Below are positions 1 to 64,000 of a stretch of 64,000 nucleotides of DNA, piece by piece. Source of the DNA: Protoeuglena noctilucae (lineage: Eukaryota); the NCBI GenBank assembly GCA_958009085.1, contig OY253668.1, positions 1,798,001-1,862,000 of the forward strand, given 5' to 3'. Under the pieces are notes generated by a model. That model was not told where the DNA came from. It saw nothing but the letters and a program-made list of their open reading frames with translations, and did no database searches. The stretch's first letter is position 1. Each line of letters opens with the position of its first letter. A program made the translations under genes and the position numbers.

Positions 1-534
1 TGCTGCACCTATCCACCCGCATATCCACTCGCCTTGGGCAGTTCCGCGAGGCTGGCGAGATGATTGGAGTACAGCACCAGCTCCCTCAGCTGTGTGGCGG
101 AAGACAGCGACTGGAAGCTGGCAATCGCGTTCGTGCTGAGATCCAGCGTGCGAAGGTTAGCTGCTCCGGCGAGCTCGGGAGGCACGGCCGACAGCCCGCA
201 GTCGCGCAGTGCCAGGGAAGGGGCGCGGCTCAGGTCCTGGCCTTGCAGGGCGGAGGCGACGGGGGCGGAAATCTCGACACTACGCTCCGATGCTGCGGGG
301 GGGGAGTGGGTGGGATAATTTAAGCGATGAGGTGAAGGGATGTAATGTGGATGAGACTTGTTTGCGAGCGGTGTTTCGGAATGGTGGGAGCTACGAGAGA
401 ACCAGCAGTGCCGGGCCTGTGGGCTGACCTCGCTTGGTGGGAAGGGGCAGCGCGCGTGGCTTCGAGGATTTGGACGACGCCACGGAGATTGCGGAGCTCC
501 GCTCGGCCTCGAGCGCCGCTCCTTTCGTCGACAT
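1..534 (-). CDS. Leucine-rich repeat protein, 5' part (3' end runs off the window)
   Basis: ATG at 534 (MSTKGAALEAERSS...), GT-AG intron ~429-293, then an exon reading ...SLALRDCGLSAVPPELAGAANLRTLDLSTNAIASFQSLSSATQLRELVLYSNHLASLAELPK, which contains LxxLxLxxN LRR motifs. The exon ends at a probable GC donor (AAG|GCGAGT at 32). Confidence 0.7.
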
Positions 535-1251
535 GGCTCTGCCTGGGGCCGGAACGGGCAGTTTGCTTGTGATGCCAGTGCAAGCGAGGAGCGAGCGAAG
601 CGCCCCGCGCCCTCCAGAGGTCGTTCGCGGACGCTGCCATAATCTCAACCTCTGATGTACTCGATAGCGAACCGCAGACGAGGAATCGCGGCTGGCAGGC
701 GCCGCGGAGGGGAACGGGAGGGCTTCCCGGTCGCACGACAGCCCCGGCGCACCTACGCGATCGACTCTGGCCGACTACTCATCCCCCAGCTGTTTGCCGT
801 TGCTCAAAGCGTCGAGGACTGCCCCCAGACAGCGACCGCGAGCCCCGGATGGACCGAGCGGTGCGTGTTGCCTGTGCGGGGCTGAACTCGTTTTTCACAA
901 AGGCTGCGGATGCGACAGTCATAGCCCGCACATCTATGGCAGCTACAAAAGCAGCACGGGCTGCCTGGATTTCGAATGGAGGCCTGGAACGGCTCGGGTA
1001 AGATACCCTGGGCTGCCAGCGGGCTGAGCGCGGCGACCTTCGCGCTCAAGGCCGAGGCGACAGTGCACGTCGATCGAGATATTCTGCTCACGCCGACTGC
1101 ATTGATGGATTGACTGGGCCGCGTGGCTGACGAGCGTTTTGCTCCTGATTTTCCCCGCTTGTGCCCCGCGAGCGCGTCGTTTGCAGCCACAGACTGGCCA
1201 GAAGCAGGTGTATCGTGTCACGGTCCCTTTGGGGGGCCAAAGGAGCCCTCC

Positions 1252-4200
1252 ATGTCCAAGGACTCCAGCGGGGCCCTGGCCACGCTCGGGGGTGACAATG
1301 TGCATTTCAAGCTGAACGACATGGGGGGGTCCGGCGGGGCGCCCAAGCTCCCGCTTTACAAGCTGGACCCCAACAGGTGCCGGCGCACGGCTGAGCGCGT
1401 CCTGCGCGGGCCGCGCCGTGCCGCATTTGTGTTGGCATGCCGCGGCTGCTGCACGCGCCGGCGCGCGCGCGTCCGCCGGGCCAGCGTCGCCGCACGCGTC
1501 TCTTTCGTCGGATTGCAGGCCTGTGTCGACAAACACCACCGCGCCGAGCACCTCGCGGCCGACGACCGTCCCGAACAGCGCGGTCCGCCCCAGCCGCAAG
1601 ACCGTGGCCTCCGCGGGCCCTCGACGCGCCCGGGACCTTGCGGATGCATCGTTTCAGCCGCTTTTGCCAGCGAGCGCAAGCGGCACGCCGCGGCAGGCCT
1701 GGGTGAGCGCTCGCACTCGGCTGCGCCCCGCTCGCCGCGTTGCCGCGACAACATCAAGCCCTCCCCTGCTCCCGCGCGCTCACAGGGCACTACAATGGCT
1801 CCTAATTCGCGTCCGTCGACCACCGTGGACGTCGCGCGGTCCCTGGCGCCGCAGCTGGGTGAGTCTTTCGGCGCCATCTCGCCCCTCACGCCCCTCACCC
1901 GTCACGCCCGCACTGAAAGCATCGTCCCGTGCTGTCCTCGCAGCCAAGCGGCCCCTATCCTCGACGGCGCCGGGCCTCTGGCAGGGCCGGGGCGGGGCTA
2001 AGGGCGGCAAGGGTGGCCGTGCGGGTCGCATTAAGGACGATGACCTGTTCAGCGACGATGATCATGGATTGGGGGCAAAGCCACTGGTCCGAGGCGGCGC
2101 ATCCAGGCAGTCCGATCTGTCGCAGCCGTGGCAGCTGCAGATGCGCATCGGTGAGAGGTGGCCGGGGCGGTGGGGCGAGGCGCGTGTGCGGGCACGGGCA
2201 TGCAGAAGGGACACTTCCTTGTGCAGAGTTCTTCGCATTGAGCAAGAGGACAAAGGGTTCGCAGCTACCCTCCATGCCGTCTCCACCCCACCGCTTCGCA
2301 CAGCACTGCTTCTTCATGCCCCGTCACACCCTCACCTGGTCACTATCCCATTTACAATCCCTTTCAGCATTCCTCTTCGCCCCCCGCAGTCGAGTTAAAA
2401 GAGGAGCTCTCCCGCGTGGGGTACCAGGTGCAGAGCCGCCAGGACCGCCTGGCGCACATGCGTCAGGAGGTGGAGGCCATGGATTTGAAACTGGAGGACG
2501 GCAGTGCGGTGCGGAATCGGTATCTGGAGTTGGAGGAGGAGATGGAGGCGCTGGACAGGAGGGAGAAGAAGGCGGAGCTGCAGCGCAAGATCCTGCAGCA
2601 CATCAAGGTGAGGGACAGTGGGGTGGGAAGATGGGGGTAACTCAGCTGCAGCATTTTTGACGCGAAGGTGGGGGAAGGGATGCGCAAGTATGGCGAAAAA
2701 ATCATTCCATGTGTTTTCACCTCGCTCCCCCCCCCCCCCCCCCCCCTCCTCCTCTCCCAGGACCGCACGTCCGGCAACTTGACGACGATGAAGTCGGCCC
2801 TGTCGCAAGCGCGCGAGGAGCTGCGCGCGGTGGACAAGCACCTGGAGGGAGCGGCACTGGTGCACAACCACGCGGTGCGGACGGCGCGGGAGGCGCAGGC
2901 GATGGCAAAGTTCAGCGTGGATGAGGCGACGAGGGTGGCCGAGTCGTCGCAGGGAGTCATGGGGCAGCGGGAGGTGAGGGGGTGGAGCTGAGGACCAGCC
3001 ACAAACGGCCTGGAGAGGCTTTCCCTATCATGAGGGGGGTGCTGATGGTTGGGTGGGTTGTGGGTGAAGGAGAGGCGGGATGTGTTGGCCAGAGATGTGA
3101 TGGTCAGCCGTCGACAGCCATTCCCAGCAGGCTCTCCTGGCATGCCCTGTCATTGACATGCGTGCTTGCGGTGGCATGCGGCGCCATAGCACAAACGCCC
3201 TCTGCCGCTCATTGCACACCGCGAGGTCCCCCGTTCGATCCCCAGGAGGAGCTCTTCAGCATCCGCGAGGACATCAACAGTTTCCGGGAGATGGAGACGC
3301 AGAAGATGAGGGACCAGAGGAGGAAAGCCAAAGTGGACGCGACACCGACGTCTGGCGGGGCGGGGGCGGCGAGCGGGTGGGGGGCGGGGGGTGCGGCGGG
3401 GACGGAGTTGACGACGGCGGAGGATGCGGCGGAGGAGGCCATGGCGCAGCTGCTCAAGGGCGTGGGGGCGACGAGCTACGAGGTGAGGGGGGCGTAGGGG
3501 GGCGAGTGTCGTGTGGGGGGTTGTGTTAACATTTGGGAGGGTGATGGTGAGTCGGTTTTAGTATAACAGCGAATAAGACGACCCCACAATGGCCACATGG
3601 CACCTTGCGCTGTTGCACAAACGTTACCTGCAACAACGCATGAACATAACAATGCCCTTGCCATCTCTCAGGAGGTGCTTGCGATGTGGGAGGAGGTGCA
3701 CGGCAAGAACCGCGCTGCGATGGAGGACGTGGCCAAGCAGGAGCAGCGAAGGGACCACCTGCAGCACGAGATCGTGGAGGGGAGGCGCGAGCTGGATGCG
3801 GTGAGGGGTGGGGGGTGGGTGGTTGGTTAGATGGGGGTGGGGACAGTTGGGCCGCCTACAATAAAGAATGGTGCTGAGCCAAACACCCCAACCAAAATTC
3901 GCTGTTCCCACTTTGCACCCCTCCCACCACACACACTCCCACCACAACAGCCCTCACCCACCACGCCCTCATCATCTCCTTCTCTTTCCCCCATCTATCA
4001 GACGGCCGAGGAGGCGTCTCGGATGACCGAGGCAGTGAGAGACATGGACGCGAGGGCAACCGAGGTACGCGCCATGACAGCCGAGGTAGAGAAAACCGCC
4101 GAGAGGCACAACCGGGCGCTGCAGGAGCGACTGGCGCGCGTGGCGGCCATCGGGCAGTTCACGCGCGACATCCTGAGGTCCCTGTCTCGATTCCTCGACA

Positions 4201-5449
4201 CCGCGCGGCCCCCGCCCACCCCGGCCCTCCAAGCCACCCCGTCCACCAAAGCCCTGCGGTCTATGTCGTCGTTCGCGGACCGCCCCGCGCCCGCGCGCCT
4301 GCCGTCGCGCATGGCGTCGATGCGCGGGGCCTCGACGAGACCCGGCGCGACGGGCGACGGTGGGGTGGATGGCGCACCGCCGCTGCCGCCCGGCGCCGAT
4401 GGCCCCGGCCTCTCCCGCAGCCCCAGCCGGCCGGCCTCCCGGCGCAACCTGCTCAGCGCGGCGTCGTCGCGCAGGGGCGCGCAGATGGGGGTGGCAGCCA
4501 GGTCAGTTGCTGGTGGCACATGGGTCCCGCCCTGACATGCGAAATTGACACATGAGTGTTCACGCACACGGTTTCGTTTCTTATATCGGTTCTCCTGACC
4601 GCAATACACCTGCCACCGCAACTGCGACTGTAATGTTCCTCATCAAACCAACTAGCGCCTTGCCTTGCTTGCAGCCGTGGTTCGGTGGAGGAGGGGTCCC
4701 TGGCGGTGGCCATGCGCCAAGCGGAGTCGATGATGGACGTGTCGCCCGACGAAGTGGACAGGTGAGACAATGCGTTGTCGGACGAAGCGATGGGAGGCTT
4801 GGATATCGCCAACATGTGTGCCGATCGGCGTGTCCTCCCCAAGCGTGCCGAGGGACAGCGATACCGCTGCAGCGCAGTCCCGTCGTATGACACCTTTGCT
4901 TGATATTCAAATTGCCACTTCTCTGCCCAGGAGCGACGCGGAGGCGGCCCTGCTGTACGACACGCGGCTGTCGATGCTGGCGCTGATGGAGCTCATCGGG
5001 ATGCTCCGCGCCCGGGCCGGCAGCCTCGTCGACACGGCGCAGCTGCCGGCTCCGCCGACGCCGGAGGACGCGGGCGAGCTCGTGGGCTTCGCGCGGAGGC
5101 CCCGCAAGAGCGCCGCCGAGGCGAGTCGAGCAATCGCGCCCGCTCCCGCCCGCTTTGGACCGGCAAGCCACGGCGCTTGCGCGGAGACAGTCATTGTCAT
5201 GTGACCCACATGTCGTGATGTCGCTTTCCGCAGAAGGACCCGCGGCTGTCGCGGCTGGTGGGGTACATCGAGGACGTGGACGTGGTGTCCGATTCCGACG
5301 ACGACGAGGAGTCGCACCGCGTCAACAACCTCGCGCGAAGGAAAGCCTCGCGTCCCAACTCGTCCAGGCGGCGCCCCATGAGCTCCGTGCGACGCACGCC
5401 GCCCGGACGGGTCTTACCCGTTGGGATGTGGTGCCGGAGTGTCGCCTGA
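1252..5449 (+). CDS. Multi-exon coiled-coil protein with low-complexity termini; function unknown (possibly flagellar, docking-complex-like)
   Basis: About 12 exons join in phase: MSKDSSG...; VELKEELSRVGYQVQSRQDRLAHMRQEVEAMDLKLE...; DRTSGNLTTMKSALSQAREELRAVDKHLE...; EVLAMWEEVHGKNRAAMEDVAKQEQRRDHLQHEIVEGRRELDA; stop at 5449. Long E/K/R/Q-rich heptad helices. An in-frame upstream start at 976 (MEAWNGS, intron, DWPE...) is possible. The flagellar role is a guess. Confidence 0.6.
2727..2746 (+). repeat. Poly-C homopolymer (20 nt) at an intron 3' end
   Basis: Run of 20 C just upstream of the acceptor ctcccag (2760). Confidence 0.9.
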
Positions 5450-5674
5450 CGGACGGGCGGCCTTTTGCGTGCTGCTCGGTCGTCGTAATCTCGTGCCACT
5501 CGCTGCCTGCTTGCCTCGCGCGAAGGCTGCTGGCGCTGTGCGTGGAAGGGTTCCGTGGGCGATGTGACGTAGACTGCCCGGCCTCGCTCGCCCCGGGTCC
5601 CCTGGCATCGTTGAACGCGACACACGAGCAAGGCCGGACCCTTATTTAGGGAAGCGGAGCGTTCTGCAGCCATA

Positions 5675-8600
5675 ATGTGGGACCGGTACACGTGGATCGT
5701 GTCCGCGGGCGCCATCGCTGCGCTGGTCACCGCCTATGGCATCGGTGCGAATGACCTGGTGAGCGCGGTGCTGTGAGGCGCGACGGTGCTGCGCGGGATG
5801 CGGAGTCTTGAGCACCGGAGGCGCCCGAGAGAACAAGAAAGCATCTCCCGCGTCCCGCGCGCTTTTCGACACGAGTTAACTGCGGAACTGATCAGCAAGA
5901 ACGTGCCTTTACTCCATCGAATCCTGCGCTCCCCCAGGCCAACTCGTTCGCCTCCTCGGTCGGCTCGCGGTCTCTCAAGACTTGGCAAGCGGTCGTCATC
6001 GCCGGTGCGGCGCCCCTCGCTTGCCCCGCTGCTCTATTGACGCTTTGTGTACAGCTTGCCGGCGCTGCCGCGCCTCTACCGGCCCCGCCCGCGACACGCA
6101 GCACCCACCTGCACCCTTGCCCGCAGCCATCTTCGAGTTTGCCGGCGCCACGCTCCTCGGCGCCAGCGTGGTGGACACGGTGCGCTCCAATATCGCGCGC
6201 GTCGATCGCTTCCGTCACGAACCGGAGCTCTTCATGTACGGGATGCTTTGCGTCGTCGTGGCGACGGGTGAGCTGCGGTGCCTTTTCTCTTCGCAGCGGT
6301 CTCTCTGCAACACCCAATTCCCACTGAGCTCATGTATCACAATAAATATCAACACATCTTGTAATGAATGGCTCATTTCATCGCTTGTGTCTTCGCCCCC
6401 AGGCGCGTGGCTGATCGCTGCGACGTTTTTCGAGATCCCCGTCTCCACCACGCACTCTGCCGTGGGCGGCGTCATCGGATTCGCCATCGTCGCAGAGGGG
6501 CCCGGCGCAGTGGTGAGAGAGCAGTGCGAGTCATCATCTTTGCACCCTGACTTCTGCAATGGTCACCTGATGCGTTTGACGCGATGTGTCATATGTTGGC
6601 CCACATGCCCAAAGAGGTGCCCAAACTACCATCGCAGGTCTGGCACCAGTCCACTTCCACCTTCCCCTACTTCAAGGGCGTGACCAATATCGTCGCCTGG
6701 TGGGTCATCTCGCCCATCCTGGCCGGGGCGGTCGGGGCGGCCGTGTTCTGGCTCGCGAGGACCTTCGTGCTCAGGTGAGGGACTGGCGTGATGGAGTGGC
6801 GTGATGAGGATGAGATGGGGGGTGAGGTAAGGGCATGCCATGATGGTGGATGAGATGTGGGGTGAGACATTTGCCAGGCAGGCGTAATGCAGGTGATTCA
6901 CAGGTCAATGACTGTTGCCACACCTCGCGCTCCATCCCCTACTGCGCAATACCACTACCACCACTACCCCCTCACGTCGCCTCACATCGCCTCGTCACCC
7001 CCCCTTCAGGTCCCCCTCCTCCTACCGCATGTCAACGCACCACACATGGCCACCACCACCCACCTCACCTCACCTCCACCTCACATCGCCTCACCCCGTC
7101 TCTTCCCCCCTTCAGGTCCCCCTACTCGTACCGCCGGTCCCTGCACGCCTTCCCCATCCTGGTATTCATCACTGTGTTCACCAACACCCTGCTCATACTG
7201 TGGAAGGGAGCCACCAGCATCCACGCCATCGACACGCTCAGCCGTGAGTGTTTGAATAGAGGCAGTCGTGTTGGGATGCAGACAATCACGTTGCGGGGTT
7301 CGATTTCAATCTATGAAATGCGATGATCATGGGTCTTTCTTGCCCCCGCCACTCACCCACCCCAACCCACTCACCCCGCCCCCAACCCCACACTCACATA
7401 CTTTCCCTCCCTCCCATCCCCCCCACAGCCGGGGCAGCCGTGGGCGTCTCCGCCGCCACTGCCGCCGTCTGTGCGGGTGCGGCAGCTTTGCTGGGTTACT
7501 GCCACCTCGATCGTGCTCTGACCGATGGGCTGCATAAGAGATTGGCAAAGAGAGTCATGCTGGGGACAGAGGGGCGTGGGGAGAAGGCCTATGATGCGGG
7601 GCGGGGTTACTATGGTGCACGCGACAGGTAAGATGGTGTGGGGGTGGTGGGTGATGGTGGTGGGTGTGAGTGTGGGGATGGATGTTCAAACACAGTTGTG
7701 ATGACAGGTGCCATGCTATGCAATCATATTGTCGGTAACAATCGCAACGCTGACCGTGCCCCTCGCAGTGCTGACACGCCCGTCCCTGGCACTGGCGCGG
7801 GGCTGAGTCAGGCTGCTGCTGGGGAGAGAAGAGGGGAGAGGGAGAGGGGTGGGGCGAGTGACCCGCTGGAGGATTTGGGGGCTGAGGTGAGGAGGGGTGG
7901 ATAAGGGAGGGCCCTTGTGGGAGGGGGTAACAGGCGAGGGTGCGAGCGGGTGGATCCATAAACTGTTGAATAGAGTGCATATTACATGACACGACCATGA
8001 CCATGACATTATTATCCCCACTTACACCCCCCGCATCTCTCATCACAGGACACCCGCCCCTTCCTCCCCCACGCCCCGCACCCCGCCCACACCACCTACA
8101 CCGCCCACTCTGGCACTCGATCCCTGCATGACCCTGCGGGCGCAGCTGGGGCGAACGATGGCTTTTCGGATGTGGAGCTGACGAGGCTGGGGAGCGACGG
8201 TGCGGGAGGGGCGAGGGCGAATGGGGCGGCGGAGAGGGGGGTTGGCGGGGCGGGTGTGGGTGTGCGGGGGGTGGCGGTGCAAGGGTGGCGTGGGGTGGGT
8301 GGGCGGGTGCTGAGAGCGATGTGGGAGCCGTTCAGGCGGGGAATGGGGCAGGACATTCACGATGTGGTGGATGAGGATATCAGGTGAGGGGTTATTGAAT
8401 GTGGGGGTGTATGGGACGGGGGCGTAAGGGGTTTGGTTACATGCACTTGTAAGCACAGCTTGTTAAATGGGATTTTTTGTAACATTGCTGATCTCATGCA
8501 ATCCTGGCTTTTGCTTGAAAGCTGTCGTAGTGCTAGTTATCGCATCCCATCACGATCATCGCATCTGTCCCCTTTCTGCAGAATCCACGAGATGCACGGG

Positions 8601-10361
8601 GCGGCGGAGCAGTTCGACGAAAAGACGGAAATGAGCTTCGGATACATCCAAGTGAGTCTTGTTAACATTGACAAGCAACATATCATCATGATATCATTAT
8701 GATTTTCGGCATGCGATGCATGGCAGCGACATTGTGGTTAACTTTGCCTCCACCATTATGAGGTTGTTTACAATCAAGTTACAATTAAGTAATCATTACC
8801 CCACCATTCCCAGGTTCTGACGGCCACGTGCGCCAGTTTCGCCCACGGTGCCAATGACGTGGCCAACGCCGTGGCTCCCTTCGCCTCCATTTGGTTCATC
8901 TACAAGACGGGGAGATTGGAGAAAAAGACAGAGGTGACGATGGGGGCTTCGATTACAAATTACACAATGGGATGAGCGGGGATGCGGTTGTGGGGTTGGC
9001 GCTACTTTACTTGCCAGCCATGAATGTCCAGACGTGTAAGTGATCCTGGAATTTTAAAACATTCACCGTGCTTTTGTGTCTCCCGCAGGGCATACAGTAC
9101 GACATGCGTTGGATTCTGGCGCTCGGGGGCGTGGGGATCGTGCTGGGGTTGTCGACGTACGGGTACAAGATCATGAGGGTGCTGGGTGAGTGAGGAAGTG
9201 GGAATTATGAAGGGGTTATGAGAGGAATTTTGAATATGTCAATGTTGGTTCATATCATGTTGCGTCAATCTATACTTGTTCGCTTTGCCTCCCCAGGCAC
9301 CAAGATGGTCAAGATCACTCCCTCGCGTGGCTTTGCCATCGAACTGGGGTCGGCCATGGTCGTGGCATTCGGGTCACACGCGGGGTGAGTGAGTGGAACT
9401 ATCACTATCATCTATTACTGTCATGGGGTGAAGCATGGGGATGGTGGGGTGGGTGAGTGTCATGGGTTGAGGCATGACTGTGTGGGGGTGGGTGAGCATT
9501 GCGAAGTAAATAGCATACACCCACACTGCCCCTCTCCCCCCAACATACACTTACTCCCTCTATCCCCTTTACCTCCCTTTACCTCCCTCCACCCCCCGCA
9601 GCCTCCCCCTGTCGTCCACGCACTGCCAAGTGGGGTCGACGGTCGGCATCGGAATGGTCGACAACGTGAAGAGTGAGTTACTAATCTATGATTTGTTTGC
9701 GGCTATGCTTTGCGATCATGCTTTGTGCTAACAACGCTGAATGCCTTTGTTTGCTTACCACTTAACGCTCGCCACTCCCACACTGCTGCCCACACCCACA
9801 CCCCCACCCACACTGCTACCCCCACCCACCCCACACCCACTCCCCCCTCTCATCACCAACAGCCGGCGTCAACTGGCGCATGCTCCCCCGCATCTTCCTG
9901 GGTTGGCTCGTCACCCTTCCCGTCGTGGCGCTTTCAGTGGCGGCGCTCTATGCACAGGGAGTGTACGCGCCTTCTGTGTACGGCGTGAGGGACGTGGCCG
10001 CATATCGTGCTGCGATCGATGGCCTGTCAGATTCGGTGTTGCGAGCGGCGGAGGCCAACAGTGCGGCGCTGGTGGCTGCGGGGCTGGGGGGGGTCGTGGA
10101 GCAAGCGAGGGCGGCGGCGGCGGCGGCGGCGGGGGCGAGGGGCAATGCGGTGAGGGGTGGGGGGTGGGGTGTGGTCGGGAGGGGGTGAGGGAGCAGGAGA
10201 GGGGTGTTTGGGCAATGTTGTGTGAGTGGTTGCATTGTTGTTATCGTTTTTATTACCCATTTTCGCAGATGGCGGGCCCTGGGTTCCTCTATGAATCGGT
10301 AATCGCGCCCACTCAGTCGGAGTTTGCGGCGGTGGCGGGGGCAGTGGGGTCATCGTGCTAG
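5675..10361 (+). CDS. PTB: Sodium/phosphate symporter, PiT/PHO4 family (green-algal PTB type)
   Basis: Starts [38 protein letters not shown]. Also contains [14 protein letters not shown], a second signature [15 protein letters not shown] (~8835-8880), [15 protein letters not shown] and [12 protein letters not shown]-terminal YAQGVYAPS plus an extension ends ...AVGSSC* at 10361. About 15 exons. Confidence 0.93.
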
Positions 10362-10802
10362 CAGCTTCCTTTTTACTGGCATGTGGGGTGTTGCTAGCAG
10401 CTGCACCCTTGCTAGCAGCATGCTAGACTTCGCTTGGCCCAGCAATCGATTGATTGGTGTTCGTAAGAGCTCCTTCATGGCGGCGCTAGAGCGAGAGCGC
10501 TGATTGGGAAACAGAGGCCGTGCGTTCGGTGGAGTTGTCGTGAACGTGCTGTTGCGTGTCACGAGAGGAAAAGGCGCAACAGCACAGGAGTGCATGCATG
10601 GTGGGAACGTGCTGTGCTATGCACTGGGGTAAGCACTGTGCTGTAGGAGTTTGCTTGTTACGAATACATCAGTCACACCTATTCGCGAAAACCATCACCA
10701 TCACCAAGCTGCAGCGATCGCCGATTCGCAGCCACCGTCACCCATCGCCATCAGCGACAAGGCAGATTGCTACTGGTGTTGGTATTGACGCTGGTACTGT
10801 TA

Positions 10803-13800
10803 CTACCAATCGCTCGTCTCCTTTTCCCTCTTCTCCCCCACGCGGTCCCTCACCAGGTCCCGCAGGTACAGCCCCTCCTCCTGAGACGTGCTGCGGCCGT
10901 GCATGTGACGGGCTACGTCCACGATCAGCGCGTCCATGCCCACGTCCTGGGGAGTCAAAAAGAGAAAGAGAAACGAGTGATTGATGTGTAATTGAGCTAT
11001 CACACTCATGGTAAGACCATCCATGCCCACAGCACCGCTAATCGCACAGTTATTGAGTCAGCTCGGATTGCTGCGAAACTGCTGTCCCTACCACGCTGCT
11101 AATCGCGGCACACCGTGACATCAATGCACCCTCCCACACAACATCGCTCCCGCCACATCGACCACCACAGCACCCGCCACATCGACTACCACCGCACCGC
11201 TCTCGCAAACCACCCATCCCCTCACCTCTGGTAAGTCCGCCAGAACCTGACACAGGCGCCAGATCTCGGTTCGGTGGGCGTTGAAGAGCGGGCGCAATAG
11301 CACGGCCGCCATGACCCCGAAAAAGGCCCAGGTGACCGCCGTCATCGATGCCTGGATCGCAGTGATGTTGCCCAGCTGATCAGCATCGGTGTTGGCGTAG
11401 GCGTCCCTGCGGGTGAGGTGTGGGACGTGGCACGTTTGGGCATCACACAGCACGATCGGTCAAGGCACAGCACGATACGGAAAGCACAGGGCAGGTGCGA
11501 CTGTGCTGCCAAGACAAGGCCATGACATGAGACGACCCCCCCAAATCAACCACCCGCCGTCGCTCACGTGAGCTGCAGCCCCGTCTGCAGGTGCTTGGTG
11601 CCGACGGTCCCGATTAGCTTGGCCCGCGCGTTGCGGTACGTCAGGCCCTGATCCGGGTCCGTCACCAGTCGCTTGGCCTGCTCGATTAACTGAGTTGTCA
11701 GGATGTACATGCCGCGCCGGGTCGTGGCCGATAGCGGATCCGAGTACATGCTCACGCACCCCGCAGGGTCCAGGCAAACGTCGCCGAACCACAGCGACTT
11801 AAGCTCGGGGGCACTCCACACTGTCCCGCCCTGCACCGCCGACCCCTCGAGATCACTCGCGCCGAATATCACCGCTGACACCGCTTCCTGAGTCAGCCCT
11901 GTCGCCTGCTGCAGCAAAGCACGTTGTTGTGCCACCGCGGCCGCCCCCGCCCCCTCCATCTGCTGAGCCACCATCTCGTTCGCCCACACCAGCATCTGCG
12001 TCACTTGGCTCGTGTACACCGTGAACGCGTGCTGTGGGTCGAGCTGCAGCAACTCCTCCGATGCGAGCGACAGCGTGCGCGCGTACACCGCGATCACCGC
12101 CCCCGCCCACGCCACCACGGCCCCCAGCGCAGCGAACTCCATCGCGTTGCGCGCGAACCCACGTCGCTCTTTGGCGGATCCCGATGCCACCAGCGCCCGC
12201 GCCCGCGTCGCGCTTGCGGCCGGAATGCGCACCCCCATCAAGTGCTGCACCTGCCGACCCTTGCTCTTCTGCCGCTCCCCCGCCGCCGCCCCGCCCTTCC
12301 CTTTCTCCCACCCGCCCTCGCCACCCCCCCACTCCCCATCCTCCTCGCCCCCTTTCCCGCCTTCTTCCGACACCCGCCCATGCCCACCCTCGTCATCCTC
12401 ATCCGCCACCCCCTCCAGCGTCACCTCCCGCTGCCCCAAATCCACCGCGAGCGGCCGCGGCACCGCCACCAGTAACGACAACAGCGTCACGCGTAGCTCC
12501 TTGAAGCCCCGCAGCCCCCGCCACAGCGCTAGTGCCGCCATTGGGGCTGCGACCGCCACCTCTGCCACCAGGAACCCAATCGCCACGGAGCGAATGGGCG
12601 AAACGCTGTCTCTGGCGGCGGCCGCCAGTGCGTCCTCGATCTGGCGCATGCGTGGCAGCAGGACGGGCGCCAGATTGTCGGCGATGAAGTGGAACGAGTA
12701 GCTGCTGGCATCGGGGGGCGGGCTGGCGACGGCGAGGGCCTCTGCGGGGGGTGGGAGGACGGTGGGGTGGGGGGTGGGCTGAGGGAGTGGGGAGTGTGCA
12801 AGCGTAACGATGGGCGAGGCGTGTTGACAGTACATGTCTGGCGTATTGATCTAACACCTTTGACTGACTCACGTGCTGCTCCGGTGAAGCTGGCGACGGC
12901 GTCGTAGTAGCTCATCATCCGCACTTGGGTGGCACCCTGGGTGCCCACGACCTGGATCGGGAGGTCGGGGTCGCGCCACAGCGACTCCACCGTCTCCCGC
13001 CACTTCCCGAGGCTCGCGTCCGCGCCCGCGTGCTGGAGCGCCGTGTGTCGTGCGGACAGCTGCGCCGCTGCGTCGAGCATGCGGGAGGTGGCCGTGTCCG
13101 CAGGCACCCACGGGCACGGGTATCCCGCCGCGGACGAAACGACGATGCGTGAGTAGAGAAGCACGCGCAGCGCGAGTGGCGACTGCGAGCCGGCACTCTC
13201 GAGGTAAGTAAGGGTGCGGTGGTGCTGTTTGACTGCAACGACCGAAGCCGCGAACCCCGCCGTGTGGATGACCGCCAGGGGCATCGCGACGGCCACGAAG
13301 ATGGCGCGGAGACGCGTCAGGGGCTGCAGAAACATCTTGGTCGAGAGCAGCGCGTGGATTTGGTGCATCCGGCCCACGCGCCGCCCGTCCGGACCTGCGA
13401 AGGCGCATCGCAGCGATCCGTGCGCAGTCTAGGCACGTGTGCATGATATTTAAGTAACAAATATTCGCAATCGGGCACGTGTGCATGATATTTATGTAAC
13501 AAATATTCGCAGTATGTGTCCGGAGAAGCGCAGCGAAGCCCCGCTCACCTCGGCTGGAGCCCTCGCTGTTCCTGGCAGCGATGGGGCCCACCTCCTCCGC
13601 GTCCTGTTGTTCGACCGGCAACGTCTGCCTGCCAATCGTGTCTTTCGGCGATGCGCCTTTCTCAGACGCGGCCTTCGCGGATGCCGCCTTGGCAGACCCG
13701 GCCTTGACAGAGCCGGGCCTCCTCACGCCTCCCTCCGGCACCCACGGCGGAGTCCCGGCTTTGGAACCCGACTGACCCAACGTCTGCGGATTGGACGAGC

Positions 13801-16800
13801 TCGCTCCGAGGTTGCCGCCAGCCGCCTGGTCCTGCGCCGTTGCTGCTGTGACCGTCCTGCAGGTGCAAAGAAGGGGGAGCCGCACCTCATCACAACGCTT
13901 CCACTGCGCCAAATTGCTGTGCATTTCTCTATCTGAGCTCTTTGCGCACGTCGCAAACAGATAGGGCCAGCGCTTCGCTCACATCTGCGCGAAGACGTAA
14001 GCTGCTGCACCCAGCCACACTTTGCACATCACGCGCCCGCCCCTCGCCTGGGCTCCTGGCCAGTCCGCGCGCCCGCCCCTCCCTGCGACGCCTCCGCAGC
14101 TGCGCCCGCCCCGTCGGCAGCGCGCGGAACGCCGTTGTCGTCCCCAACTGGCCCCGCACGCAGCATCCACGCTCTCTCGAGCTGCATCAGTGCCGCCTTG
14201 CTCAGAGCCATCTCTTGCCCGAAATCGCTCGCTGCCATCCCCGACGGCGCGATGCCCTTGTCCGCCCACTCGTCCATCCGTAGCCACGAGAAGCTGCGAA
14301 GGGAGGGGCGGGGCAGGGCAAGCGATCGCAAACACTGCAACACTGGGTCGCAACAGGATTGGCATCGCGTCCTATATCGTGTAGTGCTGTGCTGTGCTGT
14401 TTGTGCCCATCGCCCCATCCTCACCCGTGCCCAGCAGATTCCCCGCCCATCCTCGACCCTCCCTCCTCCCTCCCACTCTCCTCCTCCTCCGCACTCCCAC
14501 CCCCGTCATCGCTGCGCACTGGGTCCCTCGACGTGATCGACTCCGCCCCACGCACCCGCTCGCCATCCCCCTCATCACCAAACACATCGATTGGCCCCAA
14601 CCCTCCCGGGCCTCCTGCTGCCGTTGCAGTTGCTCCCTGCCCAACTCGGTCAACTCGGCTCTGTATTTCCTGTATCTCGCCCTCAGCATCGTCCGCATCC
14701 TCGTATCGCCTCGTGGGCTTGTTGGGGGCGTCGTTGCGACTTGCGGCCTTGCCACCAAAGGCCCGGTCCAGTTCGCTGCCGTCCTCAGAGTCCGCAGGGA
14801 GGGGGCTCAGGGGAGGGAAGGCCGTGGCTGCGAGCGGAGGAGGGAATGGCATGGAAGTGTTATTAGTAATATGTGCCATCAACACATGTCACCTACACAT
14901 GTTGTCATCAACACGTGACATGAACACTACCCATGTGCAACTACCTTAACCCAACCCCACCCCCACCCTGTCTCACCCGCCGTGGGCCGGATCGCCACCG
15001 TCATCATCCCCGCTTGGCCCCGCTCCATCACTTGCACGCGTGCCGTCACCGTCGCCCCATCAGGACACGCCAACACCGCCTCTGTCTCGCCGCCCGCCCC
15101 CCCTCCCGACACCTCTTGCAACCCCAGCTCCTGCCCAATCGCTGTAGCCGCGGGCACCCCCAGCACCGCCTCCACGTCACCCCACGCACCCGAGACCATC
15201 CCATCGGGCCTCATCCGCACGACAGCGAAAGCCCTTGTAATTGGCGCCACGCGCAGCGTCAACAGCCCCCCGTTCCTCCCCGCAGGTGTGATGGTGCAAG
15301 GCACCCTCGCGTCTCCCATCCTCGCCATCGCACGCGCATGCCACGCCCCCACATCGTCCCCTTCCCCCTCCCAGCGCGCCATAATGTCCTTGGCAGTCCC
15401 CGCAAGCTCCAACAGCTCCCCTAACTGCTTCAGCCGACCCACACTAGACTCCCCTACACCCCCACCGGGGCCGGTGAGTGATGCCTCAGCAAACGACCCC
15501 TGCATCGGATTCGCTGCCGGCAGAGCTGAGGAGCTCGCTTGGTGCGCGGCAGTGGGCATGGCCGTGAGCTCTCGCTGCGAGGGGCCCATGAGTGCGGCGC
15601 GGGAGGTGGTGGGGTGGGGCGGGGGCAGGCGTGAGGGTCGTTTGGTGAGGGCGTGGGTGAAGAAAGCGGCTTGGAGGCCCGACGCGTGTATGATGCGTCC
15701 AGAAGAGTCGACGTCGATGGTTACGTGGCCCGAGGCGTCCGTGGGGGCGCAGAGGGTAAGGGTAAGCGCCAACTCATTGGCACCTGAGGGGGTGGTATGG
15801 GTGGGGGTTATGGTGGCAGTGGGGGTGGCAGAGAGGGTGGGTGTGAGAGTAAGGCTGTGCCCGTACATCAGCTCAATCGTCCAAGCCAGTCCACCACTCA
15901 CCGTGTGTGATGGCAGCGCCCTTGTCGATCTCCACATTGACATAGACGTGCCGCCCTCCCAGGGTCCGCATGCGCAAGGGGCCCGACAGCAGCATGCAAG
16001 GGGCGGGGGGCTGCGGGAACAAAGCGACGAGAGCGGCGTCGATCGTCGTTAGCAATCAGCCATCGTGCAATGGAGTAAGCGATACAGTAAGCAAATGGAG
16101 TTCATGACAGAGTAGGCAATACAGTCAGCAACAGAGTTGGCGATGAGAGTCGGCGACCCATCTCTAAGCCCTCACCCGGTCTCCCTGCCCCGCCCCCGCC
16201 TCCCCCAGCTCTCGGTGCAAGTCCTGCACATCGCCGGGCATCCACTCCCACAGCTGCCGCCCCACCATTCCCCCGTGCCCGGCATGCAGCATCGCCTCCG
16301 CACCCCCATCCGCAGACACCACCCTGCCCGACGCCCGCTCCACCGTCACCGACCCCTTCGTGTGCTGCACAGCCATCACAGTCAAAAGCACCAGAGGCGC
16401 TCGGTCTGTTCCCGCCGGGACTGCCTGGGCTTGCGCCAGCACCCCACCGCCCACCGCCACCCCCGTCCCGACCCTCAGCAGCCCCTCTGCGCTCTCTGCG
16501 CCGCTGCCGGACAGAGACCGGAGCAACTCGTGCGCCCCGGGGAGCACCGCCTCTACGGGCGCTCCCATCACAGACCCCGGTGAACGGCCGAGCATCGACG
16601 CTAGTGGCGCATCCACCGCCACGACCATGTGACCCTCGGGGCTCAGCCAGGCACGCGCCAGTGTGCCTGGGAATATGGACTGGTCCCAGGCACGGGCGGG
16701 GAGCGAGGGGTTGAGCACTCCCACGAACGTCACCCGGCCGCCCTGCATTGCATCGCAGGGGGGGGGGGTGGTGCATTGGGGTTGAGAGACTGGCAGGGAT

Positions 16801-19800
16801 ACAGAAAAAGACTTCCGATGCGCGTTGGTGTTACCAATAACAGAGTCAATGACTGTCTCAATACCTCACACGCCAAGCTAGCTCACCTGCACCACGGCGG
16901 AGACGTGGACCGACACCCCGATCGCCATGCGGCCTCGCTTGAGCGCCACCACGCCCGCAATCACCCTCTGCAGGCATATGTGGGTGGATAGCGTATAAGA
17001 GAATCAGAGAGATATGATAACAGCTAAGGAATGGTGCCGTCGGCTGCCCTCAAGCGCATTGCAGATCGTGTAATGCCGCTCCACCACATCTTTCGTCAGC
17101 CCATCACATCCCTCGCGCTTGATGATAGAAACTGAATAGACTTCATAGTGACTGCTTTTTTGCATAACAGCATCCCTCACCTCTTTCACCGTGGATCCAT
17201 TGGCAGTTGCTCCCCTTATGAACCCCCCATGCATGGCGGCCAGAGAGGGGGGCATGAGCATGGCAAGGTTCCGGCCCAGCAACTCGTGCGTGGCGTATCC
17301 CAGCAATTCGGCAAAAGGGGCGCTGACGAGCTCCATGATGCCCTGGGTGTCCACCACCACCGTCGCGTCCTGGGAGGAAAGCAAGTGATGAGTGATTTAC
17401 GATACATGGGATGTTACTTAGTGAGGTGTGTTTGTCTTTACAGAAAGGGAAGAGAAAAGTGTCAGAGATGCACTTTCTGCTCCCCAAACTGAATGACGGC
17501 GGGGCTGCCCTCATGCCAGCATGTGCGAGACCCTGCCCCACGCATGCCGCCACAGTGGCGAACCAAGACACATCAGATAGGAGAGATAGACTCGCACGTA
17601 TCATTCCACTCGCCTGGTCGTCTGCGACTTCCGGCATCCCCCCCCTACCCTTGAGTTTCTTGGCAGGGAGCTTGACGGCAAACTCCGCATTGGTCTCGAT
17701 GCGTTCGGCCTCCTGCGATGGGATGCGAAATGAGATAAGATGAGATAAGATAAGATCATCGAGTGCGGGGTGGTAAGCACTGCAAAGCCGCAGCTAGCGT
17801 TGCAGAGATAAGGCGAGTAGTGCTGTTGGTGCACAATTGATTGACCATGCCACGCATACTGACCTGCACCAATACAACACTCCATAAATCGCAGAGCCAC
17901 TCTCACGCACTGACCTGCACGAACATGTTCCCCTCGTTGGCGTTACCCGCCACGAAATGCAGGAAGGCCCCGCTGGTGCGGAGCAGGCGGGCGTTGGCGG
18001 GGTAACGCTGCAGCAGGATGCGGTAGCTGAGCTGCGGATGGGGGGTGGGTAATGGGGGTGATTAGTGGTGCAGCATGCGGTAACTGAGCTGTGGAGAAGG
18101 AGTGGGCTAACGCTGCTGCCCTAAGCTGTGAATGCCACTGCAAAACAGTTGCAACGCACATCAACAACGCCACCCCACCTGCACCAACCCCTCCCCACAC
18201 CCACACCGCACGCCTTCATCACCCCCAACCCCCCCCCCACACGCAACCACACCCACACCACATACATACGCATCAACCCCCCACCCTCACCTGTGCTGCT
18301 TTCTCTCTCGCGTGCACCCTCCACAGCGCCCGTCCGATGCGCCCTACGCCCACTTTCTGCCTCGACGCGACCCTCCACACGTCTCTCTTAGCTTCGACCG
18401 CCTTCCGGTGCAGGTTCATCGCCAGCCTCAGCTGCTCCTGCAGTTCATCCAAACTGCTCACGTCCACCTCCTCGCCCTCGGCACCCGCCAGGTCCCAGAG
18501 ATGAGCCTCGATGCGCTGTGGGGGGGCAGATGGGGGGTGGGGTAGGTGAGGGTGGGTGCGGGTGTGCGGGTGGGCGGACGTGTGTGAGTGGATGAGTGGG
18601 TGAGCTCGTAGGTTGCGGGGGTGTGTGTACAGTCTGGTGAAGAACCCCTCTCCCTTAGTTGCTGCCTCACCAGCGTGTATAATCTGGTGAAGAACCCTTC
18701 TCCCTTGGTCGTGTCGATCTTTGCCGTGGTGGAGCGGGCGGCGGGGATGTCCCGCGCCAGAAACGCCTGGCCGGCAGCCAGGAAGTTGAGGATCTTGGTG
18801 CTGCGAGTAGGGAGAGGGGGCGAAGCATGGCCTGGGCACCCATTGGTAGAGATGGGAACCCCCAACGCATGGCTTAGGCACCCTCATTCTTATCACACCC
18901 CAGTCACCCTCTCCCTCCTATCCCAACCCCCCCATCCTCCCATCTCACCCCCAGTCACCCCCATCACCCCTTCACCTGCCCCACTCCACCCCACCCTGTG
19001 CTGCCACCCACCTCACCCCCATCACCCCCATCACCCCCTCACCTGTGCTGCCACCCACCTTACCCCCAGTCACCCCCGGTCACCACCACCACCCCCATAC
19101 CCCCCCTCACCTGTCCTGCTCCAGCAGCGCCATGTGCTTGATGGCCTCGAGCGCCCCATCAATCAGCGTCTCATCCAGTTTGCCAACAGGAGAGAAAGCG
19201 GCTGGGACCCTTAACATCGCCTCCACCGCTTCCTCATCCATAAACCGGTGTAGTCGCAAATCGTCCTCGGCAGCTCCCGGCCGCGACGCATACATCAGCA
19301 CCACCCTGCGCGCCGCCAGCTGTCGCAAACACGTGGCGGCGCCCGCCCCCACGGCCAAAAGCGGCGCGAGGGCGCCCATCAGCGCGCGGGCGTGCGGCCA
19401 GCCACCCAAATGCGCGGCAACGCCGATGAATAGCCCCAGCTGGCCCCCGCACACGGACGCCCGCAGGATGGGGTGCATGAAACCCGGGTAGGGCACACGC
19501 ACGACCAGGACGTAGGTGGCCCAGAGCCACAGCAGGCACAGCAGCACCGCAAACACCACCATGTTGTCCCTGCAGTTGGCGAGGAGGGGGTGGCAAGGGG
19601 GTTTACTGCAAGGAGGTTCGTCGTGAAAGCGCTGAGGCTCCGTTCCCGGTGCATCAACGGTGTATGTGGTCCCATGCAGGCATCCGCGTGGTCACTATCT
19701 ACTCCCTATGCATGCACGCGATATACTTACAAATAATCAGTCTAATGCAATCCGTCTCGCCTGAGGAGGAAGTGGAAGATGAAGAGGGCGGTCATCTGCA

Positions 19801-21460
19801 GAGCCGTCACGCGGGACATCGGCACTGCGGGGCAGGGCGAGAGGAGGCGTGGGGTTGCAGACAACAACAGTGGTGCCAAGCTTAGAGTACGACAGTATGA
19901 CACGCGTGATGGCTGGGGGGTATCGATATGGCAGACACTGTCAGTGCGACATGCATGGTAAACTCATGTGTGGCGGGCGTTGCAGCTGTCAGCATCTCAC
20001 CCGCAGAGACGGGTGCGAGGGACCCTCCGTTTGAAAAGTCCAGGTCGCTGTCTTTGATGGCGCAGAGGATGACCATGGCTGCGTGGAACGCCGCAGCGAC
20101 GACGCTGGGCGTGGCGTAGGCCGGCAGGGGTGCGCACGTAGCCCCTGGTACCAACAGGTTGGCGTTGGGGGGGAAGGTCGAGAATCGGGACGTGTTGCAA
20201 GTCACGGGGATCAGGAGGACTCCCAGGATCGCAAACGCCCCGGTCTGCAAGGGGGCAGCGGAGGGGCGGGGGTGAGCACGGGGGCGCTGGGCGTGGTTGT
20301 ATCAACGCAGGAGGGGATGATAGGTGCTGACAGGAGGGGATGGAAAGAGTGATGACAGGGGTGCTGCAGGTGATAGGTGCTGCACGGAACATACAGCACA
20401 AAAGCATGGAGCGTCCCGGTGCTGCTGGCCGTGCCCATTCACCTTAAACATCATGACTTCCAGGAACCTGGCGAATCTGGCCTCGAAGCGCAGGAAGGCC
20501 AGGCCACGGTGAGCAGAGCCCCGCACCCACTGCGGGGTGAGATAGATGCATCGGGTGTTTGCACACCCGCTCACACGCTCGGCGCGGGGTTTACAGCCGG
20601 CGACGGTGGTTGCGGTAATCAACGTCGACTCACCAGGATGTGGGAGATGATGATGAGGTAGAAGAGCTCCATGACCATGCAGACGTAGAGGATGACGAGC
20701 GCGGCCCTCTTGGCCTGCGAGCGACGGGCAAGGCCATGCGATGAGGGTGATACGGACAGCTCTTCATACATTATATTGCTTCTACTGCTTTGACACCAAC
20801 GGCTTTCTTTCGTGTCGCTGCGAGCGGGTGCAGGTGCTGGCTCACCGATGCCCCCGTCTGTGTCGAAGGCAGGGCGAAGAGCGTCACCGCCCGCATCACG
20901 TGGATCCACGCTGCGAGAACAAAGCGTCGGGCGGGGCTTTGCAAAAAACCTGCCCGCATTATAAAGGCGCCCAGTTGCTACGCTGATGCTGCTCACCGCT
21001 CCCGTTGTCGATATTCCAGCCCAGCACCGGGTGCAGCGCGTACATGATGATGACGAGGCATTGGTAGGACGCAAAGAGGAACTGCAGCTTCCAAGTCGCG
21101 AGGAATTTCAGCTGCGGGGAGGCGAAAGGGGGGGAAGGTCGGGCCCTTCGCATGCTCGAGCCACCCGCCCGGCCGGCGAGATTCCGCGAAGGCTCTGGTG
21201 ACAGCCAAACGCACCTTCGGGGCCGCTCGCATCCATTTGTTCACGAGCTCGGCGACGGCGACCCTGCGCCGCAACGTTGGGCCGAAGGATAGGCGTCATT
21301 CATGGCACCAAAAAGCACCAACGCGCAGCGCGCAGAGCCACGACCCAGGTAATGTCACCCACCTCGCGAATCCTCGAAAGCCGTCCGCGTCCTCGAGCGA
21401 GCCCTGCCTCGAACCTGCGGAGGAACGCACAGTGGAGGAAGTAGGGCGCGTGTGAGTCAT
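10803..21460 (-). CDS. TmcB/FixL-like (FXL) multi-pass membrane protein with TPR-like region and several PAS domains, paralog 1 (divergent)
   Basis: About 22 exons join in phase from MTHTRPTSSTVRS (21460; alternative ATG 21505). N-terminal TM bundle, TPR-like LSYRILLQRYPANARLLRTSGAFLHFV, PAS DATVVVDTQGIMELVSAPFAELLGYATHELLGRNLAMLMPPSLAAMH, further PAS repeats (16.2-16.7 kb, 15.0-15.7 kb), two TM-ectodomain-TM modules, stop TAG at 10803. Confidence 0.8.
11149..11196. repeat. Intronic 24-bp tandem duplication
   Basis: cccgccacatcgaccaccacagca followed by cccgccacatcgactaccaccgca. Confidence 0.85.
13432..13511. repeat. Intronic AT-rich tandem duplication, 42-bp period
   Basis: ggcacgtgtgcatgatattta(a/t)gtaacaaatattcgca at 13432 and 13474. 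Confidence 0.9.
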
Positions 21461-22125
21461 TGAACGACTCGCCGCGGCCGCGGCGGCGCGCGGCATGCAA
21501 ATCATGACGCACCATTTCTACTGTCCGAGTCGCCGGCGCTTGAAGCCGCCCCGTCCCCTCCTCCTCTAGACATGCTCGAGCCCACGAGGGCCAGGTCCCG
21601 CGACGCGGACGCCATGGCCCCCCATCAGCACACTGCAGACGCTTACGTAGGCTTAGCAGTCATGCGGGCGGCGAGAGCGCTGCAGCAGAGGCCGGACGAG
21701 TGTTGTAGCGCGCCCACAGGGGAAACCAGCGGCGAGCCCCGGCCGATGCGGGCCCGGCGGATTTGATGGCCGCGATGACACGATAGATGACGTTTTTAGC
21801 ACCTGGTGTGCGCCGCGGCCTCGTATTCACTTCCTCGCATCAGGCCAGGTCATATGTGGGTCTGACATGGTCAGAGTTTTCCGCATACGCCGTCTTATGC
21901 CCTGCAAGTTCTGCTAGCGCACAAACGGCGACGGGTTGTGTACACTTTGCGTCGTCTTTTGTTACTCTGGAGCCCAGCAAGCTTCCTGCGGACCCACTTG
22001 CCTGCGACGTCCTGTTGCTTGGCCTGCGCTGTTGACCCGGTTAAGAAGGCCGGACCGCGGCCCTATGCGTTGATACGTCAGCAAGCACCTGGCTGACGAG
22101 GCCCGACCAGATATCGTGTCGCGAC
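21461..22125. promoter_or_regulatory. Probable bidirectional promoter/5' UTR region between the two divergent TmcB/FXL-like genes
   Basis: About 665 bp between the inferred ATGs at 21460 (-) and 22126 (+). Inferred from gene geometry only; no motif identified. Confidence 0.5.
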
Positions 22126-25100
22126 ATGGCGGCCAGGTGGGTCGGAGGAGGTTCGCAGGCGCAGGGTCGGCGCTTGCGGATCAGCGCACAACAGCGTCTC
22201 CCGGAGCTTGCATAAGTGCAAAATATGATCACGTATCTGATGCAGCGGAGGTGGCGGAGGCGACGCATCGGCCGCCCTGGATGCGAGCCTCGGAGAGTCG
22301 CAGCGGCTACTGCGGAAGAAAGGCTCCCTTCGCGATGCGATTTTCGGAGTCCTCTATACGCTGAGGTAACTATACAATATTTGCCGACTGCTCGACCGCG
22401 AGAGGGGCCAGTATCGGCTCAGATGGCGACGAATGCTCACGTGCTCTCCCTGCAGCAAGGAGAAGGCCGGCGCTTCGTGGAAGGCCGGCGTCCTGAGCAT
22501 CCTGGTGCATTTCCTGCAGCTCATCGTGACAGTCATCACCAATCATTTCTCTTGGGACTTCCAGGGCGCCTGGTGGGCGACGGCGGTGCAAGCGACAGGC
22601 GAGTGCTGGCGGTTTCATTGCCTTGCAAGCGCGGGCGCATCGGCTGCAGCCCCGCCATAGGCTGTCTTCGCGTGCTTGCCGACCGTGCGTCTGCTGTGCG
22701 CCCCAGACGTCACCACCCACGCATCTGCCATGCGCCCCACCACCCACGCATGCTCCGTGCGCCCCAGATGTCACCAACCTCCTCCAGGCAGTCGGCTACA
22801 AGGCCTTCGCGGGTCTCTTCTGGGCCCAGCTGTGCCTCGTCTTGGTCTCTGTGGCCATCTGCCTCTTCGTCGCTTATAACTTCAAGACTGACAACTTCCC
22901 ATACGTCTGGCCCATCAAGGTCGCACGCTTCCTCGGTGAGTGTGCGGTGGGTTGTGCCACGATGCGCAGCTGCACAGCTATGCCCATGCATCGTTGCCAA
23001 CCCCGCGCCACTCCACCCACCCTTTCCTGGTCACACCCACCCTCTCCTGCTCACACCCACCCTCTCCTGCTCACACCCACCCTCCCCTGCTCACACGCAC
23101 CTATTCGCGCTCTCCTCCTCCCCGCAGTTGCGATCTTCGTCAAGGCGCTGTACATCAGCGTCACGGCCGTGTTCCTCATGAGCATCCGATGCGACTCGGG
23201 GTCGTCCACCCTGTACTTCTTCCCTGACCAGTGAGTCGCATGCTACACGTGTGCCACACACCCTGCAAGCACCGCTCCTCACAAGCACCACCACGCTTCA
23301 CTCGCATTGCATCTCACAAGCAAGCACCGCACATCACACGCACCGCAGCACCCCCCCCCGCACCTCACAAGCACCAGCACCCTCAGCCGGCCTGCCCGCT
23401 TGCCCCAGTCACCAGCCATTGCCTGATTCACCGCAAGCCACGTCCGCCTGTTGTGCAGGAAGTGCAACCGCATGCCGCACCTGGCGGCCGTGGTGGTGGC
23501 GGTTCCTGCGGCGTTCGCCATCATCTCTTTCGGATACTTCATCGCTGTGGGGGAGTCCGAGCTCGACCCTTACTCCAAAGACATCATGGCAGGTCAGTGT
23601 TGGTGAAGGATAGCTAGTTGTTAGGACAAGGAAAGCTAGTTGCAATACTAGTAGCAGTCGTGATCGCAGTCATGGTGTAGGTCGACAGTGAATGCGAACA
23701 ATCTTGTGCCCTGTAGGACGTAACGAGGGATCAATTATTATTAATAACAAGGTCTTTCTCCCCTCCCCGCAGTGCCCTTCTCTCAGTGCGAGGTGCAACT
23801 GTTCATCGCCCAGACGTGCGTCGACTTCCTCGACATCTTCATGGGGGGCACGACACACCGGAGCACCCTGGTGAGACTGATACGCCGCTGATTGCTTTTT
23901 CTTTTGTCCTATTCCACGTAGCAATTGCTCCTGTCATCTACCAACATGCTTCTTTCCATCCCACCTCAGCCAACGCCCCTGTCACATCTAACTCTGTGCT
24001 TCTCCCTAACATTGTCCCTCTCCCCTTTCCACCCTCAGGCAGTCCTCCTCGCCGCCCTCATGTGCTTCTCTCTCTTCTCGAGTCTCCGCCACACGCCCTT
24101 TCTGAATGTGGCCACCAACGTGTTCAAGGCGGGTTTATACGGAATACTCGCGTGGTCCTCGATCGTATTAGTCGTACTGGAGCTCACGGTCTCGTATGGT
24201 CCGGACCCGGTCAAAGCCGCGCGCACGCTGTCAGCCGTGTGCGGGTACGGGCTCGCGCCCGCGTTCGTGCTGGCGGGGCTCGCCATGTACCTGAGGTGAG
24301 ACGCCAGAGGGGCAGGAGTGGGATAGCATGTGTCAGGAATGGGACAGCATGCATGTATCTGAGGTGAGATGGAGAGGGGCGGGAGCGGGATAGCACGTCG
24401 CAGGAGTGGGATAGCAGAGGGGCATGAGGTGAGACAGCAGAGGGGCATGCGTGGATGCGAGCAAGGTGCACTAACCGCAGTGAATGAGTGACACTAAGTG
24501 ACACTGTGCTTGGCGACGTTTTCCACCTCGGCCCCACTCATGTGCTTGCTGCCGATACCCACTCATTTCCTAGATTCCCCACTGCCATGCAACCCTGCCA
24601 CGTCGTGCGTTCGACCCTTACCCTCGTCTGCGTGCGCGCCTTTCGCAGGATCCACCTGGCCGAGCGGGCGGCGCAGGACCTGTGCAAGAGGGTGGGGCGC
24701 CCCGCTTTGGAGGCCATGCACAGCACGTTGGACGCTCGCAAGACATCCAAGACGAGAGGCGCCGTGGCGCACGGACCCATCGTCGCACACCAGCGCGCAG
24801 GTGACTTACTTTGACTCGACTTGACTTTAGGGTAGCTGCAGAGAGAGTGACCACCTATGCTCTGAGTTTTTTGCACCTCGACCGTCACGTCACCCATAAC
24901 TCGATGGAATGGTAGTGTGGTCATGGCAATACCTGCCAATAGTACTATATGATCTCTTTTCACATCTTCCATCCTTCTCGCCCCATTCTCACACCCGCGC
25001 AGTGGACGCCGTGCGATACGCGGTGCAGTCCTTATCGCAAGACCCCCACGAGGCGCCCGCCTGGACCCGCCCGGACCCACCGCCGCGCTTTCGGAGCGCA

Positions 25101-28100
25101 AGGCACGCAGAGGCGGTGGCGCTGCGGTGCCTCAGGGCCACCGACGCTGTGGGCAACCTCCTGCCGGACTATTTGGTCACCGCGCTTTACGTGCTGCGGG
25201 TGGGGCAGAGGCAGTTCCCCCAGGTGACGAGGATGACATGAGATGGCATGATGCGAGATGGGTGAATGCATAATAGGAGTAATGGACTTAATAATTGGTA
25301 ATGCCAACTATGAGGACCGTCTGTTTCTCTTTGCAGAGTGCGCGGCTGCGGATGCTCTGCGGCAACTTCCTCCACCACACGGGGCAGACGGGGCAGGCGA
25401 GAAAGCGTGTATGGCATGGCACATTGTGCTTTGTGCTCTGCACCTCGCATCTCACTTACTCACAAATAGTAATCACGACAATACGCCCGCCTGCCCCGCT
25501 CGTAACCCACAGGCCGCAGCGGCGGAGTTTGCGGCTGCCAAGCACATGCCCCTGAACATGGACCTGCAGTTCCAGTGCTTCTGCCACGCCAGGTGACGAT
25601 TAAAATAACAATGCAATCCGATAGTCGTGCTGTATTGGTGTTTTGTGTGACACGATTGCGACGCTGCGAGCCTGGCTATGTGGTTACACACCATATACCA
25701 TATAACGTTATAAAATGGTTCATAACCCCATTGTGCTTTTGTTTCTTGCCACCCAGGGAGGCGGCGCAGGGCGGTGGGTCCGAGAATGGCTCGGATGGGG
25801 CGCTGGATCTGGTGGCGTATGTGGAGTTCCAGGCGAGTCAACTATCACATAGATAAATAATGTAAATAAATAATGTAACCATGGGGCACTTGACATGGTG
25901 GCATATGTGGATTATCATTATTATAAATATGGAAGATGGACTGAGACCGGTCGCATGACGGGAGATGATCAGTCTAGAGATGACGAGATGTTACCATCGG
26001 TGCAGCACAACATCGGCCCTGACTTTGTCACATTCTCGAAATCCCGCAGAACAACCTTCGGGCGGTGCAGCGCATGCAGGACGGAGCCATGTCAGCCATG
26101 CGGGACTTCTGGGGGGAGTTGCTTAACCACGGTGAGTGATTGGAGATTATAATGACGATAATGGGTAATGAGGCATTGGAATGAATGTGGGACTTCTGGG
26201 GGGAGCTGCTCAACCACGGTGAGGGAGGGGAGACTGGAATTGCAATCATGGGGCATCGGAATTAAAGGGAGGGACCTGTGTGACCATCCGTATGTGCTCG
26301 TTTGGCTGATTATACGTGTCCCTGTCTGTCTGGCTGACGGATCGTGCTGTGCTGTGCTGATCGCGTGCCGTGCTGTGCTGTGGCCGCAGAGGGCGCCAAG
26401 ATCACGCAGCTGTGCTCCCTGGCCAGGTCGCTGTCGGCCATGGAGGTGAGGCATACATTGGATGTCAAGAGGTACTATCGGTATTGTATGGTTACATTAA
26501 TAGCCATGCGTAATTTTCAACATGCCACGCATCAATGCTTCCTGGGTCTGTCTATAACGGTATTAGCAAAGACCCTTTGTCTACACCCTTATTCTAAGTG
26601 TCCCCACACATCCCGCAGAACAAGGCCCAGGCCCTCTACACCGTCATGCTGGAGCGCTTCACGGCCAACGTCAACCTCATCCGACTCTACGCCATGTTTC
26701 TGGCACGGGTGAAGCTCAAGCCGGGGCGCGCGCTGCGATTGCTGGAAAAGGCCGATCGCATTGAGGACGAGAACGCCAAGCAGAGGATGCTCACGCAAGG
26801 CGAGTGCGAGGGGGTGTGGGTGGGTGTGGGTGGGGGTAGCAGTGTGGGTGTGTGTTTGGGTGCACGAGTGTTGTGTTTGGGCGTGTGCCAAGCAAAGAAC
26901 GCTTGCTCAACGCGAGTAGGCCACCACCATTAGTGCAGACGTCTCTGGCAAGACGACGCTGGGAGAGGACAGCGGGGCTCTGGTGGTGACCAACGAGCGG
27001 GGGGAGATTCAGATCACCAATCGGGAGCTCAATCGACTATTCGGATATCAGATGGGGGAGCTGCTGGGGCGCAACGTGTCAGGTGCGCGCCGCGCTTTGT
27101 GTGTCCCGCTTATCATGCTTTGCATGGACAACCTCCGCTGTCAGTAAGTTACTACATCGCTTTGATGATGATTCGGATGACATCACATCACCCCCACTCC
27201 CCCTCCCCACTACCACTCGCAGTGCTGATGCCCCGCCCCTTCAGCCACCGCCACAACGTGTACCTCGCTTCGTTCCTGCGCACCCGGCAGAGCCGCATCC
27301 TGGGAACCCACCGCCTCCTCGTGGCGATGCGGAAGGACGGCTCGACCTTCCCGGTCAAGGCCCGCATCACGCACGTGTCGCAAGACGGGGTGGACCGGTT
27401 CATGGCTTCCATGGCGCCCATATCCCACGACACCCACGCCAACGCGCTGTACCTTACGCCCGACGGTACCGTGCTCGCGGCGGGCGCGGGGGTCACGTCG
27501 CTGCTCGGGTGGTCGTCGAAGGACCTGACGGGCCAGCCGCTGTCCGCTGTGATGCTGGACAATCCAGACATGGACCGATCGCTGTCGATGCTTCAGGACT
27601 CGCTCGCTGCAGACCCCGCGCCCCCACGCGGGCCCAGGCAGGGCGGCCGGGCGTCGATGGATGTGGGGATGCAGTCCCGAGCGTCTATGGACTGGGCCCT
27701 CCTGGCCCCGCGCACTGCCTCCGTGCACGGCTCTGCGCTGCCCAAGCAGGGTGACCGTCACGACCCCCGGCAGTCCTCAGAGATGCCACGCGCGGACCAG
27801 GCGGCCGGTGCGAGGCGCGCCAAGGCCAAGCCCATCGCCGTGCAGATGCGGCACAAGTGGCTGAGGCAGGCAGTCGACACCGACGCGGCATTGCGTGTGG
27901 CGGGGTACGGTGCGGGTGCATTACTCGTGCTCTCCTTCACAGCCACCCCCGAGCAGGCCGGGGTGGTAGTGTTCGACCGCCAGGGAGCTCTGTCGTACAT
28001 CAACGCGCCCGTGGCGTCATGGCTGGGGTACTCTCCCAGCGCGCTCATGCGTGCGCATGCCACTATCGGCCACCTTCTGCCGCGGGGCATGGGCCACTTC

Positions 28101-31100
28101 CACGCGCAGAGGCTCCTGCGCAGCCCCGGTGGCAGCGCCGACAGCCCCCCGTGCCGCGCGGGGTGCGTGGTGCCGATGCGGGGGCGGGGCGGGGCAGAGC
28201 AGTATGCGCGACTCACCTGGCGCGAGCACCGGCAGGCTGGGGAGGTCTTCTACGTTTGCACGGTGCGCCCCGCGGCGGCGATGGCCGGGGCGCGGGCCTG
28301 GGGCTTCCGGGGCCGGCTGGCGGCGGTGGCACCCCAGGGGTGCTTGCGGGTGGCGGTGGATGGGTCCGGGAGAATCGTTGGGGTTTATGGTGGCACCGGC
28401 GCCGACCCCACCGCGCCGCCGGGCGCCGTGGTGCGCGCGGGGTCGCTGGTGGGCCGGGGAGTGGTGGAGGTGGTGGATGTCCTGGGTGCAGCGGCGGCGA
28501 CGGCTCGGCAATTCAGCGGGGGCGCGAAGGCTGATGAGGTCGCTTTGGAAGCCCTAGAGCAGCTCGCGCAGTCCGGCGCCGCCATCCGCGCGGCCCTGGT
28601 GGGATCGGGGATGCCGGCGCCCGTGCGTTTGCGGGTGCTGCGTGCGAGTGAGGCGGGGGCGGACCTGGCGGCCGCGGGCGTGCCGGGCGTGGTGTTTCTC
28701 GCGGAGCTCTGGAGCGCGCACTGGCTGTGGTGCACGCTGTCCGTGAGTCCCGTGACCGGGGCGGTGGCAGAGGCGGGCCCGGGGGCGGACGTGCTGTGGG
28801 GTTACCCCGCGCACCGCATGGTGGGGCAGACGCTCGGGGCGCTGCTGGTGACTGACGAGAGCGCTGCGGTGGATGCTGTGTTGAGCGGGGCGTCCTCTCG
28901 CGCGGAGGTGTGGGCCCGGCACGCCTCTGGGTCGCGGTTCCGGGTGCTCTTGACGGGGCCTGGGGATGCGGGGGCACGTAGACGCCGACGTGTTGTGTTG
29001 ATGGTCTCTGCGGCGCCGGAAATGCCGGAGAAGTCATCGCAGGCGCTGCACAGGATGCAGGTGAGTGCTGATGTGTGTGGATGGACACGATTGCAGGGTG
29101 CTACAGCATGTGCTAGCTCCCTGTCGCATGTCGCGTGTCACTGCGAGGCCGTCGTAACCGTCCCTACTCTTCACTGCTCTTGCTACCAAGCCCGCGTCCA
29201 TGCCAGCCCCATGATTAGTACCGGTGGCACAACTGTGCTTGTACTCGTCTCACTTAGCTACCCTGGCGTGCCCGCAGGTGGTGCTGGACCAACACAGCGC
29301 GCCTCAGGACCTGTCATTATCTGAGGACGGCAGCGATCGCGACTCCCACGGAGCCCACAGCGCCGAGGGTGGCTTGGGAGAGACAGAGGACAAAGACGAG
29401 GACGCGGGAGGCGGGGGTGGGCCCAAGAGTGACGGGGAGGGCTCGACGTGGAGCGATGGCGACAGCGATAGCGACGTGCTGAGCATGCCGGATGACGGGG
29501 CCAGCGGAGACGGCGACTCGGCTCTATCCGGCGAGGGCGTGTCCCGTCGCGATTTCCGCCGATCCAAGCAGCTGAGGGCCACGGCGGAGCTGTTAGAGCG
29601 GTCGCGAGCGGCGTCGCTGTTACGCACGCTCGTCCCCAGCGTCCAGGCCATCATGATCGCGGTGGCAGTCGTGCACGTGGTGCTGTTCGGCGTCACCATG
29701 GCGCTCGTCTCCCACACCCGCGCCGCCATCGCCACCGCCGAGACGGCCGGGTCGCTCCTCACGGTCGTGTCGAGAGTGTCACCCCTGGCCCGTCGCATGT
29801 ACGAGGCCACCCACGCCAACAACTTCACCAGCCCCGCGGACCTCCCCACGCTGCGCGGTCGCATGCAGACGGACGCGGATGAGCTGAACGTCGACTTCCG
29901 TCAGGCGTACGCCCGGCCGGTCGGGGCGCGGCTGCGTGGGCTTTTACAAAGCGGCATATCGTTCCAGCAGTTCTGGGATGTGGACTACGGGCAGGGCGCG
30001 GGGCCGCAGGACGTGGCGCCGGGGCCGGTCGAGTCGATGGGCCTGCTGCAGCTGACGAGCTTGGCAGCCAGCAGGGCCCAGGCGGTCGCGCTGATGAGCG
30101 ACGCGCAGCTGGCGAGCGCCCCGCACACGAGCCGGCTCTGGTTCTTCACGGTAGAGGGCACGCGCGACGCGCTGCTACCCGTGGAGTCCTCGTTGTTAGC
30201 CGACGCCTATCGTGACGTGGCAAGACACCTCAATTCCCTCACCTGGGAGCAGCTGATCTTGGGAATGGTGCAAGCGGTGGGCATGATGCCGCTGTGCATC
30301 TGCGGGGCGTACCTGCACGTGCGGCGCTTGACGGGGGACAAGGCGAAGGTCTTTTCCGTGTTTGTGTCCATCCCGAGACCGATCGCTTACCTGGCAGCTG
30401 CGGAGCCGGGTGGTGGCGAGGACCCTGAGCGGCGGCGCGTGGCTCTGGCGCGACTGGAGGCGTTGTTAATGGAGGACGAGCGGAGGACGGCACGGCGCAT
30501 GGCGAGGGTGATGGAGCGGGGCGGTGACGTGCCGAAGGCGATGCGGAGGGTCGGGGGTGCGGACGTGCAACTGAAGAACGACGAGTGGCGATTGCAGGTG
30601 GGGAGGGGGATGGGGGTGTGTAAATGGGTGGGGTTGGGGTAGGGAGAGTGGCGGGTGCAGGTGAGGAGGGTTGGGGACGGGTGGGGTAGGCGACAAGACC
30701 TCACCTCTGGTGTACCTAAATGTCGACACTCACACTCACCACTGCTGTTCGTTCACGTGACTGTCCCTTTCCCCGCAGATGGTGGTCCTTCGGCCGCTGG
30801 TGGCGCTGATGGTGCTGTCGTTGGGGTTACACATCGCGGGCCATTTGATTCTCCGATCCGCGCGGGACCCGATTCTGGCGATGGAGGATTCTTACAGCGC
30901 CGAGTCAGACATGGTCGGCGTCAGATTCTGGGCCAACGAACTGGCGTTCACCCCCACGCCAGAAACGAACCCCTGGGGCCTGACCAACGACCAGATCCGC
31001 TCCAGCCTGTCCGCCGCCGCGGGCGCGCTCAGCGATCGCTGGACGCAGCTGCTGCTCGGGGGAGGCCAGCCGGGGAGCCCCCACCACCGTGGCATTCAGG

Positions 31101-32906
31101 ACTTTGGCAGCCGTGTCAGTGCGGCGTTAGACACCGACCAATGCGGCCAGTCCTGGGTCAACTGCGGGCCGCCCGGGTCGCTGCAGCACGCCCTCATGTC
31201 CGATGGGCTCAGCCAGACGGTGCGGAACGTGGTGGACCGGGCGCAGCTGATGGCGAGCACGTCCGACGCGTCGCTCGCGGACGGCACGTTGGCGTCGTTC
31301 GTTTGGGACGCATCGCAGGGATACTTGGAGCCCGGCACGCGGCGCCTGACGGGGATACTGAGGGACTTGGGCGAGCAGCGAATTCAGATCGCGGTGATTC
31401 TGGAGGGGTGCCTGTTGGCGCTCAACGCGGGGTTGCTGCTGTGGGTGCACGTGATGGTGCGGCCGGAGGTGCGCGCCGGGCACGACGAGCTCAAGTGGGC
31501 GGCCAGGCTGCTGTGCAGGCTGCCGGAGAGCATGGTGAGGGCTGTTTGCTGGGGGATTGGGAGGGCATGATGGGCGCTGGGGCAGGGGCGGTCAATCGTA
31601 GTACTACCTTCATAAGAAGCGTTTATGCACAGTCGTGGCAGTGACTAACTCAACTTGGAGCTCCCTGTGTTGGTATGCAGAACCCATCGCAGCTGGTGTG
31701 GGAGCGGGTGGTGATTGTGTCGACAGACCGGGACAGCCTTCACTCAGAGGTGAGTCATGAGAGAGGAGCTGGATATCACTGCGAGCTCTGGGCTGTGGCG
31801 CCATTGCTGTAAACGATACCCTTGCTACCCATGCCACTCTCGCTGCACATGCATGTCACCCTTGTTCACCTCGCATGTTCACCACGTCTCCCCGCCTGTG
31901 CAGTCGGAGCCAGGGGCGTCGCTGCTGGCGCGTGTGAGGGACCGCCTGTCCACTGCTTGGAACAAGATGCTCATGGGATCCGATTACGCCGACTGGGTGC
32001 AGTTCAAGAACGCGAGGGCCAAGGCTACCAAGGTAGGGCTGCCAATGGTGCCATGCGCTTGCCACTCTGTCGCAATCCCGCAATGTTGCATGTGCGTTCC
32101 GATGAAAACATGTCACCTCGATCCCCATCATGCCTTTTCATTCCTGCCGCGTGCCCTCGCTTGCCAGGCAAAGCTCTGGCACGTGCATCGACAGCATCAA
32201 CAGCATTGACATCTAACATGCGATCGTGCCGTCACTGACCGCAGGAGCCCACTTCGTTGGGCAAGTGGCTGGCCGCAGTCAAGCACACGCTGCTGCGGCC
32301 CTTCCTGGGCCCCACGTACGCTGCGTGGAAGGAGCTGGAGGACATTTACAAGCGGGGAAGGGCACAGGAATTTGAGGTGAGGAACATCAGGCACCTGTGC
32401 AAGTGCAGGGTTGTGTGCATACACAGGATATCTGGAAGCGGGGCGCTCATTGCTTGTTGTGTCTGTGTAAGCTGCACCCATGTGTGCGCAGATGAGCCCC
32501 ACCCATGCATCGACGCCCCCGCGCCCCTCATCTGCAGGTCCCGGGTACCGAGGGCGCAGCCCAGGGCGCTGGGAAGGCCGAGACCGGAAAAGCCGCAATC
32601 CCAACATCTGCAGCCAACGCCAAGCCGGGCCTGGGTGACCGGGAGCGCCCTGCACAGGGGCGGGCGATCGCAGGGCGCCGTGTTGCGCCCGAGCCGAGCG
32701 GTGCCGTTCCCCGCAAGCCCCTCTTGGGTCCCAAGACCCACGTCGCGGGCGCCGACAAGCGCAGCGCCCGGAAGGTCGCGCCTGCGCCGGAGAGCGCTCC
32801 CCAGGTCAGGGTTTCAAACACACCCATGCAAGCACAGGCGCCAGCAGCGGGGGAGGGGCGGGCACCGGCGAAGGGCGGCAGGAAGGGCGTGCAGTGGCAC
32901 GTTTGA
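22126..32906 (+). CDS. TmcB/FixL-like (FXL) multi-pass membrane protein with TPR-like region and several PAS domains, paralog 2
   Basis: MAA|SGGGG...LRDAIFGVLYTL|SKEKAG (typical TmcB N-terminus), TM bundle, LDLVAYVEFQ|NNLRAV, LYTVMLERFTANVNLIRLYAMFL, PAS ...LFGYQMGELLGRNVS|VLMPRPFSHRHNVYLASFLRTRQSRILGTHRLLVAMRKDGSTFPV, further PAS repeats in the 27.2-29.1 kb exon, TM-ectodomain-TM modules, ending ...RKGVQWHV* at 32906. About 23 exons. Confidence 0.85.
23031..23100. repeat. Intronic 20-bp minisatellite, ~3.5 copies
   Basis: (tcacacccaccctctcctgc)n just upstream of the acceptor at ~23127. Confidence 0.9.
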
Positions 32907-33635
32907 ATGAAGTACAATAGCATCTTTGCGTATAGTGCAGCGGCACGCTTGATTTCACGCTGGGTTGTTCGACCTGAGATGGTTGCTGATCGTGCGTGCA
33001 TCACCGATAGTAGCATGTTTGACATTCGAGTTACTGCATTTGTTGCTGCCGACTCATCTCTCGGATATAGCAGCTCCTGAGCAGTGTTGATAGGTCTCTC
33101 TCGGTGACCCAATGCTTTGCTCTTCTATCACTTAGCGCAGCTGGTCTAACGCAGTGCGCGTTCGTGTGTGTTCAAAAGTAGTAGTGTAAGACATGAGTAA
33201 GTGTACAACATGAGTCAGATTACGCAAAAGGCCAGCACATGGGGGCCTATAGATGAGCTAGTGGCCCAGCAAAGCGCTCTTGGGTCCGTGGATGTGATGC
33301 GCTCGCGCAAGACTATGGCGGCAGCATCTCTCCATGTCTCGTCTGACCCAGCTAATTACCCAGGCGACGCGGCACAGAGCAAACATCTGCACCAGCAAGC
33401 TGGGGACCGGAGCGCAAACAGGAGGCCAGCAACACCAGCACAGCAGGGCGCTGCTATCTCGCAACTGCCAGACTCTCAACCGCCATACGCAACCGCTGCC
33501 TTGCGCCTTAACAATCTCAACAGTCTTCACAGTCGAGACCCGTCCGATCGGTAGCACAGTCTCTAACCAGTCGAGACCCGGACAGTCGGTAGCCCCAACC
33601 ATAATGCCGTCGACCAACCCACCCCAGCTGTGCCC

Positions 33636-36600
33636 TCAGAACACCTTCCGCCTCGCAGCCGCCCCGTTCCCATGCGCCAGGTCCTGGAAGGGCCTTTTTC
33701 GATCGATCCCCGGCAGCGACGGGCTGGCCCCTTTGGCCGGGGTGGCGGTGACAAAGTGCTGCTTGCCGTAGGTTTTGTTGCCCCATTCCTTGAATGACTG
33801 CTCCAGTGCTTTGACCTTCTCCGGGTCCCGACTCTTCAGGAACACGCGCACCCTGGGAGGGTCGTGAGAGGGGGGTGGTCAGAGAGGACGGCAGAGCAGA
33901 CACGGCTTAGTGAGGAGCCGCCCCACCACTACCACCACCACCACCACCACCACCACCAGCAGCACTCCTACCACCACCACTACCACCACAACCATCACCA
34001 CCACCACCACCGTTACCACCTCCCCCGCCCACACCACCAGCACCACCACCATCACCCCCAACCCCGCTTCTCTCGCCTCCTCTCGATGGGCTCTGTCACG
34101 TACATGGTGCTCATGCTGCACATGGGCATGGTCCTGGCACCGTCGCTGCCCGACTCGTAGAACTTGACGTTCTCCAGGGGATTCTGAAAGCACGAGTGCA
34201 CGACAATGGGTGTTGCTGGGAAAGCGCACGTGATATAAGGGGCTCTGAGAGCTTGATTGTGTAAGTGGGCTGCTCGCTGAAAGCGAAGGAAAGGGTAGCG
34301 CTGAGATGGACCAGCACAGACACTCTTAGTGGCAGAATAATAGTATCGGGTATGCAGAGACAAGAGCAAAGAGTCTCACGAGCCCCTCACCTGCTGATTT
34401 ATTGCATTCATCCCAACACGACCAGCCCCTCACCTGTTGGTTCATGGCGAAGTCGATCTTGAGGTTGTGCACAATGACTTCGCTGGGGCTCACGCCGTCG
34501 CAGGAGTTGACGACGTCCTGGGCCAGGATGTCGCGGAAATTCGAGACCATCTCCTTCGGGACGATGATGTCGCCACAGCACGTGTAGATGTCGCGCCTGG
34601 GAGCAGGGAACGATGGCGGTGAACAAAGAGTGGGTGAATGGCGCTGGGAGCAGGGAACGCACAGTGGGTGTGTGGATGGCGCGCGGAAGGACGACAGTGA
34701 GCGAGCCATGGCAGCCAAGGCAATGACACAGTCCCGGTTATCAGTGGCTACTAGCGCTACCAGCTCTGTGTCAGTACGGCTACCAGCGCACTGACGTAGT
34801 CCCGACTGTGCCAACCACAGTGCGCCCCCCTCGCCTGCGCAGTCGCTGCACGATCCCCCGCGCCCGCTGCATCCTCGCGTCGTCTCCCTCGTACCACTCG
34901 ATGCGCTTCAGTAGCGTGTCGTCCAGCTGCACGAACGACCTCGCGTCCTGGGTCTTCTCCCGCAGTTGCAAAAAGTCCGACGCCTCCTCGAGCGCATCCA
35001 CCACCATGTACTCCATCGCCTGCGATAAGAGAGCAGCAGCATGGGTGGGACTGTGTCGAGCACTCTGGTGTGGATCAGCAGGAAGGACAGCACAGTGCTA
35101 AGCACTCTCAGTATGGATCAGCAGCGAGGATGGGACAGTGCTGGGTCAAGCACTCATGGTATGTACGACAAGTGAGCTCAAGGTTAGTAGCAGAGACGGT
35201 GGCAGGCAGACAGTGGCATGGTTGCTCAGACAGCATCCATCCACCGCCGGCCCTCGCCTTGGCTTTCGGGTGGGTGTAGACGCGCCGGTGCAAGGACGAT
35301 CGGGAGTGGAAGAGCTCGTAGAGGTTGTGGACCTGACTGGAGCGGAAGGCGATCTCGTCGTCGCATATCTTCATTGTGGCAGCGACGGGCTTCAATTCGA
35401 AAGATGCCTTGACTCCCGTGTGGTAGGAATCCCGCATGATGTAGTCGAACTTGTCTACGTCGATGCTGTTGGTGCTGTTGGATACGATGTCGAAGAGATA
35501 GCGGCGGCCGTGGGGGGCGGCGCTGCGGCCGTGCGAGCCCTTGCCGTTGGCGATCTGCGAGGGGGGCTCGGAGAGGCTGGTGGGGAGAGACGGGCGGTAC
35601 AGTGATGCGGATGTGGACATTACAGGCGGCCTGCCGCGGATGGCCATGTGGAAGACAGTTGAGACATCAAGTCCTCGACTATGACAGCGATGGCAACAGC
35701 ACCTGGCACCCATGCTATGGACGTCATCACCATGGCATGAACCATGACCATGGCATGTGCACCGTTCATAAGCTTACCATGGCTTTAACGATGGCGAAGT
35801 CCCGGGGGCGGTCTTCCCTCATGGACTCCAGCCATCGACTCCCCGCCGACTGCGATTCGATGGCCGCCTCCACCGCGTTGTCAAAGAGACGTCCGGACAT
35901 CTCCTCGTGAGAGAAACCCTTCACTCCTAGCCTGGGGCAAGGGCGCTCGTTGGTGTCACAATCACAATTGCGTCGTGAGTGGCGCGCGCATCGGCAAGCG
36001 CGGTCGCCGCGATGCGATGTCAGCGGCGACGCGATCGCATTCGCGTTTCTCGCCTCGGGAGAAGCTCGTTGTCGAAGACGTGGCTGAAGGGGCCATGGCC
36101 CAGGTCGTGGCACAGTCCGGCCATCGTGGCAACCGCGACGTCCATCTTGTCAAGCTGCAGCTCCCTGCCCTGCTCAGCCAGGCAGGGGAAGTGTGAAATA
36201 AGCACACGCATGCGCAAGGGCGCCGCACAGGTGAGCTCTGCGCTGCAGGCAGCATGCGTGCTCAGCCGCTACATCTGCCCAGGCCACGGCACCTGGAGGA
36301 GGTATAGGCGAGCGGCGACGGACCATGCCAGGTACGCTGTGCCCAGCGAGTGCTCGAAGCGGTTGTGGGAGGCGCCGGGGAAGACCAGGTAGGTCAGGCC
36401 GAGCTGCTTGAGGTCGCGGAGGCGCTGGAACTGAGGCGTGTCGACGAGGGCGATCGCGAAATCCGGCAGCTTGAACAGACCTGTGAAAAAGAGAATCGCG
36501 GGCGTCGTCGTGCGGCGGCCGGACGCGCGCTGGGCGTCGAGTTGGGCACCGCATTACGGTCCTCACCGTGGACGGGATCCATGAACGCTTTTCCCTGGCC

Positions 36601-36844
36601 TAACAACTTGTCGCTCAAGCCCACGATATCCGCCGTCTGCTGCGTGAGCTGCTGGTGGTACTCGTCCAGCCCATCGTCCGGTCTGCGGGGAAGTTAACAC
36701 CGGCGTCTCGACGAGGTGCGAAGCGGTGCCAGGCGCGCGCCTCGGGCGGCAAGATGGCCACGCAGCGACGACATGAAAGTATGACATCGCCAGGGCTTTT
36801 CGCGGGCCGGCAGATGGGCACCCGAGGAGGCTCGACTCGTCCAT
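33636..36844 (-). CDS. SAMHD1-like HD-domain dNTP triphosphohydrolase (plant VENOSA4 type, no SAM domain)
   Basis: [57 protein letters not shown] (HD motif), [42 protein letters not shown]. 10 exons; stop at 33636. The start at 36844 is inferred. Confidence 0.93.
33924..34058. repeat. Imperfect (CAC)n/(GTG)n microsatellite in the last intron of the SAMHD1-like gene
   Basis: About 135 bp of cac/cat/tac/cag triplets between the donor at 34076 and the acceptor at ~33854 on the minus strand. Confidence 0.92.
35058..35160. repeat. Degenerate ~40-bp intronic tandem repeat
   Basis: agcactc...tggatcagcag...acagtgct recurs two to three times. Confidence 0.6.
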
Positions 36845-37404
36845 GCTCGCGGGGCGGCAAGTGCTCGCGGGCCTCGCGCGATCCCTTTCTCCACCGCCCA
36901 CTCGGTGGGTGGTCGAGCTTGAGAGGTGTCCGTCTTCTAACTTCCGCGAGAGGATGAGGACTTGAAGCAGCGGGGCAGTGACCAGAGAGGCAATGTGTTG
37001 GCAAGCCAGACGAGCTTTCCGTCTAGCGCAGGAGACAACGCAAGCGGCTCTTACCCACGCTGAAGGATAAGGAGGTCGGAGGACCAGCGTGGGGATCATG
37101 ATGGATTCTTGCTTGCTTGCTGGTGAGGGGTTGACCTATGCAAGGTGCCGGAACTTGTGCCGCGCTGCAGAGTGCTGTTTTGGTGTTATGGCGCATCGGT
37201 TGCGGGCGTCGTGATCGTGATCGCTTCACAGTCACGGCGTCCATATCTCTCACCATTCCGACCGGCGCTTGCTGGTGGGCATGGACCCAGGCGAGGCCGG
37301 ATGAACCAGCGCCTTCGCGCAGGGTCAACAGCTGCCATCCGCGGGAGCTGCGCAACAGACCAGCGTGCCTGCTCGTGCGATGCGCATGTTTCCCCTTCAA
37401 TGGT

Positions 37405-37885
37405 TCAGGACCCCTTCACACGCACGCACGTCGCCCACGTGACCCCCGCTGCAGGGCTGAGCGGTATCAACGTCGTCCTCCCATCCTCCTGCGAACCAGT
37501 AAACGCTTCAGGTATCGTCCTCGCGTCCGCATCAACACAGTGGGTCGAACAAGCACCGCAAAGCGGCGGCCGCACCTTGTCCGCGGTCCGCACAAGGGTC
37601 AGGGCCTTGTAGCGGGGCCGTTTCGGGCGGGATTTGCCGTAGGAGCCAATGAAAATCTTTCCCTTGGCCGTTGACGAGTCGTACTTGGCCCCACGGCTCT
37701 GCACCTCGAGCTGGACGGGGAAGGACAGCCGTTTGGTCCCCCACGCTAGCCAAGAACCCGTGCGCGCCACCACAGCATCAAAAAAGGCCCACCTGGATCC
37801 CTCCAAGCCCTTCCTCCGCTGAGCGCCCCGTGCCGCGCGACAGTGCCCCCAGCACAACACGCCAGGCCCTCCTGGCCTGGAGCAT
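37405..37885 (-). CDS. Small organellar ribosomal protein bTHX/bS31 (PSRP4/Thx family), probably mitochondrial
   Basis: MLQARRAWRVVLGALSRG... (Arg-rich presequence-like), intron, then LEVQSRGAKYDSSTAKGKIFIGSYGKSRPKRPRYK, which matches the Thx pattern G-x-x-D-x-x-T-x-KGK-I-x-x-G-[ST]-YGKxRP. The 3' exon structure is uncertain. Confidence 0.6.
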
Positions 37886-38638
37886 CGGCTTCCGACCTCC
37901 CCTTATCACCCCCTCGAGCAGGTCGCTCTCTCACGTCATCCAACAGCCAGGAAGTGGCGTTACATCACAGCGGCAGTCACAAATAGCCGAAACCCCTTTC
38001 CTACCTGTAAAACCTCCGCGTCAGACACAATGGCGGGGCGAGAACACGACCAATCCGCGATGAACGCGCGCGTTCGAGAGGTGGCGACCCTGGTCCACCC
38101 GCCCTCGACGCACCTACTCGTTGGATTCGGTTTTCGCGGGCCTGCAGAGCCACGACCGCGACGCGGGGTGTGATTGGCAGGTGCGTGAGCGGAAAGAGCA
38201 AACCGCGGACCTCGCGGAGGCCCGGCCTTCGGTTCGCGGGCGTTCCGCGCTGAAAAGCTCGCGAAGAGTTTCCTCCTGCGCCGATCGAGAATCATGCATG
38301 CCCACTTTGATGAGAGTTATCCAGCAGCCAGGGCAGAGGCCGGGCCCGCTGCGGCGCCCTCCCCGGGCCAGGGCAGCGACAGCGCGCAATCCGTCCGTGG
38401 CTGGGCCCGAGCGGCACCGCGCTTGCCGTCGCGCTCGTGCGGGGCATCCCTTTTCGCAGTCATGAATCTTGCCCGAGGCGGGGTTGCGCTTGGAGCCACG
38501 GGCCGGGAGTCTCGCGGAGCGCTGATGCGTCCATCCCTGGCTCGCAGGGGGCGGGGCCGGCGAGAATCCCTCCGGGGGCAATCGGGCTGGCGTTGTCTCT
38601 GATCCACGGATTTGCTCGCGTCGCCGCGGGCGGCGGGC

Positions 38639-39947
38639 ATGCGGGGCGCGGCGGCGTGGGTGGGGGGCGAGGGGCGGGGGGCGAGCTCGTTCCAAGGGGA
38701 GCCCTGCTGCTCTTCGAGCTCGACGCGGGCACGGAGCTCCTTTTTGGGACGTCGACATGATTTCGGGCACGCGAGGAGGCACGGGCCCCGCTCGTCGAGC
38801 TGGAGGTTGGTCCCGGTGAGCGCGGGGTGGGCGCGCGCGCAGCGAGGGCGGCCGGTCTTGGCCAAGCGCGCGACCCGCCTCGCTTATCGTCGCCCGCAGG
38901 TAGCGCGCTTGCCGATGCCGGCCCTGCCGGCGCCCCAGTTCCAGCCCGGCAAGCTGCGCGTGCAATACGAGGAGGGGTCGGGTTGGCGCGCCCCTCCGCC
39001 CCACGAGGGTCGGTGGTACACGCTGACCCACAACGATCTGACGGGGGAGCTGGTGCTATCCATCGGGCGCGGGGTCAATCGGGAGCAGATATCGGGGTGG
39101 TACACGAGGCTCGTGCGCGACGAAGTCTTGGCGCAGGTGCGGCCTGACATTCCGTCACACGCGCGATGGCAAGTGCGCAATCGCGCATCCGCCGCTGCCG
39201 CAAGCGACCCCGCCTTCCACTCTTCGCTCGCCGCAGTGGCGCAGCGGGAGCGACGGTCTCTCGCAGCTGCATGTCTTTTGCCACGTTTCCGGAGACGCGC
39301 GGTGGCTCGCGCCCCCCGCCCTCCGCGACTACATTTTCCGGCGGGAGATGGCGTTGGTGCTCGACGCCTTCCGCTACGCAGACCGACTCCTGCTCTCGTT
39401 CCACGAGGGGCTCAGGGACGCCCCGGTCTACGTGCACCTGCTCAGGTGCGCCGCGGACACGGTTTGGGTTGCAATGGAGTTATCGACGATAACTCCACGC
39501 GGTGCCGTGCGCGATGATTGAGATGGCCCATCCGCGCCCTCGCTCGCCTTGCCTTGCAGTGATCGTGACGACCTGAACCGTGTCGTGCCGTGGGGGCGCC
39601 TCGACCGGCCCAGCACGTGGCCGGAGCAGCCGCAGACTTTCTGTGCGGGGCCCGTGTCGGGTATGCTGTCCGCGCAGGACCGCAGCACTCTGCGTGAGGC
39701 CAGGCGCCCGGCCGTGGCTCTCGACGATGCGACGGACTCGGTGCTGGCGGGGTCGACGGGGCTGCCCGTGGTGGAAGGCGAGGCGGTGGCCGCAGCGGCG
39801 GTCGTTGTCCCGGATGTGGGGGCATCCAAGGGGAGCGGGGCCGTGTCGATTGGAGGGGGGGCGGGCGTGAAGGGCCGGCGCAGCGGGCGCCGCTTGGGTC
39901 AGGGCCCGATCGCCGTTGGCATGCGGCAAGCACGACACAGGGGATGA
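38639..39947 (+). CDS. SGR: STAY-GREEN (SGR) Mg-dechelatase, plastid-targeted
   Basis: Ser/Arg-rich transit-like N-terminus; FQPGKLRVQY, RWYTLTHNDLTGELVLSIG, WYTRLVRDEVLAQ|W, LHVFCHVSG, LRDYIFRREMALVLDAFRYAD, APVYVHL, NRVVPWG. 4 exons. Confidence 0.92.
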
Positions 39948-40137
39948 TTTCGCCCCCGCCGCGCGTAGTCCGTCGGGATATCGCTTACGAACCTGCCAGT
40001 CCACGCACGCACTTGAAGCGTAACGTAGAGACGCCTTCTCGCCCGCCGTGCCACATCTGTGCCCAAAAACGCTAACAAGAAACAGCGTCAGCCTGTTTTC
40101 GGCGGAAGCAGCCGCGCGAATCCTTCGCTGCAGGGCC

Positions 40138-41251
40138 ATGCACGCAGCTGCGAGTCCCGCACTCGCCGGGCGCGGCGCGCCACGAATCCATGCTGCGACT
40201 ACATCCACTGCATCCGCAAGATCGATGGGAACTCTACGCGCCCCGTGCACGAGGTGGCCGTCGCATGCCGGGAGCTGAATGCAGCCGGATGTGCTCGCGC
40301 CCCTTGCGAACCATGGGCTGTCCCTCTGCTTCCCAGACGCCGAATCCGGGTTGCGGCTCGCGAGCATGACGCGGATCAGAAGCCAGCGGTAGATAGCCCA
40401 GAGCGGGACGAGGGCGGGAGCGTGTCGGAAAGCAGGCGCGTTCCATCTGCCTCCGGGCGCGGCATAATGCGCCCCGAGGAGGCCACGGATTTCATGAGCG
40501 CCACGCTGACCCGTCGCTTTGGGCTCAAGGGCGGCCTGGCGTGGCTCGGCCTCCTCACATTCGGCGTCGTGGCCGAGCAAGTCAAGACGAGACTGGAAGT
40601 GGCGTCGGATGAGCAGAACACCGTCGCTGTCCAGGTGACGCGGGCTTGCGCATCATGGCGCAGTGGGTACAAGCGGGACGACGCAGCGCGACCCACTGCG
40701 AGGGTGCTTGCGTGCCACTCCGCAGGGGGCGACGGAGGTGCGCCTGCCTTCGGGCGTGACGTACGTGGACCTGGTGCGAGGCGGTGGGGCCCCGATGCAG
40801 CCAGGGTTCCTCGCCGTCGTCAACTTCACCGCCACGGGTGAGTGAGCAGTCGTGGAGCTTCGTGATACCTGTTTTCCATCGTGCCCTCTGCCGGGCGAAT
40901 TGTGCACCCCTGTGCAATCACGTCCATGCAACAACGGACAGCGTCTCGCCGGCTCCCGCAGCGGACGGGGAGGTGTTCGAGGACACCCGTGCCCGCGGCA
41001 AGCCCATCGTGTTTGTCTACGGCGCACGACCCATCACGGGAGGCCTGTGCCGTGGGACCGAGGAGGCGATGGCATCGATGAGGGCCGGCGGCCGGCGTCG
41101 CATCACTGTGCCGCCAGAGATGGGCTTCGGGCAAGACGGCTTCGCGGTACGTGGGACGCGCCACGCGGGCGACAAGGGCGGCGTCGTGCCCCCCAACGCC
41201 ACGCTCGTCTACGACCTCACGCTTGAGCGGGTGTCGATCCCGCCCTCCTGA
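40138..41251 (+). CDS. FKBP-type peptidyl-prolyl isomerase, thylakoid FKBP17-2/17-3-like
   Basis: LTRRFGLKGGLAWLGLLTFGVVAEQVKTRLEV, LPSGVTYVDLVRGGG, GLCRGTEEAMASMRAGGRRRITVPPEMGFG, VPPNATLVYDLTLERVSIPPS*. 4 exons. Confidence 0.9.
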
Positions 41252-41326
41252 CAGCCGAGTGACACGTACAGGCATTCACTCACTCCGCACGCCTTCAACA
41301 GCCATGTTTCCCTTGCAAACCCTCGC

Positions 41327-43737
41327 CTAGAAACCCTTGGGGGGCCTCCCAGGTCCCCTCATTGGATAATTCTGCTTGGGATAGGGCGTCGTAGTCTTGA
41401 GCTGGTCCACTGCGGGCGCAGGCGGAAGTAGCGTCTGGTTGGTATCACGCCCGGGCGCCATGCGTGCATGCATCCGCTGCCGTCCTGCCGGTGCATCGCC
41501 ACATCCGCTCACCGTTGTTGGGATCCTCGTATTGCCGCATCGCCTCCGGTGCCTTGCGTTTCCGCCGGCCCTTCCCGAAGCTGTCTGGGTCGACCCCCCC
41601 GTCGCCCCCGCCGGGTGCGGATGCCGATGGGCCCCCGTCACCCTCCCCATCCGCCGCGCCCTCCGCCGCCTTGGGCCGCAGCGACTCGTCCTGCGGGATG
41701 ATGACGGGCGCGTGGAGGACGCACTGCGCCTCCTCCTCCTCGCCGTCGCTCGGAAACACCGCCGCGGTCCTGCGGCCCCGGGGATTGAACCCTTACCACA
41801 CACGCGCTCCCCGCCAGCGCTTGCTGCCAGACGTTGGCGCTCGTCGGCGTCGCTGCGCCCTCACCTGGCTGTAGCCACGTCGATGCTCTCATCGTCGGAA
41901 ACGTCCTGGCGTCTCTTGCGCACAACACGACCTTCCTGCGCATCACCCGCCCCCTCTCCCTCGCCCCCCATCGGCAAGTCGAACTCATCCTCGCTCTCCA
42001 CATACTCCTCGTTGTACCTGCGGGACAGTCACAGCACAGTCACCCTGTGTGATGACCTAACGAAGACCAACACCCCCTGCCACCCAGCCCCGCCCAGCGT
42101 GCGGCCTTTGACACTGGCGCCCGCCTCGCCTGAGCTCCATGAATCCCGGCGCGAATGCGCTCCAGTGCTCCTGCCGCACGGGCGCCCACACCCACACCCG
42201 CCCCTTGCCCGTGCTGCAGCACGCGACCTCGGGGGCCCAAGGGTGCCACGCGGCGTCCTTCACACCCTCCGGCTTAGGCCCGTCCAGCACGCGCGCCAGC
42301 CGCCCCGTCGCCGCCTCGAACACGTACAGTCGGTGCTCTGTCTCTGACTTGTACACCGCACAGACGTGTGACGGCTCCGTGCCTGCCCCGCCCCGGTAGT
42401 GCGAGAAGCACGCGGTCTTCCAGTCCACACGCATCGGAGCCAGGTCCACCTCGAGACGCGAGAGCAGCGACAGGGCCCCGCGCCCCGCGCCGTGCGCGCT
42501 CTCGCCCAGGGTGTGCGCGGCACCGTGCCCCGCTTGCGCCAATGCAGCCGCCATCCCTGGCCGGGCAGCCTCGGGCGGCAGCTGCACCTCGAGCACCCAG
42601 ATGCACCGGTCGGTCGTCTTGGCCAGTAGCCGGCGGCCCGTGCGGCTGAAGCGAAGGAACTCAACCGCTTGTGCCGACTGCGGGCGAGGCGCTATACACA
42701 CACACCATTGGGGCAAGCGCACGTGTGGCCACTACTGCATTGCAGGGCATCGTCCAGATATGCAGCAACTGCTGCGCTTGTGGTCAAGCATGCATGCCAT
42801 GGGGCTCGTGTCACCTCGGGCTTGGCGAGCGTCGCAGCGTCAAAAGCCATCCACGTGTTGGTCTTGCCATCACGCCACGCCAGGGATAGGGTGCCCTTGT
42901 TGCTGCCCACGGCGATGACGCCACCCCCGGGCGCGAAGGCCGCGCAGCCCTTGCACTCCACCTCGGTTGGAGCGACGAGGTTGCAGACGGGGAGTGGCTC
43001 CGGTTGGGGCGCGGCCTGGGAAAGGTCGTAGAGTAGCGGGGGCGCGTTAAAGCAGCTGACGACGGCGGAGCTGCCGTGCATCGGTTCCAGGGACACTGCG
43101 GCGCAGGCGGGGAGGCGGACAATCGGACGGCAGAGAGCGAATGGAGAGCTGCCCGGCAAAGAGTGCAGGGGCGGCGTGGCAGCGAGGCCCGCAGGCAGCA
43201 GGCGCACCTGTGCTCAGGGGCATGGATCCCGTCTCGATCTCCAGGTTGGAATACACCGTCCCGATCCCGCCCGCGACCGACCAAACGACGATGTGTGCCG
43301 CCTTGGCCTCGGGGGCGTACGCGCAGCTCATCAGCTTGCTGCCATCGCGGGAAAACTCCACCGCCGTAATCTTCACGGGCATGTTGTCATGGTCCAGGTG
43401 CACCGGCACGTCTGGAGGCGGGGAAGCGGCGTCGCGGACTGGTTGGGGACAGGGCGGGATTTCAAAGCGCCGAACCGGCGGAGCACGCGGGCCCGGATCC
43501 CAGTCAGCCAAGATGTGACTTACCTTGAAGAGCAACGAACTTCTTCGCCAGTCCGCGCGTCTCCCAATCCCACAGCAGCACCTTGCCGTCCACTGTTCCC
43601 CCCGCCAGGAGCGTGCCCCACCGATTGAACGACAGGCACACGATGCGTTGCTCGTCCAAAGAATCCTCGATCTTCTCCGGTCCCCACTCCTGCACCTCGG
43701 CCGCCTCCCAGTGTGGGGGGGCGCACAGCACGCGCAT
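41327..43737 (-). CDS. RBBP5: RBBP5/Swd1 WD40 subunit of the COMPASS H3K4 methyltransferase complex
   Basis: PEKIEDSL...CLSFNRWGTLLAGGTVDGKVLLWDWETRG, FSRTGRRLL..TTDRCIWV, WKTACFS, RVLDGPKPEGVKDAAWHP, EHWSAFAPGFMEL|RYNEEYVESEDEFD. The inferred last exon ends RGPGRPPKGF* at 41327. Confidence 0.88.
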
Positions 43738-43919
43738 GGGGCGGACCCCGGGGCTGCACGGCCACGGCTGCAGATCGCAAGCCGGGGTATGTCTCCCGGC
43801 ACCGCGTCGCTCTTCTGACCCCGGCACCGAGTGGCCTAAGAGCTAACAGCAACTCATGGACCTTCACTGGCGCCAGGAAACAACGCAGGGAAAAGACCCT
43901 TGGCAATGCAATCGGTGCC

Positions 43920-45619
43920 CTAATCCGCTGTGTCAAACAAAGGGCTAGGGGGAGGTAGATCAATCAGCGGCGCAACGATTTCGCCGGCGCCGAGGCAATG
44001 GTCGCCTCGGTGCAACACGGCCGCCTGTCCCGGCGCCACCGCAGCGACGGGGCTGTGAAAGTGCACCACAGCGGCCGTGCCTGCGTCCGTGTCAGTCCCC
44101 TGCCTCGGCACATGAAGCCACGGGCGCGTCCCTTGCGCACCGGGCGCTGTTACGCGGCACGGCACGTCGGGCGTGAGGTATCGAACCTGGCACGATGTGG
44201 CTGCTTCATTCTCAGGGCCCTGCATTTAGGGTCGACAGAAAGCAGTGGTGAGCGTGAGACCACCGTTGGCCTCGCTGTCACCCTCACTGCATGCCATCGC
44301 TGCGCGTGCATGCCATCTGTGGCTGTCACAACCACGGTCTCTGACCTCGTTGATCCACGACAAGCCACCCAGGAGGCATCCAGACGCCTGGAGGGACCAG
44401 TGGCGGGCAGACGGGCACACCCACACGACGTTGCTCGGCACGTCTTTCCCTGCCACGTACCACCGCGACGCCTGGCCTGGGATGCTGGCGCCCTGGCCCA
44501 CCGTCAGCGCCAGGACATCCCGGCAAGGCGCCACGGTGCGCCCTGCATCGCAGTCGAGCCAGCCAGTGTCCCGACGCTGCTGCTGACACTGCCGGTCGTC
44601 TATAAGCGATCCAGCCAGGCGCACCATAGCCCCACAGTCCTGTCGCTCTAAAACCCCGCACCTGAGTCAACGTCGACGAAGCGCCCCGGGACGGGGTCCA
44701 CGTACTGCGCCATGAACTGGCTGAAGTCCCTCTTGCCGATGAAACAGATGCTCGTGCTGGTCTTGCGGTCCGCTGGAGGCAAACCGTGCTCAGCAGCATA
44801 CGCGCGCACCTCGCCCTTCGTCCAATCGCCGAGTGGGAAGGCGACCCTGCGCGACGGACGTAAAGCGGCATGGCGTTGGCTTTGCTGAGAGCAAGAACGG
44901 CGCCCGTGATGGACCTGCGGGGGTCTGGTGCCTGGTCACCGCGACAGCTGCTGCGCCGAGAGCGTGCTGAGGAAGTAGCTCTGGTCTCGACGCTCGCGAC
45001 CGGCGCGGAGAAGACGCACGACTCTGGAGGCAAGGGGCCGGCCTGTCGTTGCTGCATGGTGGCACGCATCACACACCCGCCAAGCGGCCCTCGTCCCGCG
45101 TCTGCTCCTCACCCCTCGGCGTCCCGAACAGTCCGGGCGTAATGACCCGTCGCGACGACGTCCGCGCCTTTCGAGAGACACCAATCCACGAACGGCCCGA
45201 ACTTGACGGCGCGGTTGCACTCGAGGTCCGGGTTGGGCGTGAGGCCCGCCGCGTATTTGCGCAGAAACGGCTCAAACACGTCATGCCAGTAGTTTCTGTT
45301 GAAAACAAGCAAACGGAGGATCGAGAAAGATGTGCGAATGAATGCCGCAGCGTCGCGCCCGGGCCCCAGAGGCTGCCACCCACCTTGTCAAGTCGACCTC
45401 CTCGAACCCGATGCCCAGCCGCGAGCAGACGGCGATGGCGCTTCGTCGATCCGCTTCGTAGCCGCATGCCGAGCCCCGCTCCTCTGGCTCGTCCCAATTC
45501 CGCATGAAAACCCCGACGACGTCGTGGCCCTGCGCCTTGAGCAAGTGCGCCGCGGTCGCCGAGTCCACGCCCCCCGACAGGCCCACGGCCACGGTTCTCA
45601 GCCTTTGAGCGCCCAGCAT
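43920..45619 (-). CDS. mnmA: tRNA-specific 2-thiouridylase MnmA/TRMU (organellar)
   Basis: PP-loop VAVGLSGGVDSA, VGVFMRNWD, TPNPDLECNRAVKFG, ATGHYAR, DQSYFL, FPLG, KTSTSICFIGKRDF, VAPGQAAVLHRGDHCLGAGEI. 6 exons. Confidence 0.95.
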
Positions 45620-45921
45620 TGCCGAGATCGTCCATGCGGCCCTCCAGGCGACGCATCAAGTTGCCCGGGCACGGGAGCAAGGCATTGCTGCGCTCCGGGA
45701 AGCGCGAGAGCCAACTAGGGCGACGTGCAGTCAAGGCTCGTACGATCTCTTCACACACATGACGCACCCGCGTCCTATCTCTGCACCATCGCTGCAAGAC
45801 ACAGACCCCGGCAGTGCCAGCGGCACAACCACAGCCCATGATACGCAAACACAGGAAGCGCTCCCATGCCACACGCAACGACCAAGAGCGCCTGGGTTGC
45901 AAAGCAGACTCCCAGCTTAGC

Positions 45922-47307
45922 TCAGGGGATCCCGAGCCAGGAGCTGAGGTCGGCGACGAGCGTCTCGGCCTCCTGAATGGCGCTCTCCACGGGCGCCAGC
46001 CGGGAGCCCCGCGTGGCGGGAGAGACCATCCGCAGCTTCTCCCGCACCCCGCGCACGGCGTCCCCCACGTTGGTCCGCAGCATGGCCTCCCGCCCCGGCT
46101 CCGTGTTCGACAGCAGCGCGTCCAAGTCTCCCTCCAGCCTCGCCACCGACTCGCGTAGCGCGAGCACCTCCGCCGACGTCCTGTCTGCCGCGCGCACCAT
46201 GACGCCGTCCACCATGCTCACGCCCGGTGGAGGGGCCGCACCCGTACCCGCGCTTGCACCTGCACCCGCGCTTGCACCGGCACTCGTACCCGTGCCCTTA
46301 CCCATGCTCGTTCCCATGCTGCTGGAGCCTGCTGCCCCGGGCTCCGACACCACCTGGGTGCACACAGTTGGGAATGTGAGTGGCCATGCATTTCAGGAGC
46401 GTGCGCCCGGCAGTGCTGGCGAGTGCGCGTGCGCATATGGCACCTGCACATCCGTGTAGTACGTGCTTTGACGCTGGATCTGCTGCATCAGATCTGTGGG
46501 GATCCGCGCCTTGACGTCCTCCGGCAGCCCCGCAACGACCGCTGCGAGGATCTCCTTCTCCTGAGCATCACAACGGACGCTTCAGTCGCATGCATGCGGT
46601 GACAACGGTGTGGCCCAGTGGGCCAGATACCGGCACAGCCCTCACGCACCTTGTCCTCCCCATTCTCCACCAGCTCCAAGAGAGCGCTGGACAGCTCGTC
46701 CGCCACAGCTGCGGGCTTATCGGTGACTGGGCGAGGGTCGGACGCCAAGTCCACCAGACGGCGCGCCACGTCGCCCAGACGCCCGGGAACGGACGCGGCG
46801 TCCGCGAGGGCACCCAGCGCGGCCCGAGGTCCGAGGGCCAAGGCATCAAAGAGCGAGCGGTTCAGGTATCGCTCCAACCGCTTGGACGCGCCGTCCTGCG
46901 GAGGCACTTCCTCGGCCCTGCGGGCATGCGACCACAACCAACGTCAAGCGCGTGGTTTTCGAAGCCCATGTCGATAAGCGCCCGAGCGTTTCCGCCGACG
47001 GCGCGCAACACTCACTCGTAAACGTAGGCCTCCACGTCGCGGGTGCCTGACGAAGACGCCTGGCTGCCCGGGGCCCGAGCAGGTTGGGTGGGGCGCTCTG
47101 GACCGTTCAGGGGGCTGGGCGACGCGAAGATCCGGGTGCGAGAGGGCGGAGGCTGCAGGCCAGAGACATATGCACATTCTCAGGCTTTGGCCAAGACCGC
47201 GGCGAAGACAGAAAAACAGCCGCAGCCTCTCTCACCCTCGCAGTCTTCCGCACGCTAGTTGCCCCATGCGCCCGAGGGAGGCTGGGTGCGATGCTCGTGC
47301 TCGCCAT
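45922..47307 (-). CDS. Uncharacterised helical protein with a plastid-transit-like N-terminus
   Basis: MASTSIAPSLPRAHGATSVRKTAR|PPPSRTRIFAS...DVEAYVY|EAEEVPPQDGASKRLERYLNRSLFDALALGPRAALGAL...|EKEILAAVVAGLPEDVKARIP...|...AETLVADLSSWLGIP*. Exons join in phase; no family recognised. Confidence 0.7.
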
Positions 47308-47728
47308 GATGGGAGGACGTGGATCCAGGATGCCGCGTCCGCTTCGGCCGGGGCTTCGGGCAGAACGTTCACAGCGATGCGCGCCTGTGGATGTCGATGA
47401 GTATGACCGGCGCCGCTTCTGTCGGGCAGGTGAGGGCCACACACCTGCTCGCTGGCACCATGGCGCTGGCGGATTGTTGCGGACACCACAAGCACCGTGA
47501 CAGCTCGCTGCATGTTCCCAGTCCTTCTCTCACGCCGGCAGTCCAGTGCCCGGCCCGCACTCGTTTCAGCTTGAAGTGGTGGTGGCCCCAACTCGAATTT
47601 TTCGCGAGGCAGCCGCGGAATGGACTAGCTGGTGGAATTGGTTGGTACTGCTGCTTGCTGCACACTGGTGGAATGGCCGTGTAAGCGACTCGAGACGCCG
47701 CGTGGGCTGCGGTGCTTGTTAGCTCGCG

Positions 47729-50299
47729 ATGGGGCTGGCTCCTGCGCGGGGGAGAGTTTCCCTCTCGCACGCAAAGGTGAGAGACGTCGACGTTGTAGAC
47801 GCATGCCGGGGCCGACCGACGGAGCCGTGGCTGCCCGGTGACGCGGGGCTGTCGTCTCTTGGCCGCGCGATGACGCCAGCCTCGCTGCGACACGCTCCTC
47901 CGCCTGTTTCGCAGGGCACGCTTCGGAGGATATTTCGGCGATGGGACAACCCCCATGAGAGGGCGCTGGCCGTCCGCGTGGCTCTCGTGCTGCTCATGTG
48001 CGAGGCCGTGCTGTGCGGGCTCATCATTTGGAAAGTCCCGTACACGGAGGCGAGGTTTTTAGGCCGGCGCGCCCATAACTAGCTGTGCGGACTGCTCTCT
48101 CCTACCCGGCCGCTGCAAACAGGTCACGTCTGGCCCCCTCCACGCCTGCAGATAGACTGGACGTCGTACATGCAGCAGGTGGGGCAGGTGGAGGGCGGGG
48201 AGCGGGACTACTCCCGCATACGGGGAGACACCGGGCCGCTCGTCTACGGCGCCGGCCACGTGCTCTTCTTCTGGCTCCTCAAGCTACTCACGGGCGGCCG
48301 TGTGTTGCTGGGGCAGCTGTGCTTTGCGCTGGTGTACCTGGCCACCCAGGCCATGATGCTGGGAATCTACGTGTACAGGCGAGACTGCGAGAATGCGAGA
48401 GTGCGGGACTGCGCTCGGTTTGCTGCCAGCGAGAGCCTGGCGCTGCCCACGTCGCCCGAGCAACAATCCCAGCCCGTGCCGCCGCCACAGTGAGGTGGTC
48501 CCTCCCTGGGCGCTGCCACTGCTGTGCCTGTCGAAGCGCGCCCACTCTATCTACCTCCTGCGCATGTTCAACGACGGCCTTACCACGCTGATCTCCAACA
48601 TCGGAATCGCGCTCCTTTTGACACGGCGGTTCGTCGCAGCCGCCGCCGTCTTTTCCTTGGTGACAGGCGCATGGTTGTTCCTGCTGTTGTTCTATTACTC
48701 TTGCGGGTGCCGAGTCGCTGCTGCTGCGCTCTCATGCGCACGCCTCGCGATGCCCCCATCGCTGCTGCTCCCTGGACCCTCCGCCCTCGCATACCCTCGC
48801 AGGCCACGAGCGTCAAGATGAACGTGCTGTTGCTGGCGCCGCCGGTCCTGGTGCTTTTCCTCCAAGGCGCCACTCTGGCGGAGTTCGCCAAGGGTGCCAT
48901 GGCTGGTCTCGCGGTACAGGCAGTGCTAGCAGCCCCGTTCCTGGCAACGAACCCCGGCGCCTACTTCGCGGGCGCGTTCGACATCGGCCGCGTGTTCCTG
49001 CATCAATGGAGCGTCAACTTCCAGGTGTGACGGGGCCGTCGATGCCCGCATTGCAGCCCACAGTGCACACGCACGCCGAATGGTATGCGGGGCGGGTCCT
49101 TTACTACCGGTTCCCGCAGACCCCTAAGCCGCGCATCTTTGCTTCACGCTGTCCCTGCCTCCGTCTCCCCAGTTCGTCAGCGAGGCGGTCTTCACGTCCC
49201 GCACCTTCGCGGTGGCCCTCTTAGCCCTGCACGCCTTCCTCCTCGCCCTGATGGTCTGGCGATGGATGACCCCAAAGGACCTCCCGTGCTCGGTTGCCCT
49301 GACCGCCTTTGTCCGTGCATCGCGGCCACCCACACACCCAGGGCTGGGGGCAGGGGCAAGCGCGGTCTTGCGTGTCCCCTCTGCGAGGGCGAGGGAGATC
49401 GCTGCCGCCGCGCAGGAGGAGAGCTTGGGGGCAAAGGAGGGCGGGTGGGGTTTGGGCCCGCTGGAGGGGCGCGGTGCGTACGGCGGCGTGACGTGGGCGT
49501 TTGAAAGGGGAAGCAGGACGTCCACTGAGACCCGGGGAGGCGGGAGGGAAGGTGAGAATTGATGCTGGCAGGGTCGCTGCAGGTGTTTGCAGGTGTATGC
49601 TGCGCACCTGGGGTATGCCTGGCATGTAGCTGTATTGCGTGGCCATGTCGAAGACGCGACCTGCGCCAACCGCAGAGACCGGGTCGCTCACGCCGCCGCA
49701 CCTGCCCGGCAGCCCCGCCCCATCCAAGGACCGGGACAGGGACCGCCGCTCGGCGCGAACCTCGCTGGCACGCCTCAGCACGTCGCACGTGCTATACGTA
49801 CTCCTCACCGGTCACCTCGCCGGCGTCATCTCCGCACGGACCCTCCACTACCAATTCTACGCCTGGTACTTTCAGCACATCCCCGCGCTCCTATGGTTCA
49901 CGGGTGCGGGGCGCGCTGGCGAGGGTGGGGCGTTGATGCGTTGGTGCTCTCTTGGGGAGGTGACTCCTGCGTGTGGCCCGTCCCCCGCAGACCTGCCCGT
50001 CTTCTCGAGACTCGCTTTGTGGGCGGCCATCGAGTTCTGCTGGAACGTCTACCCCCCATCCCTCCACACCTCCCTCGGACTCCTCGCTTTGCACGTGGTG
50101 CGTCTCCGTCACCACCGCACAACTGCACAGCTGCACGCAGTGCAGCTGCTCCCCTCCGCGCTGAGTGAAACCAGCGAGTTCTTCAACCCGCCCCTGCCAT
50201 GACCACCCGCAGACGCTTCTTGGATCGCTGTGGCTGGCGCCGCAACCGCCCGCCGTGGAGGAGGGCCCACACCGCAGCCGGGCCCGCAGCCTCTTTTAG
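47729..50299 (+). CDS. ALG3: ALG3 Dol-P-Man:Man5GlcNAc2-PP-Dol alpha-1,3-mannosyltransferase
   Basis: IIWKVPYTE|IDWTSYMQQV, GERDYSRIRGDTGPLVY, LSKRAHSIYLLRMFND, SVKMNVLLLAP, AFDIGRVFLHQWSVNF, ARTLHYQFYAWYF, IEFCWNVYP; stop TAG at 50299. Confidence 0.93.
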
Positions 50300-50418
50300 G
50301 CTGAGGACCGCTGAGGCTTACAGGAAACGCACACCGCTCCGCCGATTCGAAAGGGTATCTAGATGGCGGTGCGGCTGAATTTATGGGCAGATGCGCGATG
50401 TACGGATATGCCTGCAGC

Positions 50419-51653
50419 CTAGGACCCGTTCTGGCCCTGTGAGAACAGCACCGAGTACCCCTCCCCGTTGGGGTTGGGCTGAAGCTTGAAGTTGTCCAGA
50501 GACAGCCCAAACCTCCCCAAGATGGTGTTGCCCAAATCCTTCAGCTTTTCCATCATCTCCGCCTTGAGCTTTTCCTGCGACCGGGGACCCCTCCATGTGC
50601 GGAAGCAAAGCCACTAGCAAACAGAAGAGGAGCCTGGCAGCAGCGGCGAGTCCCGGCGGCCGTCCAGCGCTCCAAAATGGGCCCGCAGCGGTTGGGCCGC
50701 GCAGAAACTCACCTCCTGGGCGCTGACGCGTGGCTCGAGGCGGATGATGGCGGCTCTAGCGTCCCGATTCCCCACGTCCAGGTCGGCCACGCGCTTCCAA
50801 TCCTCCAGCGCGCGCGATTCCTCCCCCAAATGCTCGTAGCAAGACGCTCTGCGGGGGCGCGAGCCGGCATCCGTCGACCCGCGGAGCGGCTTGACAGCAC
50901 GCTGACATCAACACCCGCCCCTCGAGGCCCGCCCACCTGCGCGCCAGCGCTCGCACGTAGCCCGAATCCACCGCCAATGCATAGGAGCAGTCCTGGATGG
51001 CGCCCTGGTGATCCCCCTTCGCCATGAGGGCCGCCGCGCGATTCCCGAAATACACAGAGCGTTCTCGCCGGGTCGGCGGGCACCGCGACACGGCCCGCGA
51101 GTACTTGGAAATCGCGTCCTCCATGTTGCCATCCCTGCGCCGGCCGAAAGCGTGCTCGGTCGACGGTGTCGGTTATGCCAGAACGGCAATTCGTACTCCA
51201 GCAAGGCGCACACATACCTGTAGCTCGTGTTGCCCTCCGCCTTGAGCCCCTCTGCCACGCGCACCAGCTCGTCCTCCTCCTCCCGGGTCAGCTCCGGCTC
51301 CGGATCCCCAAACCTCCACGCGTCCGGAAAGACGGCCTCACCATCCTCGTTCAAGAACGAGCTCAGGGGGAGCCGTGGGCCCGGCTGCTCGGGTAGCACA
51401 GCAGGTGCGTCCTCCTCCCCATCCCCCGGCGCAGCCCTCGGCCGGAACTCCTGGGCCACGTGGTCCCACTCCTGAACGCACGGGCACGCGAGCGCATGGC
51501 GAGGCGGCTTGAAATGGCGCAAATTTGCACGTCCGTGCACATCGTGCCTCCCCATGACACAGCTTAGCGCCTTTCAAGAAGGCGGTGACCGGCACGAGTC
51601 ATCCCCGCCACTAGTGCATCGACGGATCGATGCCTCGGCCGCACCTGCTCCAT
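50419..51653 (-). CDS. Tetratricopeptide repeat protein TTC1-like
   Basis: [12 protein letters not shown]..., [53 protein letters not shown], and the TTC1-type C-terminus [39 protein letters not shown]; stop at 50419. Confidence 0.88.
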
Positions 51654-51928
51654 GACGAGCGCTCGGCAGGACGCGAGCTGTCAATGCTATCGATTCTGCG
51701 GCCGCGTCGAGAGACCCGGAGCGCGACGACGCGAAGACCGAGGTCAGGACGCCGGTGTGTGGCAGATGGGCGCTGTTGCTAGCCTTTGGGTTCGCACGAT
51801 GCGTCAGAACCCGACTCATAACATTGAACCAGAGTCTCCGCGACTGCCTCCACCACCAGGCAATACCAGGCAGCTCTTAGACATGCAATCAAGCTCATGC
51901 ATCGAGGCCGCGCTACCCCGGGCAACCG

Positions 51929-53516
51929 TCACACCCGCAGGATCTGCGTCTTGGAGTCGTAGCAGATGGCGATCCACTCGGGCTGCAGGGTGCTCCACTG
52001 CAGCTGGGTGATGGCGCCTTCCGCGGCGTACGCCAGGAAGGGGTCCATGCCGCCCTCAGCGGGCGCGGAGCCAGTCCCCGAGGGGCGCAAGTCCCAAATG
52101 AGGGCTGCGGGAGCGATACCAAGAGATGTCAGCCCACGCTGACCCGGCAAAGCTTTCCGCGACCACAGCCTCTTCAGCTACGCACCTTGCTTGTCGTCCC
52201 CGGCCGTGCACATGTGGTAGCACGAGTGCGGAGCCCACGCCAGCGCGTTGACCGCCGCGGCATGCCGACTCAGCTCCGCAACTGGCAGCGTCGGGAAGCG
52301 GATGTCCAGCACGATCGCACGAGGGCTGTCGAAGCCCAGTGCGGCGATGTAGCGGGGGTCCTGCGGGAAGGGCGGGGCGCTGCTTGGTATGGCACACGAC
52401 AACAGGCCCGATAACGCTGGGCACTGGCTGCGTGGTAAAGCCACGCGCCTGCTTGTTCCAGGCGAGGTGCAGGAGGGGGCTGTCGGGCTCTGGGCTCTCG
52501 TAAATGATGGTCGAGTGCTCCTTGTCCCGAAGGTCAAACACCCTCACGCTGCAGTCGGCACTGCGATCGAGGCGAAGGGGCAAGTCGTTTGATATATCGG
52601 TTTTTTGACTTGGCAAAACGCAACGTTCGACACTCGCTCCCGTCGCGCCGCGCCTCGCCCCGCACCTGACGCTGGCGAACACGCCGGCGCCGCCCCAGGC
52701 CATGTCGTAGACCTCCCGGTCGTGCGCAATGAGCTGCGTGTCGACGACGCCGCGCTCCACGTCCCACACGGTGCAGGTGGTGTCGATCGAGCAGGTTCCG
52801 ACCCGCTTGACGTCCACGTCGTTCCAATCAAAGCTCGTGAGGGGCGCACAGAACTCGGTGGTCCCAGAGTTGTCCAGCACCCGGTCCAGCTCCACGTGAT
52901 CGTCCGACACCTTCCAAACGCGCAAAAAGTCCCCCGCTGCGGGCAAAAAAAGCTTACTTAAACAGCTGCTGGGGCTGCGAGCTTCGTAAGACGGCCGCGT
53001 GCGCTCGGCCGCGACTCTCACCCGTGGCGACGAGGTCGGGTCGCGTGCCCTCCTTGTCGGGAATGAACATGACCTTGGAGGGCGGGTACGGGTGGCTGAA
53101 GCACAGGTTGGGGTTGGCCACGAGCATCTCGGTCTCCGAGTCGAGCTGGATGATCTGCGCAGGGGGCCAACAAAAGTCGCTCGTTCGCGTCCTCAACACA
53201 CCGCAGCACAAAACGCCTGCCTCGCTCGACTCCCTCTCACCTCCACCTTGTTGCAGTAGTCCTCCACAAAACTCGCCACCGCCAATCGAAAGGGCTTGTC
53301 GTGGCGGGACGACCAATGCATCGCGTACACGGGGAGCGCGCTCTGATGCGTGTACACCTCGCAGCGTGCCCCCTGCCCGTCCTTCTCCAGCCTGTCATGC
53401 ACGGGCCCCTCCTTCACGGGGCCATCCTTGACCGCCGCAGTGCCTTCCAAAGCCATAGGACCCCCGCCCGCCGGATCCTCGGACGGTCCCGCGGCCGCGA
53501 TGCGCTGATCAACCAT
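51929..53516 (-). CDS. WD40 protein DCAF7/WDR68/AN11/LWD family
   Basis: [109 protein letters not shown]. Confidence 0.96.
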
Positions 53517-54175
53517 CGCCGCTTACTCCCATACCCGGCGCGGCGCGCGGGTGCGCTGTCTGCGCGGGTCAGAGGACGAGAGCGGGTCGAGAGCAGAGAT
53601 GAGAGCAGTGCGAGAGCAGAGAGCAGTGCGGCGCACCCCGGGGCTGGCCGAGGGGAGGATGCCCACGGCTACCCCACGGCCAGCGGAGCGAAAATAACAT
53701 CGGCATTCCCGTCGCCGTCCGTCCAGCGGAGAGGACGCCCTTGCTGCCGCGGGAGGATGAACGAGGGCGCGCACCTGCTCTCCGCGTCCCGACAGCCGGA
53801 TCGTTCCCTCCCGCACTTGCCCCCGTTCTACTTCCGTCACGCCAGCCACTCACGCGCACACGGTGGGACCAGAGGGACCAAGAAAAGCGAATCTCAGAGC
53901 TTGGACCTCGGGGGGAGGGCAGCGATCGGTTCCAGCGGTCAGATGATTTGGTCATACAAAAGTGGGAGTGCAGCGGGAACACATCAAGCCCCTGGCGAGT
54001 CGCCGTGGCGCTGACACGCCAGAGGCTGCTCTTTCCGCGAGGAGAGCCCGTGCTCCGCGTGCGTGGGCGGCAATTCAACTAGTATCGGCAAACTCCTCCA
54101 GGCGCGGGACGCGGACGCGGGGAACTGTTCTGAAATTGGCGGGAAGCCCCCGGCCTTCGTCCCAGGGCTCGCCGG

Positions 54176-55673
54176 ATGACTGACGTGGACCCCGCGCTGC
54201 TTACCAAGTCGCTTGATGACATTATCGCCGAGGGCGGTCTCGGCAGGGGCTCCCGCGGGGGTGGGAGGGGCGGGAGGGGCTCCCGGGGCGGACGGGTGGG
54301 GGGAAGGGGCCGCGGGAGGAGTGTGGGGGTATCTACGGTGAGAGATGTTGGATCGGGGAGGGTGCGGGCGACGTGCTTGCGGGCATCTCTCGTCCTGGCG
54401 CAACGCCCGCCCGATGCGCGGATCCGCTGCTCCGTCGCGGTCCCCCACGGATCTCGAGTCTGTTTTTGGTCGTCAAGAAGCTGCGTGGACCCCTGGAAGA
54501 CCAGGCGGGGCGGGCATCGGTGCAGGACGGGGCAGCATGGCGGGTCTGTTGCGTCCGCAGGGATCCCGGCCCCGCGCCAGCGCCGGGCCCGGGCCCAAGG
54601 TGGCCACGGTGCGCATGTCGAGGGGGGGGATCCGCAAGGAGGGGTTCAAGGGCACGCCCGGCCGCGGTCGCAAGGTGGTGACGGCCTACGTGCCTGCGGG
54701 CCGTCCCCGGCAGCCTTACGACCAGGAGGCGTACGAGTACGAGGATGCGGGGGCGTACCAAGGGCCCGTGGTCTACGTGGACGGCAGGGGCAGGGGCCGC
54801 GGCAGGAGGGGCGGCCGGGGGGGCGCGTGGGACACCGGGTGCGAGCCTGGCGGGGTCGCGCGAGCGCGTTGCAGGGGGGTCGCAGGTGCAGCCCCGCGCG
54901 TGCGTTCTGCAACATCGACGCCGCGTCCTGTGACGCAGGAAGATGGCCGCGCTGGAGGGCGGGGCGGACTGGTCGCACGACCTGTATGACGACGATGGGG
55001 CGGGGATGCCCCACATGCGGCAGCGGAGGGCCGCGGCGGTGCCGATGCCGGTGCCGGTGCCGGTGGCCGCGCCCGTGAGCCGCCGCACCGCGGGCCCCGT
55101 GACCATCCGCCTGACCAACCTGGGCGACGACGTGCTGGAGCCGGAGATCAAGCAGTTGTTCGAAAAGTTCAACGCGGTCAATTGGAGCGTGCGCTTCGAC
55201 AAGACGGGGAGGTCCTCCGGCGTGGCCTTCGTCCACTTCAACAACTACGCCGATGCGGAGAGGTGGGGCGGCGATGAGGGCGTGATGCGTGGGCAAGTCG
55301 TTGTGGGGGGGTTGCGGGGGCAGGGGCACGGGAAAGGGCTTGGACGAAACGTGTTGTGGCCTGCGTGGCAGTCGCCCTCTATGTGTCTGTTGGCGGAGCG
55401 AGGCTGTGAGCAACAGTAGGGGTCATGGTCATGGGTGCACGGCCTGGTTCGTGATTGCAAAGGGTGTGACTCTGGACGACGTTGCTGGTCTGCAGGGCGT
55501 TCAAGGAGTACAACATGCGCACGATCGACGAGCGGCCGCTGTTCATGGAGATCCTGGAGGGCAGGGCTGGCGGTGGTGGGGAAGGGAGCCGTGGTGGGTT
55601 TGGGCGGCACGACCAGCAGCGGGTGGGCATCATGAGCCGCCTCGGGCGCGTGGATCAGATGGACCTCGATTGA
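54176..55673 (+). CDS. ALY/REF (THOC4)-like mRNA export adaptor, RGG plus RRM
   Basis: N-terminal KSLDDII motif, RGG-rich segments, WSHDLY motif, RRM IRLTNL...EIKQLFEKF...FDKTGRSSGVAFVHF...AER|AFKEYNMRTIDERPLFMEI; stop at 55673. Confidence 0.85.
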
Positions 55674-56016
55674 GGCGATGGGGAGGGGATTTGATGCGAG
55701 TCGAACGCGGCAGAGCAGGCCGAGCTGACGCTGCAGGGGACGGGCAGGGCGCTCTCATGACTGCAACTTAAGTTGGCCATTTGCGTTGCTTGGCGCGGTC
55801 GTTTGTCGGCATGCTGCTCATGCGGGGGGCGTGTTGCACCCACAGCAACCCTCCTAGGTGCATGTTGAAACGTGCAAAGGTGTCCGCTGTGGGATTGGGA
55901 TGCCATCAAGTCGGCTTGACTCCATGAATAAGTCGGCTCCGATTGAGGTGCAGCAACGATGCATGACTATCGCGAACCTCGCGGCATTCAACACGCATCG
56001 GCCCGACCCGATGCTG

Positions 56017-56677
56017 TCAGGCGCGCGGCATGCTGCCCCCGCGCAGGGCGAGCACAAGGTGTAGCACGGACCCACCCTCGATGTTGTATTCGCGCGCCTC
56101 CTTGTCGTCCGTCAGCGCCTTGCCGGCGTAGATGAGACGCTGCTGCACGGGCGGGATGCCCTCCTTCTCCTCCACGCGCTCCTTGATCCGCTCGATGGTG
56201 TCGCTCGGCTCAATGTCCACCTCAATCTCCTTGCCCGTCAGCGTCTTGACCTGCGCGCGAGGGTCGACGCGCGAATTGCCGGGCTCAGGGGACTTGGCCC
56301 GGCTTGCACCTCGCTGCGAACCGCGTGCGCTGCTCCCCTGCCCACCTTGATCATCATGCCGCCCCGGAGACTCGCGCGGAAGAAGATCGTGTCCCGATCG
56401 CGCACCCCGGCGTCGGCCAGCGTCATGTCGCGGTCCAGACAGCGGCCACCCGACACGAGCGCGGCGCACACGGGCCCGACCTGCGCGAGGGCCACCGCGC
56501 TGGGCGTGAGTGGTGCGATACGATGCATGCGCGGCGGAGCAGTCGCGCGTGGACGGCGGAGCGGAACGCGGCGGTCGTCCGCACCTCGGCGCGCGCTGCA
56601 ACGTCCCCTACGCGTTCCCGGGGGTCCGCGGGCACCTCGACGGCACCGCGGCCATCCAGAGAGAAGAGCACGTGCAT
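56017..56677 (-). CDS. RUB1: RUB1/NEDD8 precursor fused behind a divergent ubiquitin-like domain
   Basis: 3 exons: a 72-aa Ubl ending ...RASLRGG, then [48 protein letters not shown]...[14 protein letters not shown] with the NEDD8-diagnostic Ala72, and a SMPRA* tail. Confidence 0.92.
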
Positions 56678-57031
56678 GGCACCCTCGCTGATGTCAACGG
56701 AGGCGCGGAGAGACGCAAAGACGAGGGCGTGCTTCGGACGTCCAAAAGGATCGCTGCTTGGGCCGTGCTGGGATGGTTTGGCAGAGGCTGGAGCAAGTGA
56801 ATTCAATCTGCTGCCAGCATCCGCGGAGAACGACGCGAGAAGGCAATCGCACGTTGCAGCGCAGAGCGCCAGGAAGCGTCAGACAGTCTAGTGCAGGGAA
56901 AGAGCGCGGTGGCCTTGCCACGGAATCGACTCACACACTGGTAACTTGTGGCTCTATTCCACTCACGCATCAGACATGTCCCAGGGGCACCCAGTCGCCG
57001 GACCAAGCTAACAGAGCGTCCCGTCACGTCG

Positions 57032-59459
57032 TCATCCGAACGCTACAACCCCGTGATGAATCCACCACCGGGCTGCGACGCGCGCTGCTCCCGGCAGACA
57101 CGCGGCCACCAGGACGAGGCCCATCGCAAGCAGGGCCCCCAGCCCAGCGTCCGTCGCATTCCACGTGAGCTTCCCGCCCACCCCTGGGCTGCTGCTGTCG
57201 TCCCTGCCAGACACAGAGGCAGGCATATCGGCATCGGCCTGATTGGTACCACCCATCCCCGCCGGGGCGCCCTGGGTGCCGCCCCGCTGTGTCGATGAGG
57301 GCTTGTCCGCATCGCATGGCCACGCCACCGCAGTTCCTGGCTCCCCTCCCACTCCCGAACCCGCATCGTCGGGTCCCGGGAACACCACCTCGATCACGGT
57401 GCCCTCCACGTGCCATCGTGCCGCCGCCGTCACGCGCACCCGCACCACCCCGCCCAGCAGCCTCGGCCCGGGTGGCACGAGGACCTGCACGTACCCCCGG
57501 GTGTGCCCCACGAGTCTCCCGCCCTTGGGCGCCACGTCCACGACCCATACGTCTTGCTCGGTGCCCACGAGGTGCGAGTACTTCTGCAAGACATAGCGGC
57601 ACTTGCTGGGCTCATCGCCAATGACTGCCAGTCCATGCAATGAGAGCGCACAGGTCACTCGCCTCGGTCCATGCGTCGACGAGCTCCGCCACCGCTCGGG
57701 AACGCGCCTTCTTGTCCTTCGCGGGGACGACCGGGCGCATGCGGGCGGCGGGCGTGCCGGGACGGGGGTAGAACTGCGACACGTGGGTGTGGCCGAAGCG
57801 GTAGTGTCGCAGCAGGGCTAACGTGGCCTCGTGGTCCGCCTCCGTCTCGCCAGGGAAGCCACAGATGATGTCCGTGGCGATTTCGAGACCCGGCACCTCC
57901 GCCAGCAGTGTGTCGCACACGCGGCGGAACTCGGACGCCGTGTACTCGCGGTTCATGCGGCGCAGGACCTCGTCCGATCCCGACTGGACGGGCACGTGGA
58001 GGTAGGCGAAGACGCGGGGGTCGCGAAGGCATGCCGCGATGGCGGGGAGGTGCTCCAGGATGAAGGGCGGGTTGGTCATCCCGACGCGGAGCATCACGCG
58101 GCCGTCCAAAGGCAGCTCACGGATCAGGAGGCGAAGCAGCGACGGCAGGTTCGTCCCGATGTCACGCCTGCACCCGGGGCCGGGCGTTCGTCTGGTCAGC
58201 TCCTCAAATGTGCTGTGGACCTCATGCTTGCGGACCGCCCCCGCCCCGCTCACCCGTACGCGCCCGTGTCCTCGCTGCTGAGCCATATCTCCCGCACCTC
58301 CCCGTCCGCCACGGCCACCCGGACCCTATCCACCAGCGCACTGGGGTCGTAGCTCCCCAGCTCCCCCCGCGCGTGCTTTGTCTTGCAGTAGGTGCAGCTG
58401 CCCAGACACCTGAGAGCGACAGACGCGGCAACGGTGGGACTTCCACCGCATTGCATCGACAGTGTAGGTTCCACTGTAAAGCGTCGACAGCACGCTGCAC
58501 GATGTGCGGACGTGAGCGCGCACCCTCACCCAGTCGACAGCGGCACGATTTCCACGAATCGGTTGCGGCGGACTTTGGGCAGGTCCAGCCGCGGCAGCGC
58601 CTTCTTCTGCAGGAGACGAGGGTCGAGGATGAGAGTCTCTCTGAGTTGACAAGACAGGCGAGGATGGCTGTGTCCGGGTGGATTGAGAAGGACCGTCGCA
58701 CCGCCAGCATCGCTGCGCCCCCGCGGTCGTCCGCTCGCCTTCAGCATGTGCACGACGTTCCCCTTGATCGTCTCCTCGACGGCCTCGACGACGCGATCAA
58801 TCTGCGACACGCCCAGCACTGACACGCCCTCAAGCTCACGCAGCCGACGGTCGCCCTGGGGCACGCAGCCGGCCACCACGATGGGCTTGGATGCCTCGTG
58901 GGCCTTGCTGCGAGCGGACGCGGAACGAATGGGAGATGCGGAGGAAGGTACGGACGCGCAGAGCGGTGGTAGTGCGCGAGAGATCAACGCTCACCGGAGG
59001 AGCGTAGACATGGCGTCCTGGCTGGGGCCCTTGACGGTGCACGTGTTGACGACCCAGGCGTCAGCATCGGCAGCCTCGGCGTCGGCAAGGATCACTCGGT
59101 AGCCATAGGCCGCAAGTTGCCCAGCCATGTACTCCGAGTCGCTCTGGTTGTGGGCGCAGCCGAAGGTCTTGACCCACACGGACTGAGTTCCCGGTACGTG
59201 CGCATGGTCCGCCTTCTCAACGTCCCGCAGAACGCGGCGGCGCACTCGGACGGCGGCGGGGAGCTCCCCTGCACGGACCCAAGCAGCAGCCATCGAGAGA
59301 CCCGTCAATCCGATGCGCCATTGCCCAAGCGAACAACGGCTTTGGCTTGCAAGCAGACTACGGTGCAGTCGGCAGCATTCCGCGGCGCTCACTCGTCACC
59401 CGGGCTCCGTCCGGCCCGGTCCCGGCCAAGTCCTCGATGTCTACATCCACCGCCGCCAT
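57032..59459 (-). CDS. CDKAL1: CDKAL1/e-MtaB threonylcarbamoyladenosine tRNA methylthiotransferase (radical SAM)
   Basis: [63 protein letters not shown] (CxxxCxxC), [51 protein letters not shown] domain, C-terminal hydrophobic anchor. Confidence 0.96.
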
Positions 59460-59785
59460 CCCGGCCCAGCTGCCGGGCCGGGGGCCACGAGAAGTTGCTA
59501 TACAAACCAGCGCGCTTTTGCTGGTGGCTCGCAGAGGCTTCATCAAGTAGAAAAATGGCTTCTGGCGGCGCCGGTGGCACGGCTCAGCACCAGCGCTTTG
59601 ACGGATGCCCGCGAAGCAGGCCCCGATGAGATGCTGCGTCGTGACTTCCAGCTCCACAGTCCTGCGTTTCTGCCGGGCCTAAGCCAGTCCTGTCTCTTGT
59701 GGCTGAAGCGTGCCGCTGGTGCCACAGTATCTGCTGAAGGCGTGGGGTCAAAGCTCAAGAAGAGGTCGTAGTTGAGCGACTGACC

Positions 59786-62204
59786 ATGGGGACGAAGGGC
59801 AAGAGGGGGCGGGAGATCCACAAGCAGTCTTTCGCAGGTGAGCAGCGCTGAAAGTCCTGTCGCGACTGCGAAGGGATGCCTGGCGCATCATGCGCGACAC
59901 GGATGTCGTCATCTGCTTGCGCATGCGTGCCCGCGACTGCCAGGGCCAAGCCGGCGGCTCTGCGGCGGCGGTTGCCAGTGACGCTGTCGGCCGCGCACCT
60001 CCTCGCCGCGCAGATGAGCTGCTGGACCCCGCGACGCGCGGGGTGAGGGAGAAGCCCCGGAGCGAGAAGCGGCGGCGGCGGATGGACGAGGAAGATGAGG
60101 GGGACGTCCCGGAGGTCCGTGGCGGCCGTGCGGTAGGTCATGAGAGCCTTGCGCGCGCTTTGCGACGGAGCGGACGCCGCGCCGGCTCGCTCTTTGCAGG
60201 ACCTGGCGCGGAAGATCATGGACACGGCGGGCGAGCAGCAGCGGGAGGTGCGGGAGGCGGAAGGGCATGCGCAGGGCGAGACGGCAGAGGACAAAGAGGG
60301 CCGCGACTTGCTGGCGTCTGCCCTGCGGCGCCAGAGCAAACGGCGAGGGCATTGGCGTTGTTCCATAGCCATCGCGTGCCTCCGCGTCTTGCTGCGGCGC
60401 TGGCAAGACCCGTGACGCGCGCTGGCAAGGGTGTCCGCAGGGCTGAGGGGGCGTGGGGCGCGGAGAGGGCTCCCATGCGCGGGGCCGAGCCCGACTCGGG
60501 ATCGGAGGGAGGGTGGAGCGGGGATGAGGGAGGGGAGGAGGAGGTTTGGGAGGAGGTGGCCGCTGGGGAGGAGGCCGTCACTGAGGACGACAAGGTGGGG
60601 AGGCGTGGATGCGCTGTGTTGGGGTTGCAAGAGTGATAAGCTCGTATGGGATGATATGGCGATGCGATGCCATCGGGACATCGAGAGGGACGCCTTGCCA
60701 TCTGCCGTCGTTTGGGAACGCACCCTTGATCAACCCGCCCCTTGGCAAGCCCTGGGCACGCTCAACCTGCGCGAGCATCCTTTCCCACTTTCCCATTTGG
60801 CGTGATCTCCACCTCAACAACTGTGCTCTGCGCCCCTCACCCCAGCGTGCATTGGAGGCTTTCATGGCTGGGAATACAGGGCCCTCTCGGTCCCTCGCTG
60901 ACGTGGTGCTGGCCAAGATACGGGAGCAGCAGGCGCGCGCGGGGCTCGAGGTGGTGCCGGAGGACGCGGACGCGGGGTACGTGGCGCCGGGAATCGACGC
61001 CAAGGTGGCAGCGGTGTACCGTGGGGTGGGCGAGGTGCTGTCGCGCTACACGACCGGCAAGGTGCCCAAGGCCTTCAAAGTGGTGCCGTCGCTGAGCAAT
61101 TGGGAGGAAGTGCTGCTGCTGACGGACCCAGAGGGGTGGTCGCCGCACGCCGTGTACGCCGCCACGCGCCTGTTCGCCTCCAACCTCAACGCTCGCATGG
61201 CCCAGCGATTCTACTCCCTCGTGCTCCTGCCGCGGTTCCGTAGGGAGATCCGCGATACCAAGAAGATCCACTTCGCGGTTTTCCAGGTGGGAAGTTTGAG
61301 AGGTCGAAAGGCGCAAGTTGCGTCTGTAGAGGTGGCGCCTGACCTGGCCCTCGGAAGCACGCCTGCCCTCCGCGCACCCTGCTCCCAGGCGCTGAAGAAG
61401 GCCTTCTACAAGCCCGCCGCCATGTACAAAGGCGTGCTGTTGCCGCTGTGCCAGTCCCGCACCTGCACCCTGCGCGAGGCGGTGGTGCTGTCGGCAGCCC
61501 TCAAGCGGGTCCATGTGCCCGTCCTGCACTCTGCGGCCGCGCTGCTGCGACTGGCCGAGATGGAGTACGGCGGCACCACCTCCTTCTTCATCCGCGTGCT
61601 GCTGGTGCGCAGCTGAGCTTAGCTGGCTTGCCTGCCCACGCATGGCGCCTGGCCAGCACCAGTGGGCCGGTTTGCTGCAGCCCCTCTCTGCAAGCTATAG
61701 TGTTCACTTGGTGGCGTCTACACACGCAGGAGAAGAAGTACGCGCTGCCCTACCGGGTTATCGATGCGCTGGTGGAGCACTTTGCGCGGTTCGAGCGAGA
61801 CGAGCGGCAGCTGCCTGTCGTGTGGCACCAGAGCCTGCTCACGTTCGTGCAGAGGTACAAGAACGAGGTGCGTGGTGTGGGATGGAAGCAGCATGCCCAG
61901 GACCGCCGGGCCTGGGCAGAGAAGGGAGCGCTTTCAGTGCCGGCAGGGTCACTTGCAAATCATTTGGTGTCTCTCGCAGATCCGGCTGGAGGACAAGGAG
62001 AAGCTGCGGCGCCTGTGCCGCGTGCAGTACCACTACCAGGTGACCCCCGAGGTGGTGCGCGAGCTCAACCAGTCGGGGGCACGGGGGGTGCCGTCCTTTG
62101 CAGTGGGGAGCAGCGGGGCTGCGTGGAAGCCGTCTCTCGGGGGCAAGCGGGTGGCGGAGGACGTCAGCAACCTGCCGCCCGTACTCATCATGGAGCGCGA
62201 CTAA
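59786..62204 (+). CDS. BYSL: Bystin/Enp1, 40S ribosome biogenesis factor
   Basis: [111 protein letters not shown]; stop TAA at 62204. Confidence 0.96.
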
Positions 62205-62339
62205 CAGACACCGTGCTCAGTCTTTGTCTTTGCTGCGCGGCACGATTCAACGTCTCGCTAACGATGCTTGCCGCACCGGCGAGCTACCAGGCAGACACAC
62301 GCGTGGGCAGGCGGCCTCTCAAAGGCTGCGACATCGCGT

Positions 62340-63933
62340 CTACTCCTCGTGGAGGGCGACCTTGAGGGCGTGGGTGACCTTGGTCAGGACGGCGATGATC
62401 CGCCCCTTGACCGTCTGGTCCTTGCCCACCTTGATCAGGCCCAGCAGCGCCCAGACGCCCGTGAGGGACTTGGACACGGCCACCACGAGGGCGGTCGTGG
62501 ACAGCGTCTTGAACTGCTCCGACATGCAGAAGTGGTCGGTGCTGACCTGCTTGGAGGTGTCCTTGGACATGGGGGCGCCATTGAAGGCGTGGATGAGCAG
62601 CTCGAGGTCGGCGCCGCCCTTGGTGTCGTTGACGACGATCTGCTCGAGCGTGCGGGCCACGCTGCGGATCGACGAGCGGGTCTGCAGGGGCGGATATGGA
62701 CGGGGGGGTCAGCTTCCGCACCAGTGGGGTGCGCACCTGCATCCTGTTCCTGCCACAGCCCGCTGGTCACTCGCCTGGTACCACGCGTGCAGGGACATGA
62801 CGGCCGAGAGTAGGTCGGCGAAGTTCTCGGGGTTCTGGATGGTGGCGAGCGTGAAGGCGATGACCTCGGCCAGGGCGCCGAAGAGCATCAGGGACGCCGA
62901 CGAGAGGGCGAGCGACATGGACATGACGAGCTCGGTGATGATGTCGGTCTGGCCGGGCAGGAACTCGAACTTCTTGCGGGCCTCCATCTCCTTGGGGTCG
63001 AAGGTCGGGTCGGCCTTCTCGCCGCAGCAGTCGCGGAACTCGGCCAGCGCCGTGGCGGCCTCGACGGCCTGCGCCACCTTCTGCTCCTGGGACACGCGGC
63101 CGTGGTCGCGGGCACTCTTCTCGTTCTTGGCGCGGATGGTCTTGGACGTCTTGGGGAGGGCGGGCGTGATGAGCTGGTCGACCCACTTGAGGGGGTTGAA
63201 GGCCCACTCGGACGTCAGGGCCTCGTTCGTCTCGGGGAAGAGGTCTGCGCGGGCCGGGCCGGGTGGCAGGGGTGACTCGGCGAGGGATATCGGGGCACGC
63301 CGCAGTACCAACGCTGCCGTGCCGCGCGCCCCACCACTCACCCAGCAGGCGGTCGAGGAGGGCCATGGAGGCGACGATGGCGACGGCCGAGGCGACGTGC
63401 TCGGGGTGCTTGGTCTCCTTGGTCACGCAGACGAGGCGGATGAGGGCGTTCAGGAGCCACGCGGCGCGGAGGTGGAGGTAGAGCTCGTCGAGGCGGGTGA
63501 GGACGCTGAGGACCTTGGCGAAGTCGCAGTCGTGCCACAGGGAGGTCTCGATCTTGCTGAGGTCCATCTTCTTGGCGGAGGAGAGCTTCTCGCGGGGGTT
63601 CTCGTCCTTGAAGTGCTCCTTACCGTCCTTGGTCTTGCCAAAGCGGTCCGCGGAGCTCGAGCAGATGTAGGCGAGGCCGAGGAAGTTGATGGCGTCGGTC
63701 ACGGCGAGGATGATCTCGTCGTAGTTGATCTTGGGGCCGCTGCCGGGGTTGTTGAGGTGCTCGAGGTACGAGATGACGCCCGAGAAGAGCACCGCCGCCA
63801 CCGCGATGTAGTACATCACGGAGCACTGGGACAGCGCGTCCCTGACCGCGTAGATGTGCGCGATCTCATTCTTGGTGAAGAGGATGTAGCGCTGGGAGTT
63901 GAGCTCCGACTTGAAGATGGTCTTGAAGTCTTG
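62340..63933 (-). CDS. Uncharacterised membrane protein with two related hydrophobic domains (5' end beyond the window)
   Basis: Three exons in phase: [22 protein letters not shown]...[14 protein letters not shown]...[19 protein letters not shown]...ALHEE*. Third codon positions are almost all G/C, a strong coding signal. Confidence 0.8.
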
Positions 63934-64000
63934 CTGCGGGGGCAAGGGCAGTTCGTCGGAAGCGGCGCATTTCGAGATCGACCGCCGCCAACCGGCGTCA

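Follow-up and report, generated by a model that had tools for sequence, protein, structure and literature searches.

Frequent GC-AG introns in Protoeuglena noctilucae, a putative pedinophyte: about one in six predicted introns, with C at +2 concentrated in an otherwise strong donor context

The window, by which we mean the whole 64,000-nucleotide stretch analysed (positions 1,798,001 to 1,862,000 of contig OY253668.1, assembly GCA_958009085.1; 64% GC), carries genes for leucine-rich-repeat, coiled-coil, PAS-domain (TmcB-like), SAMHD1-like, RBBP5/Swd1, ALG3, DCAF7/WDR68, CDKAL1 and bystin-like proteins, and 20 of the 140-142 introns that our gene model places in it (14%) are of the GC-AG type. 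A preliminary description had listed 18 GC donors, one of them as ambiguous, and put their share at about one in ten of some 140 introns; ours is a little higher. All 18 coordinates were correct, each showing exonic AG followed by GCG, and the donor is GCGAG at 17 of them, the exception being 52448 (GCGCG). The gene model recovered all 17 interior sites, even after retraining solely on DNA from outside the window, and added three, at 5121(+), 25397(+) and 60343(+); site 32 was called as well, and was left out of the counts because it lies too close to the window edge. For eight of the listed sites (32, 14047, 17613, 19760, 22599, 25833, 26800 and 62774) the evidence consists of reading frame and gene model. 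Enrichment of the word AGGCGAG in the window (29 observed, 13.6 expected from shuffles) was dropped as proof of GC donors, because the control word AGGGGAG is enriched likewise (20 and 10.8). The features are as follows.

1..32, minus strand: putative GC donor at 32, the intron leaving the window at its start; leucine-rich-repeat gene; frame and model; an acceptor 152 nt further preserves the repeat period
5121..5233, plus strand: predicted GC-AG intron, absent from the preliminary description; coiled-coil gene 1252-5449; model
13857..14047, minus strand: predicted GC-AG intron; PAS-domain (TmcB-like) gene 1; donor letters and model
17370..17613, minus strand: predicted GC-AG intron; PAS-domain gene 1; model; the PAS fold starts in the following exon
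19570..19760, minus strand: predicted GC-AG intron; PAS-domain gene 1; donor letters and model
22599..22767, plus strand: predicted GC-AG intron; TmcB/PAS gene 2; donor letters and model
25397..25512, plus strand: predicted GC-AG intron, absent from the preliminary description; TmcB/PAS gene 2; model
25833..26049, plus strand: predicted GC-AG intron; TmcB/PAS gene 2; model; the following exon matches TPR_TmcB 26-51
26800..26938, plus strand: predicted GC-AG intron; TmcB/PAS gene 2; model; TPR_TmcB and PAS matches in the flanking exons
33853..34076, minus strand: GC-AG intron; SAMHD1-like gene; best join with homolog P0001 as reference, likewise with three distant homologs
34597..34834, minus strand: GC-AG intron; SAMHD1-like gene; best join against homolog
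35020..35257, minus strand: GC-AG intron; SAMHD1-like gene; best join against homolog
35932..36053, minus strand: GC-AG intron; SAMHD1-like gene; best join against homolog
42018..42129, minus strand: GC-AG intron; RBBP5/Swd1 gene; end of an RNA contig piece, human RBBP5 alignment and model
48050..48151, plus strand: GC-AG intron; ALG3 gene; continuity of Pfam PF05208
48379..48490, plus strand: GC-AG intron; ALG3 gene; RNA contig joint
52361..52448, minus strand: GC-AG intron with GCGCG donor; DCAF7/WDR68 gene; intron-free protein P0295
57584..57662, minus strand: GC-AG intron; CDKAL1 gene; spliced in P0252, read through in P0009
58607..58738, minus strand: GC-AG intron; CDKAL1 gene; spliced in both P0009 and P0252
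60343..60440, plus strand: candidate GC-AG intron with no exonic AG, the weakest call; bystin-like gene (named from our own reading); model
62682..62774, minus strand: predicted GC-AG intron; gene of no assigned family; model; neither flanking exon matches Pfam

Four of these junctions, at 48379, 52448, 57662 and 58738, are established at transcript level, and five more by homology. Our comparison with RNA contigs covered positions 33700-53699 and three marine metatranscriptome runs, and yielded 49 joints in total. Contigs from all three runs join 48374 to 48487 with four letters of slack, and of the five possible cuts the sole splice-like one is GC..AG (48379-48490), so that this site, which had been flagged as ambiguous, is a genuine GC-AG intron; the deep genomic-type run X10 contained no joint at 48379-48490. 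Among the 15 joints listed of the 49, 14 are GT-AG and one is GC-AG, a ratio that stands as a counterpoint to the genome-wide estimate given below. An RNA contig piece also terminates at 42129 in RBBP5/Swd1, and the human RBBP5 alignment extends to the last codon of the exon there; a structure comparison made with the last of the RBBP5 exons examined yielded nothing informative. For the other three transcript-level sites the evidence is intron-free database proteins: P0252 (599 aa, on a 2,080-bp contig) is identical to the spliced CDKAL1 model over 599/599 residues, which fixes 58738 and 57662, and P0295 (380 aa, on a 1,466-bp contig) is identical to the spliced DCAF7 model over 380/380, which fixes 52448. 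We take both contigs to be transcripts because they have transcript-like lengths and no introns. The two models together contain 11 introns, three of them GC-AG.

A second CDKAL1 protein, P0009, is spliced at 58738 and retains the intron at 57662, which is therefore kept in at times; this retention hints that a GC donor may carry some cost. In ALG3 the Pfam positions continue 22|23 across the 48050 junction, and at all four SAMHD1 sites the join of the preliminary description ranked on top, against the closest homolog as well as against distant ones. With distant references another join scored higher at three of seven sites; all three were settled by P0252 and P0295, and the preference for skipping joins was an artefact of fixed-length scoring. 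A look-up of spliced cluster-mates for 10 ORFs found five in the collection, one of which yielded a spliced protein.

Is the window, then, a chance outlier? The genome-wide share was obtained with a gene model that trains itself, starting from equal low priors for GC, GA and GG donors, of which GA and GG serve as controls. In its first run, on the window and 40 stretches of 10 kb, the model called 779 GT, 158 GC, five GA and two GG donors (158/944), with GC at 138 of the 802 introns outside the window and no heterogeneity in GC share among the stretches (chi-square p 0.98). Training on one half and predicting the other gave 128/792 and 142/794 for the held-out halves, pinning the GC prior at 1% still left 131/938, and the unchanged model applied to 400 kb of fresh DNA called 126/732. 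Retrained on all 864 kb, a sample that spans 23 of the 27 contigs and 3% of the genome, it returned 275 GC introns among 1,660, or 16.6% (95% interval 14.9-18.4), together with seven GA and six GG, a share that is a model estimate rather than a count of reads. The seed used for the runs up to this one contained one ALG3 exon that was one base out of frame; once this was corrected, a run in which all donors shared one matrix called 300/1,644 and gave the same picture. In every converged run the controls numbered 13 or fewer, and at least one GC donor was called in 76 of 80 stretches. The model recovers 14 of the 15 listed RNA joints, the 14 GT joints having been part of its seed and the GC joint not. 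About one in six introns of this genome, on all the contigs sampled, is thus predicted to be GC-AG (16-18% of predicted introns), and the window, where 20 of some 141 introns are GC-AG, is no exception; the relaxed specificity at +2 that had been proposed from the window extends, by the gene model, genome-wide.

The occurrence of C at +2 depends sharply on the rest of the donor. In the 864-kb model set 232 of 496 AG|GYRAG donors (~47%) have C at +2, compared with 11/148 for AG|GYGCG, 0/73 for AG|GYGGG and 18/713 for donors without exonic AG (45/723 in the shared-matrix run; 2.5-6%). With the shared matrix the AG|GYRAG count is 227/487, and the rule is therefore not produced by a class-specific matrix. 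The neutral share of C, measured in intron bodies, is 0.49-0.57, against which C at +2 has log-odds of -0.1 to -0.4 in the AG|GYRAG context and of -2.5 to -3.9 elsewhere. GC donors have -2A at 0.90, -1G at 0.98, +4A at 0.87 and +5G at 0.96, with +3 mostly G, so that their words are GCGAG and GCAAG, and outside +1/+2 they match U1 at 5.1 positions compared with 4.3 for GT donors (p 1e-22). By these predicted donors, compensation for +2 C is required on both sides of the junction, exonic AG plus +4A and +5G; the exonic compensation suggested earlier is strong and yet incomplete, the intronic positions being needed too. No difference between GC and GT introns was seen in their length, body GC or acceptor score. 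The acceptor is strict (-3 is C in 926/944), no branch motif is enriched in the sampled introns, and a CTRAY-like motif occurs in just 13-14% of introns of both classes.

The host is probably a pedinophyte (Pedinophyceae), judging by one marker: its plastid Ycf3 is identical to a named Marsupiomonas protein at 164/167 positions (98%) and to that of Ostreobium at 151/166. A quick CDKAL1 tree, which holds no named pedinophyte, places it on an isolated chlorophyte branch. Pedinophytes sit at the base of the core green algae (PMC12574857). For Prp8, which lies outside the window, we compared 80 metagenome loci, of which 79 were used after exclusion of one truncated locus, representing 37 distinct proteins; the best two matches, L050 and L051, have rare residues in common with this genome. 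Among the 37 proteins L1566 occurs in three and M1577, N1599 and K1728 in two each (human numbering), and the changes I1566L, F1577M, Q1599N and Q1728K, present here and in L050 and L051, are lacking in 34-35 of the remaining 35; they may merely be clade signatures.

The comparison with related algae that the preliminary description had proposed showed that both relatives use GC donors as well. With a cautious model, trained on this genome and given a GC prior of 1%, 3/7 predicted donors in L050 and 4/7 in L051 were GC, and none of 33 in 11 other loci, mostly chosen for high GC and including one of 70% GC. As far as such predictions reach, the GC-AG excess is common to a clade comprising this alga and two metagenomic relatives. 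At two orthologous intron positions, the only two of the kind, the donor is GT in this genome and GC in the relative (L134:5406 versus L050:9604; L049:3260 versus L051:9840), and in the kinase switch +4 is C beside the GT donor and A beside the GC donor, in line with the context rule. Intron positions themselves are mostly unshared with relatives of 90-95% protein identity: Prp8 is interrupted by at least 13 introns in this genome, the 90%-identical L050 lacks them altogether and L051 has a single one at a different place, and a 95%-identical kinase has only about three positions in common, a contrast in which gain and loss are indistinguishable and which is biased to intron-poor genes by the selection of the relatives' loci for one unbroken exon. 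A Prp8 intron at first scored as shared with L051 was a model error, tblastn placing the L051 intron elsewhere, and the introns that L089, L106 and L107 carry in the corresponding Prp8 codon are one base off and were not counted as shared.

High GC-AG shares have precedents among algae. Iwata and Gotoh (2011, PMC3033335) give 39.6% for Aureococcus anophagefferens, 22.2% for Micromonas pusilla, 7.7% for Chlorella sp. and 2.7% for Micromonas RCC299, and a share of about 55% is on record for Emiliania huxleyi (PMC7779022), compared with 1.2% on average in plants (PMC6310983) and less than 1% in mammals (PMC2490688). The baseline of about 1% that had been quoted for most eukaryotes consequently omits algae already reported at 8-55%. 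Like Aureococcus, M. pusilla, Chlorella and Emiliania, the present alga combines GC-AG far above 1%, a GC-rich genome and a canonical U1 5' end; it differs in belonging to another class of green algae, Pedinophyceae, and in showing no introner families, which Aureococcus and Micromonas carry. The available passages on these GC-rich algae mention neither the context rule found here nor a near-neutral share of C. With the U2-type GC-AG introns of plants and mammals, as described in those sources, ours share a donor that is otherwise nearer the consensus and GT/GC switching between species; they are about 14 times commoner, their +2 is almost unconstrained in AG|GYRAG, and +3 is mostly G. We found no published report of a GC-AG excess in pedinophytes, although preprint supplements or per-species tables of surveys could hold a figure: the word "splice" is absent from the main text of the pedinophyte genome preprint, a 2025 pedinophyte paper has no relevant mention, and the available passages of PMC10639083 and PMC9886943 added nothing further. 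The alga thus joins the known high-GC-AG algae, to which it adds the lack of detectable introners, a sharp context rule, a near-neutral +2 and candidate protein changes. Use of GC donors at 10-50 times the level of other eukaryotes in a few algae has been a standing question since at least 2011, and this compact genome offers a clean case (canonical snRNAs, no confounding introner families, a quantitative context rule, orthologous switches and a short list of candidates) in which that question is therefore testable.

What allows C at +2 so often? A C at this position costs one base pair with U1, whereas -2/-1 pair with U1 and U5 loop 1, and +4/+5 with U1 and the U6 ACAGAGA box. The reading we prefer, to which we give a probability of roughly 0.7, is that these are ordinary introns of the major spliceosome in which +2 may be T or C with hardly any constraint wherever the other donor positions are optimal. 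Full pairing at -2/-1 and at +4/+5 would compensate for the pair lost to U1, and short introns with a strict acceptor would help to define the intron. With a cost near zero in AG|GYRAG, T and C would exchange by mutation and drift to the equilibrium of a C-rich genome; about 30% of donors lie in the context and about half of these have C, and they make up 232 of the 275 GC introns. A conversion of old introns leaves unexplained, however, the many intron positions unshared with close relatives. The near-neutrality of +2 is itself read from equilibrium frequencies; Churbanov et al. proposed neutral fixation of GC donors in strong contexts for mammals (PMC2490688). The least certain step is the origin of the low cost, which may lie in a clade-wide loosening of +2 checking at the level of protein, with the Prp8 changes and changes in U1-C as candidates; we consider this origin slightly better than an even bet. 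Both SNRNP27 and U1-C are present in the genome.

It is feasible that the spliceosome is unchanged and that GC-biased mutation or gene conversion alone puts C into strong donors, something that every spliceosome would permit, a view that has the drift step in common with our preferred explanation and differs in cause only. Known high-GC-AG algae are GC-rich (PMC3033335), the window has 64% GC and the snRNAs are canonical, all of which would suit it. We nevertheless find it rather unlikely, because C at +2 shows no link with intron GC (p 0.59) and at most a weak one with gene GC3 (p 0.08), because a eukaryote locus of 70% GC had 0/12 predicted GC donors, and because Micromonas RCC299, also at 64% GC, has just 2.7% GC-AG (PMC3033335). 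The GC pressure that had been suggested as the driver may at most supply the change, as body GC is equal in GC and GT introns (0.633 and 0.629).

A broader version of the protein-level account would have a pedinophyte clade whose Prp8- or U1-C-altered spliceosome makes +2 U optional in AG|GYRAG, this looseness having also enabled a massive, introner-free gain of introns in one species. We regard this as an unlikely speculation; if the altered-spliceosome reading were true, I1566L, F1577M, Q1599N and Q1728K would be natural suppressor alleles of +2 checking.

Could GC-donor introns instead have been brought in by introners, the transposon-derived introns known to bear GC donors in pelagophytes, Micromonas and dinoflagellates (10.1101/2021.10.25.465678, PMC11282704, PMC7789003)? 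The introns described there resemble ours in having many GC donors with AG acceptors and a fast turnover of positions, and differ in that the 1,660 introns sampled here showed no repeat families, terminal inverted repeats or target-site duplications. An all-against-all comparison of those introns, drawn from 3% of the genome, found three similar pairs, none of them GC; terminal inverted repeats and junction repeats were in no excess; and the +2 base did not track the start of the next exon (37:39 and 97:78, p 0.34). A recent introner origin is unlikely on these grounds. An ancient burst, its products since diverged past recognition, would suit the Prp8 and kinase comparisons with L050 and L051, and we judge it improbable, since the same three tests speak against it, as do the likeness of GC and GT introns in length and composition and the GT/GC switches at shared positions.

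Selection for GC donors as weak sites, through which intron retention or alternative splicing would be regulated, strikes us as quite improbable. An enrichment of GC donors has been reported for alternatively spliced genes in animals and Arabidopsis, and of two database proteins one keeps the intron at 57662 and the other has it removed; this single case of retention may, however, be an unspliced precursor, the frequency of GC donors is near the neutral expectation, and the donors are evenly spread and reach core genes, with two predicted GC introns in Prp8, one of them exactly at human 1505|1506, and one read in the U1-C gene.

A variant U1 or U6 snRNA, the former having been proposed together with the latter in the preliminary description, or else the minor spliceosome, might read the GC donors, and we give this very little credence. 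Single U1, U5 and U6 genes were found, and all their pairing sequences are canonical (the U1 5' end, U5 loop 1 and the U6 ACAGAGA box); a DNA search found no second U1 copy. The U1 candidate scores slightly below the Rfam cut-off (65.9 against 69.5 bits), and because such searches score the best candidates only, a very divergent copy could escape them. A search for U12 snRNA gave no match, and no positive control matched either. The GC introns carry neither the minor-donor consensus quoted in PMC3033335 nor a strong branch motif, their donors conform to the U2-type consensus, and by donor, acceptor and snRNA they appear to be U2-type, that is, major-spliceosome introns. In the same paper, as far as its available passages go, Iwata and Gotoh described U1 as canonical, called the origin of the GC-AG introns an "enigma" and suggested proteins or RNA modifications.

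The notion that the GC donors arise from faulty prediction, with splicing in fact at a nearby GT, is scarcely credible, however few of the 275 calls have a transcript behind them, as it is refuted at the window sites tested by the four transcript-level and five homology-based junctions, the GA and GG controls collapse, and the fit worsens by about 1,200 log-likelihood units when the model allows GT alone. The earlier warning that GT-only predictors would misannotate many genes holds as well: annotation of this kind would damage the gene sets of the lineage, with nearly half of the genes misread, 69 of the 149 complete predicted genes carrying a GC intron.

The acceptor site is unusually strict in the genome-wide sample of predicted introns: C occupies position -3 in 926 of 944, and 734 of the 944 end in the word CGCAG or TGCAG. 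The sample showed no clear enrichment of a branch-point word.

Prp8 of this alga carries L1566, M1577, N1599, N1689 and K1728 (human numbering; L048:8306-9046), residues that set it apart from nearly all other eukaryotes sampled and are mostly common to L050 and L051, the two metagenomic relatives with predicted GC donors. In the zinc finger of U1-C, positions 11-12 differ from human, and the alignments obtained do not reach positions 18-19. One U1 gene and one U5 gene were found, on the same contig with 24 kb between them.

Genes for spliceosomal components
L175:1501-1872 (G000:C1), U1-C gene, about 12 kb before the window
G000:C20:523585-523744, U1 gene
G000:C20:547394-547513, U5 gene

The U1-C gene has an apparent GC donor of its own, at L175:1872.

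Heavy turnover of introns was observed between this genome and close relatives when Prp8 (L048-L049, G000:C14) was compared with L050 and L051, and the kinase locus L134 with L050. Prp8 has at least 13 introns here, versus none in a 90%-identical relative, and the kinase, 95% identical to that of L050, has about three intron positions in common with it, further positions being private to either side. Close homologs of SAMHD1 (P0001) and DCAF7 (P0129) are also unbroken open reading frames, on contigs of 6-12 kb. Similar intron pairs were few, comprising one 730-nt, 96%-identical pair across different contigs plus local duplications, all with GT donors.

Similar intron pairs
L156:846-953
L159:1455 and L035:3744
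L025:48 and 4327

The GC intron at window 57584-57662 in the CDKAL1 gene is treated differently in two database proteins, being spliced in P0252 and retained in P0009.

Other genes in the window
10803-21615, minus strand, predicted very large PAS-domain (TmcB-like) gene
22433-33181, plus strand, predicted very large PAS-domain (TmcB-like) gene
62340-64000, minus strand, gene with strong codon bias

Two exons of the last were tested, with no Pfam match. The PAS-domain genes are arranged divergently, each with 22-25 predicted introns, and the minus-strand model may join more than one gene.
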